Source of the DNA: Octopus vulgaris
Taxonomy: Eukaryota
Assembly (NCBI GenBank): GCA_951406725.2
Contig: OX597820.1
Location: forward strand, 82,646,001-82,710,000
DNA: 64,000 nucleotides
Direction of reading: 5' to 3'
Shown: one piece after another, positions 1-64,000 of the stretch
How positions within the stretch are numbered: position 1 is the first letter of the stretch
How the letters are laid out: each line of letters begins with the position of its first letter
Notes under the pieces: model-generated
Databases searched by the model: none
The model's input: only the letters and a program-made list of their open reading frames with translations
Told to the model about the DNA's origin: nothing
Position numbers and translations under genes: made by a program

Positions 1-789
1 GTCAGTTATGCATCCATCCCATCAGGAAAGGTATAAACAACACTCGTCAAACAGACATAGGAAGCCCTAGAAAATGTGACGTATTTATATGCATATCCAC
101 GCACACGTACACCCACGCATCTATGCAAGATGCATACATAAACACACACACACACACATATATATTAATACTTTGAACAATACGAACATGTATGTATGCA
201 AATATATACACACTCACACATACATATGTACATAAATACATACATACACATACACTCATACATATACTCACAGCACACACATAAGTACGTAGGTATACGT
301 AAATAGACGCTTACGATCACATATTTATGCACATAAACACACGTTCACATACAAGCACAAGAGCATACACATCCCAAAACATAGATACTAACACATACAT
401 ACACACACACTTACTTAAGCACATAAACACGCTTGTACACAAACATAGTATACATACATACAGGAAAAACCCCTGATATATACGCATATACATATATGGA
501 AAGCCAAGTAGTGAGGGAACGCTAAATATTTAAAAGTGTCGTTAAGGAAATATACTTCATAGGGTGAGAAAATGAAGTAAAGGGTTAGAAAGATAAGGAG
601 GGGAAAGAAAAAACAAAATAAAAAAGGAGAGAGAGAGGGAGGGGTAAGAGTAACGGGTAAAATCGTATAGATAAAAGGTAGGAAGAGAAAAAAGACGGGA
701 AGAATAAATGTTATGGGAAGTAACATAGAAGAATAAATAAAAGGTAATTTCGCCGAAAATTTTTATTAGGTAATAGATTGATACTATTT

Positions 790-1860
790 GGAAAAATCGA
801 AAGAATATTTTCTTCCAGTGTGTACACCTGTAAACGCGCTCCGTAAACTTCTTTACTAGATTATGTTTGGAAAAGAGAATGAAAAATTGCTCTTCCATAC
901 AAAGAGGACAGAAAGATTTCCCTTTATCATAGGGAAAAGATTTAGATAAAATTTTCCATTCTAAAGAAAAAAGTTTGTTAGAATTTTTAAGGTACCAGAT
1001 TAGTTTACTAAGTCCTGTGGAGTTACGCTTTCGATTTTATTTGAAGGTAGAAAAATGGTTAGCCAGTCTGGATTTCAAAAACGTAGAGGATAATCCTATA
1101 TAAAAATAAGTCTATGTTACCAGAGGTAAATTTGCATTAGTATATGGTATTCATAATTCGGCACTTTCCATTTAGGACACAAGTTTTATTAAGGCCACAA
1201 TTGCAAATGTTGGTTACATTGATGTTATCATTTAATGAGAGATTATCGTTAATATTATTGTTACTAGAATTATTAAGAGAGAAATTGTAACCTATTAGAA
1301 TACGGCTGTTATATGCAGATATAAATTTGGCAGACGTTGTTGATGTTAGAGGAACCTAATCTGATACGGCGTGTGTTGAAAATCGAGTGGTACCTTGAAT
1401 TAATAGGGACGTTTCTTTCTATAGCATTACGAGGATAGTTTGTTTGGGGTTTGTCCATATACAAGAACTTGTCAGTAAAACCGCTTCTAGACAAAGCATT
1501 GTTTCAACCCTATTAAAGATCTCTCTATTGGCCGAGAGATTAGCTAGTCGTTTACTAATGCCCGGAACCTCGTTTCTAATTAAAGTGGGGGGATAGTTTG
1601 GGCTCTTGTGGATTTATACTGTATACTGGTTAGGATTCCTCTACAGGTAATATTTTCCCGTACTGAGGTCTAAAGTTACGTCCAAGTAATCGACCGTCGC
1701 CAGGTTGGTGGTAACCGTTATGGACAGACCGAACGCCTTAAATATTTTTATCATGTCCTTTACCAAATCCTTCTTGTCCATGGTGTGGCCGTTCATATGG
1801 CTTAAGATAGCTAGACAGTCGTCCCTATACAGGGCCGACTTATGTAGGTGGGTACGTCTC
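790..1860 (-). mobile_element. Penelope-like retroelement remnant (RT C-terminal half + GIY-YIG endonuclease), 5'-truncated, frameshifted
   Basis: Minus-strand translation gives the RT catalytic motif LYRDDCLAIL (~1805-1835) and VDYLDVTLDL. Further downstream are GIY-YIG features NCGLNKTCVLNGKC..NTIY*C..FYIGLSSTFLKSRLANHFSTF (~1040-1205) and LCMEEQFFILF (~870-905). The low-complexity 3' region probably continues to the window start. Confidence 0.85.
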
Positions 1861-1919
1861 TTACATATGAAGACGCATGTATGTGTGTATGGAAGCGCTA
1901 CCTCGATGACTACTTAATT

Positions 1920-2927
1920 TTTTGGGATAGACCAAAATAAGACCTACAAACATTTTACCACAGCGTCAACACACTGCAGCCGTCTGTAAAATTCACAACA
2001 GAAACCAGCTACAATGAAGTACCATTCCTAGACATTCACATCAAAATACATATCATCACTGTCACTACAGAATATTTTGAAAAAAGCAGACACACACACC
2101 AATATTTAAATTTCTACCTTTGCCACCCCTCACACTTCAAGAGGAACATCCCATACAGTGTGGCAAGACGCATCTGCACCATAGTAACTAACCCACAAAT
2201 ACGCTAAATTAGACTTGATGAACTAAAACACTTTTTTCTAGAACAAAATTAGCCTGTGGAACTTATAGATAAACATAACTTAGACCTCCAAAAGGAAAAG
2301 CCAAGGAAGAAAGTATTCCATTTATTAATACATACAAACCTGGAATAACCAATATTTTCCACGTTACACAAACAAACCTACCAATACTCTTACAGAGCCC
2401 CAAAAATGAGAACATTGATGCACAAAAGCTACCTGCGAATAGTAAATGCCTGGATAAAAAAAAAACTTACAGAAACAACTTACAAGAGCAAAATTCACAT
2501 CGGAGAATGAAACAGAATTCTTCGTAAAGGAATGTGGAAACAGCAGATATGGAATATGCAACAACAATAGCTAAAAATATATAGATGGGGTCACCCACGT
2601 AAAATTTAAGAGTGGATTCTTATTCAAAGTAAATGCAAATATGAATTGCAAGATACAAAACTTCATATACTGCATTACTTGACCTAAATTCAAGGCGAAT
2701 TAAATTGGCAAAATCTATAATTCCCTTTGCCAAAGCGCAAAAATCCACAGGCAGCACAACCGACAAGAGGAGCTACGGAAAATTCCACTGAACAAACATT
2801 TGGAAATATGCGGAAAAAGAAAATTGAAACTCTTCCCCTTCTACAGATATTCAAGAAACAACTCAAACTTGCGAGAAAAATGGAGCTACACTTCAGAAAG
2901 AAGTTCTCACTCAAATTAAACGATTGA
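1920..2927 (+). mobile_element. Penelope-like retroelement remnant (second family; RT thumb + GIY-YIG), degenerate
   Basis: Plus-strand motifs KFTTETSYNEVPFLDIHI, QYLNFYLCHPSHFKRNIPYSVARRICTIV and MNCKIQNFIYCIT*..IGK; several in-frame stops. Confidence 0.8.
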
Positions 2928-3130
2928 AAAAAGGAAATGTTTGGAAATATGTGTAGAAAAATTCAAAGGTCCGAAAGATAACGGAATTATACTTCACAAA
3001 AATGTCCTTAACAAAAATTAACGTAACTGTATATTTAATTTGTAATTCCACTTATGAAAATTAAATATGAATTTAACTGTATATACATTATTTACATTTG
3101 ACGGATATTGTTCTCATCTTGTTTGTTATT

Positions 3131-3176
3131 AACACAACGTTTCGGCTGATATACCCTCCAGCCTTCATCAGGTGTC
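3131..3176 (-). ncRNA. Minimal type I hammerhead ribozyme motif (PLE terminal-repeat type)
   Basis: Minus strand reads GACAC CUGAUGA A GGCUG gagggUaUaU CAGCC GAAA CGUU GUGUU. Stem I is GACAC/GUGUU and stem II is GGCUG/CAGCC. The core is conserved with one extra A after A9, and the palindrome AACGUU replaces stem III. Confidence 0.75.
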
Positions 3177-3232
3177 TTGGGGAAATTTCGAACCTGGTTT
3201 CTCATTCCTAAGGTCTTCTTCTTCCTATTCCT

Positions 3233-3399
3233 AAGGTCTTCTTCTTCTTCTTCTTCTTCTTCTTCTTCTTCTTCTTCTTCTTCTTCTTCTTCTTCTTCTT
3301 CTTCTTCTTCTTCTTCTTCTTCTTCTTCTTCTTCTTCTTCTTCTCCTCCTCATCATCATCATCATCATCATCATCACCATCATCATTTCGATGTTGTTG

Positions 3400-3472
<73 letters not shown>
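3233..3472. repeat. Compound trinucleotide microsatellite (TCT)n-(CCT)-(CAT)n-(GTT)-(ATT)n
   Basis: Directly visible; explains the spurious poly-S/H/I and poly-N/M/R ORFs. Confidence 0.98.
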
Positions 3473-3473
<1 letters not shown>

Positions 3474-3474
3474 T

Positions 3475-4070
3475 GCTGTGTCCATGGGTTGAGCAGTGAC
3501 GAGCAAGGAAACCAGCGGAGATTGTGGCTCGCTGATTTCTGTTGTTGTCACTTAAAGCATGCAGAACACATGATCCAACTTCTGAACCTTTTCCTTCAAG
3601 TGAAGATGCTTCCCTGTAGCAGTGCGGGAGCATTCCATTTTCTCTGCCAGTTTACTTGTTGTTTGACGAGTATTTTCGTGCAAAAGTTGGTTTAATCGCT
3701 CTTCATTGAACTCAACTGGATGGCCAGAAGGAGGTGACATCCCAATCATGAGCGGTTCTTTCAGCTATGACACCCTCTCCATACACAGTACAAATGTAGC
3801 GAGCAGCATTTGCGGCCATAGAACCCTGATTAAATGCAAAAAGAAGGAGGTGTCGTTTTTCTTAACTTGACATTCCATTTTAATGATCTGAAAATAAACA
3901 AAAATTAACTAATATTAACTAGAAAAAACAAAAAACAAAAAAAAAGAACAAAATAGATTCCAAAATGATTCAAAAATAGACTTCTGGAAAAAAAAATAGA
4001 TTCCAGAATTTAAAATCGCGATAAATTCCAAAATTTAAAAAACGGCGGTAACTTAATTGGCAACCCAATA
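3475..4070 (-). mobile_element. mariner-like transposon 5' fragment (TIR + HTH region of transposase)
   Basis: Minus ORF 3552-3749 PSGHPVEFNEERLNQLLHENTRQTTSKLAEKMECSRTATGKHLH resembles a mariner HTH. The reverse complement of 4043-4070 begins TATTGGGTTGCCAATTAAG, a mariner-type TIR with TA. Confidence 0.8.
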
Positions 4071-4481
4071 AATGACAATCTGATATGCAGTCTGTATCAT
4101 ATTCTGTATTCCTCTCTCTAGCTCTCCTTTTTCACTCCGTTTTCTTCTGACAATTAATAATGTTCTTTCTCTCACTTTCTATCTTAATCAAGGCATCCCG
4201 CCACCATAGTGTGTCTATATATGTTTATGATCACATATCAGCATAATATTATATTTTAGTTGGTAATCATACGCCTGAAGTTGACGCGCGATAAAGCCAT
4301 CAGTATACACACACAATTAAACGCTTGTAGACAGACATACAAATATATATATATTAATTAAACAAGCACAAACATACGTAACATATATACACACATAACC
4401 ACATATACACACACAAATATATAAATGTTTGCAATATTAATACATCCAATTTTATATAAATAATATATATGCTTTTGTGCC

Positions 4482-4626
<145 letters not shown>

Positions 4627-5218
4627 ATATAAATGGATACACACATATATTCAGAGATGCACAAACATACACATATCGATAAATATAAGTGTGTATATAC
4701 GTTTCTGTATATTTGTAAGTGTCTGTGTGTTTTTGCGTGAAATAACGTTGCTAATCAGACGTTTATATATAGAACGTGATACTGTTAGCTATTAAAAAGG
4801 GTAAAAAATATATATATTGTACGAGAAACGAAAAAAACAAAAAACAAAAAGGATAAAAACACAAGACAAAACAAAACAAACTATTGAACTGTTTACAGAG
4901 AAATATTGTCCTTCTCCATAACAAATAGCACGAACGGCAAAACTATCTCATTATAAAGTGGCTTGGTTTGTAATTAAATTTCTTTTGGAGGAAAATATTG
5001 ACGAAACGTTCCGAACCTAATAGCCACTCTCTATTGTGCATATAGTTAGGACACACACATACATATATTTGTGTGTATTTGTCCATGGTTATTTGATATA
5101 GGCATATGTGTGCATCTGTGTCTGTGTCTTTATATGTATATTACTTACTTATCTTCAATCTTTTCTCGATACTTCTATATTAGTTTATACGTGTCTACCT
5201 CTTAACAGAACTCATAAA

Positions 5219-5263
<45 letters not shown>

Positions 5264-5441
5264 GTGTACTAGTTCTGGTATTTGTACGGAAAAACAAGTC
5301 TTACGCACACAGATGACAGTATTCCATGATTCAAGAATTAGAGAATGCCATATTCTTTACTTGTTGCCTTGTTTACAGTGTTAATTGTTTATCATGTGTC
5401 TAGCTTCCCTCACTCGCTAGTATTTTTCAGAATTAAGTTAG

Positions 5442-5506
<65 letters not shown>

Positions 5507-7289
5507 GTGTGCGTGTATATATATATATATATATCCTCGTACGCACACACACACGCGCACACATGCACGTGTATATATTTATGTGTACACACACACACAC
5601 AGGCACTTACACACATATATACATGTATATTTGAGCGTGGATGTATGTAAGTATATGAGTTTCAGGAAGATATTCACAACAATATGTGATCTAGGTACAA
5701 GGTTCATATAAAAAGATAGGAACTCACTATTATACAAAACCAACGCCTTCTGTGCGCAAAAAGACGGTGGTCTTTTCGTCGATGTTTCAACATTTAAAGC
5801 TGAGGTAGAGATAAGGTAGAGCTGTGATTGAACTGTTGTAGAGCTGGGGTGTCTGATGCTCCGTATTTCATTCGCCATTTGCAATGCTACTAAACTGGAG
5901 CACCAATAAATCTGCATATAATAGGGCGATGATCTCTTTCAGCATGAATTATTATATTAAAGACAGATTTGGAAAGCATCTAAAATAGATATCTATATAT
6001 TTTGGTTTGAATATAACTGATAACTTTCACGCGAGAGTTAACTTTGCAAAAACACAAAAAAAAAAAAAACAAATCAAAACACTAGCTTAAAAATAAGAAT
6101 AGTCTATCACCAAAGAACGCCGAAAGTGAACATTCCATAAAACTTCCAACCACTCAATGGCTATAATTAGGAACCTTGTGGTTGGAATAGAAGAGTATCT
6201 GCTGTATCATAGCATAAATAGATATTCAATCAAACAGATGCTATATTGATGCCATTACTAAGACGCCCTCAGCGATAATGTAGTTTATTTAGAAAAGTCT
6301 CCAGCAACCCACAGCCGTGTAAAACAGACAAAGGAATGTAACCTAGTTTAATTTTCCATACAATCATACAAGTAATTCCCTGACTCTAAGAAGACATTTG
6401 CCACCTTAGCATAAATATTAGCAATTCAGCTACTTATTTAACTGTTTTATTACATCTCTCAGATCGGATACTGCTACAGCAACCGCACTTAATATAGTCT
6501 ATACACCAACAGCTAGCAAGTACCTGTCGAAATCTACCCAAATGTTTGCTTAGGAAATCCCTCTCCTCCAAGAAAGTCCTACTCTGAGAAACAATAACAC
6601 TCGGTTGGCATTGAAAGAAATTATACGAGACAAATGGCGAGCATTTTATATGGTGACGATCTATACGATTCTTTTAGGCTGTTTTAACTAGATCGTTTGG
6701 GTAACCACCTTTGAGAGCTATAAACGTTGATTAAGTCTCTTTTTCTGTTCAAAAGCAGTGCCCCCAGCTGCATTCGCAGTTCCATGTCTAAATATGCAAC
6801 AAATAGACGGACTATGTATATACGGTACGTTGAGAGAGTTAAATGGTTAGTGTTCTGTCAGTTCTATTTCTTGTTCTAAATGTACTTCACATGTAACCTT
6901 TCCGAGTCTCCTAAACATTATTTACGCATACTTTATAAAATAGGAAACTTCTAAACCACTAGATGCTTTACGTCCACCTGCCTCTCAACTGGATCTTAAA
7001 ATCCATGCCTTGGTCATCTAGATTTTCGCACAATAAGTATATGTAAATAACAAGACAGTATTTTTACTACCCAAAATTACATATTACACACATCAAATGG
7101 TCATTCCCCAATCTTGGTGACTGTATCTTGCATTCCCACAAATAAACTTACCTCATTTATGTGTGTTTTGTTTCCACATCAACACGATCCACAAAACCAA
7201 CATTCCTTCCAACTAGTTCTCTATAATTAGTCTATTTCTCCATTGCTTGTACACATCTGCTAAGTGCATGCCCCACTTAAATCATATAA

Positions 7290-7400
7290 CCGAATGAAAT
7301 ACATCTCGGTGTAATTGCCAATTATGACAATCAACCGAAACCCGATAACTACATTCCTCTCCTTATCCTCAACAGCTATGAAGGTAATGGAAAAAATATA
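7290..7400 (+). mobile_element. Degenerate LINE (CR1/L2/Jockey-like) RT N-terminal fragment
   Basis: Frameshifted PDNYIP / LSLSSTAMKVMEKI resembles the conserved NYRPISL.S...KVMEKI motif. Confidence 0.5.
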
Positions 7401-8660
7401 CTATGTCATGTTAAATTTCTTTCCAGCAGTGTGGTTTCCAAAGAGTCCGACTTACCTTAAACTTGGTTATCTATATCATGTATTAATGGACAGGTACGTT
7501 TCAGAATGTACTCGAAAGCAGCGTGGTTGCCATGCACTTCAACCTGTATTAGTTAACACCAACGTATCTAATATGAAAAAATGTTGTCAAAGTCACCCAG
7601 TTCTGTGTAACTAACACCCTCTCAAATGAAGTGTTCGTCAAGATTTGGTTATATCTCTAAATGTTCTTATGTTCATCATTTATTTACTTATATTTATTAA
7701 AGACACACACAAGTTATGCAGAATAAACTTCTCCACTTATTTTTATGCAGATGAGTAAACTTCTTCACATCTGTTTCAGAAAGACATCTCACACAAAACA
7801 CAATTGCCGTGAATATTGTTATGACCCTAATGAAGAGAGGATCCTTTTCCTAATACGCGCACTGAACCAATATCAACACTAAAGTCAAATCGCTGCATAT
7901 CAGACAGGCAGTTCATCTGTTGCAGAAATCCTAGAAGCAGCACATAGAAAGCACTGTTAAATTCATTCCACCTTCCATATTCCACTATTGCTGATGATAT
8001 TTCCTGACGACCTGATAGATATTCTGCTACACAGATATCGGTAGCATCAACACTCTACACTGCCTAAGAATGATCTCCACTAAAGTGCAGCTCACGCCAC
8101 TGGAACAATACTATATCGAACTAGGTTGACTGGTGTATCTAATTAGCTCTTAGAACAAAACCTATCCGTCTGTGATAAAATGTGTATGCACATACACACA
8201 TAATCATATTCATGTACACACATATATCCATGTATATGGTTCCGTGTGTGTTTTGAGTATGACTTTATATATATACTCACACACAAATATGTATATATAT
8301 ATGATACTACATATATGGATATAACATTACCGATAAGTAAGGAAATTTCCATCGAGTTCACGAGGTTCCGCGTTGTCCGCGGCATCAGGATGATGTAAAG
8401 CTTATGAGTGTCATTGAGTAAACTGAAACAGTTTGGAAGCCAGGGGCTATATTAAGTTCAAACGTTACTCTGGAACACTCAACCACATGCATGCTGATCC
8501 AATGAGCACTTGAGTCGATCGAGCAACTGTATACCGATGGCGAAATTGGAAGTCATTTATTTACCTCCGTTCATATGTTGTGTATAAAGGCTTTGCTTAC
8601 CTACAAATACATATGTGCGTTTATATTTACACACGCCCAGACTCAGGTACATATATAACA

Positions 8661-8738
8661 AAGTAACACCAAATATATAGTGCGTGTGATTTTATTGGCT
8701 AAACTGGCAAAATGACCATTCCGAAATATAACAATATC
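8661..8738 (+). repeat. Solo 3'-terminal fragment of the PLE at 42817-44069
   Basis: TAACACCAAATATATAGTGCGTGTG..TTTATTGGCTAAACTGGCAA.ATGACCATTCCGAAATATAACAATATC is nearly identical to 43995-44070; it abuts an (AT)n tract. Confidence 0.9.
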
Positions 8739-8807
8739 TATACATATATATATATTTGTACATATATATATATATATACATATACATACATATATATATA
8801 TATACAT

Positions 8808-8848
<41 letters not shown>

Positions 8849-8849
8849 C

Positions 8850-8892
<43 letters not shown>

Positions 8893-9243
8893 TTTTATTT
8901 GTTTCATTCATTTAGCTGCGGCCATGCTGGAGCACAACATTTAGTCGCACAAATCTACCTCAGGACTTATTCTTTGTAAGACTAGTATTTATTGTATAGT
9001 TCGCTTTGACCGAACCGTTAAGTAACGGATAAGTAAACACATTAACATCGGTTGCCAAGCGATGGCGGGGTGACAAACGCAAACACACAAATACATATAG
9101 ACAACGAGCTTCTTTCAGTTTCCGTCTACGAAATCCACTCACAAGGCTTTGGTCTATAGTAGAACACACTTGCCCAACGTTCTACTGAATCTGGAACCAT
9201 GTGGTTGGGAAGCAAGCTTCTTACCACACAGTCACTCCTGCAC
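8893..9243 (-). mobile_element. tRNA-derived SINE, family A (head GGAGTGGCTGTGTGGTAAGAAGCTTGC...)
   Basis: Reverse complement aligns by eye with the + copy at 58799-59205 (A-box-like TGGCTGTGTGG, B-box-like GGTTCAGTCC, shared core GTGAGTGGATT..GTAGACGGAAACTGAAAGAAGC). Confidence 0.85.
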
Positions 9244-9302
<59 letters not shown>

Positions 9303-10045
9303 TCAGCCCACGTATTAGCATATAAATTTCCTTTCATTATTCCCAAGTAATTTTCGTGGTTGAAACATTAGGGATGTGTGTTTTATATAATGCAGAGACA
9401 TCATGAAAATATGTCCTGCGCATCACACATAATACAAAGGGCAAGCTGAAGGTTAAGGAAACGTATTCTGAAGTGTATAACTTTGAGAACGCTCAGTAAA
9501 ATAATATCTTATATTTGTATGTATGTTTGTAGTCTAACGGTTAAAAAATTATCCGAATCATAAAATATATCGGAATAAATATACCAGGTTACGCAAAATA
9601 TCAACACAGAAGACAAAAATGAAAAGAAAGTTTAATTCTTAATTCTATACTTAATGAGAAGTTAAGAAAAAGGGATTATCGTTGATGTTTCAAAGTAGAA
9701 TTTTCTTTAGAATGTTAGATAGTTTCGAAGTGTAAAGTTTCGAAGTAGAGGAAATAAATAAAGAAAAATGCGTGAGGAACGGGGGAAGAAGTGTTCTATG
9801 TGGTGTTGAAAATGACCGGAAATTGCATTGCAGAAATGGATTTTCATGTCTAAAGCAGCATAAATTGTATTTGTAAGTTATGCATGTGTATGTGTGTGAA
9901 CAGGATATTATAGGCTAATATGTATAATTGTGTAGCTGTGAAATGAATCTATGCGTGTATGCGCATGCATGTTCTTGATTGCTTTACAGTGTAATTTATA
10001 ATTAGCTTGTTATTTCCAGTGTTAGTTAAACTTTGTGTGTGTGTA

Positions 10046-10098
<53 letters not shown>

Positions 10099-13059
10099 AT
10101 GTGTAAATATAGGTTGACCGTTGTGTGTATAGGTGTGTGTGTGCAATATAAATGTATGCATCTATCTGACATATACATTAGTAACTCGTTTATGGCACTG
10201 TGAGATTATTGTTTCGCATGTTTGTGGAGGAAGTATTGTGGCAGTGATACGTGAGTTGTGTAAGTCTGTGAGTTTGCGTACGCACACGCGCACACATATA
10301 TATGTATACATACACGCACACAAACACATATATGCACATATAAACACACACATATATGAGATAGTGACTTCATATATAGACCTTAAACCTCAAAGTTGTT
10401 CAAACAGAAATAGATAAAATGCAATACGTTCGGTGGAAGCTACTCAAATAAAATTTAATAGAACAACACGAATTAATTACCAACAACCCTATTTTTAATT
10501 TAATCATTTCGTAATTAAGATTGAAGCTTCATACAAGTATATTGACGTATTATGCTCTGGGACACGTCTGTATCAACGATAGTGTATGTATTCGGCCGAT
10601 ACAGTTTATGAAAACAACAGCAGTAATGTAGAATTAGTTAATTAAGCACGAAGAGTAAGAGAAACTTGCCTAAGGAGACAATGGAAAACATGCTGTAAAA
10701 TACTGAGGTACAACTATCTGTCAATAAGTATTTTTGTACAATTTGAAGGTGACCTTCTCCAACAAATATTTTTTTATATAAATAATTTGGTAAACGTAAT
10801 GCACTACCCGGCTTGAACGCCCTTTTCCTTTGGTTCCTTTAACGGCGGTCATTCTGCTTCAAGTATTCTGGCCATGTTTTCTATTTGCAGAGAATTTGTT
10901 CCATTCCTCCTGCTTGTCTCGGAGACTCTGGCCATGTTTTCTCAGTATTTTGGCCATGTTTTCTCTTTGCATATAACCTGTTCTTTTTCACCAGCTTATC
11001 TTTGAGATTCTCAAAAAAATATACGGTTTGGGTACCGCCCTTCCCTCTAAATAAACGCAAAAGGTAGCGAATATTGCATTCGCTATCATGTGACCAGAAT
11101 AGTTACTTGATGCTTTTCTACACAGGAATTTTTTCAATTGTTCTATGAAGCCTCATGTGGATTCCTAAATTGTAGCCACTTGTAGATTATAATAAGTTTC
11201 CTCAGTATCCAGATTTTATATTAGTTTGTTTAGCAACTGTAAATGTGAACTCTTTATCTTGTCACCTCTAACGTCAATATCTTAGTTAACTCAGATAAAA
11301 GTTAGGTAGTAAGGTTAGTAAGGCGAGATATAACTGACTACTGTATGATACAAACAAACTATTATTATTGTTGTTATTGTTGACTATCATCACTCATTTC
11401 ACATCCTTATCTGGGCTAACTTATTGTCAAAAACATTTCAGCCAGATTATGTGTGTCTGGAGACACAATTAATCCACCTTTATTTTATGTGCCATTCCCT
11501 CGACTCGGTAAATCAAACAGGGCAATTTTGATAGCTAAACAAGAACAACAATAACGATGTCTACAACAATATCAATATCTCTATACCGAATCGAAACTAT
11601 GTCCCGTTATCTATCCAAAAATTTGCTCTCCAGGGATAACGAATGAGAAAAGAGATTATCATGCAATAGAAATAACATCGGTAGTGTTATGCAATGCAAA
11701 CTGTATTGTTATATAATGGAAATACAACCAGCTTGATTTAGAGTTTAAAAAAAGAATAACAACATTGTCTTGATCTTGTAACTAGCAACGACTGAAGAAA
11801 CCTGAGTTAAAATTAATCCAATATAAATTAAGGAATGCTTTGAAAAACCCTACTAATTTCGAAACTCAATTGTTCCAGACAGAACATAAAGGATAGTTGC
11901 TGTATTTCACGCCTTCGTTTTACTTTAATGTGTTATGAATATTCATACAGGTGGACGGTGGTAGACTCTCATTGTTCACTACATTGCTTAGTCGGTATTT
12001 TACCATAAATTTAATACCAACTAATCAGCACCCAGTTAACTCAAATGTTCGTCGTCTTACCTTCCTGACTAGCAACCTGTTCATTATACATATTTTTGAC
12101 CATTTCGGAACAAGCTAAAAGACTAACAGGAGTATAAGAAGTCGCTTTAATAAAAGTTAACACTGCAAGGTGGTTGTATTTCTAATAATACATGATTAAA
12201 GAATAGATAATTCCATATGTATATAAATTTATAATTTAGAATAGGTTGGTAAACAATAATTTCGAAATAAATATGATGATATTTCCTTGTTGGAGAAACA
12301 AACCAGCATCTCTTGTTCATTGGAAAACTTGTGATAAACGTCAAATGGATAGGATTGTGTTATCTGTGGAATAATTTTTATTCTCAAATGAAAAAAAATC
12401 GAAAGAGTTTTAATGATATTCAAAATTTTATAAAGATTGATTTTGGTATAATTTAGTTTCTAAATGTTTTCAAAGTAACTGTTTATTGCTAACATCTCTT
12501 CCTTTTTTTACATCACTTATATCCTGATTATCATGTCTGGATGCGTCAAGGGTAGCAGATGCTTAGTAATTTGAAATGTCAAGTATTATTGCAAAGGTCT
12601 GTTTGACACCTTCAAAGGCATCACCAATCTGAACTTCTGATGCTTGGTTTTCCATGGTGGCATCAAGTGCATTTCAGGTTGTATATTTGAGGTAATTATC
12701 TCAAATACTTCTCGGATATGTGAAAATGATCAGCGCCCTTTTACTCCAAACTGGTTGACAAATAATTGCTGAACTGCTTCCTGACCAACATCAATCAGTC
12801 CACCTACTGCCGAGTTATTGGTATCGACTACAACTAAAGCTCTAACAGAAGATATGGCAGGTAGTTATGTGCAGATCTGTCCAGTGCCCCCAGAATGATG
12901 CACACTAAGTTTCCAGCATCTGTGATGGTTTTGGAAATGTGAGTAACGAAAGTATTGTCGTTCCACCTCACATCTTTCCACGGGGTCAGGAAATCAATGT
13001 TGTTGGCTGGAGACAATTGTTAAGCTATGGGTTGATGAAGTAGAAAGCCATATAGAAAG

Positions 13060-13345
13060 CCATACGTTCAACAAGATTTTCTCACAAAGCCTATGTGACC
13101 AAAGACTAGATGTAAGACAATTTTTACGATTACCAAACTTGTGACCTCCAAACTCGCAAGATTCATATCCTATGGACTACTACATTTAGGGAGTTGCTGA
13201 AATTGATTTCTTCACTATACCATGACTTCACTGAAAAACCATCGGTATCCTGCTGATACCTGAAAGGAATGAGGATTATTCAGTGCAGGAATGTCAACGA
13301 TTCCGATTCCGCATGGAAGTGGTCATCGAAACTGAAGGTGAATTC
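13060..13345 (+). mobile_element. Tc1/mariner-superfamily transposase C-terminal remnant
   Basis: YVQQD and *PPNSQDSYPMDYYI*GV resemble FQQD...WPPNSPDLNPMDYY.WG. Confidence 0.6.
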
Positions 13346-14449
13346 ATAAAATAATGTTAAAAGAAAACTTATTGAGAACATATGCACAACTTTTATAAAA
13401 AAAAAAACATACATTTAGTTTTTGCTATATTAGAGTTCTTTTTATTAACTTACCAAATATGTTCTCAAATGTTTCTTGCACAGGGTATATACGCCAGTTG
13501 CGAGTAGAGGTTAGGGTTAGGGTTAAACGGTATTCAGTTAATCGAAATCAAGTGGGGAATCCGTTATGAGATAAATCTTTGTTCGCCATATCATTCAAAT
13601 TCAAACCCTTCTAAAAAATATTTAAATAAAAATGAAAAATGTATCTATATAACCAAGTTGGCTAGAATGAAATTTTAATACCCACTCCCTTTAATGTATC
13701 TATATTTAATACAATTGATTAATTATTCATCAACAGACTCAATTTTAACTTTGTGCAAAGTAGTCATATTTATTTTTTTGATTATTAATCATTTGTACTG
13801 TATCACTTTTTACTATTTGGCATAAAAATAACATTGAAAAGATTGGAAACTATAAGTAGAATTTACTAATTGATGAGCTTAAAATGACATATGTATTTTA
13901 AACTTAAGCGCAATGTTATTTTCGAAGACTTTGTTTTGTTAAATGTGAATGAAAACTGATAATATCCTTTGCAGCTAAACTCAGATCTAAAACCACTATT
14001 TTTTGTACTTGAACTTTGCATTTAAAAATGCTGATTTTCATCTAAAATCCTCCATCTAAATATGGTTTACTAAATATATTTGGTTTTAGAATATTGGAAA
14101 ATCGGAAAATCATTAAAAATATTAAAATTCCTAAAGTAATTCAAAAATTATAAAAGCACACACACATCCAGGTGAAAGTAACTCGAAAATACTACTGGAT
14201 AAAAGCCGCTTAAAACTTGGAACCAAATCAACGCTACCTTTCTTGTCTGCACTTTTACTGAAGTTGATTTCCTTACCAGGTCGAGTCTTCGAATTTTCAG
14301 TGATGATTTTTAGTAACTTGTATCTTCATGTTATGTAATTAATTTGATACAATTTTTGCAATCGCTGCTGAATCGTTCGTTCTTCATTTTCATTTATACA
14401 TGTAAGCATTAAGCGTTTATTCTTTTTATTTTAAAGCTTTGATAATGAG

Positions 14450-15260
14450 TGGGGTGAATTGCAATTGAAGTCATATTACGCTACAAGTGAAAAAAGTGCA
14501 AGGGCAACGGAAAAAGAAATTAACGATGTGGACAGGAACGTACGTGTGGAATAAAACGGGGTTCAGATGTTTCAAGGAAAGTGTTATCAGCCTTAAGACG
14601 AACCAAAGTCAGGGAAACCTGTTGTGAAAAGGAGACCTTCTGTTGCCCAAAATTGTTGAACAATAGCCAAGGAAAAGCATACCTTTCATAAAGCACCATC
14701 AATCGACATATCCTTAAACTCGACCTTGTAAACAGGGGCTATTGAGAAGGTCTTCATAAACTCACCGTGAGCAGGGTCCACGACATGCGAACATTTGCAA
14801 ACAAATACTGGTAGATCCCCTAGATGACACTTATTGGCGTTACATAGTAACTAGGGATGCAAACTGGATTTATTTTAGTAATGCTATACGAAATCAATGG
14901 TTGAGTTTCGGCCAAACTCCAAAACCTGATTTCAAACAAGGGCCATTTGAACAGAAGGCCATCTGGAAAAGCTTAATGGAATTTCGATAGAGTGTTGCAC
15001 TTTGAGTTTGTCCCAATGTTTATGTTGTGAAATCTTAACCTTATGCTCAACAATTGCAGCAAGTATAAGACACTTTGAAAGCCTCCTACCCGGCACTGGT
15101 AAATCGAAGACGCGCAGTTACCCCGCATATAATACCAATTTGAGGAATCGTAAACACGAGGAGCTTCAGGGGCTGGAAATGCTGATCCACCCTGCTGGAA
15201 GATATTTTGAGGAGCTAACACTTTTCGTATATAATTTGATTTAACTATTAATTAAAGCTT
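14450..15260 (+). mobile_element. mariner transposase remnant
   Basis: WRYIVTRDANWIYFSN..RNQWL resembles IVTGDEKWIYF.N..QW; LEMLIHP lies near the expected HPPYSPDL position; multiple frameshifts. Confidence 0.7.
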
Positions 15261-15829
15261 GAAATACGAAAAAATATTGAACTCAACCCGGTTAATATCA
15301 ATGTCAAACGTTAGTAGGGGTCACTGTCAAAAGTGACGACGTTTTACTTCATGAGTTACTTTGTGCTGTATTGATTTTTATGCAGTCTTCAGTATTAGCT
15401 TTATCTCATTTAGATATTTTCGGAATAACTGAGATTATGTTGGTTTAATGAAATTACAGGACATCACATTCTTTCCGATTCGACCACTTTTTTGCCTTAA
15501 TATTTTCTACTGCTCCTATTTCATCTTAGTTTATATATTTTATGTAAGAATTATTCCCCAACATGATTGCTACAAATAGCACATATGTGGTTTCAGGCGA
15601 TTTTTACACCTTTTTTATATAGCAATAACTTTTTCGAGGTTTACATAATTAGATTTCTTTGATCCGGGTCTTTTATTTAAGAACAATAGTAACAAATATA
15701 GTTAGGAAATGATGAAAATCTACTGTTTAGAATTCACATCTGTGTCTTATTTTCTTGTTTCTGAACATATATTTCATCGTTACTTTTCATTTTACCGATG
15801 CCTTTTCCAATATAATATCCCAGAATATA

Positions 15830-16001
<172 letters not shown>

Positions 16002-16510
16002 AATAAGCAAAAACGGAAGACAAACCACTCAGGATGGTCAGCAGTATCGATTGGATAAAAAACCCAATTAAATGACTACTAAGTGCCATAAAAAAAAAGG
16101 TTTCTAATTTATTGAAATTATTTTCGCTTCGAGAAGAAAATAAACGCCTAGTGATAACTGAAACAGAATCCAAATGAGAAGGAGAAATAATCAAGAATTT
16201 CTCCTGAATTGACTTGTCATTAACGAAAAGAGTTCACCTATACGCAGGGGCTGGGGTAACTCTGGAAAGGAATTTCTATCTAAATGGGCGAAGCGAAGTG
16301 CGTTTCTCTAAATCACGGATTTATTTTGTAGGTATTTAGTATAAGTTTCTTTATGGTTTTATATTTCTATCTAATCAGTCTATTTATCTACTTACTAGCT
16401 GTCTAGCTGTCTATTTGTTTGTTAAGCTAGCTACCGAGCTAGCTCTGCTAGCACACACAACCTTGTATATATATATGTTCCTTTACTTATTTTGGTTTGT
16501 TTACTTGTAG

Positions 16511-16834
16511 CTTTAACTTTAATGCAAGATGGAGCCAACCTGAACAAAATAATTTGTCAGGGGAATAATATAGCCGAATTTACGAAGCTAACAGTATACG
16601 CCGCAGCAAATTTTAACGATGAACCTGAACTTAAAATAGTTTGTAACCACACATCATGTGAAACAAGTAGTTGGTGGTCTGCCAGAGTACAGATAGACTT
16701 AATCATCAACGATACGATTGTACAAACTTCCCTGACCTTCTCATCTGATACATGTTCGGTTTCTAAACAATTCAGCTGCTTTTTGTCCTCCGATGACGAT
16801 GAATTAGTAGATTCGAAAACGTTTACTATCATAG
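16511..16834 (+). CDS. Internal exon encoding a divergent immunoglobulin V-like domain (first visible exon of the Ig-Ig-CBM14-CBM14 gene)
   Basis: Acceptor tttacttgtAG and donor G/GTAAGG; 324 nt, open, phase 1-1. Peptide ALTLMQDGANLNKIICQG...RVQIDL...TSLTFSSDTCSVSKQFSCFL...KTFTII has B- and F-strand Cys ~74 aa apart and beta-strand periodicity, but lacks the C-strand Trp. Confidence 0.8.
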
Positions 16835-18599
16835 GTAAGGTATTTTATATCTATCACATAATTCCTGTTTCCTATTACAACCCTTAGGTATTTTATTGGG
16901 AAGTTGCATGCAATTATTCCCATCTGTATTATTGATATTTACAACGAATTCGCCCATCATTAGAAATATATGATGCTAGGGCCACTTCTACCCCTCATCA
17001 TCAGCATTGTAATCATTGTCATCGTAGGTGTCAGAACTACTCATCAAGACGATTCTTCTTTCCATCATTGCCATCATCAACAATCCAACCAAGCAGACAG
17101 GAATATAATTTTCAACAATATCGACTGAAGAATTATCTGTACGCAAAATAAAATGTATGGATTCATACGAAACTTTGTGATATATTTTAAAACGTTTAAA
17201 CAGTAAACCCCTACATTGAAGATAGTCGTCATTCTTGTTTAACCTCAGATCAGCGTCGATCGGGAAGTCATAGGATTAATGGTATTCCAACCGTCAAAAT
17301 AATTTTTTTCCTTTCAGAAGCAGTGTATCTTGGAATCGTTGATCGAAAGCCATCTTTTAAGATGTTAGGATGTAATATAAAAGACATTTCAGTACTATTC
17401 CCGGCAGATCGAGTAATAGGCGTTTATCTCCTCGATATCTCGAAGTGGTTTTCTCGATGTTTCGCCCAAAGGATTCTTCGATGGAGCGTGAAGTTAGTTT
17501 GTCAACAATTAGAACTCTGAATGACAAATGAATTTCATTTTGCATCACTCGAAAAAAGAGGATCTTCTGCAACTCACACAACATCGCACACATACCTTCC
17601 ATGAAGATAATGTTACTTATAAACTGATGGCATTTTATTTTCCAAGTCTTTCACTCATCAAATCACATCCTATATTCCACACACATATATACTGTTTTCA
17701 AATTTTGGCACAAGACCAACAATTTCACGGGAGAAGATAAGTCGATTACATACAACAAACATCTTCCGCAGCATCGATATGATTTCATCTTTTTTCTTCT
17801 TCATAGGCTCTGTCACGCAACATTTCGGTACACTCTTGAACCAGCTGCATGAGAAATTATGTATTGTTACTCTCTAAAATTCTTAGATCTCGCGTAGATT
17901 CTCACTTCAGGAATGCGATATTTCCTGACCTTGTTGGTTTAAGCAGTATTATTATATTCGAGGCTTGATAGTTATGAGCTTAAAACAAATTAGCATTATA
18001 CTAATTGCATATTGCTACCATACCTGATCACAACAACGATATCTTGTAATCTTTTGATATCATCTGTATACTAGATCGCTTTTGAAATATTAGTAATGTT
18101 TGTATTTCTGTTTGAATGGCTGTTCTGAGACTCGTCTATACAAAGGTTGCAATTACTAAAAACAATAGTAGACATTAGAGATACCATGAATTATTTAATT
18201 TCTCTTAATACTTACCAATGGCTGAAATGATTGACAATTGTTTTTTAAATATATCTAAAACTAGTTTTCAATCATTCCAACGAGACTATGATCACTTAAC
18301 ATGTATTATATTATCCCACTATTCATTTCTAGAAACCATTGCTAAGTGTAATTGTATGATTCAATTATAGATTGAGCCACACTTTTGACTCCCAATCGTG
18401 AACTGAAATAGAATTATCTGAACAGAAACTGTTCTGAATGTCACTTACGAAAGTTTTAACATCTTCAAGTTCATCATTATCAGCTCATTTAAAATTGCTC
18501 ATATACACCTCCTACTCACGCACGCACATGCACATACACATATACATTAGTGACAAACTGGATGAATGAATTCTCATTGCCGAAGTGGTGGTCATATGC

Positions 18600-19200
18600 T
18601 CCATACTGCTAATGAATTAAATGTTTCACTGGCACAAGATGTCCAAGGGAGGTAGAGGGAAGGTGAGAGGTGATGAGAGGTGTGGGAGGGAGAAGGACAT
18701 CGGAACCTCAGAACTGCTTGAGAAACTTCACAATTTTTTGGATGCAGACTGTGGTGCTTTTAGAAAGACTATATGCATAGAGTCTGTAGTTGGTGTGTCG
18801 ACTGTGCACAAAATTATTAATGAACATCTGAAAAACAAAATTTGTGCAACGTTTGTTCCCAACGTGCACAGTGGCCTCTATCTTGGTAACCAACTAGTTT
18901 ACAGAGATATGTATCAAAATAGTCATTTACCTTCAGTCCAGACCTTGCTCCCTGTGATTTTGGTTGTTCTTCGAGCTGACAGAGAACTTAAGGGACAGTC
19001 GTTTTGAAGATGAAAAAAGTGGTGACAAGGTTTTCGAACACATTCACTTTACAGGAGCTCGATAGGGCCTTCACAAAGTGACTGGAATGCTAGAACAGGT
19101 GCACTGATGTCAGAAGATCCTACTTTAAAGGTGTCTAGATCTTTGTACTTTGAAATTAATGAATACATCTCTTGAAAATGTTTGAATACTTCAAGATATA
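18600..19200 (+). mobile_element. mariner transposase remnant (internally deleted)
   Basis: FHWHKMSKGGRGKVRGDERCGR (HTH region) and KICATFVP; CATTTACCTTCAGTCCAGACCTTGCTCCCTGTGATTTTGG is a frameshifted HPPYSPDLAPCDFW. Confidence 0.8.
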
Positions 19201-19659
19201 CCTTGTACATGTCTAATTTAGTGAATTTTCATATGAATTTCCACAAGAGAGGTGGTTTGTCAGAATGGTTAAGCTGTCAGATAAAATTCACTGCCGAGCG
19301 TTTTTGTGGCCCTTCGTATGTTGAATTTAAAACTCACTGGACTATTTTTATGTCTTACATTCTATGGGTTCCTTAAAGTGAATTAGTGAAGCCTCTTTTA
19401 TCCTCCGTGCTAATCTTGAAATTGCGTAGAATACTGCCGGTGACATAGAACAACCAAATACAAACATTTCCGGTAGTATTCAATAGTCTTAAGGCGCTAG
19501 CTTCCTCATGTTTTGTTGCTAATGCTGTGTAAATTATATTGAATAGCTTTCTCAGTTTCGATTTAGAAGTTTGAATGAGTCTGCAGTTTCATTAAGAGAT
19601 AAAAATTGTACTAAGATCCTTAAGCATTATAGAAGCTTCACGTTGAGATAAATATTGTA

Positions 19660-19700
<41 letters not shown>

Positions 19701-20034
19701 CTCACACAAAAGCATGCATGCACACACACTCACACAATTATATGAAACTTAAAAACAGCAGATAATATATAAATATTAAGTAAAAATGTTATATATGTAT
19801 GTTTTCCTTTTTGCTACGTTATCAATTATATGTACGTATTCTTTTACTAATTAACAATGACAAATATTCAACAGCTCATGACATAGTCACAAAAATACCT
19901 AATTGCAAATTGTTAGTAAATGTGTAATATATGCATTTGCGATGAGAATAAGAACTAATTTCTGTAAGATATATCAATGTACATAATAAACACAGAATAC
20001 TTTTATACATATATACACATACGCATACACAGGC

Positions 20035-20094
<60 letters not shown>

Positions 20095-20178
20095 ATATGT
20101 ATATTAAACAAAATGAGATAGCAAAGCTAAGGCTGTGAGGAGTTTTCAGGACATTTATTAGGAAAAAGATATTGATAT

Positions 20179-20227
20179 CGTCTTATAGCTGTTTCTGGGA
20201 TATTAGGGATATCCTTCATCAGAGACG
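20179..20227 (-). ncRNA. Type I hammerhead-like motif in a short PLE-type terminal fragment
   Basis: Minus strand: CGUCU CUGAUGA A GGAUAU cccua AUAUCC CA GAAA CAGCUA UA AGACG. Stem I (5 bp) and stem II (6 bp) are perfect, stem III is near-palindromic, and there are extra bases before GAAA. The fragment ends in (AT)n at ~20100. Confidence 0.6.
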
Positions 20228-20241
20228 ATGTATGATAAGAC

Positions 20242-20472
20242 GGCGAGCTGGCAGAAACATTAGCATGCCGGGCGAAATGCTTAGTGGTATCTTGTCTGCC
20301 GTTACGTTCTAAGTTCAAATCCCGCCGATGTCGACTTTGCCTTTCATCCTTTCGGGGTCGATAAATTAAGTACCAGTTACATACTGGAGTCGATGTAATC
20401 GACTTAATCTGTTTGTCTGGCCTTGTTTGTCCCCTCTCTGTTTAGCCCCTTGTGGGCAATAAAGAAATAAGA
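20242..20472 (+). mobile_element. tRNA-derived SINE, family B (GGCGAGCTGGCAGAA..GTTCAAATCC..)
   Basis: A/B-box-like head and core GTCGACTTTGCCTTTCATCCTTTCGGGGTCGATAAA, repeated elsewhere in the window (15830, 21350, 25295, 53748, 63210). Confidence 0.88.
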
Positions 20473-20624
20473 GACGATGTGAGATGGTTAAATAGAGGTA
20501 AATATTTGAGTTCGAAATAAAAAAAATTATGGAAAAGGAAGAGATGGGGAATGTAGAGGGAAATAAGAGAATGAAAATAAAAATAAAAATATAAAACATA
20601 CAAAGATATATTTTTTATCTTTAT

Positions 20625-20678
<54 letters not shown>

Positions 20679-22123
20679 GTGCACGCGCGTGTGTGTGTTT
20701 GGTAATGAGTACAAAAGAAGACAACACGTATGGAAATTATCTTTCCAGAGATGGTAGGTATTTGATATGTTTAGCGTCACGATTTCAATGTTTTCGGGAC
20801 TCATTCAACTGAAGTGAAGCCAAAAATATTCACAATCTCTTTCAGTCATATCTTAATATACAGAATAGCCTCTCCTGTAACATAATTTACCAATTATTGC
20901 CAGAGGAAACTTTATTTATCACATTATAGAACATAGGTTATTGAATTGAATATAATTACATATATTCAACCATGATATAAAAACCCTTCCGGGTTGTAGC
21001 ATTTGCAACTATTTAGTCCTATGTTGTGATAATACTCATAAAGTTAAAGATGAACCTTTTAGATACGTGATTATTCGAAAGGGTTTTTTTAAAAATATTT
21101 TTTCAAACGAGAGCCGTACAAGTTGTTAATATACGTCTTTCCTGCTCCAAGTCATTGTCTGTTTACAAAACCTATATAAATATTTTTATGATCGTACTCA
21201 GGTCTATTATGCGTTAAATCTTTCTCGGGAGTGGGGTTGTCTATATATTAGCATATCTGTCTAGTACTGGGATGTATTTAAGCGAACATTCTGTTCTCAA
21301 ATATTTGTCCTTGTGCTAATTTTAGAAATTAATGTTGCTGATTCATAACTATTTCTACCATAGGAACAAGACCGTAAATTTTATCGGGAAGGGAGCTAAT
21401 CGATTACACCAACCTTATTGCTCACCCGGTGCATATTTTATCGATGAAAGACAAAGTAACCTCGGCGGAATTTGAAACCTTTCGTATTTAGGCCATAGTT
21501 ATATTATATTGGAAAGGGTCGATCTATTAAATAAAACCCAATACTTATTTGGTATTCAATCAATACCTCAATACAAAATATAAGAATTACGTTGTAAAAG
21601 AACATAACTAAAAAAATTGCCTTTGGTTTTGCAATTCTGGCTCTTCACCCTGAAATGTTTGTAAAATATAGATTAATTACTTAGAGACATCCGCTGCATG
21701 AACAAACAATAGTTAAGTTAGTGTTAATGTATATAATGTAGTGAAGCTGGAAAAAATTAGAAATAATTATGCACTGAGGAAAAGATAACATGAAGTAAAT
21801 GACTTATAATTTTGGTTAGCATGCATGACAAATCTATATATGGGGAAGTCTTTTTAACCCTAAAAATCGAAATATAGGCTTTACAGCATATGCCAAAATA
21901 ATAACGAAATACTAACATAGTTAACAGCAAAACAGTCACAGTCTCTCTCCCAAGAAAGCTTGTTATCCTGACATTCCACACAATAAGTTCGACAATATAA
22001 ATATTTGTTCTATGATGTATTCGTTTTTAGTCAGTTTTCACCTCTACTCTACAACAAATGTGCTGTACTATGAGAAATCTTTATTGAAATATGTTTATTT
22101 TTTGTTATATATTAATGTTCCAG

Positions 22124-22444
22124 TTCCTCCGAAAACAGCCATATTAAAACATAAAAAAGGAATATCAGCAAACTGGCAGACAGATATCGAGTGTTTCATT
22201 ATTGGAGCCAAACCTTCAGCTGTTTGGATAGAAACACGACAGATTTTATTAGCCAATTTCAGCGAGTATAAAACTTCAGTGTATACAGATATTCAAAAAG
22301 ATGGATGCTTTTATAAAAGTCACTACCGATTTGCTGTCAAATTCCCTAATTCTTTCAACTTATCGACAATTCGCTGCGCTGTGAATATCACCTCAAACTA
22401 CAAAACCTTTTTTACTAACGAAAACGAACTGAAATTAATACCAG
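22124..22444 (+). CDS. Internal exon encoding an Ig C2/CD80-like domain
   Basis: Acceptor aatgttccAG and donor CCAG/GTACGT; 321 nt, open, phase 1-1. Peptide VPPKTAIL...DIECFIIGAKPSAVW...QKDGCFYKSHYRF...STIRCAVN...ELKLIP matches the C-x3-G-x-K-P..W and C-x-V pattern of C2-set domains. Confidence 0.85.
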
Positions 22445-22488
22445 GTACGTATAATTCTTAGAATATCTCTCTATTTTTCTATCCACAG

Positions 22489-22489
<1 letters not shown>

Positions 22490-22574
<85 letters not shown>

Positions 22575-22575
22575 A

Positions 22576-22608
<33 letters not shown>

Positions 22609-22640
22609 GTCTGTCTGTCTGTCTGTCAGTCTGTCTGTCA
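22490..22640. repeat. (TATC)n/(TGTC)n tetranucleotide microsatellite (similar at 35510, 44360)
   Basis: Directly visible. Confidence 0.97.
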
Positions 22641-23289
22641 CTTTGTCTGTCCGTCCGTTACTCTCGGTGCGTGAATACATGGGGGTACATTTTATTATGT
22701 TTGTAAGCACCGATGTTAGCTTGCCATTGCCAAATGTCGCAAGGGGATACAAATGTGACCCAGAATGTTGCTTGAACAAATGAGTTCCAGGTACACTTTG
22801 AACAAACAGGGATGAATCAAGAGATCAAAGACTGAACAAATTAGAACTTGAATTGAGTATCAGGTAGGGAAACATCAGCCTTTAATCTGTTTCTCACTTA
22901 CATTCACTGTCTTGCTCAGCTATCATAATTTCTGCTTCTTAACCCAGGAAAAATTGAATTGTACTAATTCTTATTCTTTATCTTGCCCTAATTCCTCCTC
23001 TTCCCGCTCTATTTCCCATCCTCAACTCTTCTTGTCAAGACATGTTTTAGTATACATTCAAAATTTCTGCTATGTATTTTATTCTTCTATCTATCTTCTT
23101 CTTCTTCTATCTATCTATCTATCTATCTATCTATATCTTCTTCTTCTTCTTCTTCTTCTTCTGTCTCCTCCTCCTCCTCCTCCTCCTCCTCCTCCTCCAC
23201 CACCTTCTCCTCCCCCCTCCTCCTCCTCCTTCTTCTTCTTCATCTCCTCCTTCTTCTTCTTCATCTCCTCCTTCTTTTTCTTTTTCTTC

Positions 23290-24330
23290 TTGGAGTGGGG
23301 ATTAGTTAGCCAGCTAGGACGGGCGATTAGGAAAGTGCCAGCGACAAGAATGGCCCTTGACCAAGTAGCGAAGAGAGCATTTTTAGATTCAAGGCTTGTG
23401 CGCTAAAAAGACTTACGAGAACCAAAGCTGCTCATTTGGTTGGGGTAGCGAAAACATAATCGTGTATCGGTCTTTAATTGATGGGGACGGCATGTGAAAT
23501 TCGATTTTAAGGGTATGTATGCAGCTTTGTATGAACAGTTTTCAACAGTTTGAGGTGAGCAATGTGCCGCCTCGACATGAAGTACTATGTAAGATCAGTG
23601 AGATACGAAAGGCTCTGAAAGGTTGCATGAGAGACGAAATGTCCCGTTTTGATGGTTACCCATTTGTTGGCTAGTCCTTTTTATGGTCACACGTGAAACA
23701 TATTTAGAGATCTCTTGATAGACGACTATTGCAGATACTAACAGAACGGGGTAATTCACATTTCTGAGCTGGGGCGCAGTCGAACTGTTGAAAGGGAACG
23801 TCCGAAAAGACGATTTTATCGGAAAGAAACTACTGTTATTGAAACAGCAGGATTCGTTCCATTTTAGGAGGTTGTGTAGTAGCTGTATCTGCTTGCAGAG
23901 ACGTTACCTCTTGGAACAATTTCTTTTCACAGGCTCAACCTGAAAGAGTGTTACCTCTCTTGTATGTGCTAGCACTCGTGACATTATTGTAAACGCTAAA
24001 GCTGTCGAGGAGCATAAAGGAATACGACGTAGATTCAGGAGTGAAGTTTAACTTAGTCATACAGGAGGGCGTACGGCTCAGAACGTGAAATTACAAGTTT
24101 ATGTCGTCTCGTCGAACAATATGGTACTGGACAAATGAACTGGTTAAATGACCCGTGATCTGGTTCAGGACAGGGAGTGGGATGAGGTTACAAGTAAGAT
24201 ATCACTTAGAAATGTGCTGTGAAAATGCAATGTCCAGAAGATCAGGGAGAGGTGGTAATCACATTATGGCCTTCTCCATAATTTACCACCCGACTGACGT
24301 GCTTTGCAGGTATTACAGTCAATGGAAGAG
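23290..24330 (+). mobile_element. Degenerate L1/Tx1-like LINE reverse-transcriptase remnant, preceded by a pyrimidine-rich compound microsatellite (23080-23290)
   Basis: Remnant motifs SRFDGYP (cf. SPG.DGLP) and LPLLYVLALVTLL (cf. LSPLLYVLALEPLL), plus a downstream IWF segment; many stops and frameshifts. Confidence 0.65.
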
Positions 24331-25294
24331 ACAGGAGGAGTGCAGTTTTAACATCAATAGATATCCTTTTCTAGACATGATATCTCTGCCGATATATACA
24401 AAATACATGCAATTTTTCTTGAAATGTGCCTCCATGAATCGAAACCAGATCCCAGTTGCAAGATATTGAAATAATAATGAAACATCATAATGTACATATG
24501 TTTTTGTGTTAAATGCAAAAGTGTTTTGAAATATTTAGTAAGATATTAATAAAATTATATTTCAGCGATATCCTCCAGAAACAGTTTGAAATGAATTTAA
24601 TACGGTATATCATGATTTTGATTTCGTCACAGGAAATTTAGTCATATCAAATTTGAAGAAGTCAGTCTGCAAACACTGCAACTTGTTAGAAACTCATTTC
24701 TTTTTGCTGCTGTTTGTATCCATTGATATAAATTTACTTTCATAGCAGCTGTTTAAAACAAGTTACCCTAAGTCAGACGTATGTCTGACGTAGTGTACCA
24801 AGTCGGTGAGATTTAAGACCTTGACTATCATTCAAGCAGCTAACTGAATATAATTATAACCGAATTATTATTTTAGAAAAGTTCACAAAATCGAATATTA
24901 GTTTAGACTTCCCGTTATAAAACACAATTTGGTTAAAATTTTATTATAATTTAGTTCTAATTCTTTGAAGAAGAATAAAATAAACGATACGTTAGAATTT
25001 TCTATTATGGCATGCTTGTTTTATTGCATTTATTAAAACTTAATGGAACTGTTTTTTGCTGTTACATATTCTCTCAATTTTCGCCTCAAGTTCTCATGCT
25101 TAATTTAACTTTTAACACTTGCTAATTCACATTGAAAAGTATCATCAATATCTAACAGATCAATTCAATTTACTAGTAATTCTTTTGAATTGACTGAATC
25201 GTTACAACTTATCATTTCTTCATTTCTACTTTTACCTCTAAATATAAGAAACTTCATGTTTTGGCAAATAGTCACTACTAATACTTGATAAGTA

Positions 25295-25505
25295 ATATTT
25301 CTTTCAAATTTTGGTACGAGGCCAGCAGTTTCAGAGTGGGTGAAGTCGATTACGCCGACCTCATACTCAACTGATACTTATTTTATCGGCCTCGAAAGAG
25401 TTAAAAACGAAGTTAACCTTGGCAGAATTTGAACTCAGAATGTAAAGACAGACGAAATGCCGGGAAGTATTTTACCTGGCATGCTAACTTTTCTACCAGC
25501 TCACC
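25295..25505 (-). mobile_element. SINE family B copy
   Basis: Reverse complement begins GGTGAGCTGGTAGAAAAGTTAGCATGCCAGG...GAGTTCAAATTC, matching 20242 and 53748. Confidence 0.85.
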
Positions 25506-27565
25506 ACTCATAAGTAATGTTAAATGCCAAACTTTTCACGGTCCTTGTGGCTCCAACGAACAAGGGCATAAACCTGTTTAGTAATAATCAGTGAATGAGA
25601 AAAACGTTTTCTGCTGGATAGCAGTTTAGTGTGTTACGGACATAGAAATGGTTTTTACTTAGCAACGGACGTCAATGAAATACCGCAAGTTATCAATGCT
25701 GTAAATGCTCAAAGTAGTTATTAATAAATTACAGCAACCAAAAATCTAACGGGATAAAAAAGGACAAGAGAAAGCGGTGAAGCCAAACCCAAGTACACAG
25801 CTGATGTTTATTTTATCGAGATTATATGAATGATAAGGGTATTCCTCCTCGGTGGGAATTTGACAATAGAACATATAGCAAAGCTGATGTAAAATATTTC
25901 TTCCGGTTTTTGTTTCTATCATACATTAACGTTTAAAGAATTTTATAGAATTGTAATAAACATGAATTTTATTACAAATATGTAAATGATATAGAAGCAA
26001 GGACATGGTCACGTGTTGGTCAAGTATTAACTTGGAATTGGTATCTTTTATACAGGCCATATATTCTGGCCTATAATATCCATTAAGAGCAATGAATATT
26101 ACGTATCGCATTGTAAATACTTCTAATCCTATGCACGTGTGTATGTTTGTCTTGTCTCTGAACCCAAATTTGATTGAGATAGAAAACAGATCAGAATCAA
26201 GTAAATTCGTTTGTCAAACATCCGTGATCTATTTGGAGAGAACAACAAAAATATTTTAGAGTAAGGTGACACATATTGATTGTTGTATGAAAAAGAAATA
26301 TTGATTTAATTAAAATAAGAATCGAAATAATAAACCACCCATTATCCCTATGTCACTGTCCGGGTTTCCGGCCTGTAACATCGTCCGGATCGATTTTGCA
26401 TTATTATTTCCAGCTCAGAGAAAAATAATGATTTCTTCCTTTGGAACATAGCCAGATATTTCTTGTCCGATAGTATATTCGACTGAATCAATTCCAGTGT
26501 ATACTGTTGCTTCTTTTTCGACTGCAAAGAGTCGAAAACCTATAGATGCCCGTAGTGGCATTTGAACTTAAGATCAAAAAGCATAGAATTAAAGTTGGGG
26601 ATATATTTAGTTCGATACTCTCCAGTTCTAACACATTCTTTTAAAACCGGTAAATAAAGTCGACGTGCTTTATGTCCGGACAACTCACAGTAGAGAAAGT
26701 ACTCGAATACCTATTTCTAGACTTCTTATTCGAATCTGTACAATTTTAGAAGTCCATTGTCATAGCATACCGGTTTGGCTTCATGAACACGTTAAATTAA
26801 AAATTAAAGATTCGCCTTACGGCACATGCAGTCAGTGTGTGGACATTTAATATTATCAAATGAAGTCGGATGTGTACATTACAATGTCTGTAATTCATGA
26901 GATTGGAGAATTTCTGTTTGAAGTCTTAGGATTAGTAAAGTATCTCAACGCAAAATCAGTTTGGTGGAGCCATTATATTCATATAGTAACCCCTATGATT
27001 TTAAAGATGGAACATTTCCTTCCAGTTTTGCTATGAGATAGAAGCAAACATTGAACACGATTTGTTATGCTATATTGTGTGTATTTATAGTTACGCTGAT
27101 AAATCCGTGGATACGATACTGCGCCAGTGGCGAGATACGACCTACCAACCTAATATTTGTAAGCCGATATATCTGCAGATTCGACAACAAGCAAGTCTTT
27201 ATTCTACTTAAAAGAGATGACGCGAAAATTGCGATTAATAATGTAATATATCACTTTGATCAGGGAAGCCATCTTCCCTGGAGACTATTGGAATATATGA
27301 AACTTCAACTATGACAAAGAATTCTGTGAAAGTATTAGGATAAATATATTGAAAATATTCTATATTACATAGGATGTATAAAGATCGATAAAGCAATTGA
27401 TGTTATACATATATGTATATAAATATCTAAAAGGATATGTGCTTGTATATATATACATAGCTACATAGCTATGTAGGTACTAACGTATGTATGAATCTAT
27501 ATATGTCACTTTTAATTTCCATTGTAAAAACAGAAATATTTATGACACAATATCTACAATTTCAG

Positions 27566-27784
27566 AAGATTACTGTGCTGATGGGCATATCTTCAAAGTC
27601 TACCCGTTTGATGCTTGTAGTGAATCGTTCGTGCATTGTGCAAATAACTACAGCTACATCGCAAATTGCCCAGACCATCATTGCATTGACGCAGATATCG
27701 GAATATGTGTGATGTGTGACTGCAATCAGAGCAAGTCAGTAACTGGAACATATGAGAAAAACAAATCAACTTTACGATATGAAG
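27566..27784 (+). CDS. Internal exon encoding a chitin-binding type-2 (CBM14/peritrophin-A-like) domain plus short linker
   Basis: Acceptor caatttcAG and donor GAAG/GTATGT; 219 nt, open, phase 1-1. Peptide EDYCADGHIFKVYPFDACSESFVHCANNYSYIANCPDHHCIDADIGICVMCDC shows the C.DG...C...F..C.........CP...........C CBM14 spacing. Confidence 0.82.
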
Positions 27785-28299
27785 GTATGTGAGCAAATCG
27801 CTGATTATTTTATTTGACATAAGAATACAAACATAAAACCAAGAACAGATAAATATACACAAGGGACTGCGTTAAAGCAATGAATTTGTGCTACTGTTAA
27901 AGAGATGAGACAAAAGCTTCACATTATAATATATACATATGTGTGTATATGCGCGTGTGTGTGTGTATACACATATATTACATAATATATATATATAATA
28001 CATTTTATTTATATATATATGACATATACACATATGAATGTGTATGCAAACACACCTATATACACACATACACACATTTACATTTATACGCTTGTGTGCG
28101 TGCGTGAGTGCTTATGTGTATAAATATTTGCGAAATACACCGAATATATATTTCCCTGCTAAGTCTAGGTAACGTGTTCAATAGACCTAACTGTAGTGGA
28201 ACGATATTATCAAATATAAATAATGTATGAAAATCAGCAATTGTTAGAGGACGAAGAAGGTACTCCAGCTTCAAACAATCTTTGATATCTACAATGTAC

Positions 28300-28620
28300 T
28301 CAAGAGAAGGCTATGCTGCTGCATATACAAACTTCCTAGACTGCATCCAGTAAAGAGACACCCGGCTGGTTAGCATAACGTCACTCACAATCTCATTTCA
28401 GCCTTTGGCCCATAGACACGTTTCCCCTCTTTACATGTTCTACCGCTAATATCATTTTTCTCAACTGCACGTCTTGGTTTGTCCATCCTAGAGACATTTC
28501 ACTACGCTCATTCTGTTCTTCTAAGAACATCAACCCTTTTGAATTCTCTCCCTGCTTATGTCCGTCTCTCGAGCGTTGACTTGCAATTATTCAAGGGTAA
28601 ACTTATTGGAATCAGTCTGG
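28300..28620 (+). mobile_element. LINE (CR1/L2/Jockey-like) ORF2 3'-end remnant, followed by (TACA)n at 28700-28850
   Basis: HSVLLRTSTLLNSLPAYVRLSSVDLQLFKGKL resembles the terminal SF..RT..LWNSLP..V.....L..FK..L motif. Confidence 0.6.
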
Positions 28621-30390
28621 GCATCTTATTGGCATCAGTCCGTCAAGGAATTTGTATGTCCTTCGGATCCAGCAGTTAAAAACATTTGTTCTACAAACGC
28701 ATACATACATACGTACATACATACGTACATACATACGTACATACATACATACATACATACATACATACATACATACATACATACATACATACATGCATAC
28801 ATACATACATACATATATACAAGCATACATATATGCATACATACATATATACAAGCATACAAACGTACATAAACACGCACATACACGCAGACACACATAT
28901 GTATATATATATCCTAGTCATATGCATAAAAATAACTCGTATTAAACATAATTCCTTGCTTATACACGGTCATTGTTGATGTAAAGGAGACTAAAATATT
29001 CTGTGAAAAAAATTGAGATGTCGCAATACCAAATCAGTCTTCTAGGTCTTGATTCTCTAAAGTAAAGAGTTTTGCCTTCCGAGTATAAAATACACATTAA
29101 TGAATTTGATTGATACCTGTAAATATTTGTCTGGTTTGAATAAATCTAAGATAGAACTAAAGTGATGATATGTATAAAATATGTAATATAAATAGAAGTA
29201 AATCAAAGTAATATAATAGAAGTAAATCAAAGTAAATCAGGGAACATATATTGAAATATGTGACCTGGTTTCATCTTATTTTGGATATAATTATGTTCCA
29301 GTGCAGGTGTTTAGAACATAATCTAGTACACCGACCAATGAACAGAACATTTACTAAATACTGTCCGTGATTTAGTTTTCGATGTAAGATGTACATAATC
29401 TATGTTTTTTTATGTAAACGCTTTCAGAAAAGTAGATGCACTCTGTAACAACGCATGTAATTGTAGTAGAATTTTAGATAGGGTTGATTATATACCAAGG
29501 GGTTTAACACCCAAACGTTGAAATAAGAATTCTGTAATATAATTCAGTTTTTATCTTGAATATTCGTACAAACACTGGCAAGTTCGCCGCGTGGGATTTT
29601 ACCAATAGAAATTCTGTTAAAAGTCTTACTATATATTCCTTTAATGCAAGTCAGTTATAAAACACAGTTAAAAACAATCATGCACCGGTTCTGCAATAGT
29701 ATGAACTCTAGAAACAAATCGATTAATGGAAACTATATTGCCGTTTAGTATAATTTGTCAAGGTAGATTTGAATGTCGATGCTCAACTAAAATCCTACAC
29801 CATAATGATAGCCAATAATAATTAATGCAAAATATTACCCATGCAGTTATTTGTTAGTCTGTCCACTCAGGAAGTCTTCAATTGATGTTTAGGGATTGGA
29901 GATTGAAAGAAATGTGTGATATAATTTAATCTATTTTTGCTTCGCGTGTACTTAAAAGCGTAACTGCATACAATCAGTTTATTCCTATGTTTATAGCTAT
30001 TGGGACAACCTGTTGAGCATACTTTCGCATAACACATTTACCGGAGTAACATTGCCTCGTCTTTGAACGCAGTTACTTCGATATTGTCACGTTACGAAAC
30101 GTCACAGACATACAAACCAAATTTTATGTTTCATCGCTTCAACCAATCAAAATGTGTCTTCCCTTTTTGAATTTGAAATATAATCTCTCCCACAAAAGGA
30201 ATGAATGTTTAATCAGCGATTAGAGGTGAAAAGGTTGCGTCCTAACACGTTCCGCCATATGACAACTTTTGAAAATCACAAAACTGTGAAAACTTTACAT
30301 ATGTTGATCTTAAAACTCCAAGTACTTTAATTTATATTTCTTTATATTTCTAAACATGTGGAAAAATAATATCTTCTTCTCTATTCTTTA

Positions 30391-30421
<31 letters not shown>

Positions 30422-31339
30422 CTATATATATATATATATAATGTATATAGAGATATATTTAAAGATTCAAAGAAAACGGAGGATATATACATGGAGTAAC
30501 CACTTTATAATCGTGGTCCAGTCAAATTCATAAGTTAATTCATATTGCCTATACTGCGTATCGGCTGACTGCTGTCATTTATATTTGCACTTTTAGAGTC
30601 ACCATGAATGAGTAAAAAATGCAAATGTCTCCTCAGGGCATAATTTATAATGACTGATATTTCCCCCATCCTAATGGCTGGAGAGTTAATTCCGATTGAA
30701 TTGTAGCATGTGCATCTTGGATTCTTTTCTAAAAATAGTTAAGAGTCGATTTTTCGACCTACTGGACAAAGGACAAGCATACTTCAGAAGAACTATGGTC
30801 ATGTTTCTATTCCACTCGTTTGGTAGTGCCGATTAACTGTTTACAAGCCTGCCACTACGTTTTCATCCTATTCAGTATGTCCACAATACATTCCTCTACG
30901 TTCTTCTTCCACCCATTTGGCAAAATTGATTAATTACTTAGGCCTACAAACCTGCCCATACTTTTCATACTATTTAGCATGTCCATAACATAGTCATCTA
31001 CGCCCTTATTATTGATGAAATAGTTCTAGGTGTGGACGTAATTGTTACTTTTATTCATATATTTTATATCCACCCTATTAATTACTTATATTTTTGTAAA
31101 ATGTATATTAGTTACTAATAAATATAATCATCTTTTCAAATATATTACTTGATAGGTTGGGTTCATACACATATATGTTTGTTTATTTAATTTAGAGTAT
31201 AGATGCATGATTCATAGGTATTATTTAGACGGTGTTTATTTAAACCATTTCTATTCAAATTTATTGAACTTTATGAACTATTCATAGGTATTATTTACGC
31301 AGTTTTTATTTTAACCACAGCTATTTAAATTTATTGAAT

Positions 31340-33070
31340 GTATATTTAACTTTATGAGCACACCAAAGTCCTCTTTCCATCTTGTTCTTGATTAATTTGC
31401 GTTTTGATGTAAGAATCGGGTAAATTTCGTCGATGCAAAGTTCACATATTTTGTTCCCTATGCTCTAAAATTTTGCTCTGCAAATCAATTCCCACGTAAG
31501 TGTATAGTCCGTATTTTTATCTTTAATCGACCAAATTCGCCTCTTTGTTCTATCCCTGAAGGTATTTTCATGATTAGCTATCCTTCTTTTTATATAATTT
31601 TCTGTAGAACCTATATAGTAGTAATACCGTCCCTCAGATACATCCTTACATCCTTTTTCCTCACAAAAAGAATTTAATGGATATCGTTTTCCTTCGGCGC
31701 AATCGCAAATTTTATTTTTAGTAGCGCTTCCTGTTTTCTTACTAATAATGTTATGCTTGCATTCCATGCTTTCAGAGTTATCCTCAGTATATTTATTTTC
31801 CATGTTTGGAGTCTTTCCCACTAATCTAAGATTATTTACGTTAGTTTGTTTATTACTTTCCTTACTATCTTCTTTGTCATTGTTTTCATTGCCCATCCTA
31901 ATACTTTTATTGGTTTTCTTTTATATTTGTTGTTGCCATTGTTATTATTATTATTTAAATTTATTATATCAGTATTTATATTTATGTTATTAATTTTGTT
32001 GTTAGTATTGTTGATGTTGAGTCTTCTTTTTATAGATTGTATGTTTATGTGTTTAGATCCTAGCGGAGTGTCCTTTAGAATTATTTCCCTACCTTCGTTT
32101 ATCGTACTATTCAAATTTTCGTTGATTTTCTCACCATTTTGGCCATTTAATAATTCTACTCCTATTGTTGTAAAAATCATTTAATCTTTTTGCATTTTGT
32201 GCAGCAATAATTTCTGCTACGTTTGTCGATATGCAAAAACCGGCCCATAATTTGTGTTAGTTTATTATATTTTTTCTCTGAAAACTGCTTATAGACACCT
32301 TTGTAGAATAGTTTCACTATATGAATTCTAATTTTTTTTGCGAAAGGTATTATGAACCATATTACATAATCTTTAGAATGATGTTTAAGGAGGTTCATTT
32401 TATTTATGCATAAGGTGTAATTTTTTTCAGAATTGTTATGTTTAGTTTTTCAATTCCTTCTGTTTCGTGGTTTATTGTCCTATTTTGGTTTATATTTATA
32501 TAGTAATAACTATTATAGTGTTTTATTTTCGACTTCATTTTAATCTTATTATCATTATCCGTTCCTTAATGTTTGCATCTTTGTTATACGTGTTTGATTC
32601 ATTTTCATTCTCCATCTGTTTCTTGATGTGTTTACTTATATTATTCTTATCGGATTTATATTCTGTTCTATCCATATTCTTTTTATTCTTGTATCTATTA
32701 ATTCCTATGTCAATAACTTTATTACGAATCTTGCTTTGTGTATTGTCCGTATTCTCTAATTTTACGCTTGGTCTATAGAATTTTAATTTTTGTTTATGTT
32801 CAGCTTTACTTAGTGTGATATTATAACAATCTATATTGTGTTTAAAAATTACCTCATCTGCAGAGAGACTAGATATTCTTTTAGATATATTTTCAACTAA
32901 TTTTCCTGTAATATTTCTTGTATGGTTACTATTTTTATTAATGTTCCTTATATTAATATTAGGTTTAGAGTAGGGTTTATATTTACCTGTTTCTAGATAA
33001 AGGTTAATGCCCAAGAAGTTAACTGAATTGTGTTCCTTTTCAATAGTGATATAATTCCTATATCGAAAAT
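31340..33070 (-). mobile_element. Penelope-like retroelement remnant (RT thumb, linker, GIY-YIG)
   Basis: Minus ORFs give VNFLGINLYLETGKYKPYSKPN..INKNSNH..ISKRISSLS and VIWFIIPFAK. They also give ICDCAEGKRYPLNSFC..YYIGSTENYIKRRIANHENTF..YTLTWELI and ICELCIDE. Confidence 0.88.
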
Positions 33071-34751
33071 TATGGAAATCTCCATAGCGACAACAGGAAT
33101 TTCAGATGTGTAAAGTTCTAATATTGAAGAGGAACCAACGATAAACACTAGTACATACATACATGAAAAATTTTCAGTATCGTTAATCGATGTTAGTACA
33201 AAACTGGTGTACGCTTGGATAATATATCCCTAAGAAAGAAAAAGTCTTTGTATACAGACTTATATATATATATACAAAGCTATACTTATATGCATATACA
33301 TATACGCATGAACAAACACACACACAACACACACATACACACATACCAGAACAGAATCTAAAGAAACCGGTGTTGGAAGGTGTTGACAAGACTTTATTTA
33401 AGTAACATGTACAAAAAGAGTATAGTGAACTTGCAGTAGGGAATGCAAAACCTAACGTTTAGGGCAGAGTCGCTCAGGGAAAAGTTGACCGAATAGAAAT
33501 TAAAAAGAGATAGTAGAGTTTTGCATCCTTTGTGTTTGTAAAACAGACTGTAACTGATGGGGAATGCAAGATGACATGAGAGAACATCAAGTTGTAGACG
33601 AAGGAAAATTTATAAGAAAGTTAGAAGGGAACAGAATGAGATGGAGAAGCGGCTGAAGGTGGGAGTAAAATAAAAGGAAGAACTGAGATGACAGGGAGTT
33701 GAAGTATAAGAATAGGATTAGTGAACTAAGAGTTAAAGTAAAGTAAAATCAGTTTACTTAGACCTGTTGGTGACTTGGTGCTAACTGAAAAAATCACAGT
33801 TATTAATCAGTTTCGATCGTTTCAATAATCGGTGGAATTGCTACATTCCTCAACTAGCTGGATGATATGTATACACTAAGATTGTGTAAGTCCATGCAAT
33901 TTCAAAAGTAAACCCCAGTCAGTGATATTGTGATGACCGTTAAGAATATATTGCCCTTGTACACAGGCTGATACCGTTATAAATACAGTTGGCGGTCAGA
34001 GCAATGAATCTCATAGCGAGACAATATTTAGGTTGCCATAACAACAGGGGAGCACAAATTAGGGAATCGGTGGTTTCTGATTTGTGTGGAAACTAAGTAA
34101 GCGTATATCTGTTCGTATTGCTGATTCTATTAATACAATCATCTTTATCATTATGTTAACCTACTGCCACACGTTAAGTGATTTTTCTAATTGTATCAAC
34201 CTTGTTGTTTACAATGTGTTTACTAAGTTCATTCTGAAGATAGTTTATTTAGTGTTTACTAGAAACGTCTCCTTTTTGTCTGTCATAATGACATTTATTT
34301 TGGACGTGTATATGTCTAAATCTACAGGAGATAACTTGACTAGGAAAGATATAAAGATATACACACGCACACATACGCATACGTACGCAGATATGCCTGT
34401 ATACCCTTGAGGGTATTGAGAAACGTTCAGTACTGGACATGTAGGTATAATATAGTAAATATGAAGGAAGTTTAGGGAGGAAAAAAAAATTGACAATTAA
34501 AATACTATAACCCCTGATGATTAGATGCGTTATTACTTTAGTCTATCCCTTCTGTGTGCATTATAATAGCATCAAACCCCGTGAAATAAGCGGTGTTTCA
34601 CCTTCACTATTAACCAATCAGCCGAAAAGCGCCATTTTAGTTGTTGTGTGGTATATTCAAAGTTTTAACTCAGGTGTGTGAGCAGTAATTACAGACGTGA
34701 ACCCCATAGTGCGATCTTCAAGAAAATGCAGTTTATATGGTCCAGTTTAGA

Positions 34752-35079
34752 AACTGCAATACTTTTTTAGTCCTACCGTTGAAGAATCTTCTGAGATTTC
34801 ATTTTTTAGATGAAAAGAAAATCTAAGTTTACTGTATGGGACTCACGCGTGAATAATAAGAGGAAAGTAGAATGAGATGTATTACAATTTAAATCAGGAC
34901 AATTGTGTATTCTTTATGTTAACTGCAATATTTTTTTAGTCCTACCGATGAAGAATCTTCTGAGATTTCATTTTTTAGATGAAAAGAAAATCTAAGTTTA
35001 CTGTATGGGACTCACGCGTGAATAAGAAGAGGAAAGTAGAATGGGATGTATTACAATTTAAATCAGGACAATTATGTAT
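34752..35079. repeat. Tandem duplication, ~169-bp period, two near-identical copies
   Basis: AACTGCAATA..TTTTTAGTCCTACCG..GGGACTCACGCGTGAATAA..AATCAGGACAATT starts at both 34752 and 34921, with only a handful of substitutions. Confidence 0.95.
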
Positions 35080-35343
35080 ACGGGAATGAATTTGGAGGAT
35101 GTAATATAAACTTGGAGAACACTAAAATTAATATGATGCTATAAATGGGAAACTACTGAAACACGAACTGAGTGACATAGCTAAGAAACTGTCAAGAATG
35201 AGATTTTTGAAGAGTTTCCCTGTGTCAATGGTAAATAACTTGGCTTCGGCGCAGTAATTTGTGCAAGATCAAGCGTTTGGTACGTCTAATTCTAATGTTC
35301 CATGATGGTAAAATGTTTGAGTGTGTGTATATGTTTGTATGTC

Positions 35344-35384
<41 letters not shown>

Positions 35385-35447
35385 CAGAGCAAGAGTAATA
35401 GAGCGAGCGAGAGAGAGAGAGAGAGAGAGAGAGGGATAGAGCGAGAT

Positions 35448-35487
<40 letters not shown>

Positions 35488-35505
35488 AGAGAGAGAGAGA
35501 GAGAG

Positions 35506-35568
<63 letters not shown>

Positions 35569-36602
35569 GCGATAAAGAGGAGGAAGGTGACAAATAGAGA
35601 AATTTTCAGGTCATAATGTAGCTATTTATGACCATCTCCATAACCTTCGAGTTGTTAGATGTGTATAGGGATATATCGATATTCTTCACTGATGTGTCTG
35701 TCACCCAATAGATTATGCCACCATATTTACAATATACACCAATGTGTGTCCCAGCGTGATGTATCGATACTGTGCTGATTTATAAAGCAAATTGTCAGTA
35801 AGGTAACTAGTCTTGTGGGAGTGTAATTGCTACCATTTTTTAAAATGTATTTATTCAGCAATCCTGCTCCCTGCTGACCGCCAACCTGTACTTTAAGTGC
35901 AGAGCGGCGGACACTTTTGAGGTGAGTCGGCAATCCAATGACCTTTGGAACTTACAATCATAATTCAGTGCCATTTAGTAACAACGGTTGAGAGAAAAGG
36001 AGAAGAGCAACTTAACATGATGTTGGTATTTCTGCAACACTACCGAATAGATTATGATCTCCAGAAGCAAATATGAATTAACCTTGCGTTCAGAGTTCTG
36101 GCAGAAATCTTATTAAGTAAGCGCAATGTTGACAACTTGGAATATATATTGTACTGATGTCATAATGTTGTTGGTTATTGTTAATCGGAGATAAAGCAAT
36201 ATTTTATCGATGATTCATTTCCCTACTGTCTTCTCAAAAGGCTATTATTAATATTTTATTAGATGGCAAACTTCTTAAATATTGCCAAGCTTCATGAACA
36301 GTTTAATAACTTTTTTCAAGACATTATTCGCCAAGGTCAATAAATCAAATGGAATCTGTCACAGATTCTGTTTGTTTGTGCGTTCATTTGCGTGTTTGGT
36401 GATGCAGTAAATCTTACAATACAGAATTTCGTGTACTTCGTATAAAGAGAAAGTTGGTTGTAAAGGGATAACATACCACTTGTTATGTTTAATAAATAAG
36501 TGATCATATTGTATGAGTATTACAATGATATACTGAATCTATACTTAATCTAATGTATGAATAATGTACTCGATGTATATAAAACTATCTTTAAATTCAG
36601 TG

Positions 36603-36683
36603 TATAGAATAACATATAAGCGAGTGATATATAGAATAACATATAAGCGAGTGATATATAGAATAACATATAAGCGAGTGATA
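36603..36683. repeat. 27-bp minisatellite x3
   Basis: TATAGAATAACATATAAGCGAGTGATA repeated three times perfectly. Confidence 0.97.
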
Positions 36684-36789
36684 AAATTGGTATCATTCAG
36701 TACTGTAAAAAGAACAACTTTATAGGTTATAAAATACAGTTGCTTAACACAATCGGTAGTAAACCACCGGTAGGTATTTTATTAAGATA

Positions 36790-36852
<63 letters not shown>

Positions 36853-38169
36853 ACACACATACACACACACAAACACACACATATGCAAACACACAAAGAT
36901 AAAAGGCACTATTAATATTTTAGGATTTGAAATAAGAATACAAGAGACATGATGCCCTAATGCATTTCCTTCGTTAACTTACAAATAACTTTATTTGCAT
37001 ACAAATTTTGTAATAACTGCGTACATTAATGGTATCTTATGAATCTAGATGGACAAAATAATTACTCTATCAATTTGGGGTTAGAACTCACAATTTAGAA
37101 GAAATAAGTAACTACTATAAATTGTATTATATACCTTAGATATTCCTTGTAACAAGCAGAATTATATACCATCATCCAGAATACAGCAGGACAAAGTCAT
37201 ATAGTTTGAAATGCTGATAAATTAAATAATTAATACTAATTTCTTAGGTGATTTTCATAGAAACATGTAAATATATTATCGATGTTATCTAGATTTTTTT
37301 ACCATTTTTACGCAATTATTTAATAAGTTTGTAACACACACACACACGCATATACACACACACAGACACACACACACTCACGCCATATCGATACACTCAT
37401 ATATTACTTAGCAATGCAACAGAGAAAAGTTAATACAAAGTAGAGTGTTTTACACACGAGTGGTTATCTGCTTGTGAACGAATTAGTTTACATATCAAAT
37501 CGACATAAAGTACTTCACCGATGTAAGATAAACGAAATTCAGAAAAATTATAAGAAAAAGAACAGAAACAAAATTAGTGAAGGTTTGAAATATAGTCGAG
37601 CTGTTTCAGAAACTAACTTTTAATTATAAGATAAAACTGGTTGATATGATATAGTAATCCTCAATATTTGAAAATGTATGAAAAGAGACTGCATTATTTT
37701 TTTACTCTATGCTTAGGTACATATGTATACACGCGTGCACACGCACGCGCACACACACACTCACACACACACGCACACTCACACACATATATATGACTAT
37801 CTATCAGTAGTTCATAAATCTGACAAAGAAGCACACTCTAAAACTTTAGATCAGTAGTATATTTAGAAGGTTGATTCTTATGACTGATCACAGAGTGACC
37901 TTTGGTTTCGCACCTATAACGCGCTTAACTGTATAGGCGTCTCTTCAACTGGGGGGAGAGAAACGTTATGGCGAGAAGTCTTTCTAAACAAAAAAAAATA
38001 CCGGAACGAAACCCTGTTGGTACAGTCTTGGGTGAGACGGAGTTATCCCCATTATATTGGTTCTAGCCCTATCAATAACGACTACTTTCGAAATTGGTTG
38101 CAATTTCCTAGCCCGGAAATGGAGAATTTCATGCCAACAACAGGAATTTCCTCTGATGAGGGCATTGAC

Positions 38170-38640
38170 TAAGCACTTCGTTTTTGGAGTTTAAAAAAGG
38201 CTCCTGATCAAAATAAGATTTTCAGGATACTTGCTATTTTGGTCATGCAAAGCTTACATCGTTTTCTCACGCTGAGATATGGTCCAGTTTTTCTAGGAGC
38301 TTTCATTTTATTATGTATTTTGTAGCTGACCAGGAACGTGATGTTGCACCTCTTGGGTATACTAAAAGTGGACCAGTGGTTGTTCAGACGCCACTTTAAC
38401 GGGCCGCCAGTGGAACCGATGTATTTCCATATCTATGCTCTTGCACTCGTGGTGTTACAACCGATGTTGTTGCGGTCGTCGCTGCCGTTGATGCTACTAC
38501 TGCCGAACGCGATTCTGAATATAAAATATGCCAATTTCATATTGTGTTTGTTTATTAGTTTGTGACAGTTGTTGTAGGAGTGGAAATGTTTTTGGAGTAT
38601 CCTGAAAAATAATTTGGGTATTAATGTGGAGAATCTTATA
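38170..38640 (-). mobile_element. Penelope-like element GIY-YIG remnant
   Basis: Minus-strand FRILQKHFHSYNNCHKLINKHNMKLAY and WKYIGSTGGPLKWRLNNHWSTF...KRCKLCMTKIASIL. Confidence 0.75.
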
Positions 38641-39399
38641 TGAATGTGTGTTTATATGTGTGGGTGTTAGCCTTCGTGTTTCTTCCACACAACCGTTTTT
38701 CAACCAATGTTGGTTTGTTTGTGTCCCTGTTACAAAATAAGTACCAAACTTTAAAGAAAATGTAAGTACTGAGGTTGATTCGTTCTGCTAAAAAAATACT
38801 TTCAAGGCGGCACACTATAGTAGCTGTAGTCCAAAGTCTGAAACAAGAGGAAGAATAAATGAACATTATACACCCGCCCCCATATATATATATATATATA
38901 CAAGCTTAAAGCAGCTCCTACGGAGGTTTAATTGATACTGCGGCTCAAAACTAAAGACACCTAAATAGTATGACTATAATACGTCTGTAATGACTATATG
39001 CCTCGGTGGTGTTTGATCAGAGGTTAACGACGGATGAGAATTAATTCTGTAATGCTATCATTCTACTGTTCCAGTCCCAGTTTGAATTATAACTGTTGGC
39101 TAATTTGTCCCAAAGTTCCTATCTCGACGTAAAATTAACGAAGCGAATGTATTTATCTCAACTTTGATCTCTGACGTAATGTGACAAGCGCCAATCAAGT
39201 TAGCCTGAATCAGCCAAGTTTTATCTGCTAGAAATAACAATCCAAATGCTTTTAAATCAGATCTCAATGCCGAATTTTCAAGAAGCAAATGAAGGGCAGA
39301 TTTCCAATCTCACGATCATCCTGATTGCAGAAAGGTATAATATGTCTATGTAGAGCAAATGTAGACGGAGACACAGGGTTCCAGACAGAATTTTGCGAC

Positions 39400-39404
39400 T
39401 ATTA

Positions 39405-39447
<43 letters not shown>

Positions 39448-40618
39448 GTTATTATTATTATTATTATCATTATTATTATTATCATTATTATTATTATTAT
39501 TGAGTGAGAGAACAGTAAATGCCATCAAAATGATACTGGGGTAAAATATACGAAGCCCAATATACCCATTATGACTACCCGTCTGATAAGGGTAAACTAG
39601 GCACATGCATCACAACCATATGTGCGCAATATGGTGATCTCATATCAGGATAAACAGCACATGACCGTGCAGGTGGGACCCGGTTAGAATTTTCTTCCGG
39701 ACGAGTAACCCATCCCGCTCAAAAGGTCCCTGAATAAGGATTGTTTAAGGATGTTGAACGAACCACCAAAGTTTCCAGAGGTGAATTATTCAAACCCCAA
39801 AGAATCCCTCTCAACACATGGCTATGATGCTCCCCCACTACTTCTGCTCGTGATCACAGATGCACATATCGTCGGCCACTAAGGGACATGCTCAACTGTT
39901 TGTTTTAAAACGTGAGATCACAGAGAAAGTATTTTGCGAAGGATATGAGCAGTTCCCATGAGCACTATCTTTTGAATTTTTGCCATTTTGGGGTTTCTTG
40001 GTATCTGAGCTAGGTAGCAATCAGCCCCTTTTGCTATCATTCCCAGGGCACTTATGACAACAGGTATTGTTTTAGTCTTCAGGTTATTATTATCATTATT
40101 ATTATTATTATTATTATTATTGAGTGAGAGAGCAGTGCATGCCATCAAAGTGACACTGGGGTAAAATATACGATGCCCAATATACCCATCATGACTACCC
40201 GTCTGATAAGTGTACACCAAGCACATGCATCACAACCATATGTGCGCGACATGGGGATCTCATATCAAGATAAACAGCACATGACCTTGCAGGTGGGGCC
40301 CAGTTAGAATTTTCTTCAGGTCGAGTAGCCCATCCTGCTCAAAAGGTCCCTGAATAAGGGTTGCTTTAGGATGTTGAACGAAACACCCATGTTTCCAGAG
40401 GTGAATTATTCAAACTCCAAAGAATCCCTCTCAACACATGGCTATGATGCTCCCCCACTACTTCTGCTCGTGATCAGAGATGCACGTATTGTCAGCCACT
40501 AAGGGACATGCTCAACTGGTTAAGGTCAAACAACTGACAAGCAAATATGTGGTATTGAGCAGAATATTTGCTGTAGCCCATCTTTTATACCAAGACAAAA
40601 CAATGTACATGATGACAC

Positions 40619-40707
<89 letters not shown>

Positions 40708-40867
40708 GTTATTGTTATTATTATTCAGTAGTCGTATTTTTATAATTTGCTTCCACTGCAATACCGAGCACAGCTCTGCGTGACTTGGGTATGTGCTGTA
40801 GTTTGTTGTGATGCTCTTATATTTACGTAGGATGTGTGCGGTGCCTAGTAGCGTTATTTTCTGTATG

Positions 40868-40911
<44 letters not shown>

Positions 40912-41715
40912 CAAACTGGGACAAGAACGCAAAACATTTAGAAAACGATACAAAAAACACGGACGAGTCATTCGAAGCCTTCAATCTTCAGTCAAGAACC
41001 GGATCATCCTCGCAATTTCGGCTGATTAATATATATATATATATCTTAGTTCTGGTGTTTTTGTTATGTTTGTCTGAATATTTTTATCATACCTAATGCG
41101 CATATTATGATAGGAATTGTTTCTGTTTTTAGACTCCACATTCGAGTTACCTCTATTTCCAGGTCTTTGTATTTTGAAAGTTTCTCCATTTCTTTTAGAG
41201 AAAGTTGTCGTCTGTTTGTATTGATACATCAATTAGAAAGCATTTTCCCATCATGATCTCTGATAACTACATCTGGCCTATTGGCCTTAATTTCTCTATC
41301 TGTGTGTATTGGCATATCTCATAGTATTGTTCCTTTCTTAGTTTCTGTGACCTTTTCTGGCATGTAATTATACCATCTTTTTTCTGTTGCTATTCCATAG
41401 TGTTGGCATAGCTTTCAGTGTATATGGGTCCAAACTCTGTCATGTCAGTGAATATATTCCTTCAGAGCCAGGACTGGGCAGCCAGAGACAATATGATTTA
41501 TTGTTTCTTTTCCATCTCCACATATTCTTCAGTTACTTATTTTTCTTTTCACTATATGTTTTTGGTAATTTCTGGTGAGGAGGCTTTGGTCTTGTGCTGC
41601 AATTAAAAACCTTCAGTCTCTGCTTTGAGTCCTGAGCTTCTCAGCCATTGTTGGGATTTTGCTTTGTGTATTTCTTTTGGGTTTATTTTAACCCAGTATT
41701 TGCCATGAAGGGGAT
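39400..41715 (-). mobile_element. Stack of 5'-truncated R4/Dong-like (restriction-like endonuclease) non-LTR retrotransposon ends separated by (TAA)n
   Basis: Minus-strand HGKYW..QWLRSSGLKAETEGF/LIAAQDQSLLTRNY (~41570-41705), IQKITLLGTAHILRK (~40825-40870) and IPVVISALGMI..IQKIVLMGTAHILRKILSL* (39918-40080). A ~397-bp 3' UTR is duplicated at 39502-39898 and 40122-40518, each copy ending in (AAT)n. Confidence 0.85.
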
Positions 41716-42663
41716 TTATCACTTTTGTCGCTAATAATATCTTTTAAAAAGCCTGCTGGCTATTTGCGACATCAGTGACTGGAAATAGATTGAAATTTTA
41801 TATATCGGGGCAATGAGATTTGGGTTGTCTGTATAACCTGTCACCTGTCATAGAAGAAGTCCAGTAAACTGAAATCTCGTGATCTGGCAGTTCCAGTGCC
41901 CATAGAGAATGAATCTTACCTTCTTGAATATATGCCTGTGTCGCTAAACACTGTGTGTACATATTAGAGAAAGTTTCAAGGCTAATACTGCTGTAATCGG
42001 CATGCTAACAAGACATTCCCGCTAAGTAGGCCAAAAGATTATAAATGTTAATAGCATTAATGATATTATATCATAAAATTAAAATAGTGTTTACGAGTTA
42101 TTATTTCCAGTTAATTCTTACATTCATCACATTATGCTATAATAATTGGATTGATTATATTGATTCTTATGTATCTTACATTATTTTCTGCTAAATGGGT
42201 TACGTTACTATTGTAGCCAGATATACACGCACATATTGGTTCACGCACATATGACTTCGTCTAAAATCTACTTACAAGGGATATTAATATCAATGGCATT
42301 ATGAATTACATCGAGTAATTCACTATTCAGTTAAGTAAATACTTTTACATTCGTTCAGCCTATCATACTTAATCAATTGTTTTAGTTTGATTAATTATTA
42401 TAATTTATCTGATCGTTGCCAAGTATTGTTTTCGTTGTTATTGTTGTTGTAGTTGTTGATCTTCTTCTTCTTCTTCCTCCTCCTCTCCCTCTCCCTCATC
42501 TCTTCATCCATCTCCTGCTTCTCCTCCTTGAACATTTCAACTTTGATATCTCAACGTTGATGCCACGACAGAGTAACGTCCCTTGCTTTATCGATTCATT
42601 ATTTTAATCTCGCGAATTTACGATAACCCTCGTTAAGCACTCTTTTACATTGGTCGACATTTA

Positions 42664-42729
<66 letters not shown>

Positions 42730-42765
42730 CATACATATACATATATATACATATACATACATACT

Positions 42766-42816
<51 letters not shown>

Positions 42817-42824
<8 letters not shown>

Positions 42825-44069
42825 ATATTTCGGAATGGTCATATTGCCAGTTTAGCCAATAAAAACACACGCACTATATATTTGGTGTTATTTTGCTTCA
42901 GTGATATTTATTTTTTACATTAATCTTAATCTTATTTCGGCCAAAGTTCTTTCGTCACACTCCTGTGACCGCATCAGTGGTCCTTTGTTTTCTTCTCACT
43001 TACTTGTGTCTCTCCTTACTAACCGTCAGCCATTTTGTATTTCTATTGTATGTCTTCATTTGTGCATGCTTATATCTCTATGTGCGTCTATGTTTATTTA
43101 ATGTGTGTGTGGGGGGGATGCCTGTAATATTTGTATCTTCTGGTTATATACATTCTTGTAATTTGTATTTTGTTTTTGTTGTTGTTGCTTTTGTTCTAAT
43201 GTTGTTCATGTGTTTACATCCACCCATTATTATCATTACATATGCTTGTATGTATGTATAACAACAATATTAGTAATAATAATAATAAATCTAATCGAAA
43301 AAAAAAAAAAAGAATATACATATACATATATATACATACATATACATATACATATATATATATATACATATATACACACATATATACACATATACATATA
43401 TATACACATACACATATATATAGATATTCATTTCTATTTCTTTAATTACCTGTGTATTTATTATGTTTGCAGGATCCACTATTTTCATATGTTGTGGTGT
43501 GCGCTATTGCTCCATTCTAGTTTTCTATTCAGGCTAGGTTTATTTTCTATTATATGTGTAGCTTCTGTAATTTGTCTAATTGTTGCATCTGTTCTATGTG
43601 TGGACAATATCTTAATCTCTATGTTATTGATTGATCCCCCGTGTTCTTGTTCGGCGTGTTGGTACAGAATCGATGAGCTTTTACCTTCATCGATTCTGTA
43701 CCAACACGCCGAACAAGAACAAGAACACAAGAACACAAGAACACAAGAACAAGAAATATTACAGGCATCCCCCCCACACACACACTAAATAAACATAGAC
43801 GCACATAGAGATATAAGCATGCGCAAATGAAGACATACAATAGAAATACAAAATGGCTGACGGTTAGTAAGGAGAGACACAAGTAAGTGAGAAGAAAACA
43901 AAGGACCACTGATGCGGTCACAGGAGTGTGACGAAAGAACTTTGGCCGAAATAAGATTAAGATTAATGTAAAAAATAAATATCACTGAAGCAAAATAACA
44001 CCAAATATATAGTGCGTGTGTTTTTATTGGCTAAACTGGCAATATGACCATTCCGAAATATAACAATAT
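42817..44069 (-). mobile_element. 5'-truncated Penelope-like element with inverted terminal-repeat copy
   Basis: 42817-43132 and 43754-44069 are near-perfect ~315-bp inverted repeats. The minus-strand spacer encodes a GIY-YIG C-terminus SSILYQHAEQEHGG..IEIKILS..IRQITEATHIIENKPSLNRKLEW. Confidence 0.88.
43903..43947 (+). ncRNA. Variant hammerhead-like motif within the PLE terminal repeat (mirror copy at 42939-42983, - strand)
   Basis: GGACCA CUGAUGC G GUCAC aggagu GUGAC GAAA GAAC UU UGGCC: stem II 5 bp, partial stem I, and a core with C in place of A9. Confidence 0.45.
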
Positions 44070-44122
44070 CTGTTTCAACACACGACTTCACATAAAAAAT
44101 CTTGCACAACAAATATTTAAAC

Positions 44123-44157
<35 letters not shown>

Positions 44158-44376
44158 CATACATATATGAACATGTTAGTGTATTTTGAATATCTAGAGC
44201 TACATATAGAAATATACACAGACAGGCCCGCACACATAGAGACAAACACTTGTTTCTATATTTATATATTTATCGAAATGTTTATATTTGCGTACCTGTC
44301 TGTATTTATATTTCGGAATCTTTATGTGCTTCCTTATATAGGTCTTCGAAAATATTTAATCTATCTATCTATCTAC

Positions 44377-44466
<90 letters not shown>

Positions 44467-44993
44467 GTATGTCTGTCTGTCTGTCTAACTGTGTGTCTGT
44501 CTGTATGTGTATCTGTGAATGAGTGTGTATTGGTGTGTATTGGTGTGTAAGTAAGTAGGCTTATATATACTTGTGCATACGTATATTTGTAAAGATCTAC
44601 ATACATATTTTAGCTAACATAAGCCTCGTTTATTCCCAACCACTGCTTGGCGTTGATGCCGCTATTTTCATCAAAAATGGTGGTCCACTAGCGTAACTCA
44701 GTCACTGATTCTATCTACGGCTTTGAATCTACCCAGAGATATCACTCATCGGTACTTTTTCATTAAGAAATAATAAAGAGACAGAGACACCCGTCTGGGA
44801 ACCTGATAGGATGAAGCATTGGGTAGATGTGGTGCTTTTACACATTTTGCCATAAGAGGGAACTTTTTCTCCACGGTATGCAGTGAAGTTAAAATATGTC
44901 AAACATTTTAAAACTAAATTCCATACCTACCTACCTATCTACCTACCTACCTACCTGCCTACTTACCTACCTACATACATACATACATAGAGA

Positions 44994-45379
44994 GGAAGCA
45001 CTCCGTCGGTTACGATGACGAGGGTTCCGGTTGATCCGAATCAACGGAACAGCCTGCTCGTGAAATTAACGTGTAAGTGGCTGAGTACTCCACAGACACG
45101 TGTACCCTTAACGTAGTTCTCGGGGATATTCAGCGTGACACAGAGAGTGACAAGGCCGGCCCTTTGAAATACAGGTACAACAGAAACAGGAAGTAAGAGT
45201 GAGAGAGAAAGTTGTGGTGAAAGAGCACAGCAGGGATCACCACCATCCCCTGCCGGAGCCTCGTGGAGCTTTAGGTGTTTTCGCTCAATAAACATTCACA
45301 ACGCCCGGTCTGGGAATCGAAACCGCGACCCTACGACCGCGAGTCCGCTGCCCTAACCACTGGGCCAATGCGCCTCCAC
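44994..45379 (-). mobile_element. tRNA-derived SINE, family C, apparently full length and CpG-rich (young)
   Basis: Minus strand starts GTGGAGGCGCATTGGCCCAGTGGTTAGGGCAGCGGACTCGCGGTCGTAGGGTCGCGGTTTCGATTCCC with clear A and B boxes; flanked on both sides by (TACA)n. Confidence 0.85.
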
Positions 45380-45392
45380 ATACATACATACA

Positions 45393-45424
<32 letters not shown>

Positions 45425-45426
<2 letters not shown>

Positions 45427-46768
45427 AAGTGATAAATCTTTTACGTTTTGAGCCTACGCTCTTCAACAGAAAGGAATAAGGGAAAATAAACAGAGATTTA
45501 GCGATCAAGCATTGCGACTGGTTGGGAAAAATAGGTTTGACAGTAGGGGTAGAAAGAAGAGGATATATTAAAGCATTGGTGATCCCCAAACTAAGGTACG
45601 CGTACGTTTAGGTGTATGTGAGAATGTGTATGTGTGTGGATAGGGGATAGTGACTCTAACGTGTGGATGTATGCGTGTGTGTGTGCGTCTGTAATGTGTG
45701 GATGTATGGATGATGGTATGTGTGTATGCAGATGGTGGTGTGGGTGTGGGGATGATGGTGTGTTGGTATGGAGATGATGATGTATGGTGTAGATGTTGGG
45801 AGTTGTCAGTGGTAGTGTATGTGGGATGGTGTGGTGCGATGGTGTGTGATGTGGTGTGGGGGTGGTATGGTTTGGGGGTGTGGGGATGTGGGGGGAGAGT
45901 GTGGCATGGAGGTATGCGGGTAGTGGTGGAGTATGTGAAAGTGGGGTGTGTGGTTGTGTGGTGTGGATGGAGGGAGTATCAAGGATAAGAGAAGGTGGGT
46001 AGGAGTGAGGATAGGAAGTAGGTGTTGGAGGAAGAGAAGAGAGAAGAGATGGGTAGGAGCGAAGTGAGGAAGAGAAGAAGGTGAAGAGAAGAGGAGAATT
46101 GAGCTCATGTGGCGCGAAATTGCGAAGAGAGAAGACTAATTCCTGTTCACAATGAGGTTGGGAGTTCAGATGCAAAGACAATCCGAACACAGACAAGTGT
46201 TGTAGTGAATGACCAGTAGAGTGGAAATGGCGCGAGACCGAGGTGTCATTGTCGAACCGGTCAGCCAATCCGCATCCCGTTTGGCCAACATACAGAGAAA
46301 GGCAGAAAGAGCAGGAGATGCAGTAAATGACGTTGCTAGAAGTGCAGGTAAAGGAGTCGGTGATATGATAGGGACGATGATGGGTGCCCGTGAGGATGGT
46401 AGTTCTGGAGAGGTAGGGACAAGTGCGGCAGCGTGGGCGGGAGCAGAGGAATGAGCCAGGTTCCAAAGATGGGGGTTAGGGATGAAACTGTAGAGCAGGA
46501 GGTCACGCTGGTTATGGGCTCGTTTGAAGGAGGGAAGGGGTAGTGTAGAGAAGATTTTCGAGATGGAGGGGTGGTATTGGAGTCGCCGGAAGGCTCGGGA
46601 AAGGATGCGTTCTAGGGGCAGGGTGGAGGAGTAATATGTGAGGGGAAAGGGGAGACGAGTAACGGCTTGGCGGGTGCGGAGAGAGAGAGCAGATGTACAG
46701 TACACGGAACGTGCTCTGGTGAGAGCTGTGTGGATAGCAGTGAGGGGGATATCCACGAAAGTCTCATC

Positions 46769-46770
<2 letters not shown>
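45425..46770 (-). mobile_element. Penelope-like element 3' part (linker + GIY-YIG + low-complexity 3' UTR + decayed hammerhead)
   Basis: Minus ORFs RLPFPLTYYS..SFKRAHNQRDLL and CSRPRCRTCPYL..FTCTSSNVIYCISCSFCLSLYVGQTG..LADRF..HFHSTGH..EQELVFSL..PHELN. The 3' end 45438-45473 reads CUUU CUGUUGA A GAGC guag GCUC AAAA CGUA AAAG. Confidence 0.9.
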
Positions 46771-46818
<48 letters not shown>

Positions 46819-49619
46819 AGATATATATTAATGTGTCTCACATCTATGTGAGTGATTTGTCATGAAGTACCAAGATTTTCGTTTTCTTTTTACTTCAGAT
46901 CAATTAAGGAGTTGAAATTCTTAGCTTTCAGGTCAATTTTCAGATTATTTAAAACAGTATTTTTCCAAGTGCACAACCCAGCATCAGTGACAATGTATGC
47001 ACTCTGCATACTTTATACTATCAATATTTACATCAACATCACGAATTTTCAACACCGTTTTTAAGAGGTCGGCTTAATTTGGTCTATACAAAACATTCCC
47101 CGATACAAAATATTTACTCACACACCTATAGACATTACAACAGTTTGGAGTTGGCTTCGCGTCGAAACTAATTTCTTCAAGGAATTCTTCCTTTAATAGC
47201 TTTTACAGTTAACAATAATTCTGAAAATAGAAATGGAAAATATCTGTTAAGTAGTTTTTATTATAAATTCAGTTGTTTCCTCAGGGTATTTCTCTTGTTG
47301 CTGTATTATATTACTATATTTAGGTGGTTCCTGTTGAGCATGATTTGCTTCAGCTTATGTTGTTCTCATGTAAGATACCTTCCATTAAAAGTTTTTAAAC
47401 ATTTCTATTGCTATCATTTGATACACATTGATGGGCACTTACTTTATATGTCTACACATGACACACACACACGCTCTCTCTCTCTCTCTGTCTCACACGC
47501 ACCAAAGATTTTAACTAATTACAAAATATAATAGCATGAAATGTTTCTGAATAATTTCAAAATACAATTCATGATATAGTCATAGATTTCTTCTTTCCAG
47601 TTTCAGCTTTAATTGATATCTTCAGTGTCACTAAATATTTTACCTAATTTCAAAGTAAAATGGCATTAATTGTTTTCACATAATTCCATAATATATAGAT
47701 ATAAAAAAATTCACTCACAGATTTTTCTTATAGACAATTCTATGTGATGTTTCCATTACTACGGAATACCAATTATACCGAGAGTATTGAAATGGTGGGT
47801 AATTAAAAAATGCATTTAATTTCGCCCGATATTCATTAATAAATTACATTTTTTCATGTTTCCTCGTTATTGTTCTTTTGTTGAATCTCCATACTAGTAT
47901 AGGAAGAAAATTGTCAAATCCGGCAATACTGATTCCTCACAATTATCTACCGGGCATTTTCTCGTGTAAGAGTTTAATTTGTTGGCAGCTTACTTTCACA
48001 TTTCTATAGACTGTCAGACAAGTTAATCTTCGCATATCAAAATATATATTAAATTTTCGAAAAATTATCCTTTTATTTTAAGGGAATCTATTTATATGTA
48101 GAATTGAGAAAATTCTAATAAATGATATACAGTTTGGTCGGCTGCTTTTATTGTGTCTTACAGTCATAGATTTTATATACAGCTTGTATATGCATGCGTA
48201 TAATTTTTATAGAATTTACTCTTTCTCTTAATGATTGGATGTTTCTTTCTAACTTTTTTACCTATTGGCTGCAAAGTAACATAAGTAAGTTTTGGTGACG
48301 GCATAACTTCTTTTCCATATTCATTATTTGTCTCAAGAAGTTCCTGAGTATCTATTTGTTTCACACTTGGAAATCAATATTGATTAAATTCAAGGGGTAA
48401 TTTATACGCTATAATCTCTTTTTAAATGATCTGAGACCATTGTGCAAATTCGGTCTGCTAACTTATATGAGCTGTTGACTCGAAAATGCTTGGGTGGACT
48501 AAGTAAAAAGGATATGTTATTTTGAGTTAATATCTTTATTGTGCATGTATTCATACATACACGCACACATATAACACACACACTTACACGTTTCTAATTC
48601 ATTATTTCCTTTTATCTCGAATAGAGTGGCCAAGTGATTAGGGCGTTGGGCTTACGATCATATGCCCATGGGTCTGATTCTTGAACTGGGAAGAAAGATG
48701 TGCCTTGCGCGAGGCACTTCTTTTCCAGTTGCTTCAGTCACCTCAGCTAAAGGGGAGTTCTAACCTGATGTTGCCGCAACTTTCTCTCTATATAATTGTT
48801 ACATCTTTGATATTTCCATAACAGAATGATTGAAGGGCTGAGAGGAAATGAATTTCTGATGGCGAGTAGATAGGCATCTTACATGCATTAAGTGAAAACA
48901 TGTTACTCGTTACCAAGCCTTATTAGACATTTGTTTTCTATATCAATGTAAAGAAGATTGTAAATTTCCTTTCAAATAACTATTGAAACTATTTCCACGT
49001 TTGTGAGGATCCTTAATTTATGATATCCCAAAACTAATTTCGCATAAGTTGATGCAGCTTTTCTATTCATAGTTGTCGATAGCTATCTCACTGATCATAA
49101 AGTAGTCGTTCGCTAAAAGATACTGAAATATATCTATAGTAATTTCACACCAACACTGTTTATTAGTTCATAGTTCACCAGTAAACGAATCTAATCAGCA
49201 TTTGATTGTTTGGAGTTTGTAATTGTGTGTGATATTGACATATATGATTATAGGTATGGTAATATCACACACTATATATAGGTATTTTCGTTCTTAGTGT
49301 TTCGTAGATGTTTCAGGGTATCAAGATCATCTCTCATAATAGTATGTGCATGTTCCAAGAAATATTTTAATACAGTGTCTAGAAAATTACTTAAGTGTTG
49401 TGCCTCACATATCAGGCCTGCAATGGGCCTCAAATTTAGATAATTTGACGTGGTTATATTCGCGTAACTGCTCCATATATATTCTCATACTTCAGTAACT
49501 AATTTATGTACATTTTGTTAGTACATAGATTAATCCACACATTATCATACAAATTCTCAATATAAAACTAGTAAATTCTATTGTTTATATAAAATACATA
49601 AAAGTAAATTGATTCTTGA

Positions 49620-50270
49620 AGCGCATGAAAATCTGAGGAGGACTAACTCGCTTTAATGGGCTAGCTTTCAAGTCTTTAACTTCGTTTCATAAGTTCCTCA
49701 AATCTCTCTCTTAATGTTTCATCTCTTCCGAAAATCTTTGCTATCACGTTTCATGTTTCAAAAGCATCACATATTTAATGTTTAACAAACCTCCTTCATC
49801 TGTTTCATCTATTTCACAAATTTCTCTCATCTTACACACTACTTCCTCGTGTGTTTTTTTTCAAACGAATAAAACGCATAATTTCTCGATTAGGATTTCT
49901 AGTCCTAATTCCAACTCATGCTCCGACACCTTCCAACGGTCCCCACAGCTTTTGACTGCAACATGCAGAGAATACGAAATGTTCTCTGTGCTTGCTAGAA
50001 GTAACGACCAAAATTTCTCAAAGAATCCAGAACCATTTAAAATGGAAAGAAATAACTGTTTTAAATTTTAAAATATCCTGAATGTTTACTGTTGAAACAT
50101 CCTCCGATCTTTGACTAGCTCGATCATGTCTAACATACAGTTAAACAACAACAACAACGATTTACGATCTGCTAGCTCTGCGACCATTGATACACAAGTG
50201 TCCCTTAAATGTAAGATGTGACTATTTGCTCTATGGTATCGCTGAGAAGAGGGAATCATTTGTTTCATTA
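49620..50270 (-). mobile_element. Possible Merlin/ISXO2-like DNA transposase remnant
   Basis: Scattered minus-strand motifs CMLDMIELVKD, GSGFFEKF, ELELG and ICEIDET (cf. VEIDES) occur in the expected order; highly degenerate. Confidence 0.3.
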
Positions 50271-50674
50271 TTTTTTTACCAACATTTTGTACATAATTTC
50301 TCAGCTTTACTTATAATATAAGTAGGTCTACCTGTGTGTAAATGAGAATCACTTTAATGATTGAAAGTAAAAAGAATTTAAGCAGCACAAATTACATTTT
50401 TGAAAAGGATTGTACAGGAAATTTGAAAGTGACGCACTTTTCTTCTCCACCCATTTCTTAATTCTTTGCTCGAAACACTGGAACATATATCAAAGAACTT
50501 TCTTCAATTTATATTGTGTAAAGTGTGAGAAATATAAAGGTTCGTTTCTCCCCCATTATTTAATAAACTAGTGATCATCTCAGTTTTGCAGTTAACCACT
50601 TCTACTTAACTAATTCTATTCAACGCTCCATCGTCGACGTGTTGATTAAGGTATCATTCAAACGTATCTTTATA

Positions 50675-51040
50675 TTTTATCTTTTATTTGTTTCAATCAT
50701 TAGGTTACGGTCATGATGAGACGTTGAAGAATTTTTAGACGAATGAATTGACTCCAGTACTATTTTTTAAATCCTAGTACTTATTCTCTCGTTCTTTTTG
50801 TCGAACCACTACGTTACGGGGACGTGAACACATCAGGATCGGTTGTCAAGCGGTGTGGGGGTGGATAAACACAAGCACAAAGATACACATATACACACAC
50901 ACACACACGAAGGGCTTCTTTCAGTTTCTGTAAGGCTTTGGTTGGTTCGAGGCCATAGTAGAAGACACTTAACCAAGGTGTCACGCAGTGGGAATGAACC
51001 CGGAGCCATATGGTTAAGAAGCAAGCTTCTTATCACCATT
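50675..51040 (-). mobile_element. SINE family A copy
   Basis: Reverse-complement similarity to 58799-59205 and direct similarity to 8893-9243. Confidence 0.8.
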
Positions 51041-53747
51041 CACTATTCGTTGATCAAATAACTTGAAAGCATAAAGCCGGTGTAGACAATCAATGAGATT
51101 CATGGGCGCCAAGATGCATACACATATAAAGTTCCAACTCCGTATCAACATTAAATACTAAAACAGCTCACCAGTTTTTATAAATGATAAATGAATCTGT
51201 AGATGAGTTCAATAAATTAAATTATTATGAGGAGTGAAGCATCTAACTTGTTAGGCGTTTGCATTTTGAATAACAATGAAGAAGAGAGAGAAAAAGGGAG
51301 TTGTCACTTTGGTGATAGACCACGGAAACTCAACTAATTAATCATAATACCATCATAACTACATACTTAGCCAAACGTATAACCCATAAAATAAGACTTC
51401 ACTTCCCTGCTAAAAACATGTTCACCTCTTCTCTAAAATGTACCGTTACAACTGACACTCGACCGATTTCCAAGATCTGGGAGCGCACTGTTGCTTCACA
51501 TACAATCCCGTAATATCGTATTTAACGAAATCATCTAACCGATGTTATTAAACCTTTAAAAAGCTATATGATACACCCAGTATCCTTTAGGTTAACAGGT
51601 AATTTTCTCTGACCCGTCAGCAACACAACAGCAGCTTCTCACTCCTTGATGTAGTAAGATATGTCTAACACAAAAAATCTAAACTGTTTATCTTGCCACT
51701 CTGCTGCCTTCTTTGTCTCGCACTAAAATCCGCTTAAAAGTCATTAATTCTTGCTAAAAAAGCTTCTTTTTGCTGAATGCTCATAGTTGTAGTAGCTCTC
51801 CTTAAGAATAATTTTTATTTATAATTCTATGAAGTATCGTCAGACATAATAAATAAACTATACAAAAGACAGAAAACGCGATCAAAAGGAATGCTATATA
51901 TCATATAATATGAAGAGCAAAGAAATTTAATTTGATAATTATCTTAGTAGAATACATTACAACATATTTATTGAAAATAATTTCAAGTTTCCAAGTTGGC
52001 CAAACACTTTAAAAGTTGTTCTAATTATAATGTATTATATGAAAAGTTAAAATAATTACTTTATATCTAAATAAAAACTGACCATAAGCATATAATTGAA
52101 AGATTTATATATATATGTATATATATAAAAGAAATGCAGGTTTAAAATACTCTAATTAATGTTTCAAATTATGTGAAGAGGGAAAACATTCAATTGATGA
52201 TCGCTTATATAAATTTCAAAATGGATCAGAAAACTAAATTACAAACATTAACAGAATATTAGAAATATTCTCCTCGTATATTAAAATATTACTGCAATAT
52301 ATTATACAGAAACTCTAATATATAAAACAAAATAGAAAATATTTATTACATGTTTTGAAATATCAAATATTAAAATATTATTAAATATTAAAAAGGGCTC
52401 TTACAACATAGACAAAAGACATAGAAAACAAGAATATAGTGTTTGAATATATATAATAATGTACGTTTGAAACTAAAAGTAAAAAAAAAAACAACTATAG
52501 CTGCTTGTATATAAATGAGATATATTCATAAGTAAATATTTAAAAAAGTATGCAATAAAATATGAAATAGCCACAATAAAATACAAATTTAATATTAATA
52601 ACTTCAACGCTATAAAGAAACGCTTTATATACACTGGATTACTTCAATGTATAAAAGGTCCAATAAAAGAGAGTATTATAATTTTTACAATGAAAAACCC
52701 GTAAAACCTTTGGCAAATATATATTTATTAGAATTTTTACTAAAATTATAGAAGACGACAACAATAAATGCAAATATTTTTCTTGTTTTCATATTCATTA
52801 CAAGATTAATAACATGAATATTGTAAAGAAATTTTACATCATTTAAATAATTCAAACATAACATGTACAATAGATACATTTGATCTCACTATTTTGCATG
52901 TATATACTTGTATAATACACTGTACGTACATGTCTCTGTATTTAGTCTGCTTTTGATTCGCTTCATAACAACAGGATCTCGGATTCGATTCCACTCTCCA
53001 GTACGAGGAGGAATTTGTTTCTTCTATTGTATTCTCTGCTGGAATAAAAATATAAAACTGTGATTGAAATTAGGGAGACAAAAACGGTGCTAGAGCTGAC
53101 TAAATATGTGTATGTGTATATACAAAGGGGTGTTAGATCCTTTTTCGGATTTCATGATGAGTCTTCGACAATTTGAACTGCTTACTAGTTAAATCGATGT
53201 GTCAGCAGCTGCATAATTCCCCGTGACTTACACGGTTTACTTAATTCTTATGCCGAATCGGCATAACAGAATTCGTGTCAATGTTGTAACTTACTATTGC
53301 AGTTATACTCAATATACGGAGATCGTACACACTCAAAGCGTAGTGTAGTGAGACACAGAGAAATTTTAGAACGACTCGATCATTGATACACATATTTTTG
53401 CATGTATCAACATGAAAGAAAAGAAAATTGATACATTGAGCGAAAATATTTGATTCTCTTGTAATCTCCTTCACTCAGACATCCTATCTTTTCTCCCGAG
53501 ATCGAAAGATGCATCCCAGACAAAATACTGGGATCAAATTGATCGATAAAACACCTTAAAGGAGGACATGGATATTACTGTTTTCTACGGAGGAAACCAC
53601 TATGAGATAAGAAATACAGTTTGAAATTAAATAGACTAATAAGACATCAAATTAATAGAACGATTTAGTAAAGTTACTATTGGAATATAAATTAGTAAAT
53701 TAGACTTGTTCATTGACTATATTCATTTAAGATTAGGAGAGAAGAAG

Positions 53748-53940
53748 GCGGTGAGCTGGCAGAATGGTTAGCACGCCGGGCGAAATGTTTAGCAGCATTA
53801 CATCCGTCTTTGCGCTCTGAATTCAAATTCCACCCGAGTCGACCTTGTCTTCCATCCTTTGAGGACTGGGGTTGATGTAATTGAGTTCCGCCCGCTCACC
53901 CGAAACTGCTGACTTTGTGCCAAAATTTGAAACCAACATT
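53748..53940 (+). mobile_element. SINE family B copy
   Basis: GGCGGTGAGCTGGCAGAATGGTTAGCACGCCGGGCGAAATG...ATTCAAATTCC...GTCGACCTTG. Confidence 0.85.
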
Positions 53941-53963
53941 AAGAGATAAGACGCGCGCGCGCG

Positions 53964-54018
<55 letters not shown>

Positions 54019-54035
54019 ATGTGTGTATATATATG

Positions 54036-54075
<40 letters not shown>

Positions 54076-54079
54076 GATA

Positions 54080-54770
54080 CAGTGTGCGATGGGTAAATTG
54101 TCGCCATTTTATATTTTTAATTTCGTGCATGCACATTGTTTTTGATTTTGTCGTCTACACAATATAGTAGGGTCAGTTGGGTACCGTCTGTGAAAAAAAA
54201 ACCAGCACCATGACGCAGTTCATTCTGCTAGAAATTTGGAAATAGCATGCTGTACTGCTTGGAAGCTCCTATACGAACAGCATCCAGTCAACATCATGGT
54301 GTTTGGAGTGATCACTAGTGATGGCGAAGTTATGTCTACATACGTCTTCCTACATAACCTCAGACTCAACACGGAAGCCTACATTAAATGCCTGAAGGAC
54401 AACCCAGTCATGGCTGTGAGACAATTTCTGCAACTACATCACCCCTAACATCTGGCCACCTAACTCCCCAGCCTGCAACCCCCTTGATTATTATGTGTGG
54501 AGTGCAGTTGAGCGAGAGACCCACAAAACTCCTTGTAACTGATGAACTGAAGGCAAAGGAGTATGGCAGCATTCACCAACTTAACAAGGAGACCATCCAG
54601 AAGAGTTGTAAGAGAGTCCGAAGTTGTCTGGAGGCCGTGGTTGAAGCCAATGGCGATTTTATGAATACAGTTACTCTTTAGTAATTCAAGATATTTTTAT
54701 GTAATTTCGGTAGATATATCTGTTAAAATGAGATGTCAGTGTTAACTTCATTTTTCATAGCTTGTACGAC
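54080..54770 (+). mobile_element. Internally deleted Tc1/mariner-superfamily element
   Basis: Begins TA-CAGTGTGCG; peptides HPVNIMVFGVITSDG..LNTEAYIKCL, WPPNSPACNPLDYYVWSAVE and RSCLEAVVEANGDF. Confidence 0.85.
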
Positions 54771-54835
54771 TCTCTTTTGATACCAGTCTTGCGATCATAA
54801 GTGCAACACCCTAACCATTCAGCGAATTGGATATA

Positions 54836-54873
<38 letters not shown>

Positions 54874-54885
54874 TAACACAATATA

Positions 54886-54922
54886 TGTTTAACACAAGAA
54901 CACAAGGCATCACCTGGTCCAG

Positions 54923-54991
<69 letters not shown>

Positions 54992-55474
54992 AAAGTCAGA
55001 ATGCGATAAATTAAAATTAATTATTATCGCTGGTGTTTCTAGCACAGGCCATATATTATTCATATATAAGTGCATTAAAGGGCGAAGTATGTACTAGATA
55101 CACAGAAGCTTGATAAATTTAGTGAAATGAAAATAAAAACTTTTACTAACTCGGTTCTTCTTAGACTGCAGTTTCGCCTATTTCAGCAATAAAAATAATA
55201 TTTATTTACTCAGGTAGGCTCTTCAGTAAGATTCCTGTTATTATGAGATCGCACCTCGATAGACACATGTGCGTCTACTGATTTGCTCTTTCTAACTAAT
55301 CAGATCACTGCGCAGACGCAGAACGTACCCGACAAACTAGGGATTTCTGGTATATAGTCTAACGCTCAAAATTTATCGAGAAATATGTAAACAAAGTCAG
55401 AATGCGATAAATTAAAATTAATTATTATTTATTATCGCTGGACCAGGTGATGCCTTGTGTTCTTGTGTTAAACA
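54886..55474 (-). mobile_element. Small non-coding hammerhead-containing element (mini-PLE / retrozyme-like cassette)
   Basis: Perfect 37-bp inverted repeats at 54886-54922 and 55438-55474; ~47-bp direct repeats starting at 54987 and 55388 (401-bp period); canonical hammerhead inside; (AT)n at the left junction. Confidence 0.7.
55159..55231 (-). ncRNA. Canonical type I hammerhead ribozyme
   Basis: Minus strand: UCUUA CUGAAGA GCCUA [34 nt] UAGGC GAA AC ugca GU C UAAGA. All core nucleotides are present, stems I and II are perfect, stem III is the palindrome ACUGCAGU, and the cleavage triplet is GUC (predicted cut between 55164 and 55163). Confidence 0.88.
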
Positions 55475-55639
55475 CTACATTTCAAGATACTCCAGTTCGC
55501 TTAGCTGACAAAAATGAGTAATACTGTGACAGACTGGTGTCCTCTCCGGGGCGGGCGCAATATACTTGCCAGAAAATGCGGGAAACTGGCCTTATGAACC
55601 TATGGCTCGCAAAAGAACTTTATCCATTATACAAATGGA

Positions 55640-56050
55640 TGTATCAATGGACTGGAAACTAACTGGGACACCTCCTTGAAAACTTTAGTCGAACAAATCG
55701 ACTCCACTATTTATTTTTTAAAGCCTAGTACTAATTCTATTGGACTTTTTTCTAAGTTACGCAAATATAAAGAAACCAGCACCAGTTTCAAGCGGTTGTG
55801 GAGGAAGAGGACAAAGAAAAACACATACGCACAGGCGCACGCACACAGATACACACACACACACACTCACACACACACATGTATATGACAGGTTTCCATA
55901 CAATTTACGACCATCACATTCCCTAACAAAGCATTGGTAGACTCAGCACTATAGTGAAAGCCAGTTTCCAGAGGTGCCGTGTAGCGGGACTGAATCAGAA
56001 TCTACGTGGATGCAAAGCTGGCTTCTTAATTTAACAACTATGCCTGCGTC
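55640..56050 (-). mobile_element. SINE family A copy (diverged)
   Basis: Same order of motifs as 8893-9243 and 50675-51040 (TTTAGTCGAACAAATCGAC..CTAGTACT.ATTCTAT..GGGACTGAA). Confidence 0.75.
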
Positions 56051-57374
56051 TTGTGTATGCTGTCAACAGTAGCGAAGCACCTAATATGTTTGATTGAACA
56101 ATATTTCATTAACACTACGAAATCAAATTAATTTTGTTTTTAAATTATTTCTATATTTCAATGAAGTAAAATGTTAAGTCTGTTTAACCCTTTGGGTGTG
56201 CTAATTAATGTTGGAACATATCATTGAAGTTGTAACAAAATAATCGTTGAAAAATAAATTCAATTTGTAGGCGACTTGGTTGTGATAATTATATCTCACC
56301 TATTGATAATTTGTCACTCATCATACTTTCGGCAAATCACTTGTAAATGACGTCCGTAATTAAAAAAATTAATTATAGGACAGTTTATATGTGGTTGTAT
56401 ATTAGTGCTTTGTTTTATCGAATTTGAAAAGGTGAAAGACAAAAGCCATAACAGTTTGATTCTTTTACACAAGATTTAGGGAAAATTATTAAACTGTGGA
56501 GTATTTAGCAATATGTATTGTTTATTATCAAGTCACAACTGTAAGATAAAAAGTAAATGGATATTTGTGTTGTATGCATAAGAGAAATCTTCATTGCTGT
56601 TTGGATAGTATATTGTTGTAGTTGTAGTTCTGTCACATACCCCGAACTTCATGTTTGCTTTGTATGTAATAAGAAAATTCATCTGGTACAAAGTGTCCTT
56701 TATTAATGGGTTTACTTTAAATTGTCTGTTGCATAAGTCTGTTGTTTTAGTGGCTCCAGCATTTTGTGTTCTCCCCCGCATTTAGTTGTAAGTATCTTAA
56801 TTATCTGTTTGCAGTGAGGTAGGGGGATGGATGTTTTAAGAACGTTGACTAGTGGAAGAGAGTCGCCCCGCCATCATGTAGAGTAAATAGGCTGTTTTTA
56901 TATAATATATCTAAACACAAACGATGTAATAGTAACCCTAATCTTCTGATCTATATTCATTTAGTGGTGTTTCTGAAGAGGACAACACTAACTAATAATA
57001 AAAAAAAATTCCTCGTTCAATTACAAAATTCATGAAGTCTCCTGCACTGAGTTTCACTTCCAAGTGCTTTTGTATAATATAGTTTCTCTTTTAGAATATA
57101 AGTTCTTACTTCTTTATCTATTATTTCTGTAAACACTAGATTTTATCTACAAAAGCTCTACGCATTTTAAAAGAATTAGAACTTTAAAAATATCTGATGT
57201 TATAAATATCACTGTATCTCATGAACAATCGTGGTAATTGAAATTTGAAAATCCTGATAAGCGTAATACTTGAATCTACAAACTTTTATTTTTAAGTTTG
57301 ATGTTAAACTTCGATAATTTTTGCTTCTTCAATGAATCCAAATTATTTCATTTTCTGTTTTCTTTTATTTTCAG

Positions 57375-57574
57375 ATTGTTTCTTCGAATGCTCTTGTATT
57401 GCCGGAGGAACAGACTTTGATCATGCAGCTATTAGAGGAAATTGCACTCATTACGTATACTGCTACGGTGAAAGCGAACATGTGATAGCTTGTCCGAATG
57501 GATATTTTTATAACTACAAATCAGAACAAGGAACAATCCCATGTGAAAGAACAGCTGACAACTGTAGCCCTTAA
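57375..57574 (+). CDS. Terminal exon encoding a chitin-binding type-2 (CBM14) domain, ending in TAA
   Basis: Strong acceptor ttttctgttttcttttattttcAG, phase 1. Peptide DCFFECSCIAGGTDFDHAAIRGNCTHYVYCYGESEHVIACPNGYFYNYKSEQGTIPCERTADNCSP* has the NC..Y..C.........CP.G.FY CBM14 signature. Confidence 0.88.
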
Positions 57575-57819
57575 CTATTACCATTGTTGAAATTGCATAC
57601 ATGTAATTGTTGTAATGGCATGTTCACAAAGCACAAAACTCTTTTATGTCCATTTAAACCTACTTGCTGTGTATCAATAGTGATTCTATACATAAATGCA
57701 ACACAAACTTTACAGGAAAGATTATTCTTAAATGTGTTGCACCGTTTGTCTCTTCTATATTCTTTAGTACTAAAACTTGAGTGAATAATATTTTATAGAG
57801 AAGCAAAATGAGCAACTAG

Positions 57820-57825
57820 AATAAA
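57820..57825 (+). promoter_or_regulatory. Candidate polyadenylation signal of the Ig/CBM14 gene
   Basis: First AATAAA ~245 nt after the stop, followed by GT-rich TTGTTTGTGG..GGTGTTG; AATAAA is common in AT-rich DNA. Confidence 0.45.
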
Positions 57826-58019
57826 ATTGTTTGTGGCCTTGGTGTTGACCAGCTAAAAATTGCCATCCATTTTGCTAAAACCTGACATATTTCTGAGTTT
57901 AGAAAACTGAAACATGACACATTTGAAAGTAACACATATTTTACAATTGTCTGATTTTCTTATCACTGAAGTTGTGCTACCTTTTCATCGAGCACGATGC
58001 TGCTGCTGGTGTTGCTGCA

Positions 58020-58076
<57 letters not shown>

Positions 58077-58798
58077 GCTACTATTACTACTATTGCTGCT
58101 GCTTCCACCCTGCTGCTGTGTTCATTGCAATGACATTGCGTAATCTACTTCAATATTTCATTTTTGTTTCAGACAGATGTCTCTTAAGAGAAGAAAAAGA
58201 AACCGCATGTTTTCCCAGCTACAGTACCATCCTACAAATATATTTCATTTCAATTAAGAGATGTGAAACGTCTCATCCAACTTTTGCTTAATAATATACC
58301 AGTTATAAAATGCTATGCCTGGGAATCTCCCAAGTGATAAAAGTTAAAACTTACCAGAACGCTTGTTTGTATGAAAAAATAAAGATAGAATGTCTTCCCA
58401 AGAAAAAAGAATACTATTGTGTAAAAAACAAACTCATACAAAACCTGGTTACTTTAACATGTTCTTGCAATGATTAAATAAGAATAAGACATCGTTGTGT
58501 TATTATTTCTAAGACTGGAGCAAAATGAAAAAATGGTTTGGTACAAGTAATTGATGGATTAATCCAATATTTTACTGGAAGAATATCAATTTAGGTGGAA
58601 TTTGAACGTAAGACTGGATAGGTATAATGAAACTGTAAAAGAGTGAGTACAATAAAATGCTGAACAGCAAATTGTAACTGAAACATATGGAAAGAAAAGT
58701 GAATATGTATACATACATAGATACACATATTTACTTTCCCACACACAGAAGGACGTGCACGTGAAACTGTCATACATACATTCATTTGTATATATATT

Positions 58799-59205
58799 AG
58801 GTGTGGCTGTGTGGTAAGAAGCGTGCTTTGCAACCACATGGTTTTGGGTTCAGTCCCGCGGTATGGCACCTTGGGCGAGTGTGTGTCTTCTGCTACAGTC
58901 GCGGGCCGACTAAAGCTTTGTGAGTGGATTTGGTAGACGGAAACTGAAAGAAGCTCGTCGTATAAATATATATGCATATATATTTATGTGTATGTGCCTT
59001 TGTGTCCGTGTTTGTCCTCCCACCATCGTTTGACAACCGATGTTGATGGGTTTATAACCCCCGAAATTTGGCTGTTTGGCAAAAGAGACCGATAGAATAA
59101 GTACTAGGCTTACAAAGAATAAGTCCTGGTTAGATTTCTTCAATTAAAACGCTTTAAGGCAGTGCTCCAGCATCGACGCAGTCAAATGACTAAAACATGT
59201 AAAAG
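58799..59205 (+). mobile_element. tRNA-derived SINE family A, near full length
   Basis: GTGTGGCTGTGTGGTAAGAAG..GGGTTCAGTCCC..GGCACCTTGGGCGAGTG..GTGAGTGGATTTGGTAGACGGAAACTGAAAGAAG; multiple copies in this window. Confidence 0.88.
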
Positions 59206-59535
59206 AATATATGTGTGTGTGCCTGTGCGTATGCATGTGTGTGTATGTATGTGTGTGTCCGTATGTGTGTGAGTACGTGTATAGTTGCGATAGTTCACGG
59301 GCTGATTCAGCGAGACACAATGCGCGGCAAGGCTGTAGCTGTTTCGAATTACAGGTATACAAAACTTGACTCGCTTCTGTACATTTCCGTCAACCCGGTT
59401 TTACTCACAACGTATGGTTAGGTTCAAGGCGTATAGAAAATAACATTACCCTGAAATTCTACGCAGTCAGATATACTCAAGACCTTGTGATTGCGAATCT
59501 AACTTCTTTATCATTCAGTAATTTTACTCATGCTC

Positions 59536-59626
<91 letters not shown>

Positions 59627-59886
59627 GTATATATATATAGCAGAGTTAGCGGTTGGAATAACCGTTTAAGGGATAAAAATATACTACCGGTATCATTCAC
59701 CTATGTTATCCTTGTGCATAGGTGTGCAATCACATTATACTCATGGCGTACAGGTTATAACAGAATAAACAAAAGTTTATCAGGAATTAAATTTAAATAA
59801 GCAGAAAATGGTGAAATCTTTTGATCAACAAGGAAAGAAATTGACCAACATCGGTTAATTATTTTTTAATACAACTCATAACATAA

Positions 59887-60015
59887 TATTTCTTACAGCC
59901 GTTTCGGCTACCAATGTCAGTCCGTGCTTACAAAAAAGAAAAAAATTCCGAAAATAATATTCGCCATCTTTATAGCACCTTCGATCTAGTACATAGAGCT
60001 TCATCAGAGTGAATA
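59887..60015 (-). ncRNA. Degenerate hammerhead-like motif with ~90-nt stem II insertion
   Basis: Minus strand: UAUUCACU CUGAUGA AGCU [~87 nt] AGCC GAAAC ggcu GUA AGAAAUA. The core is intact; stems I and II are imperfect. Confidence 0.4.
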
Positions 60016-61149
60016 AAAATACATAAAATAAAATAAACGAAGGGAAGAGGAAAGAGGAAAGAACAGGGCCTCCAGATGAGGCCAGGAGGCTTAATATATC
60101 AGAATCATACCATTTTGCAGTGTGACGCTTGAAGTCAATGGGCAAAAAAGATAACTAGAAAATGAACTAGAGAAATATTTTATGGGTTATCTCTTTATAT
60201 AGGGGTATCAGGGTGTATGAATAGTAGTAGAATAAAACTAGTGCTAAAGTAAAACAGAATACGTCTAGAAAAGAATTAGTACTAATAATTTCGTAAATAG
60301 AGCAAATTAATATTTATCCAAAACCAAACCCGTAAAGTTTATATAATGGTGTACTTACTGAAATATTCTAGAGACCAACCACCTATTATCAGTAATGGAA
60401 TTAACCAAAGTCCAGTCATCTCTACAACTGGTCAGTAATATTTAAACGAAGGGCAACTTAAGACCGTTATAGGGGTAGACGTAAATAAAGAAGAAAACGA
60501 ACCAGTAAGTAAAAGGTATTGGGGACAAGACTATGCCATAAGTGACACGAGGCCGCTTACATCCTTCTACACCTTCTCAACATAACATTACATAACATAT
60601 AAATAAAAATAAGATAAATACTAGCAACCAATACAGCTATTAACTTTTTGATAGTTAAGGGGAGACTACTGATAGGGGAGGTGAATACTAGTGGAAATTA
60701 CCTTCGAAATATAATGCTGAATTGACATCTTAAATAGCCAGCATACTTCCAAGTGGTGGTAATACTAGATGAAGAAGTAAACGTCTATACGTTCCTGAGA
60801 GCATTCTACCTCTTAGACATACAAGTGCGCAAAAGTACAAAACCCCCATACAGTTAAACGATTACGAGTTAAATCACTTGCTAATTACTATCATGGTTAC
60901 AAACTCCGGGTCCTATCAGAGTTCCCCTCGCTATTCCACTTATGTTTCTGTTATTATTGTCTCACAGGCAGAATGCACTCGATTTCCGCCATCAACTGCC
61001 AGTCTTCAACATTCACACTAAGCTCCTTTTGACAGCATTCTTCGTCCTAGTAAGGTGCTCAGCCTAACGCATCAGAAAAAGTTCAATGAAATAGAATGAA
61101 TGTTATTACGAAGCATTTAATGAAATGTAATGAACATATTATGCAATCT

Positions 61150-61620
61150 GAAGCAGTTTTTCGATTAAATCGGAAGAAAACAAGTCATCATCAATGAAAT
61201 TGTACTATTGTACTCAAAGTGATTTTGGAACCGGTTACAATTTTCGCATCTGCGGTATCACATGAACCCACCCAAATACAAGTTAACTGTATAATAATGA
61301 ATGCCACAGCACTGTTTATCTCGCTTGAAGTAGGCCCAAGTGCTTTTCTCTCGCTGAGATTATGCCCCAACTTGACTTGCGAGATCACCGTTCGGTGCAG
61401 AAATTGGAAGCATGGTATCTCTAGAATATGCGTGTATAATCGCCACAGGTCGTTGTATATCGTTCTTTCTAGCATTCAATTGTCAAAAACAATTTCCAAG
61501 TGTGTAACGACCCCCAGAATGAACTGCATAAAGGAATATCTCTCGGGTCACACAACGGACACAGCGAAAATCCCAGTAACATCAGACTGAATGGAAACCC
61601 CTTTAAAAAACTATATACAC
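61150..61620 (-). mobile_element. Possible Tc1-like transposase remnant
   Basis: Frameshifted minus-strand SWGIISAREKHLGLLQ/EINS resembles VWG.IS..G...L....G.INS. Confidence 0.35.
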
Positions 61621-62050
61621 AACACTGCTGAGTTAAGAACTGAGGAAATGCTACACCTTTGCCTCAAATCGTACGGTGCCTAAAAGATAGGAATATGGTC
61701 CTCCGCCAAAAACTGGAAACCAACGCACGAAACATAAGATTACGGACAGAATCCCCATGCAAGCAAAATATTTATCCATTGATGCAATATTTTGTACGCG
61801 TTCGTACTGTTCGCTGTCGTGTATGTATGCATACGATTAGATGCGTTCACGCGCATACATACGTACGTACATACACGTACGTGCACATACATATATTCTA
61901 TTTATAATTTCCTTTACCGAGTTCTTTGTCATAAAGTTAGTAGTGGCAAGTGCAAATTACTATTATACATATGTATACACGTACCTACATACATATTTGC
62001 ATCCACGCACATACATACATATTTATCTATGTTGGTAAGGATGTATATAA

Positions 62051-62223
<173 letters not shown>

Positions 62224-63209
62224 AATGTATACTACGTATGCGGGTGTGTATCTGTTTGTGCGTTTGCGTGTATATGCATATATGTTTGATTCCACGCAGA
62301 TCCGTTATCTCCGACAAGTACACACACACACACACACGCGCGCGCGCGCATACACCACACTCATATATCTAAACATATATATTATACATACATGTACTTT
62401 AAGTTCGATAGAAAAGGTAGATATATTTTGAGATTGGTATAAAAGTGAATGGATAGAAACATGTAAAGGAAATCGAGAAATGTTAAAAGGGGAATCAGAC
62501 GTTAAGAATATTCATGCATTGATATACGCACATAAATATACATATATTCAGGCATTGTACGAGAAAGTATATATATATAGAATTGCGTGCGTATGTGAGT
62601 TTTTAAATGGATGTGTGTGTGTGCGCGCGCCTGTTGCTATGTTCGTGTTTGCCAGTGTTCTTGCAAGTGTGTTCTTCGTGAATGTGCAAATGTATAAAAT
62701 TTATGAATATTCCAATGTTAAGTATGATAAATTAAATCTTGTCAAAGCAGATAAGAGATAGAAAAAATATCTATGAATTTAAATGAATATCGGAACACAC
62801 GCAGACACATACACGTATACACCACCGTATACACATTCAACGCACTACAACAACAAACACTCCCATACATACATAGAAATATACACATACATGTGTGTGT
62901 GCATGTGTAGGTGTGTGTGTTTCAGGGTTGTTCAATGACTTGAGAAAAGAGTGAAGTGACAAGCTCTTATGCTACGCTGGAAAAGAGTAGACTTGATTCA
63001 ATTATTCACAGGTTCTTATAGTTCACTTGTTTGATGCTATGAACTGTTACATCTCGGATCAAAATTTGCATCGTGTGTCAAACATTATAATACTTCTGGC
63101 TTGCGATTTAATATAATTGTGAGTACAGATATAAGGATACACATTTATGTGTGTATGTAATACACACACACACACACGTGTATACATACATATATAAACA
63201 CATGATTCT

Positions 63210-63380
63210 TTAGCACGCCAGGCATTTCTTCCGTCTTTACGTTTTGGGTTCAAATGCGGCCGGAGTAAATTTTGCCTTTCACCTTTTCGGGCTCTATAAA
63301 ATAGATACCAGTAGGACACTGGGGTCGATTTAATCAATTTAGCCCCTACCCTGAAATTGTTAGCTTTGCTCGAAACCAGC
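63210..63380 (+). mobile_element. SINE family B copy
   Basis: TTAGCACGCCAGG..GGGTTCAAAT..TTTGCCTTTCACCTTTTCGGG..TACCAGT..CACTGGGGTCGATTTAATC. Confidence 0.8.
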
Positions 63381-64000
63381 ACACACACACACACACACAC
63401 GCATATATGTATTTATGAACGCACCAGTCCTTTGGACGGTTTAAGTTGCTTTGGCAGTATTTTTTTTCACCAAATAACTGAACTACCAAGAAGGTTTATG
63501 AGTAGCGCGGCAATCTATGTTTCCGATTAACCTAGGAACAGAAGACCAAACTGAAGACTGATTATTGTGGAGGCCGTTGCACATTAATGAGCATAGAACA
63601 TATAAGGTTGCAAGCGATACAAAATAAAGCTACTGAAGTGTTTTGGGAGTAGATTTTGTGATAATGACTACAAACTATAGTTGTTCTACTAGAAAGTGAA
63701 ATTGTTTGTTAGATTCAGCCATATAAATGGTGTAAGAAAATTGAAGGAAGACGTTGAATCTCCCCCTCTGCGAGTTTTTCAGTGAGAAATATGGCTGCTA
63801 CGTTCAAAACTGGTAATATAATACCTACTTGAAAAAGTAGAGTTAAAGGAATGTATTTGTTACTTGCTTACAGTGTACGACAGTTCTGAAATTGACTTCA
63901 GGTAAGGAAAAATGAAGACATGAAGAGTTTGACTTCAGTTCACGAATACTACTTTGAACCTTTAGCATTTTGCAGTGAAAGGACGTCGCGTTGAAACGCA

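What the first reader, a model, noticed from the sequence alone, without database searches (positions are those of the whole stretch)
16511..57574. Candidate VCBP-like gene: Ig(V)-Ig(C2)-chitin-binding-chitin-binding secreted protein in a probable cephalopod genome
Seen: four exons with canonical AG/GT ends, all phase 1, join in frame (..FTII|VPPK..KLIP|EDYC..LRYE|DCFF..CSP*) to ~354 aa. The product has many N-glycosylation sequons (NHT, NDT, NFS, NLS, NIT, NYS, NQS, NCT) and no hydrophobic transmembrane segment. Established: Ig plus C-terminal CBM14 is the architecture of amphioxus/Ciona VCBPs (V-V-CBD gut-mucus immune effectors), and molluscs have Ig-lectin fusions (FREP, CREP, GREP). Inference: this is a V-C2-CBD-CBD Ig-lectin fusion, probably assembled independently by phase-1 exon shuffling. 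It could act as a chitin-tethered pattern-recognition protein, or as a matrix protein of chitinous structures (beak, radula, gut or sucker cuticle). I do not recall this architecture being characterised in cephalopods, but cannot check.
Basis: partly seen in the sequence, partly recalled or inferred. Interest (0 to 1): 0.85.

Follow-up and report, generated by a model that had tools for sequence, protein, structure and literature searches.

The report
Octopus membrane mucin with chitin-binding-like tip
The four exons are the tail end of a much longer octopus gene for a predicted membrane-anchored, mucin-like protein tipped by two likely antibody-fold domains and two worn chitin-binding-type domains, so it likely ties cell surfaces to chitin linings and is not a small secreted VCBP immune protein.

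Summary
The four exons are real, with exact coordinates and phase 1; RNA contigs join exons 1-2-3. But they are exons 8-11 of an 11-exon, 155 kb Octopus gene, annotated as uncharacterised in O. sinensis (LOC118764280, 1,091-1,116 aa) and O. bimaculoides (LOC106874046). The full protein has a ~70-residue N-terminal tail, one hydrophobic segment, a SEA-like domain with a GSVV motif, a 525-residue Thr/Ser-rich stalk, two divergent Ig-like domains and two degenerate CBM14-like domains. It is a predicted type II membrane mucin, not a secreted VCBP. Ig calls have no Pfam or fold support; exon 2 resembles octopus C2-set exons, exon 1 stays unproven. Both CBM14-like domains score under Pfam's cut-off and lack the aromatic residue matching chitotriosidase Trp465, yet are the best-conserved part. 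Likeliest role (inferred): a releasable tether between epithelium and chitin lining. Single copy; no relatives found outside Octopus-like sequences; this architecture was not found in the papers searched. The assembly has an untested 2-base frame break in the stalk exon. Interest 0.4.

The parts
16511..16834 (+). Exon 8 of 11: beta-rich domain, likely divergent V-like Ig (5 Cys; Cys15-Cys89 spacing 74). Exons 1-7 (ATG and tail, hydrophobic segment, micro-exon, three SEA-like exons, 1,577-nt stalk exon) lie outside the window at G000:C7:82548710-82644511; the window starts at C7:82646001
   Evidence: AG/GT, phase 1-1; spliced contigs; no Pfam Ig hit; low-confidence model all beta, best Z 5.5 to Ig-like sandwiches, within background; upstream exons:
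22124..22444 (+). Exon 9: likely C2-set Ig domain (VPP..C..G.KP.A.W..C pattern)
   Evidence: 11.1 bits against an HMM of 5 octopus C2-set_2 exons, 0 of 2000 shuffles as high; hhalign probability only 2.4%; ESM Atlas neighbours of the pair Ig/C2-set_2 at 0.88-0.90
27566..27784 (+). Exon 10: degenerate CBM14-like domain 1 (8 Cys) plus linker
   Evidence: Pfam CBM_14 14.9 bits, E 0.031; 14.8 bits against an HMM of 29 octopus CBM14s, 0 of 2000 shuffles as high; 73/73 identical between O. sinensis and O. bimaculoides
57375..57574 (+). Exon 11 (coding part): degenerate CBM14-like domain 2, ends in TAA
   Evidence: Pfam CBM_14 21.9 bits, E 2e-4, cut-off 22.1; 16.1 bits, 0 of 2000 shuffles as high; last exon of RefSeq models in two species
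57575..58042 (+). Inferred 3' UTR; AATAAA at 57820 (a common word in this DNA)
   Evidence: runs hold words of 57375-57830; contig lengths
17318..17520 (+). Possible alternative terminal exon giving forms that stop after the first Ig-like domain (RefSeq isoforms P0006, P0008)
   Evidence: tblastn 17305-17445, 89%; phase-1 acceptor candidate; some contig cover in bin 17078-17466 in 3 of 4 runs

Best explanation
The four exons encode the outer tip of an 1,100-1,250-residue Octopus protein with one N-terminal hydrophobic segment, a GSVV-containing SEA-like domain and a long Thr/Ser-rich stalk; it is predicted to be a type II membrane mucin that likely tethers an epithelial surface to a chitin lining through its two CBM14-like domains and would let go by cleavage at the SEA domain. 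Shown: gene structure, splicing of exons 8-10, hydrophobic segment, stalk composition, GSVV motif, Cys patterns. Inferred: N-in topology (all 23 N-sequons lie after the segment), SEA self-cleavage (by analogy with MUC1), O-glycosylation and extension of the stalk, the Ig pair as rigid spacer or partner-binding unit, chitin binding, and the tissue (sucker cuticle, stomach lining, beak or radula are candidates).
For: Full-length orthologue models in two species and all upstream exons on the same strand of the same contig with AG/GT ends. X9 contig carries 886 nt and X5 434 nt of non-intron sequence before window exon 1; the X5 contig matches 4 extra bases GTAG, as use of the second of the tandem donors of the stalk exon predicts. 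One hydrophobic window, 0 sequons before it and 23 after. Stalk 20% Thr, 13% Ser, 5% Pro, no Cys over 525 aa. SEA E 4e-5 with GSVV; MUC1 self-cleaves at GSVVV and sheds (PMC6491460 passages). CBM14-like exons beat 2000 of 2000 shuffles each and differ at 1 of 139 sites between species against 13 of 107 in Ig1 and 60 of 518 in the stalk (Fisher p 1e-4, 9e-6), which fits an unchanging ligand. Octopus suckers carry a continuously renewed chitinous cuticle (PMC3869157 passage) and the stomach a chitinous covering (PMC7396502 passage). A Lottia shell-matrix protein combines SEA and peritrophin domains (PMC3374290 passage).
Against: Both CBM14-like domains are under Pfam's cut-off and lack the aromatic two residues after the fifth Cys that matches chitotriosidase Trp465, the residue with the strongest effect on chitin binding (PMC5459812 passages), while 22 of 29 canonical octopus CBM14s keep it. 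SEA is under its cut-off and is not detected in the O. bimaculoides models. No tissue, localisation or binding data. The stalk exon is out of frame in this assembly. RefSeq isoforms P0004 and P0007 start at the Met inside the hydrophobic segment, which could make it a cleavable leader. Strong conservation fits a protein partner equally well.
Confidence: 0.5

Rival explanations
1. Same membrane mucin, but the Cys-rich tip no longer binds chitin: it binds a protein partner, and the molecule works as a cell-surface adhesion or spacer mucin.
For: Trp465-equivalent aromatic absent in both domains, extra Cys in both, sub-threshold Pfam scores; ESM neighbours for the Ig pair include fasciclin-3-like and C2-set proteins at 0.88-0.90.
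Against: Domain 2 keeps the CPxG motif and an aromatic-rich YFYNY loop (alignment); 7 of 29 high-scoring octopus CBM14s also lack that aromatic; ESM neighbours for the tip are CBM_14 clusters, though only at 0.82-0.84.
Confidence: 0.25
2. A tethered or shed immune sensor: it works like a VCBP or MUC1-type decoy, with the Ig pair binding microbes and the CBM14-like pair binding chitin of mucus, fungi or parasites; SEA cleavage releases the complex.
For: Ig + C-terminal chitin-binding domain is the VCBP design (PMC4757023 and PMC5465252 passages); MUC1 acts as a releasable decoy; Ig1 is the least conserved folded domain (87.9%) and two runs from two studies differ from the window at three clustered bases in it, changing two residues and removing a sequon.
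Against: Single copy in the genome, unlike VCBP or FREP families; second Ig is C2-like; Ig1 diverges about as much as the unstructured stalk (88.4%); no expression or induction data.
Confidence: 0.2
3. One reading: a stand-alone secreted ~354-aa V-C2-CBD-CBD protein.
For: The four exons do join in frame; contigs of X1 and X13 end at or within 4 bases of 16511, so more than one upstream sequence may exist.
Against: Phase-1 acceptor, no in-frame ATG between the upstream stop and 16511; all O. sinensis and O. bimaculoides full-length models place it behind the stalk; the break at 16511 can be explained by the tandem donors.
Confidence: 0.05

Closest known systems
VCBPs of amphioxus and Ciona
   Same: Ig-type domains followed by a C-terminal CBM14-type domain.
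   Different: VCBPs are secreted, have two V domains and one CBD and form small gene families (PMC4757023, PMC5465252 passages). Here: predicted membrane anchor, SEA-like domain, 525-aa stalk, V-like plus C2-like pair, two degenerate CBDs, single copy. No sequence link to a VCBP appeared in any search.
Membrane mucins with SEA (MUC1 type)
   Same: Thr/Ser-rich stalk, SEA-like domain with GSVV next to the membrane segment, short cytoplasmic tail.
   Different: Reverse orientation (anchor at the N-terminus, type II), no long tandem-repeat array, folded Ig-like and CBM14-like domains at the distal tip.
Type II transmembrane serine proteases (enteropeptidase, matriptase, HAT/DESC)
   Same: N-terminal tail, signal anchor, membrane-proximal SEA, working domain at the C-terminus (layout recalled; papers seen as search listing only).
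   Different: No protease, CUB, LDLa or SRCR domain detected by Pfam; CBM14-like pair in their place.
Lottia gigantea shell-matrix protein Lotgi1|232880
   Same: Molluscan protein with SEA domains and a peritrophin chitin-binding domain (table row in PMC3374290).
   Different: Over 2,000 aa, several SEA domains, no Ig mentioned in the passage; sequence not compared here.
Insect chitin-binding mucins and peritrophins; vertebrate FIBCD1
   Same: Mucin plus peritrophin-A domains on chitin matrices (recalled); FIBCD1 is a type II chitin receptor (abstract starts).
   Different: Peritrophin mucins are secreted and lack SEA and Ig (recalled); FIBCD1 binds through a fibrinogen domain.
Molluscan FREP/CREP/GREP
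   Same: Ig domains fused to a C-terminal glycan-binding module in a mollusc.
   Different: Different lectin module; FREPs are highly diversified (PMC5877582 passage); secretion and CREP/GREP recalled.

Membership tests
VCBP | Secreted, leader directly before the Ig domains, no membrane anchor | tested here: not met
   No leader or ATG before window exon 1; anchor, SEA and stalk lie upstream
VCBP | Two V-type Ig domains | tested here: not met
   Second domain resembles C2-set exons (Cys spacing 61); first domain V-like by Cys spacing only, no Pfam hit
VCBP | One C-terminal chitin-binding domain | tested here: not met
   Two degenerate CBM14-like domains
VCBP | Multigene family | tested here: not met
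   One match each for exons 1, 2 and 4 in G000; only the best candidates are scored
VCBP | Gut expression, bacteria bound by V domains, chitin by CBD | not testable with these tools
   Runs are coded, no tissue given
Ig superfamily | Profile match or Ig fold for window exons 1 and 2 | tested here: inconclusive
   No Pfam hit; exon 2 beats 2000 of 2000 shuffles on a local C2 HMM but hhalign 2.4%; ESM 0.88-0.90; models pLDDT 48 and 35, best Z 5.5 and 4.3, no Foldseek hit at E<=0.001
CBM14 / peritrophin-A | Six-Cys spacing | tested here: met
   Domain 2 C-x15-C-x5-C-x9-C-x16-C-x6-C; domain 1 fits with two extra Cys; shuffle tests
CBM14 / peritrophin-A | Pfam PF01607 gathering score 22.1 | tested here: not met
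   21.9 and 14.9 bits
CBM14 / peritrophin-A | Aromatic at fifth Cys +2 (chitotriosidase Trp465) | tested here: not met
   Met in domain 1, Arg in domain 2; 22 of 29 octopus controls have F/W/Y
CBM14 / peritrophin-A | Binds chitin | not testable with these tools
   Needs a binding assay
SEA-type membrane mucin (MUC1 type) | Long Pro/Thr/Ser-rich, Cys-free region | tested here: met
   525 aa, T+S+P 38%, 0 Cys
SEA-type membrane mucin (MUC1 type) | Membrane-proximal SEA domain with GSVV | tested here: inconclusive
   Motif present in all 8 models that include the region; Pfam SEA 24 bits under cut-off 26.4, hit in 4 of 4 O. sinensis models and 0 of 4 O. bimaculoides models scanned
SEA-type membrane mucin (MUC1 type) | Type I topology, anchor near the C-terminus | tested here: not met
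   Only hydrophobic segment is near residues 73-96
SEA-type membrane mucin (MUC1 type) | O-glycosylation and self-cleavage | not testable with these tools
   Needs protein work
Type II transmembrane serine proteases | Tail, signal anchor, SEA | tested here: met
   (SEA under cut-off)
Type II transmembrane serine proteases | C-terminal trypsin-like protease domain | tested here: not met
   Protein ends after CBM14-like domain 2; no protease hit

The most novel reading that the evidence does not exclude
An inverted (type II) mucin peculiar to octopuses that anchors chitin cuticles to the epithelium and releases them at a self-cleaved SEA link, giving a molecular handle on how sucker or gut cuticle is shed and renewed; the shed part (stalk-Ig-Ig-CBD-CBD) would be an independently evolved VCBP look-alike, and a 4-base donor shift at the stalk exon would switch the binding tip on or off.
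Probability: 0.2. Interest if true: 0.7.

Novelty: new variant of a known kind. Interest (0 to 1): 0.4.

Why it matters
How molluscan epithelia hold and release their chitin linings is poorly described at the protein level (own knowledge). A single-copy candidate with anchor, cleavable link, long spacer and chitin-type tip is directly testable. It also corrects the gene: the O. vulgaris prediction CAI9725906.1 lacks the N-terminal exons, window exon 1 and exon 4. It should not be cited as a molluscan VCBP. All modules are known and the gene is already annotated (as uncharacterised), so interest is moderate until binding or tissue data exist.

Tried and rejected
Pfam found no Ig family in exons 1-2. 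Single-sequence AlphaFold gave poor models (pLDDT 48.4 for exon 1; 34.8 for the 353-aa tip); fold searches on them were within background (best Z 5.5 and 4.3; Foldseek no hit at E<=0.001), so the fold is neither shown nor excluded. HMMER of exon 1 over 1.84 billion representatives gave 7 hits: the O. sinensis orthologue and 6 repeat-driven artefacts. Word-based searches found only the three Octopus proteins and one unnamed 119-aa fragment, 88% identical; these searches miss distant relatives, so range beyond Octopus is open. PDB sequence search: best were weak phospholipase A2 matches to exon 4 (E>=0.49; Pfam E 0.39), rejected as Cys bias. SEA family search in G000 rang nowhere, uninformative since the domain is split over three exons. 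No run was on record as RNA; contigs that skip introns show that at least X1, X5 and X9 are RNA-derived. No read evidence was obtained for junction 27784^57375, for the stalk-exon junction or for the frame break. ORF 61198-61590 and nine other long ORFs gave no useful Pfam hit; no Rfam hit in the window. My regex flagged exon 3 as having the aromatic after CP, but the alignment shows Ile there. Earlier scan findings: none returned. Literature searches for the architecture or accessions: 0 papers, 1 irrelevant, listings without an obvious match; subscription papers and all supplements were not seen and may list the gene.
Full report
Observation. I laid 4 of the 24 listed runs on 16300-27950. 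In table 8 (cut by the tool) single contigs cover exon 1 and exon 2 in adjacent record positions in X1, X5 and X9, and exon 2 and exon 3 in X5 and X9; a 2,154-nt X9 contig holds all three in a row. The 2-3 base shift in the printed ends is the AG/CAG shared by exon end and intron end. The last junction was not seen directly. Contigs go on for 404 (X9), 668 (X1) and 668 nt (X5) after 27784 on letters not in the stretch; 668 nt from 57375 ends at 58042, inside the (ACT)n repeat, and these runs hold 91-100% of sampled words of 57375-57830. So the join is well supported but indirect.

The exons are the end of a longer gene. Exon 2 found three proteins: O. vulgaris CAI9725906.1 (631 aa, 100%), O. 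sinensis LOC118764280 (1,091 aa, 97%) and O. bimaculoides LOC106874046 (1,237 aa, 92%), all named hypothetical or uncharacterised. Searching the window's genome with the O. sinensis protein placed the rest upstream on the same strand (the window starts at G000:C7:82646001), and I fixed seven exons with canonical ends: C7:82548710-82548796 (ATG, tail), 82587113-82587317 (hydrophobic segment), a 21-nt micro-exon at 82591900-82591920, 82595292-82595401, 82603415-82603473 and 82632234-82632388 (SEA-like domain), and 82642935-82644511 (stalk). The coding span is about 155 kb. The X9 and X5 contigs carry 886 and 434 nt before exon 1 that are not the intron. The stalk exon ends in CCAA|GTAG|GT; the X5 contig matches four extra bases GTAG before 16511, as the second donor would give. 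That is one contig and an inference; such a form would shift frame and stop about 19 codons into exon 1 (frame 1).

Anatomy (O. sinensis numbering). Residues 1-70 tail; one hydrophobic segment near 73-96 (peak 2.64, the only stretch over 1.6); all 23 N-sequons lie after it, which points to N-in topology. Residues 107-180 match Pfam SEA at 24 bits, E 4e-5, under the cut-off of 26.4, in 4 of 4 O. sinensis models and 0 of 4 O. bimaculoides models scanned; GSVV stands at 163, the motif at which MUC1 cleaves itself (PMC6491460, passages). Residues 214-738 are 20% Thr, 13% Ser, 5% Pro, with no Cys. Then come the four window exons. Two RefSeq isoforms start at the Met inside the hydrophobic segment and could be secreted, still with SEA and stalk; two stop after the first Ig-like exon.

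Ig labels. Pfam gave none. Exon 2 has the pattern of the five C2-set_2 exons found in this genome: 11.1 bits on an HMM built from all five, above all 2000 shuffles (max 9.2), but hhalign gave only 2.4%. ESM Atlas neighbours of the pair are unnamed, partly molluscan clusters (0.91-0.92) and then Ig/C2-set clusters (0.88-0.90). Exon 1 did not match the C2 HMM (608 of 2000 shuffles as high); its Cys spacing of 74 suits a V-like domain (recalled range), and weak models are all-beta with best Z 5.5 to Ig-like sandwiches, which is background. Verdict: C2-like probable, V-like possible.

Chitin-binding labels. Exon 4 scores 21.9 and exon 3 14.9 bits on CBM_14 (cut-off 22.1). The genome has at least 130 stronger CBM14 matches, none at this locus. 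On an HMM from 29 of the 30 best loci (one dropped for a stop) both exons beat 2000 of 2000 shuffles. In human chitotriosidase the Trp two residues after Cys463 has the largest effect on binding (PMC5459812, passages); 22 of 29 octopus controls have an aromatic at the matching place, both window domains do not, and domain 1 also lacks the aromatic after CP. Yet the two exons differ at 1 of 139 residues between O. sinensis and O. bimaculoides, against 13 of 107 in Ig1 and 60 of 518 in the stalk (protein level, two species). The tip is constrained; chitin as its ligand is likely but open.

Mechanism. Best reading (0.5): a type II membrane mucin whose stalk lifts a CBM14-like pair above the glycocalyx to hold a chitin layer, with the SEA-like domain as the release point. 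Octopus has such layers: a continuously renewed sucker cuticle (PMC3869157, passage) and a chitin-covered stomach (PMC7396502, passage); a limpet shell protein joins SEA and peritrophin domains (PMC3374290, table passage). The architecture is near certain (about 0.9); topology, cleavage, glycosylation, ligand and tissue are inferred.

Comparison. VCBPs are secreted V-V-CBD proteins (PMC4757023 and PMC5465252, passages). This gene fails secretion, V-V, single CBD and multigene tests (one match each), so it is no member; after shedding it could work like one. It shares stalk and SEA with MUC1-type mucins but in reverse orientation, and the N-terminal layout with type II transmembrane proteases but has no protease.

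Caveat on this assembly. The stalk exon is 1,577 nt where the O. sinensis frame needs 1,575; the frame breaks near C7:82643023 and stops ten codons later. This explains why the O. vulgaris prediction starts at an internal Met. Assembly error or allele is untested.

Range and novelty. Searches found only Octopus proteins and an unnamed 88% fragment; five organism labels hold part of the exon-4 stretch. Distant orthologues could be missed. No paper in the library names the accessions or the SEA-mucin-Ig-CBM14 combination (listings); supplements and subscription papers were not seen. I rate it a new variant of a known kind, interest 0.4.

Noticed in passing
L012:7020-7030 (G000:C7 ~82643023): Two extra bases in the stalk exon relative to the O. 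sinensis frame; stop follows at about C7:82643054. Assembly error or allele unknown.
   Followed up: partly
L012:8511-8517 (C7:82644511-82644517): Tandem donors 4 bases apart at the end of the stalk exon; an O. bimaculoides model (P0010) ends in the same SPSR read-through, so the site looks conserved.
   Followed up: partly
window 16714-16718: Contigs of X1 and X9 (two studies) differ from the window at clustered bases (three in X1, two listed in X9), changing N-D-T-I in the first Ig-like domain; in X1 it reads N-D-A-T and the N-sequon is lost.
   Followed up: partly
G000:C7:82641523-82641685: Degenerate partial copy of the stalk exon 1.3 kb upstream of it.
   Followed up: no
P0003 vs P0002; P0005 vs P0002: Stalk length varies: about 153 extra residues in O. 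bimaculoides and a 25-residue duplication in one O. sinensis isoform.
   Followed up: no
window 32204-32257: Short terminal exon used only by the O. vulgaris prediction CAI9725906.1 in place of exon 4; probably a prediction artefact.
   Followed up: no
window 1641-1913, 31465-33101, 45591-46837 (minus), 18621-19007 (plus): Decayed ORFs that look like Penelope-type RT/GIY-YIG and mariner transposase remnants (labels recalled); no Pfam support.
   Followed up: partly
window ~17700, 20200-20480, 25300-25460: Copies of very abundant interspersed repeats (SINE-like, label recalled) with thousands of contigs laid.
   Followed up: no
G000 C6:121.7-122.0 Mb, C9:59.8-60.1 Mb, C5:90.2 Mb: Dense arrays of CBM14 exons elsewhere in the genome.
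   Followed up: no

Follow-up and report, generated by a model that had tools for sequence, protein, structure and literature searches.

A hammerhead-bearing 401-nt repeat of Octopus, likely a PLE-carried retrozyme, flanked by inverted copies of host SINE DNA

Repeats that carry hammerhead ribozymes and are associated with PLEs are widespread. With 235 hammerhead-1 loci counted in the giant squid as well (PMC6962438), the motif alone is ordinary. Metazoan non-LTR retrozymes, which derive from the pLTRs of PLEs according to Li et al. (10.64898/2026.07.22.740005), are described as families of 350-390 bp in mussels and of 330 and 350 bp in the axolotl (PMC7229834; 10.64898/2026.07.22.740005), and one of nine predicted Xenopus elements cleaved (Li et al., 10.64898/2026.07.22.740005), so that activity should not be taken for granted. 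For a PLE protein, cleavage of both strands in AT-rich DNA is described, as is a start of reverse transcription at a stem-loop within the RNA, by which a tail is left (PMC11167929). Octopus has candidate movers: the supplement of PMC8557442 contains a complete consensus of a (TA)n-targeting, hammerhead-bearing Hydra-clade PLE from Octopus bimaculoides, Hydra-1_Obim, and 31 recently active PLE families are reported for O. vulgaris (PMC13282606). No description of an octopus retrozyme family was found in the literature, although the repeat libraries (Repbase, Dfam, O. vulgaris), which lay outside this search, may already contain the family.

The locus described here lies in a 64-kb window, the whole stretch of Octopus DNA that was analysed. 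We lean towards the reading that it is a single-hammerhead copy, about 1.1 units long, of a high-copy, ORF-less Octopus repeat of about 401 nt, likely a non-LTR retrozyme carried by PLEs, and that its inverted repeats are host SINE DNA, probably duplicated by fold-back of cDNA. That the copy works like, and probably descends from, a non-LTR retrozyme family we consider fairly probable. It is a real, well-formed added member of the known PLE/retrozyme-type hammerhead repeats, with an anatomy that corrects the preliminary description. With non-LTR retrozymes it shares the type I hammerhead, a unit size of a few hundred nt, a low GC content, the absence of an ORF and thousands of copies (PMC7229834), and as an insert it resembles the dispersed monomers described as a category of retrozymes (Li, Clavereau & Pollet 2026, 10.64898/2026.07.22.740005). 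Active retrozymes differ in comprising two units, whereas this monomer-type insert has one hammerhead; monomer release by double cleavage is therefore precluded at the locus, and the copy is not classified as an active retrozyme. It also departs from the retrozymes in the 34-nt insert of stem II, in the TA tract and the rearrangement of its target, and in the lack of a target-site duplication.

The type I hammerhead motif occupies 55159-55231 on the minus strand, with a predicted cleavage site after 55164, a long AU-rich extension of stem II and a minimal, palindromic stem III. The conserved core, the GAAA, a UH cleavage triplet and stems I-III are present in the order of a type I ribozyme. 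Stem I (55231-55227 with 55163-55159; 5 bp) is followed by the core (55226-55220) and by stem II (55219-55215 with 55180-55176; 5 bp), which has a 34-nt insert; the alignment with RF00163 shows a 32-nt insert in loop II. The GAAA is located at 55175-55172 and the cleavage triplet at 55166-55164, while within an 8-nt palindrome stem III is formed by 2 bp and a tetraloop. Strict and relaxed type I scans of both strands of the 64 kb found this match and no other. The RF00163 model is covered in all 45 of its 45 positions with an E value of 1.8e-5, but the score of 30.6 bits falls short of the gathering threshold of 34 bits, at which the Rfam scan yielded no matches; that threshold is a curation cut-off and not a mechanistic criterion. 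In the predicted minimum fold of the monomer (-15.4 kcal/mol) the hammerhead is not formed, and enforcing it (-9.5) costs about 6 kcal/mol. Of the earlier claim that the ribozyme is a fully canonical type I hammerhead, the type, position and strand stand, whereas "fully canonical" is generous given the minimal stem III and the different minimum fold of the monomer. The further proposal that the palindromic stem III favours a dimer is supported by folding predictions, according to which two molecules would pair through the palindrome in an 8-bp duplex of -11.1 kcal/mol. The predicted minimum of the co-fold uses this palindrome pairing, but stem I is not formed in it. Judged from these models, dimeric action of the hammerhead is plausible, and a weak stem III with a palindromic tetraloop is likewise described for the axolotl HHR_Amex1, itself better as a dimer.

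The hammerhead forms part of an inserted, ORF-less element of 34% GC (54987-55441, minus strand), which repeat structure and family depth delimit as one 401-nt unit plus a terminal redundancy. The direct repeats reported to start at 54987 and 55388 and to contain a hairpin were confirmed; their left edges are 401 nt apart, which together with the redundancy supports the description of a copy of about 1.1 units. The 3' copy (54987-55033, minus strand; 47 nt) is tail-like and leads into the TA tract. The 5' copy (55388-55441, minus strand; 54 nt) has a 7-bp hairpin with 7 extra nt in its loop, and its last 4 nt (55438-55441) are common to the host flank and constitute a microhomology. No ORF had been seen, and none was found: the longest ATG frame, unit junction included, encodes 36 aa and the longest stop-free frame 42 aa. 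A coding role for the unit was accordingly rejected. In size, GC content and lack of an ORF the unit lies within the bounds given for retrozyme units (about 150-450 bp, GC under 45-50%, no ORF). Retrozyme circles are, however, described as highly self-paired, whereas the circular fold of this unit is not strongly so (MFE -83.9, z -1.57, 4 of 60 shuffles equally good; z -2.25 for the linear 455-nt fold). At the 3' end of the element lies a (TA)31 tract (54927-54988), either a target microsatellite or a copied tail. The statement that the unit sits in (AT)n holds for this end and for a stretch farther left (54831-54869) but not for the right side. Upstream of the hammerhead, at 55270-55330, CCAAT-like and TGCGCA-type words occur in bins of high family depth. 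They resemble promoter motifs and may, we presume, mark an internal promoter.

No further copy of the 401-nt unit was found within the window, but copies abound elsewhere. Of 24 public sequencing runs listed, 20, from 10 studies and five coded organisms, contained part of the stretch, and four were aligned to 54986-55760 at 85% likeness, among them X1 (from organism A; about 76% of it read) and X3 (from organism B). No read of the RNA run X22, of which about 12% was read, aligned, a result that carries no weight. Relative to the single-copy bin 55636-55661, the unit's 16 bins had a median summed contig depth of 1,641x in X1 (range 86-4,733x) and of 1,020x in X3 (143-3,137x), values that give an order of magnitude and not a copy number. 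The unit thus belongs to a high-copy family in two other species, about 1,000-fold above the single-copy flank, and the existence of other genomic copies is confirmed. A 242-nt contig from organism C (X4, record 17; a run of unknown kind with 2 records and an organism possibly related to the source of the window) covers 55234-55475 with 1 difference, spans the right junction and continues for 38 letters beyond it. Among substitutions with a share of at least 10%, none is listed within the hammerhead (55159-55231) in X1 or X3 whereas 10 sites are listed just upstream, at 55232-55280; the listing rests on contigs at least 85% alike. At 55176 a loose end in X1 leads into three contigs with a variant stem II/loop II arm, which points to a subfamily distinguished by its stem II. 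No exact-pattern match to the family turned up in the collections metagenome_contigs, viral_contigs and genome_contigs. A looser hammerhead pattern matched 30-31 nt in 19 viral contigs of IMG/VR (L001-L019) with the same stem II letters and a short loop II, and one of them, L005, has two hammerhead-like cores 556 nt apart; these matches are taken as generic cores.

Is the family one of discrete units, or is the copy the truncated end of a longer element? The contigs listed (records 1-7 and 9-14), beyond which 4,559 further pieces exist, tile 54994-55391 without a break, and the depth does not decay towards the 5' end (68-83k at 55350-55401), although at the step from 55387 into the direct repeat continuity is supported by a bin mean and by one contig that overhangs by 4 nt. 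A profile this flat is unlike a pile of randomly 5'-truncated ends. The main rival to the retrozyme-like reading is nevertheless that the locus represents the truncated end of an autonomous hammerhead PLE, a solo pseudo-LTR plus tail in partial tandem, the 401-nt period having been made afresh here and the arms being host-derived all the same. Most PLE insertions are truncated at the 5' end, form partial tandems, have tails and favour microsatellites (PMC8557442; PMC11167929), and among the four aligned runs no tandem or circular joint was reported, the contigs being short. The match of records 1 and 9, moreover, ends at 54994, beyond which they have 8 and 25 differing letters; a tandem neighbour of the same variant would not produce this. 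The order of promoter-like motifs, hammerhead and U-rich tract within the unit also matches what we take to be the layout of a pLTR. Against such a truncated end stand the roughly flat family depth, which includes the 5' end and the bin entering the direct repeat, the presence of the same hairpin repeat at both ends of the copy, and the absence of a branch into an ORF among the 14 loose ends listed (403 more exist). We therefore regard it as unlikely, though not negligible, and continue with the retrozyme-like reading.

Whichever the source, the insertion itself bears the marks of PLEs. Hammerheads are present in the non-coding terminal regions, pseudo-LTR or tail, of canonical EN+ PLEs of the Hydra, Neptune and Penelope/Poseidon clades (PMC8557442, PMC11167929, PMC3846280), and the ends described for PLEs share with this locus the (TA)n at the 3' junction, a short terminal redundancy around a stem-loop and a 5' microhomology. 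The (TA)31 tract, the redundancy of 47-54 nt and the 4-nt microhomology add up to the signature of a PLE insertion and support, as likely, the earlier proposal that PLE machinery was the mover. By analogy, the hairpin-bearing redundancy may be the equivalent of the PLE stem-loop tail, which is described as shorter (30-40 nt). In contrast to PLE ends, the unit has no RT/GIY-YIG ORF attached to it, nor was one found beside it, and the locus is no autonomous EN+ PLE; its hammerhead stems also differ from the motif given for Hydra-1_Obim in File S2 of PMC8557442. Nine motifs of the unit had no match in the supplement on PLEs of PMC8557442, and four had none in that of PMC13282606.

PLE-like remnants do exist in the window, at least 8 kb from the unit. 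Ten comparisons of the unit with their flanks gave none above shuffles, none of 802 candidates in a search with one remnant proved to be a homologue, and five remnant frames had no meaningful Pfam match. Neither these comparisons nor the search of the PMC8557442 supplement connected the unit with a particular PLE. The frames at 45591-46837 (minus strand) we take, from resemblance and with no Pfam match, to be a GIY-YIG/RT-like PLE remnant. Just 3' of them, at 45438-45470 (minus strand), lies a degenerate, minimal-hammerhead-like motif with both core halves mutated. Broken frames at 557-1036 and 31465-33101 (both minus strand) contain motifs that by eye resemble the Hydra-1_Obim protein in the supplement of PMC8557442; one of them was the query of the homologue search.

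The preliminary description had the element wrapped in inverted repeats of its own. The repeats are indeed perfect, with 37 of 37 positions identical between 54886-54922 and 55438-55474 and no extension in either direction, but they do not belong to the element. The right arm (55438-55474, plus strand) is host flank, where the body of a tRNA-derived SINE begins. Records 8 (X1) and 15 (X3) match 55438-55758 with 91% identity at single-copy depths of 19.5 and 39.4; both begin to match exactly at 55438 and have 40 unlike letters beyond it. In these two species the orthologous locus therefore has the arm without the element. The left arm (54886-54927, minus strand) is an inverted duplicate of the right flank, comprising the 37 bp and a further 5 nt, which the right junction lacks; since the arms are identical in 37 of 37 positions, the duplication is recent. 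That the arms are true TIRs, so that a MITE-like or composite element has captured the hammerhead unit, might be argued from their bracketing the unit without a mismatch and from the inverted pLTR copies that can flank PLE insertions (PMC8557442; PMC3846280). The arms of such described PLEs are element-derived, however, whereas here they derive from the target: two other species have the right arm at single-copy depth but not the element, the arm continues the B box and body of a SINE, the arm depth is 2-10k compared with 14-130k across most of the unit, and the sequences beyond the two arms differ, so that no target-site duplication is present. A MITE/TIR element, largely refuted by the contigs of the two species, was rejected as very improbable. 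A Helitron-like element was rejected by reasoning from the hammerhead and the TA junction.

On the right, the rest of the SINE body extends over 55475-55625 (plus strand) and is multi-copy, as indicated by the depth at 55480-55557 and by loose ends at 55542. Its head is found to the left of the element, lying inverted (54775-54830, minus strand): the reverse complement contains an A-box match with 1 mismatch and an anticodon-arm-like stem, and the B box is split at the breakpoint. When the head is joined to the right flank via the base beside the left arm, a B-box match with 1 extra base arises that is absent from either piece with its real neighbour; the A- and B-box consensus used for this assignment is one that we assumed. 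The joined query aligns with a paralogue at 48629-48758 across the join with an E value of 2e-4, compared with 0.19 and 0.29 for the halves alone and 0.1 with the head in the wrong orientation, and the pairwise score of 77 exceeds those of 500 shuffles, the highest of which is 60.5. The other candidate, at 45266-45369 (minus strand), is weak: its E value is 0.72, and its score equals that of the top shuffle. ARAGORN found no tRNA in the window, nor in the joined head and flank with the boundary 2 nt off. Because joining head and flank yields both the B box and the paralogue match, the target was a tRNA-derived SINE broken in its B box, and the joined flank has the A and B boxes, the tRNA-like head and the multi-copy body of such a SINE. 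After the break the body remained on the right, the head came to lie inverted on the left, and 42 nt adjoining the break were duplicated in inverted orientation (54886-54927). At the outer junction (54870-54885, minus strand) the beginning of the left arm has been copied again as a 12-nt templated stretch (54870-54881), accompanied by 4 nt of TA. Further SINE-like repeats occur at 20278, 48629, 58804 and 55663-55796 (plus strand) and at 45368 and 51045 (minus strand), four of them recognised by spaced A- and B-box matches. Beside the rearrangement lies a frameshifted transposase remnant (54080-54770, plus strand), which from its transposase motifs we take to be Tc1/mariner-like. Its right end seems to be cut off by that breakpoint, where 4-5 nt of the expected repeat are left, a weak observation.

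The arrangement is best read as the result of target-primed reverse transcription, with the inverted repeats as a scar of insertion and not as termini. As source RNAs we envisage multimers or circles of the unit, which the hammerhead would have cleaved in dimeric form by way of the stem III palindrome. A PLE endonuclease/RT would have broken the target inside the B box of the SINE, beside AT-rich DNA. As the RNA corresponds to the minus strand, the cDNA would grow from left to right on the plus strand, and since the left arm, the spacer and the TA tract represent the opposite strand of the right flank, the primer would come from the right-hand fragment. Its 3'-OH would prime cDNA that copies first the TA tract and then one unit plus about 50 nt, so that the terminal redundancy would be the trace of a template longer than one unit. 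The 3' end of the cDNA would then anneal via the 4-nt microhomology (55438-55441) to its own priming strand and re-copy the flank, which would create the order arm, TA, element, arm in one step and leave identical 37-nt sequences, oppositely oriented, to the left and right. The flap at the other broken end, SINE head and upstream TA, would have been inverted and patched through TA with the 12-nt templated insert.

Parts of this scheme have counterparts in other retrotransposons. R2 cDNA snaps back onto itself or onto nearby target DNA (PMC11371274), and for L1 inversion of the target, inverted duplication, templated inserts and hairpins formed by self-annealing of cDNA are described (PMC11702581). 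The fold-back primed by microhomology, the inverted flap at the reciprocal end and the short templated insert resemble such non-canonical TPRT; the R2 and L1 cases were engineered or somatic events in human cells, whereas here both outcomes occur at one site in a genomic PLE-type insertion of an invertebrate. For PLEs, our literature search found no report of a flank-derived inverted duplication or fold-back outcome. Alternatively, ordinary TPRT may have ended in joining by microhomology, and the left arm and the inverted SINE head would stem from separate repair or from an artefact of long-read assembly in TA-rich DNA. Microhomology at 5' junctions is known for PLEs (PMC3846280), TA tracts are fragile and hard to assemble, and the aligned contigs cover 54986-55760, to the right of the left-hand rearrangement (54775-54927). 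Arguing against this possibility is the finding that the inner end of the left arm, the break in the SINE and the 5' junction of the element coincide within 5 nt, for which one event suffices while two need a coincidence. We consider separate events rather improbable and retain fold-back of the cDNA as the preferred explanation.

Because the target is a recognisable SINE it can be reconstructed, and the locus bears on how PLE insertions are completed. It is also a warning for annotation, as inverted repeats that flank such units may be perfect without being termini, and an octopus family of this abundance would make it easy to test for retrozyme circles in cephalopods. More speculatively, and with much doubt, Octopus may harbour a family of thousands of self-cleaving circular RNAs of about 400 nt, the monomers of which enter TA-rich DNA; PLE insertion might often end by snap-back of the cDNA, many apparent TIRs would then be scars, and PLE activity would cause local inversions in cephalopod genomes.

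The element is located within a gene on the plus strand. A frame of the window at 22117-22443 matches proteins labelled Octopus vulgaris (99% identity), O. sinensis (97%) and O. bimaculoides (93%), the 3 matches among 34 candidates, and four exons were mapped from the Octopus homologues by matches of more than 60% identity. In two of the three homologues, the longer proteins, the last two exons are 27559-27783 and 57362-57571, with GT and AG ends, and this exon mapping makes 27786-57374 (plus strand) the last intron, of about 29.6 kb, of the longer isoforms of a CBM14-domain gene. The gene had been called an Ig/CBM14 gene with the element antisense in its last intron. The antisense intronic position is upheld, and the intron is the last one in two of three homologues; Pfam recognised CBM_14 and SEA, both below the cut-off, and gave no match to an Ig family. 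Cleavage of the host pre-mRNA by the hammerhead was rejected, the motif being antisense. With one ribozyme, and antisense to the host pre-mRNA, the copy is a dead end, and no effect on the host gene is predicted. The third homologue terminates earlier, at 32204-32257 (plus strand), and this terminal exon of one predicted isoform falls within the span of an antisense PLE-like remnant; it may be an artefact of the gene model or a case of exonisation.
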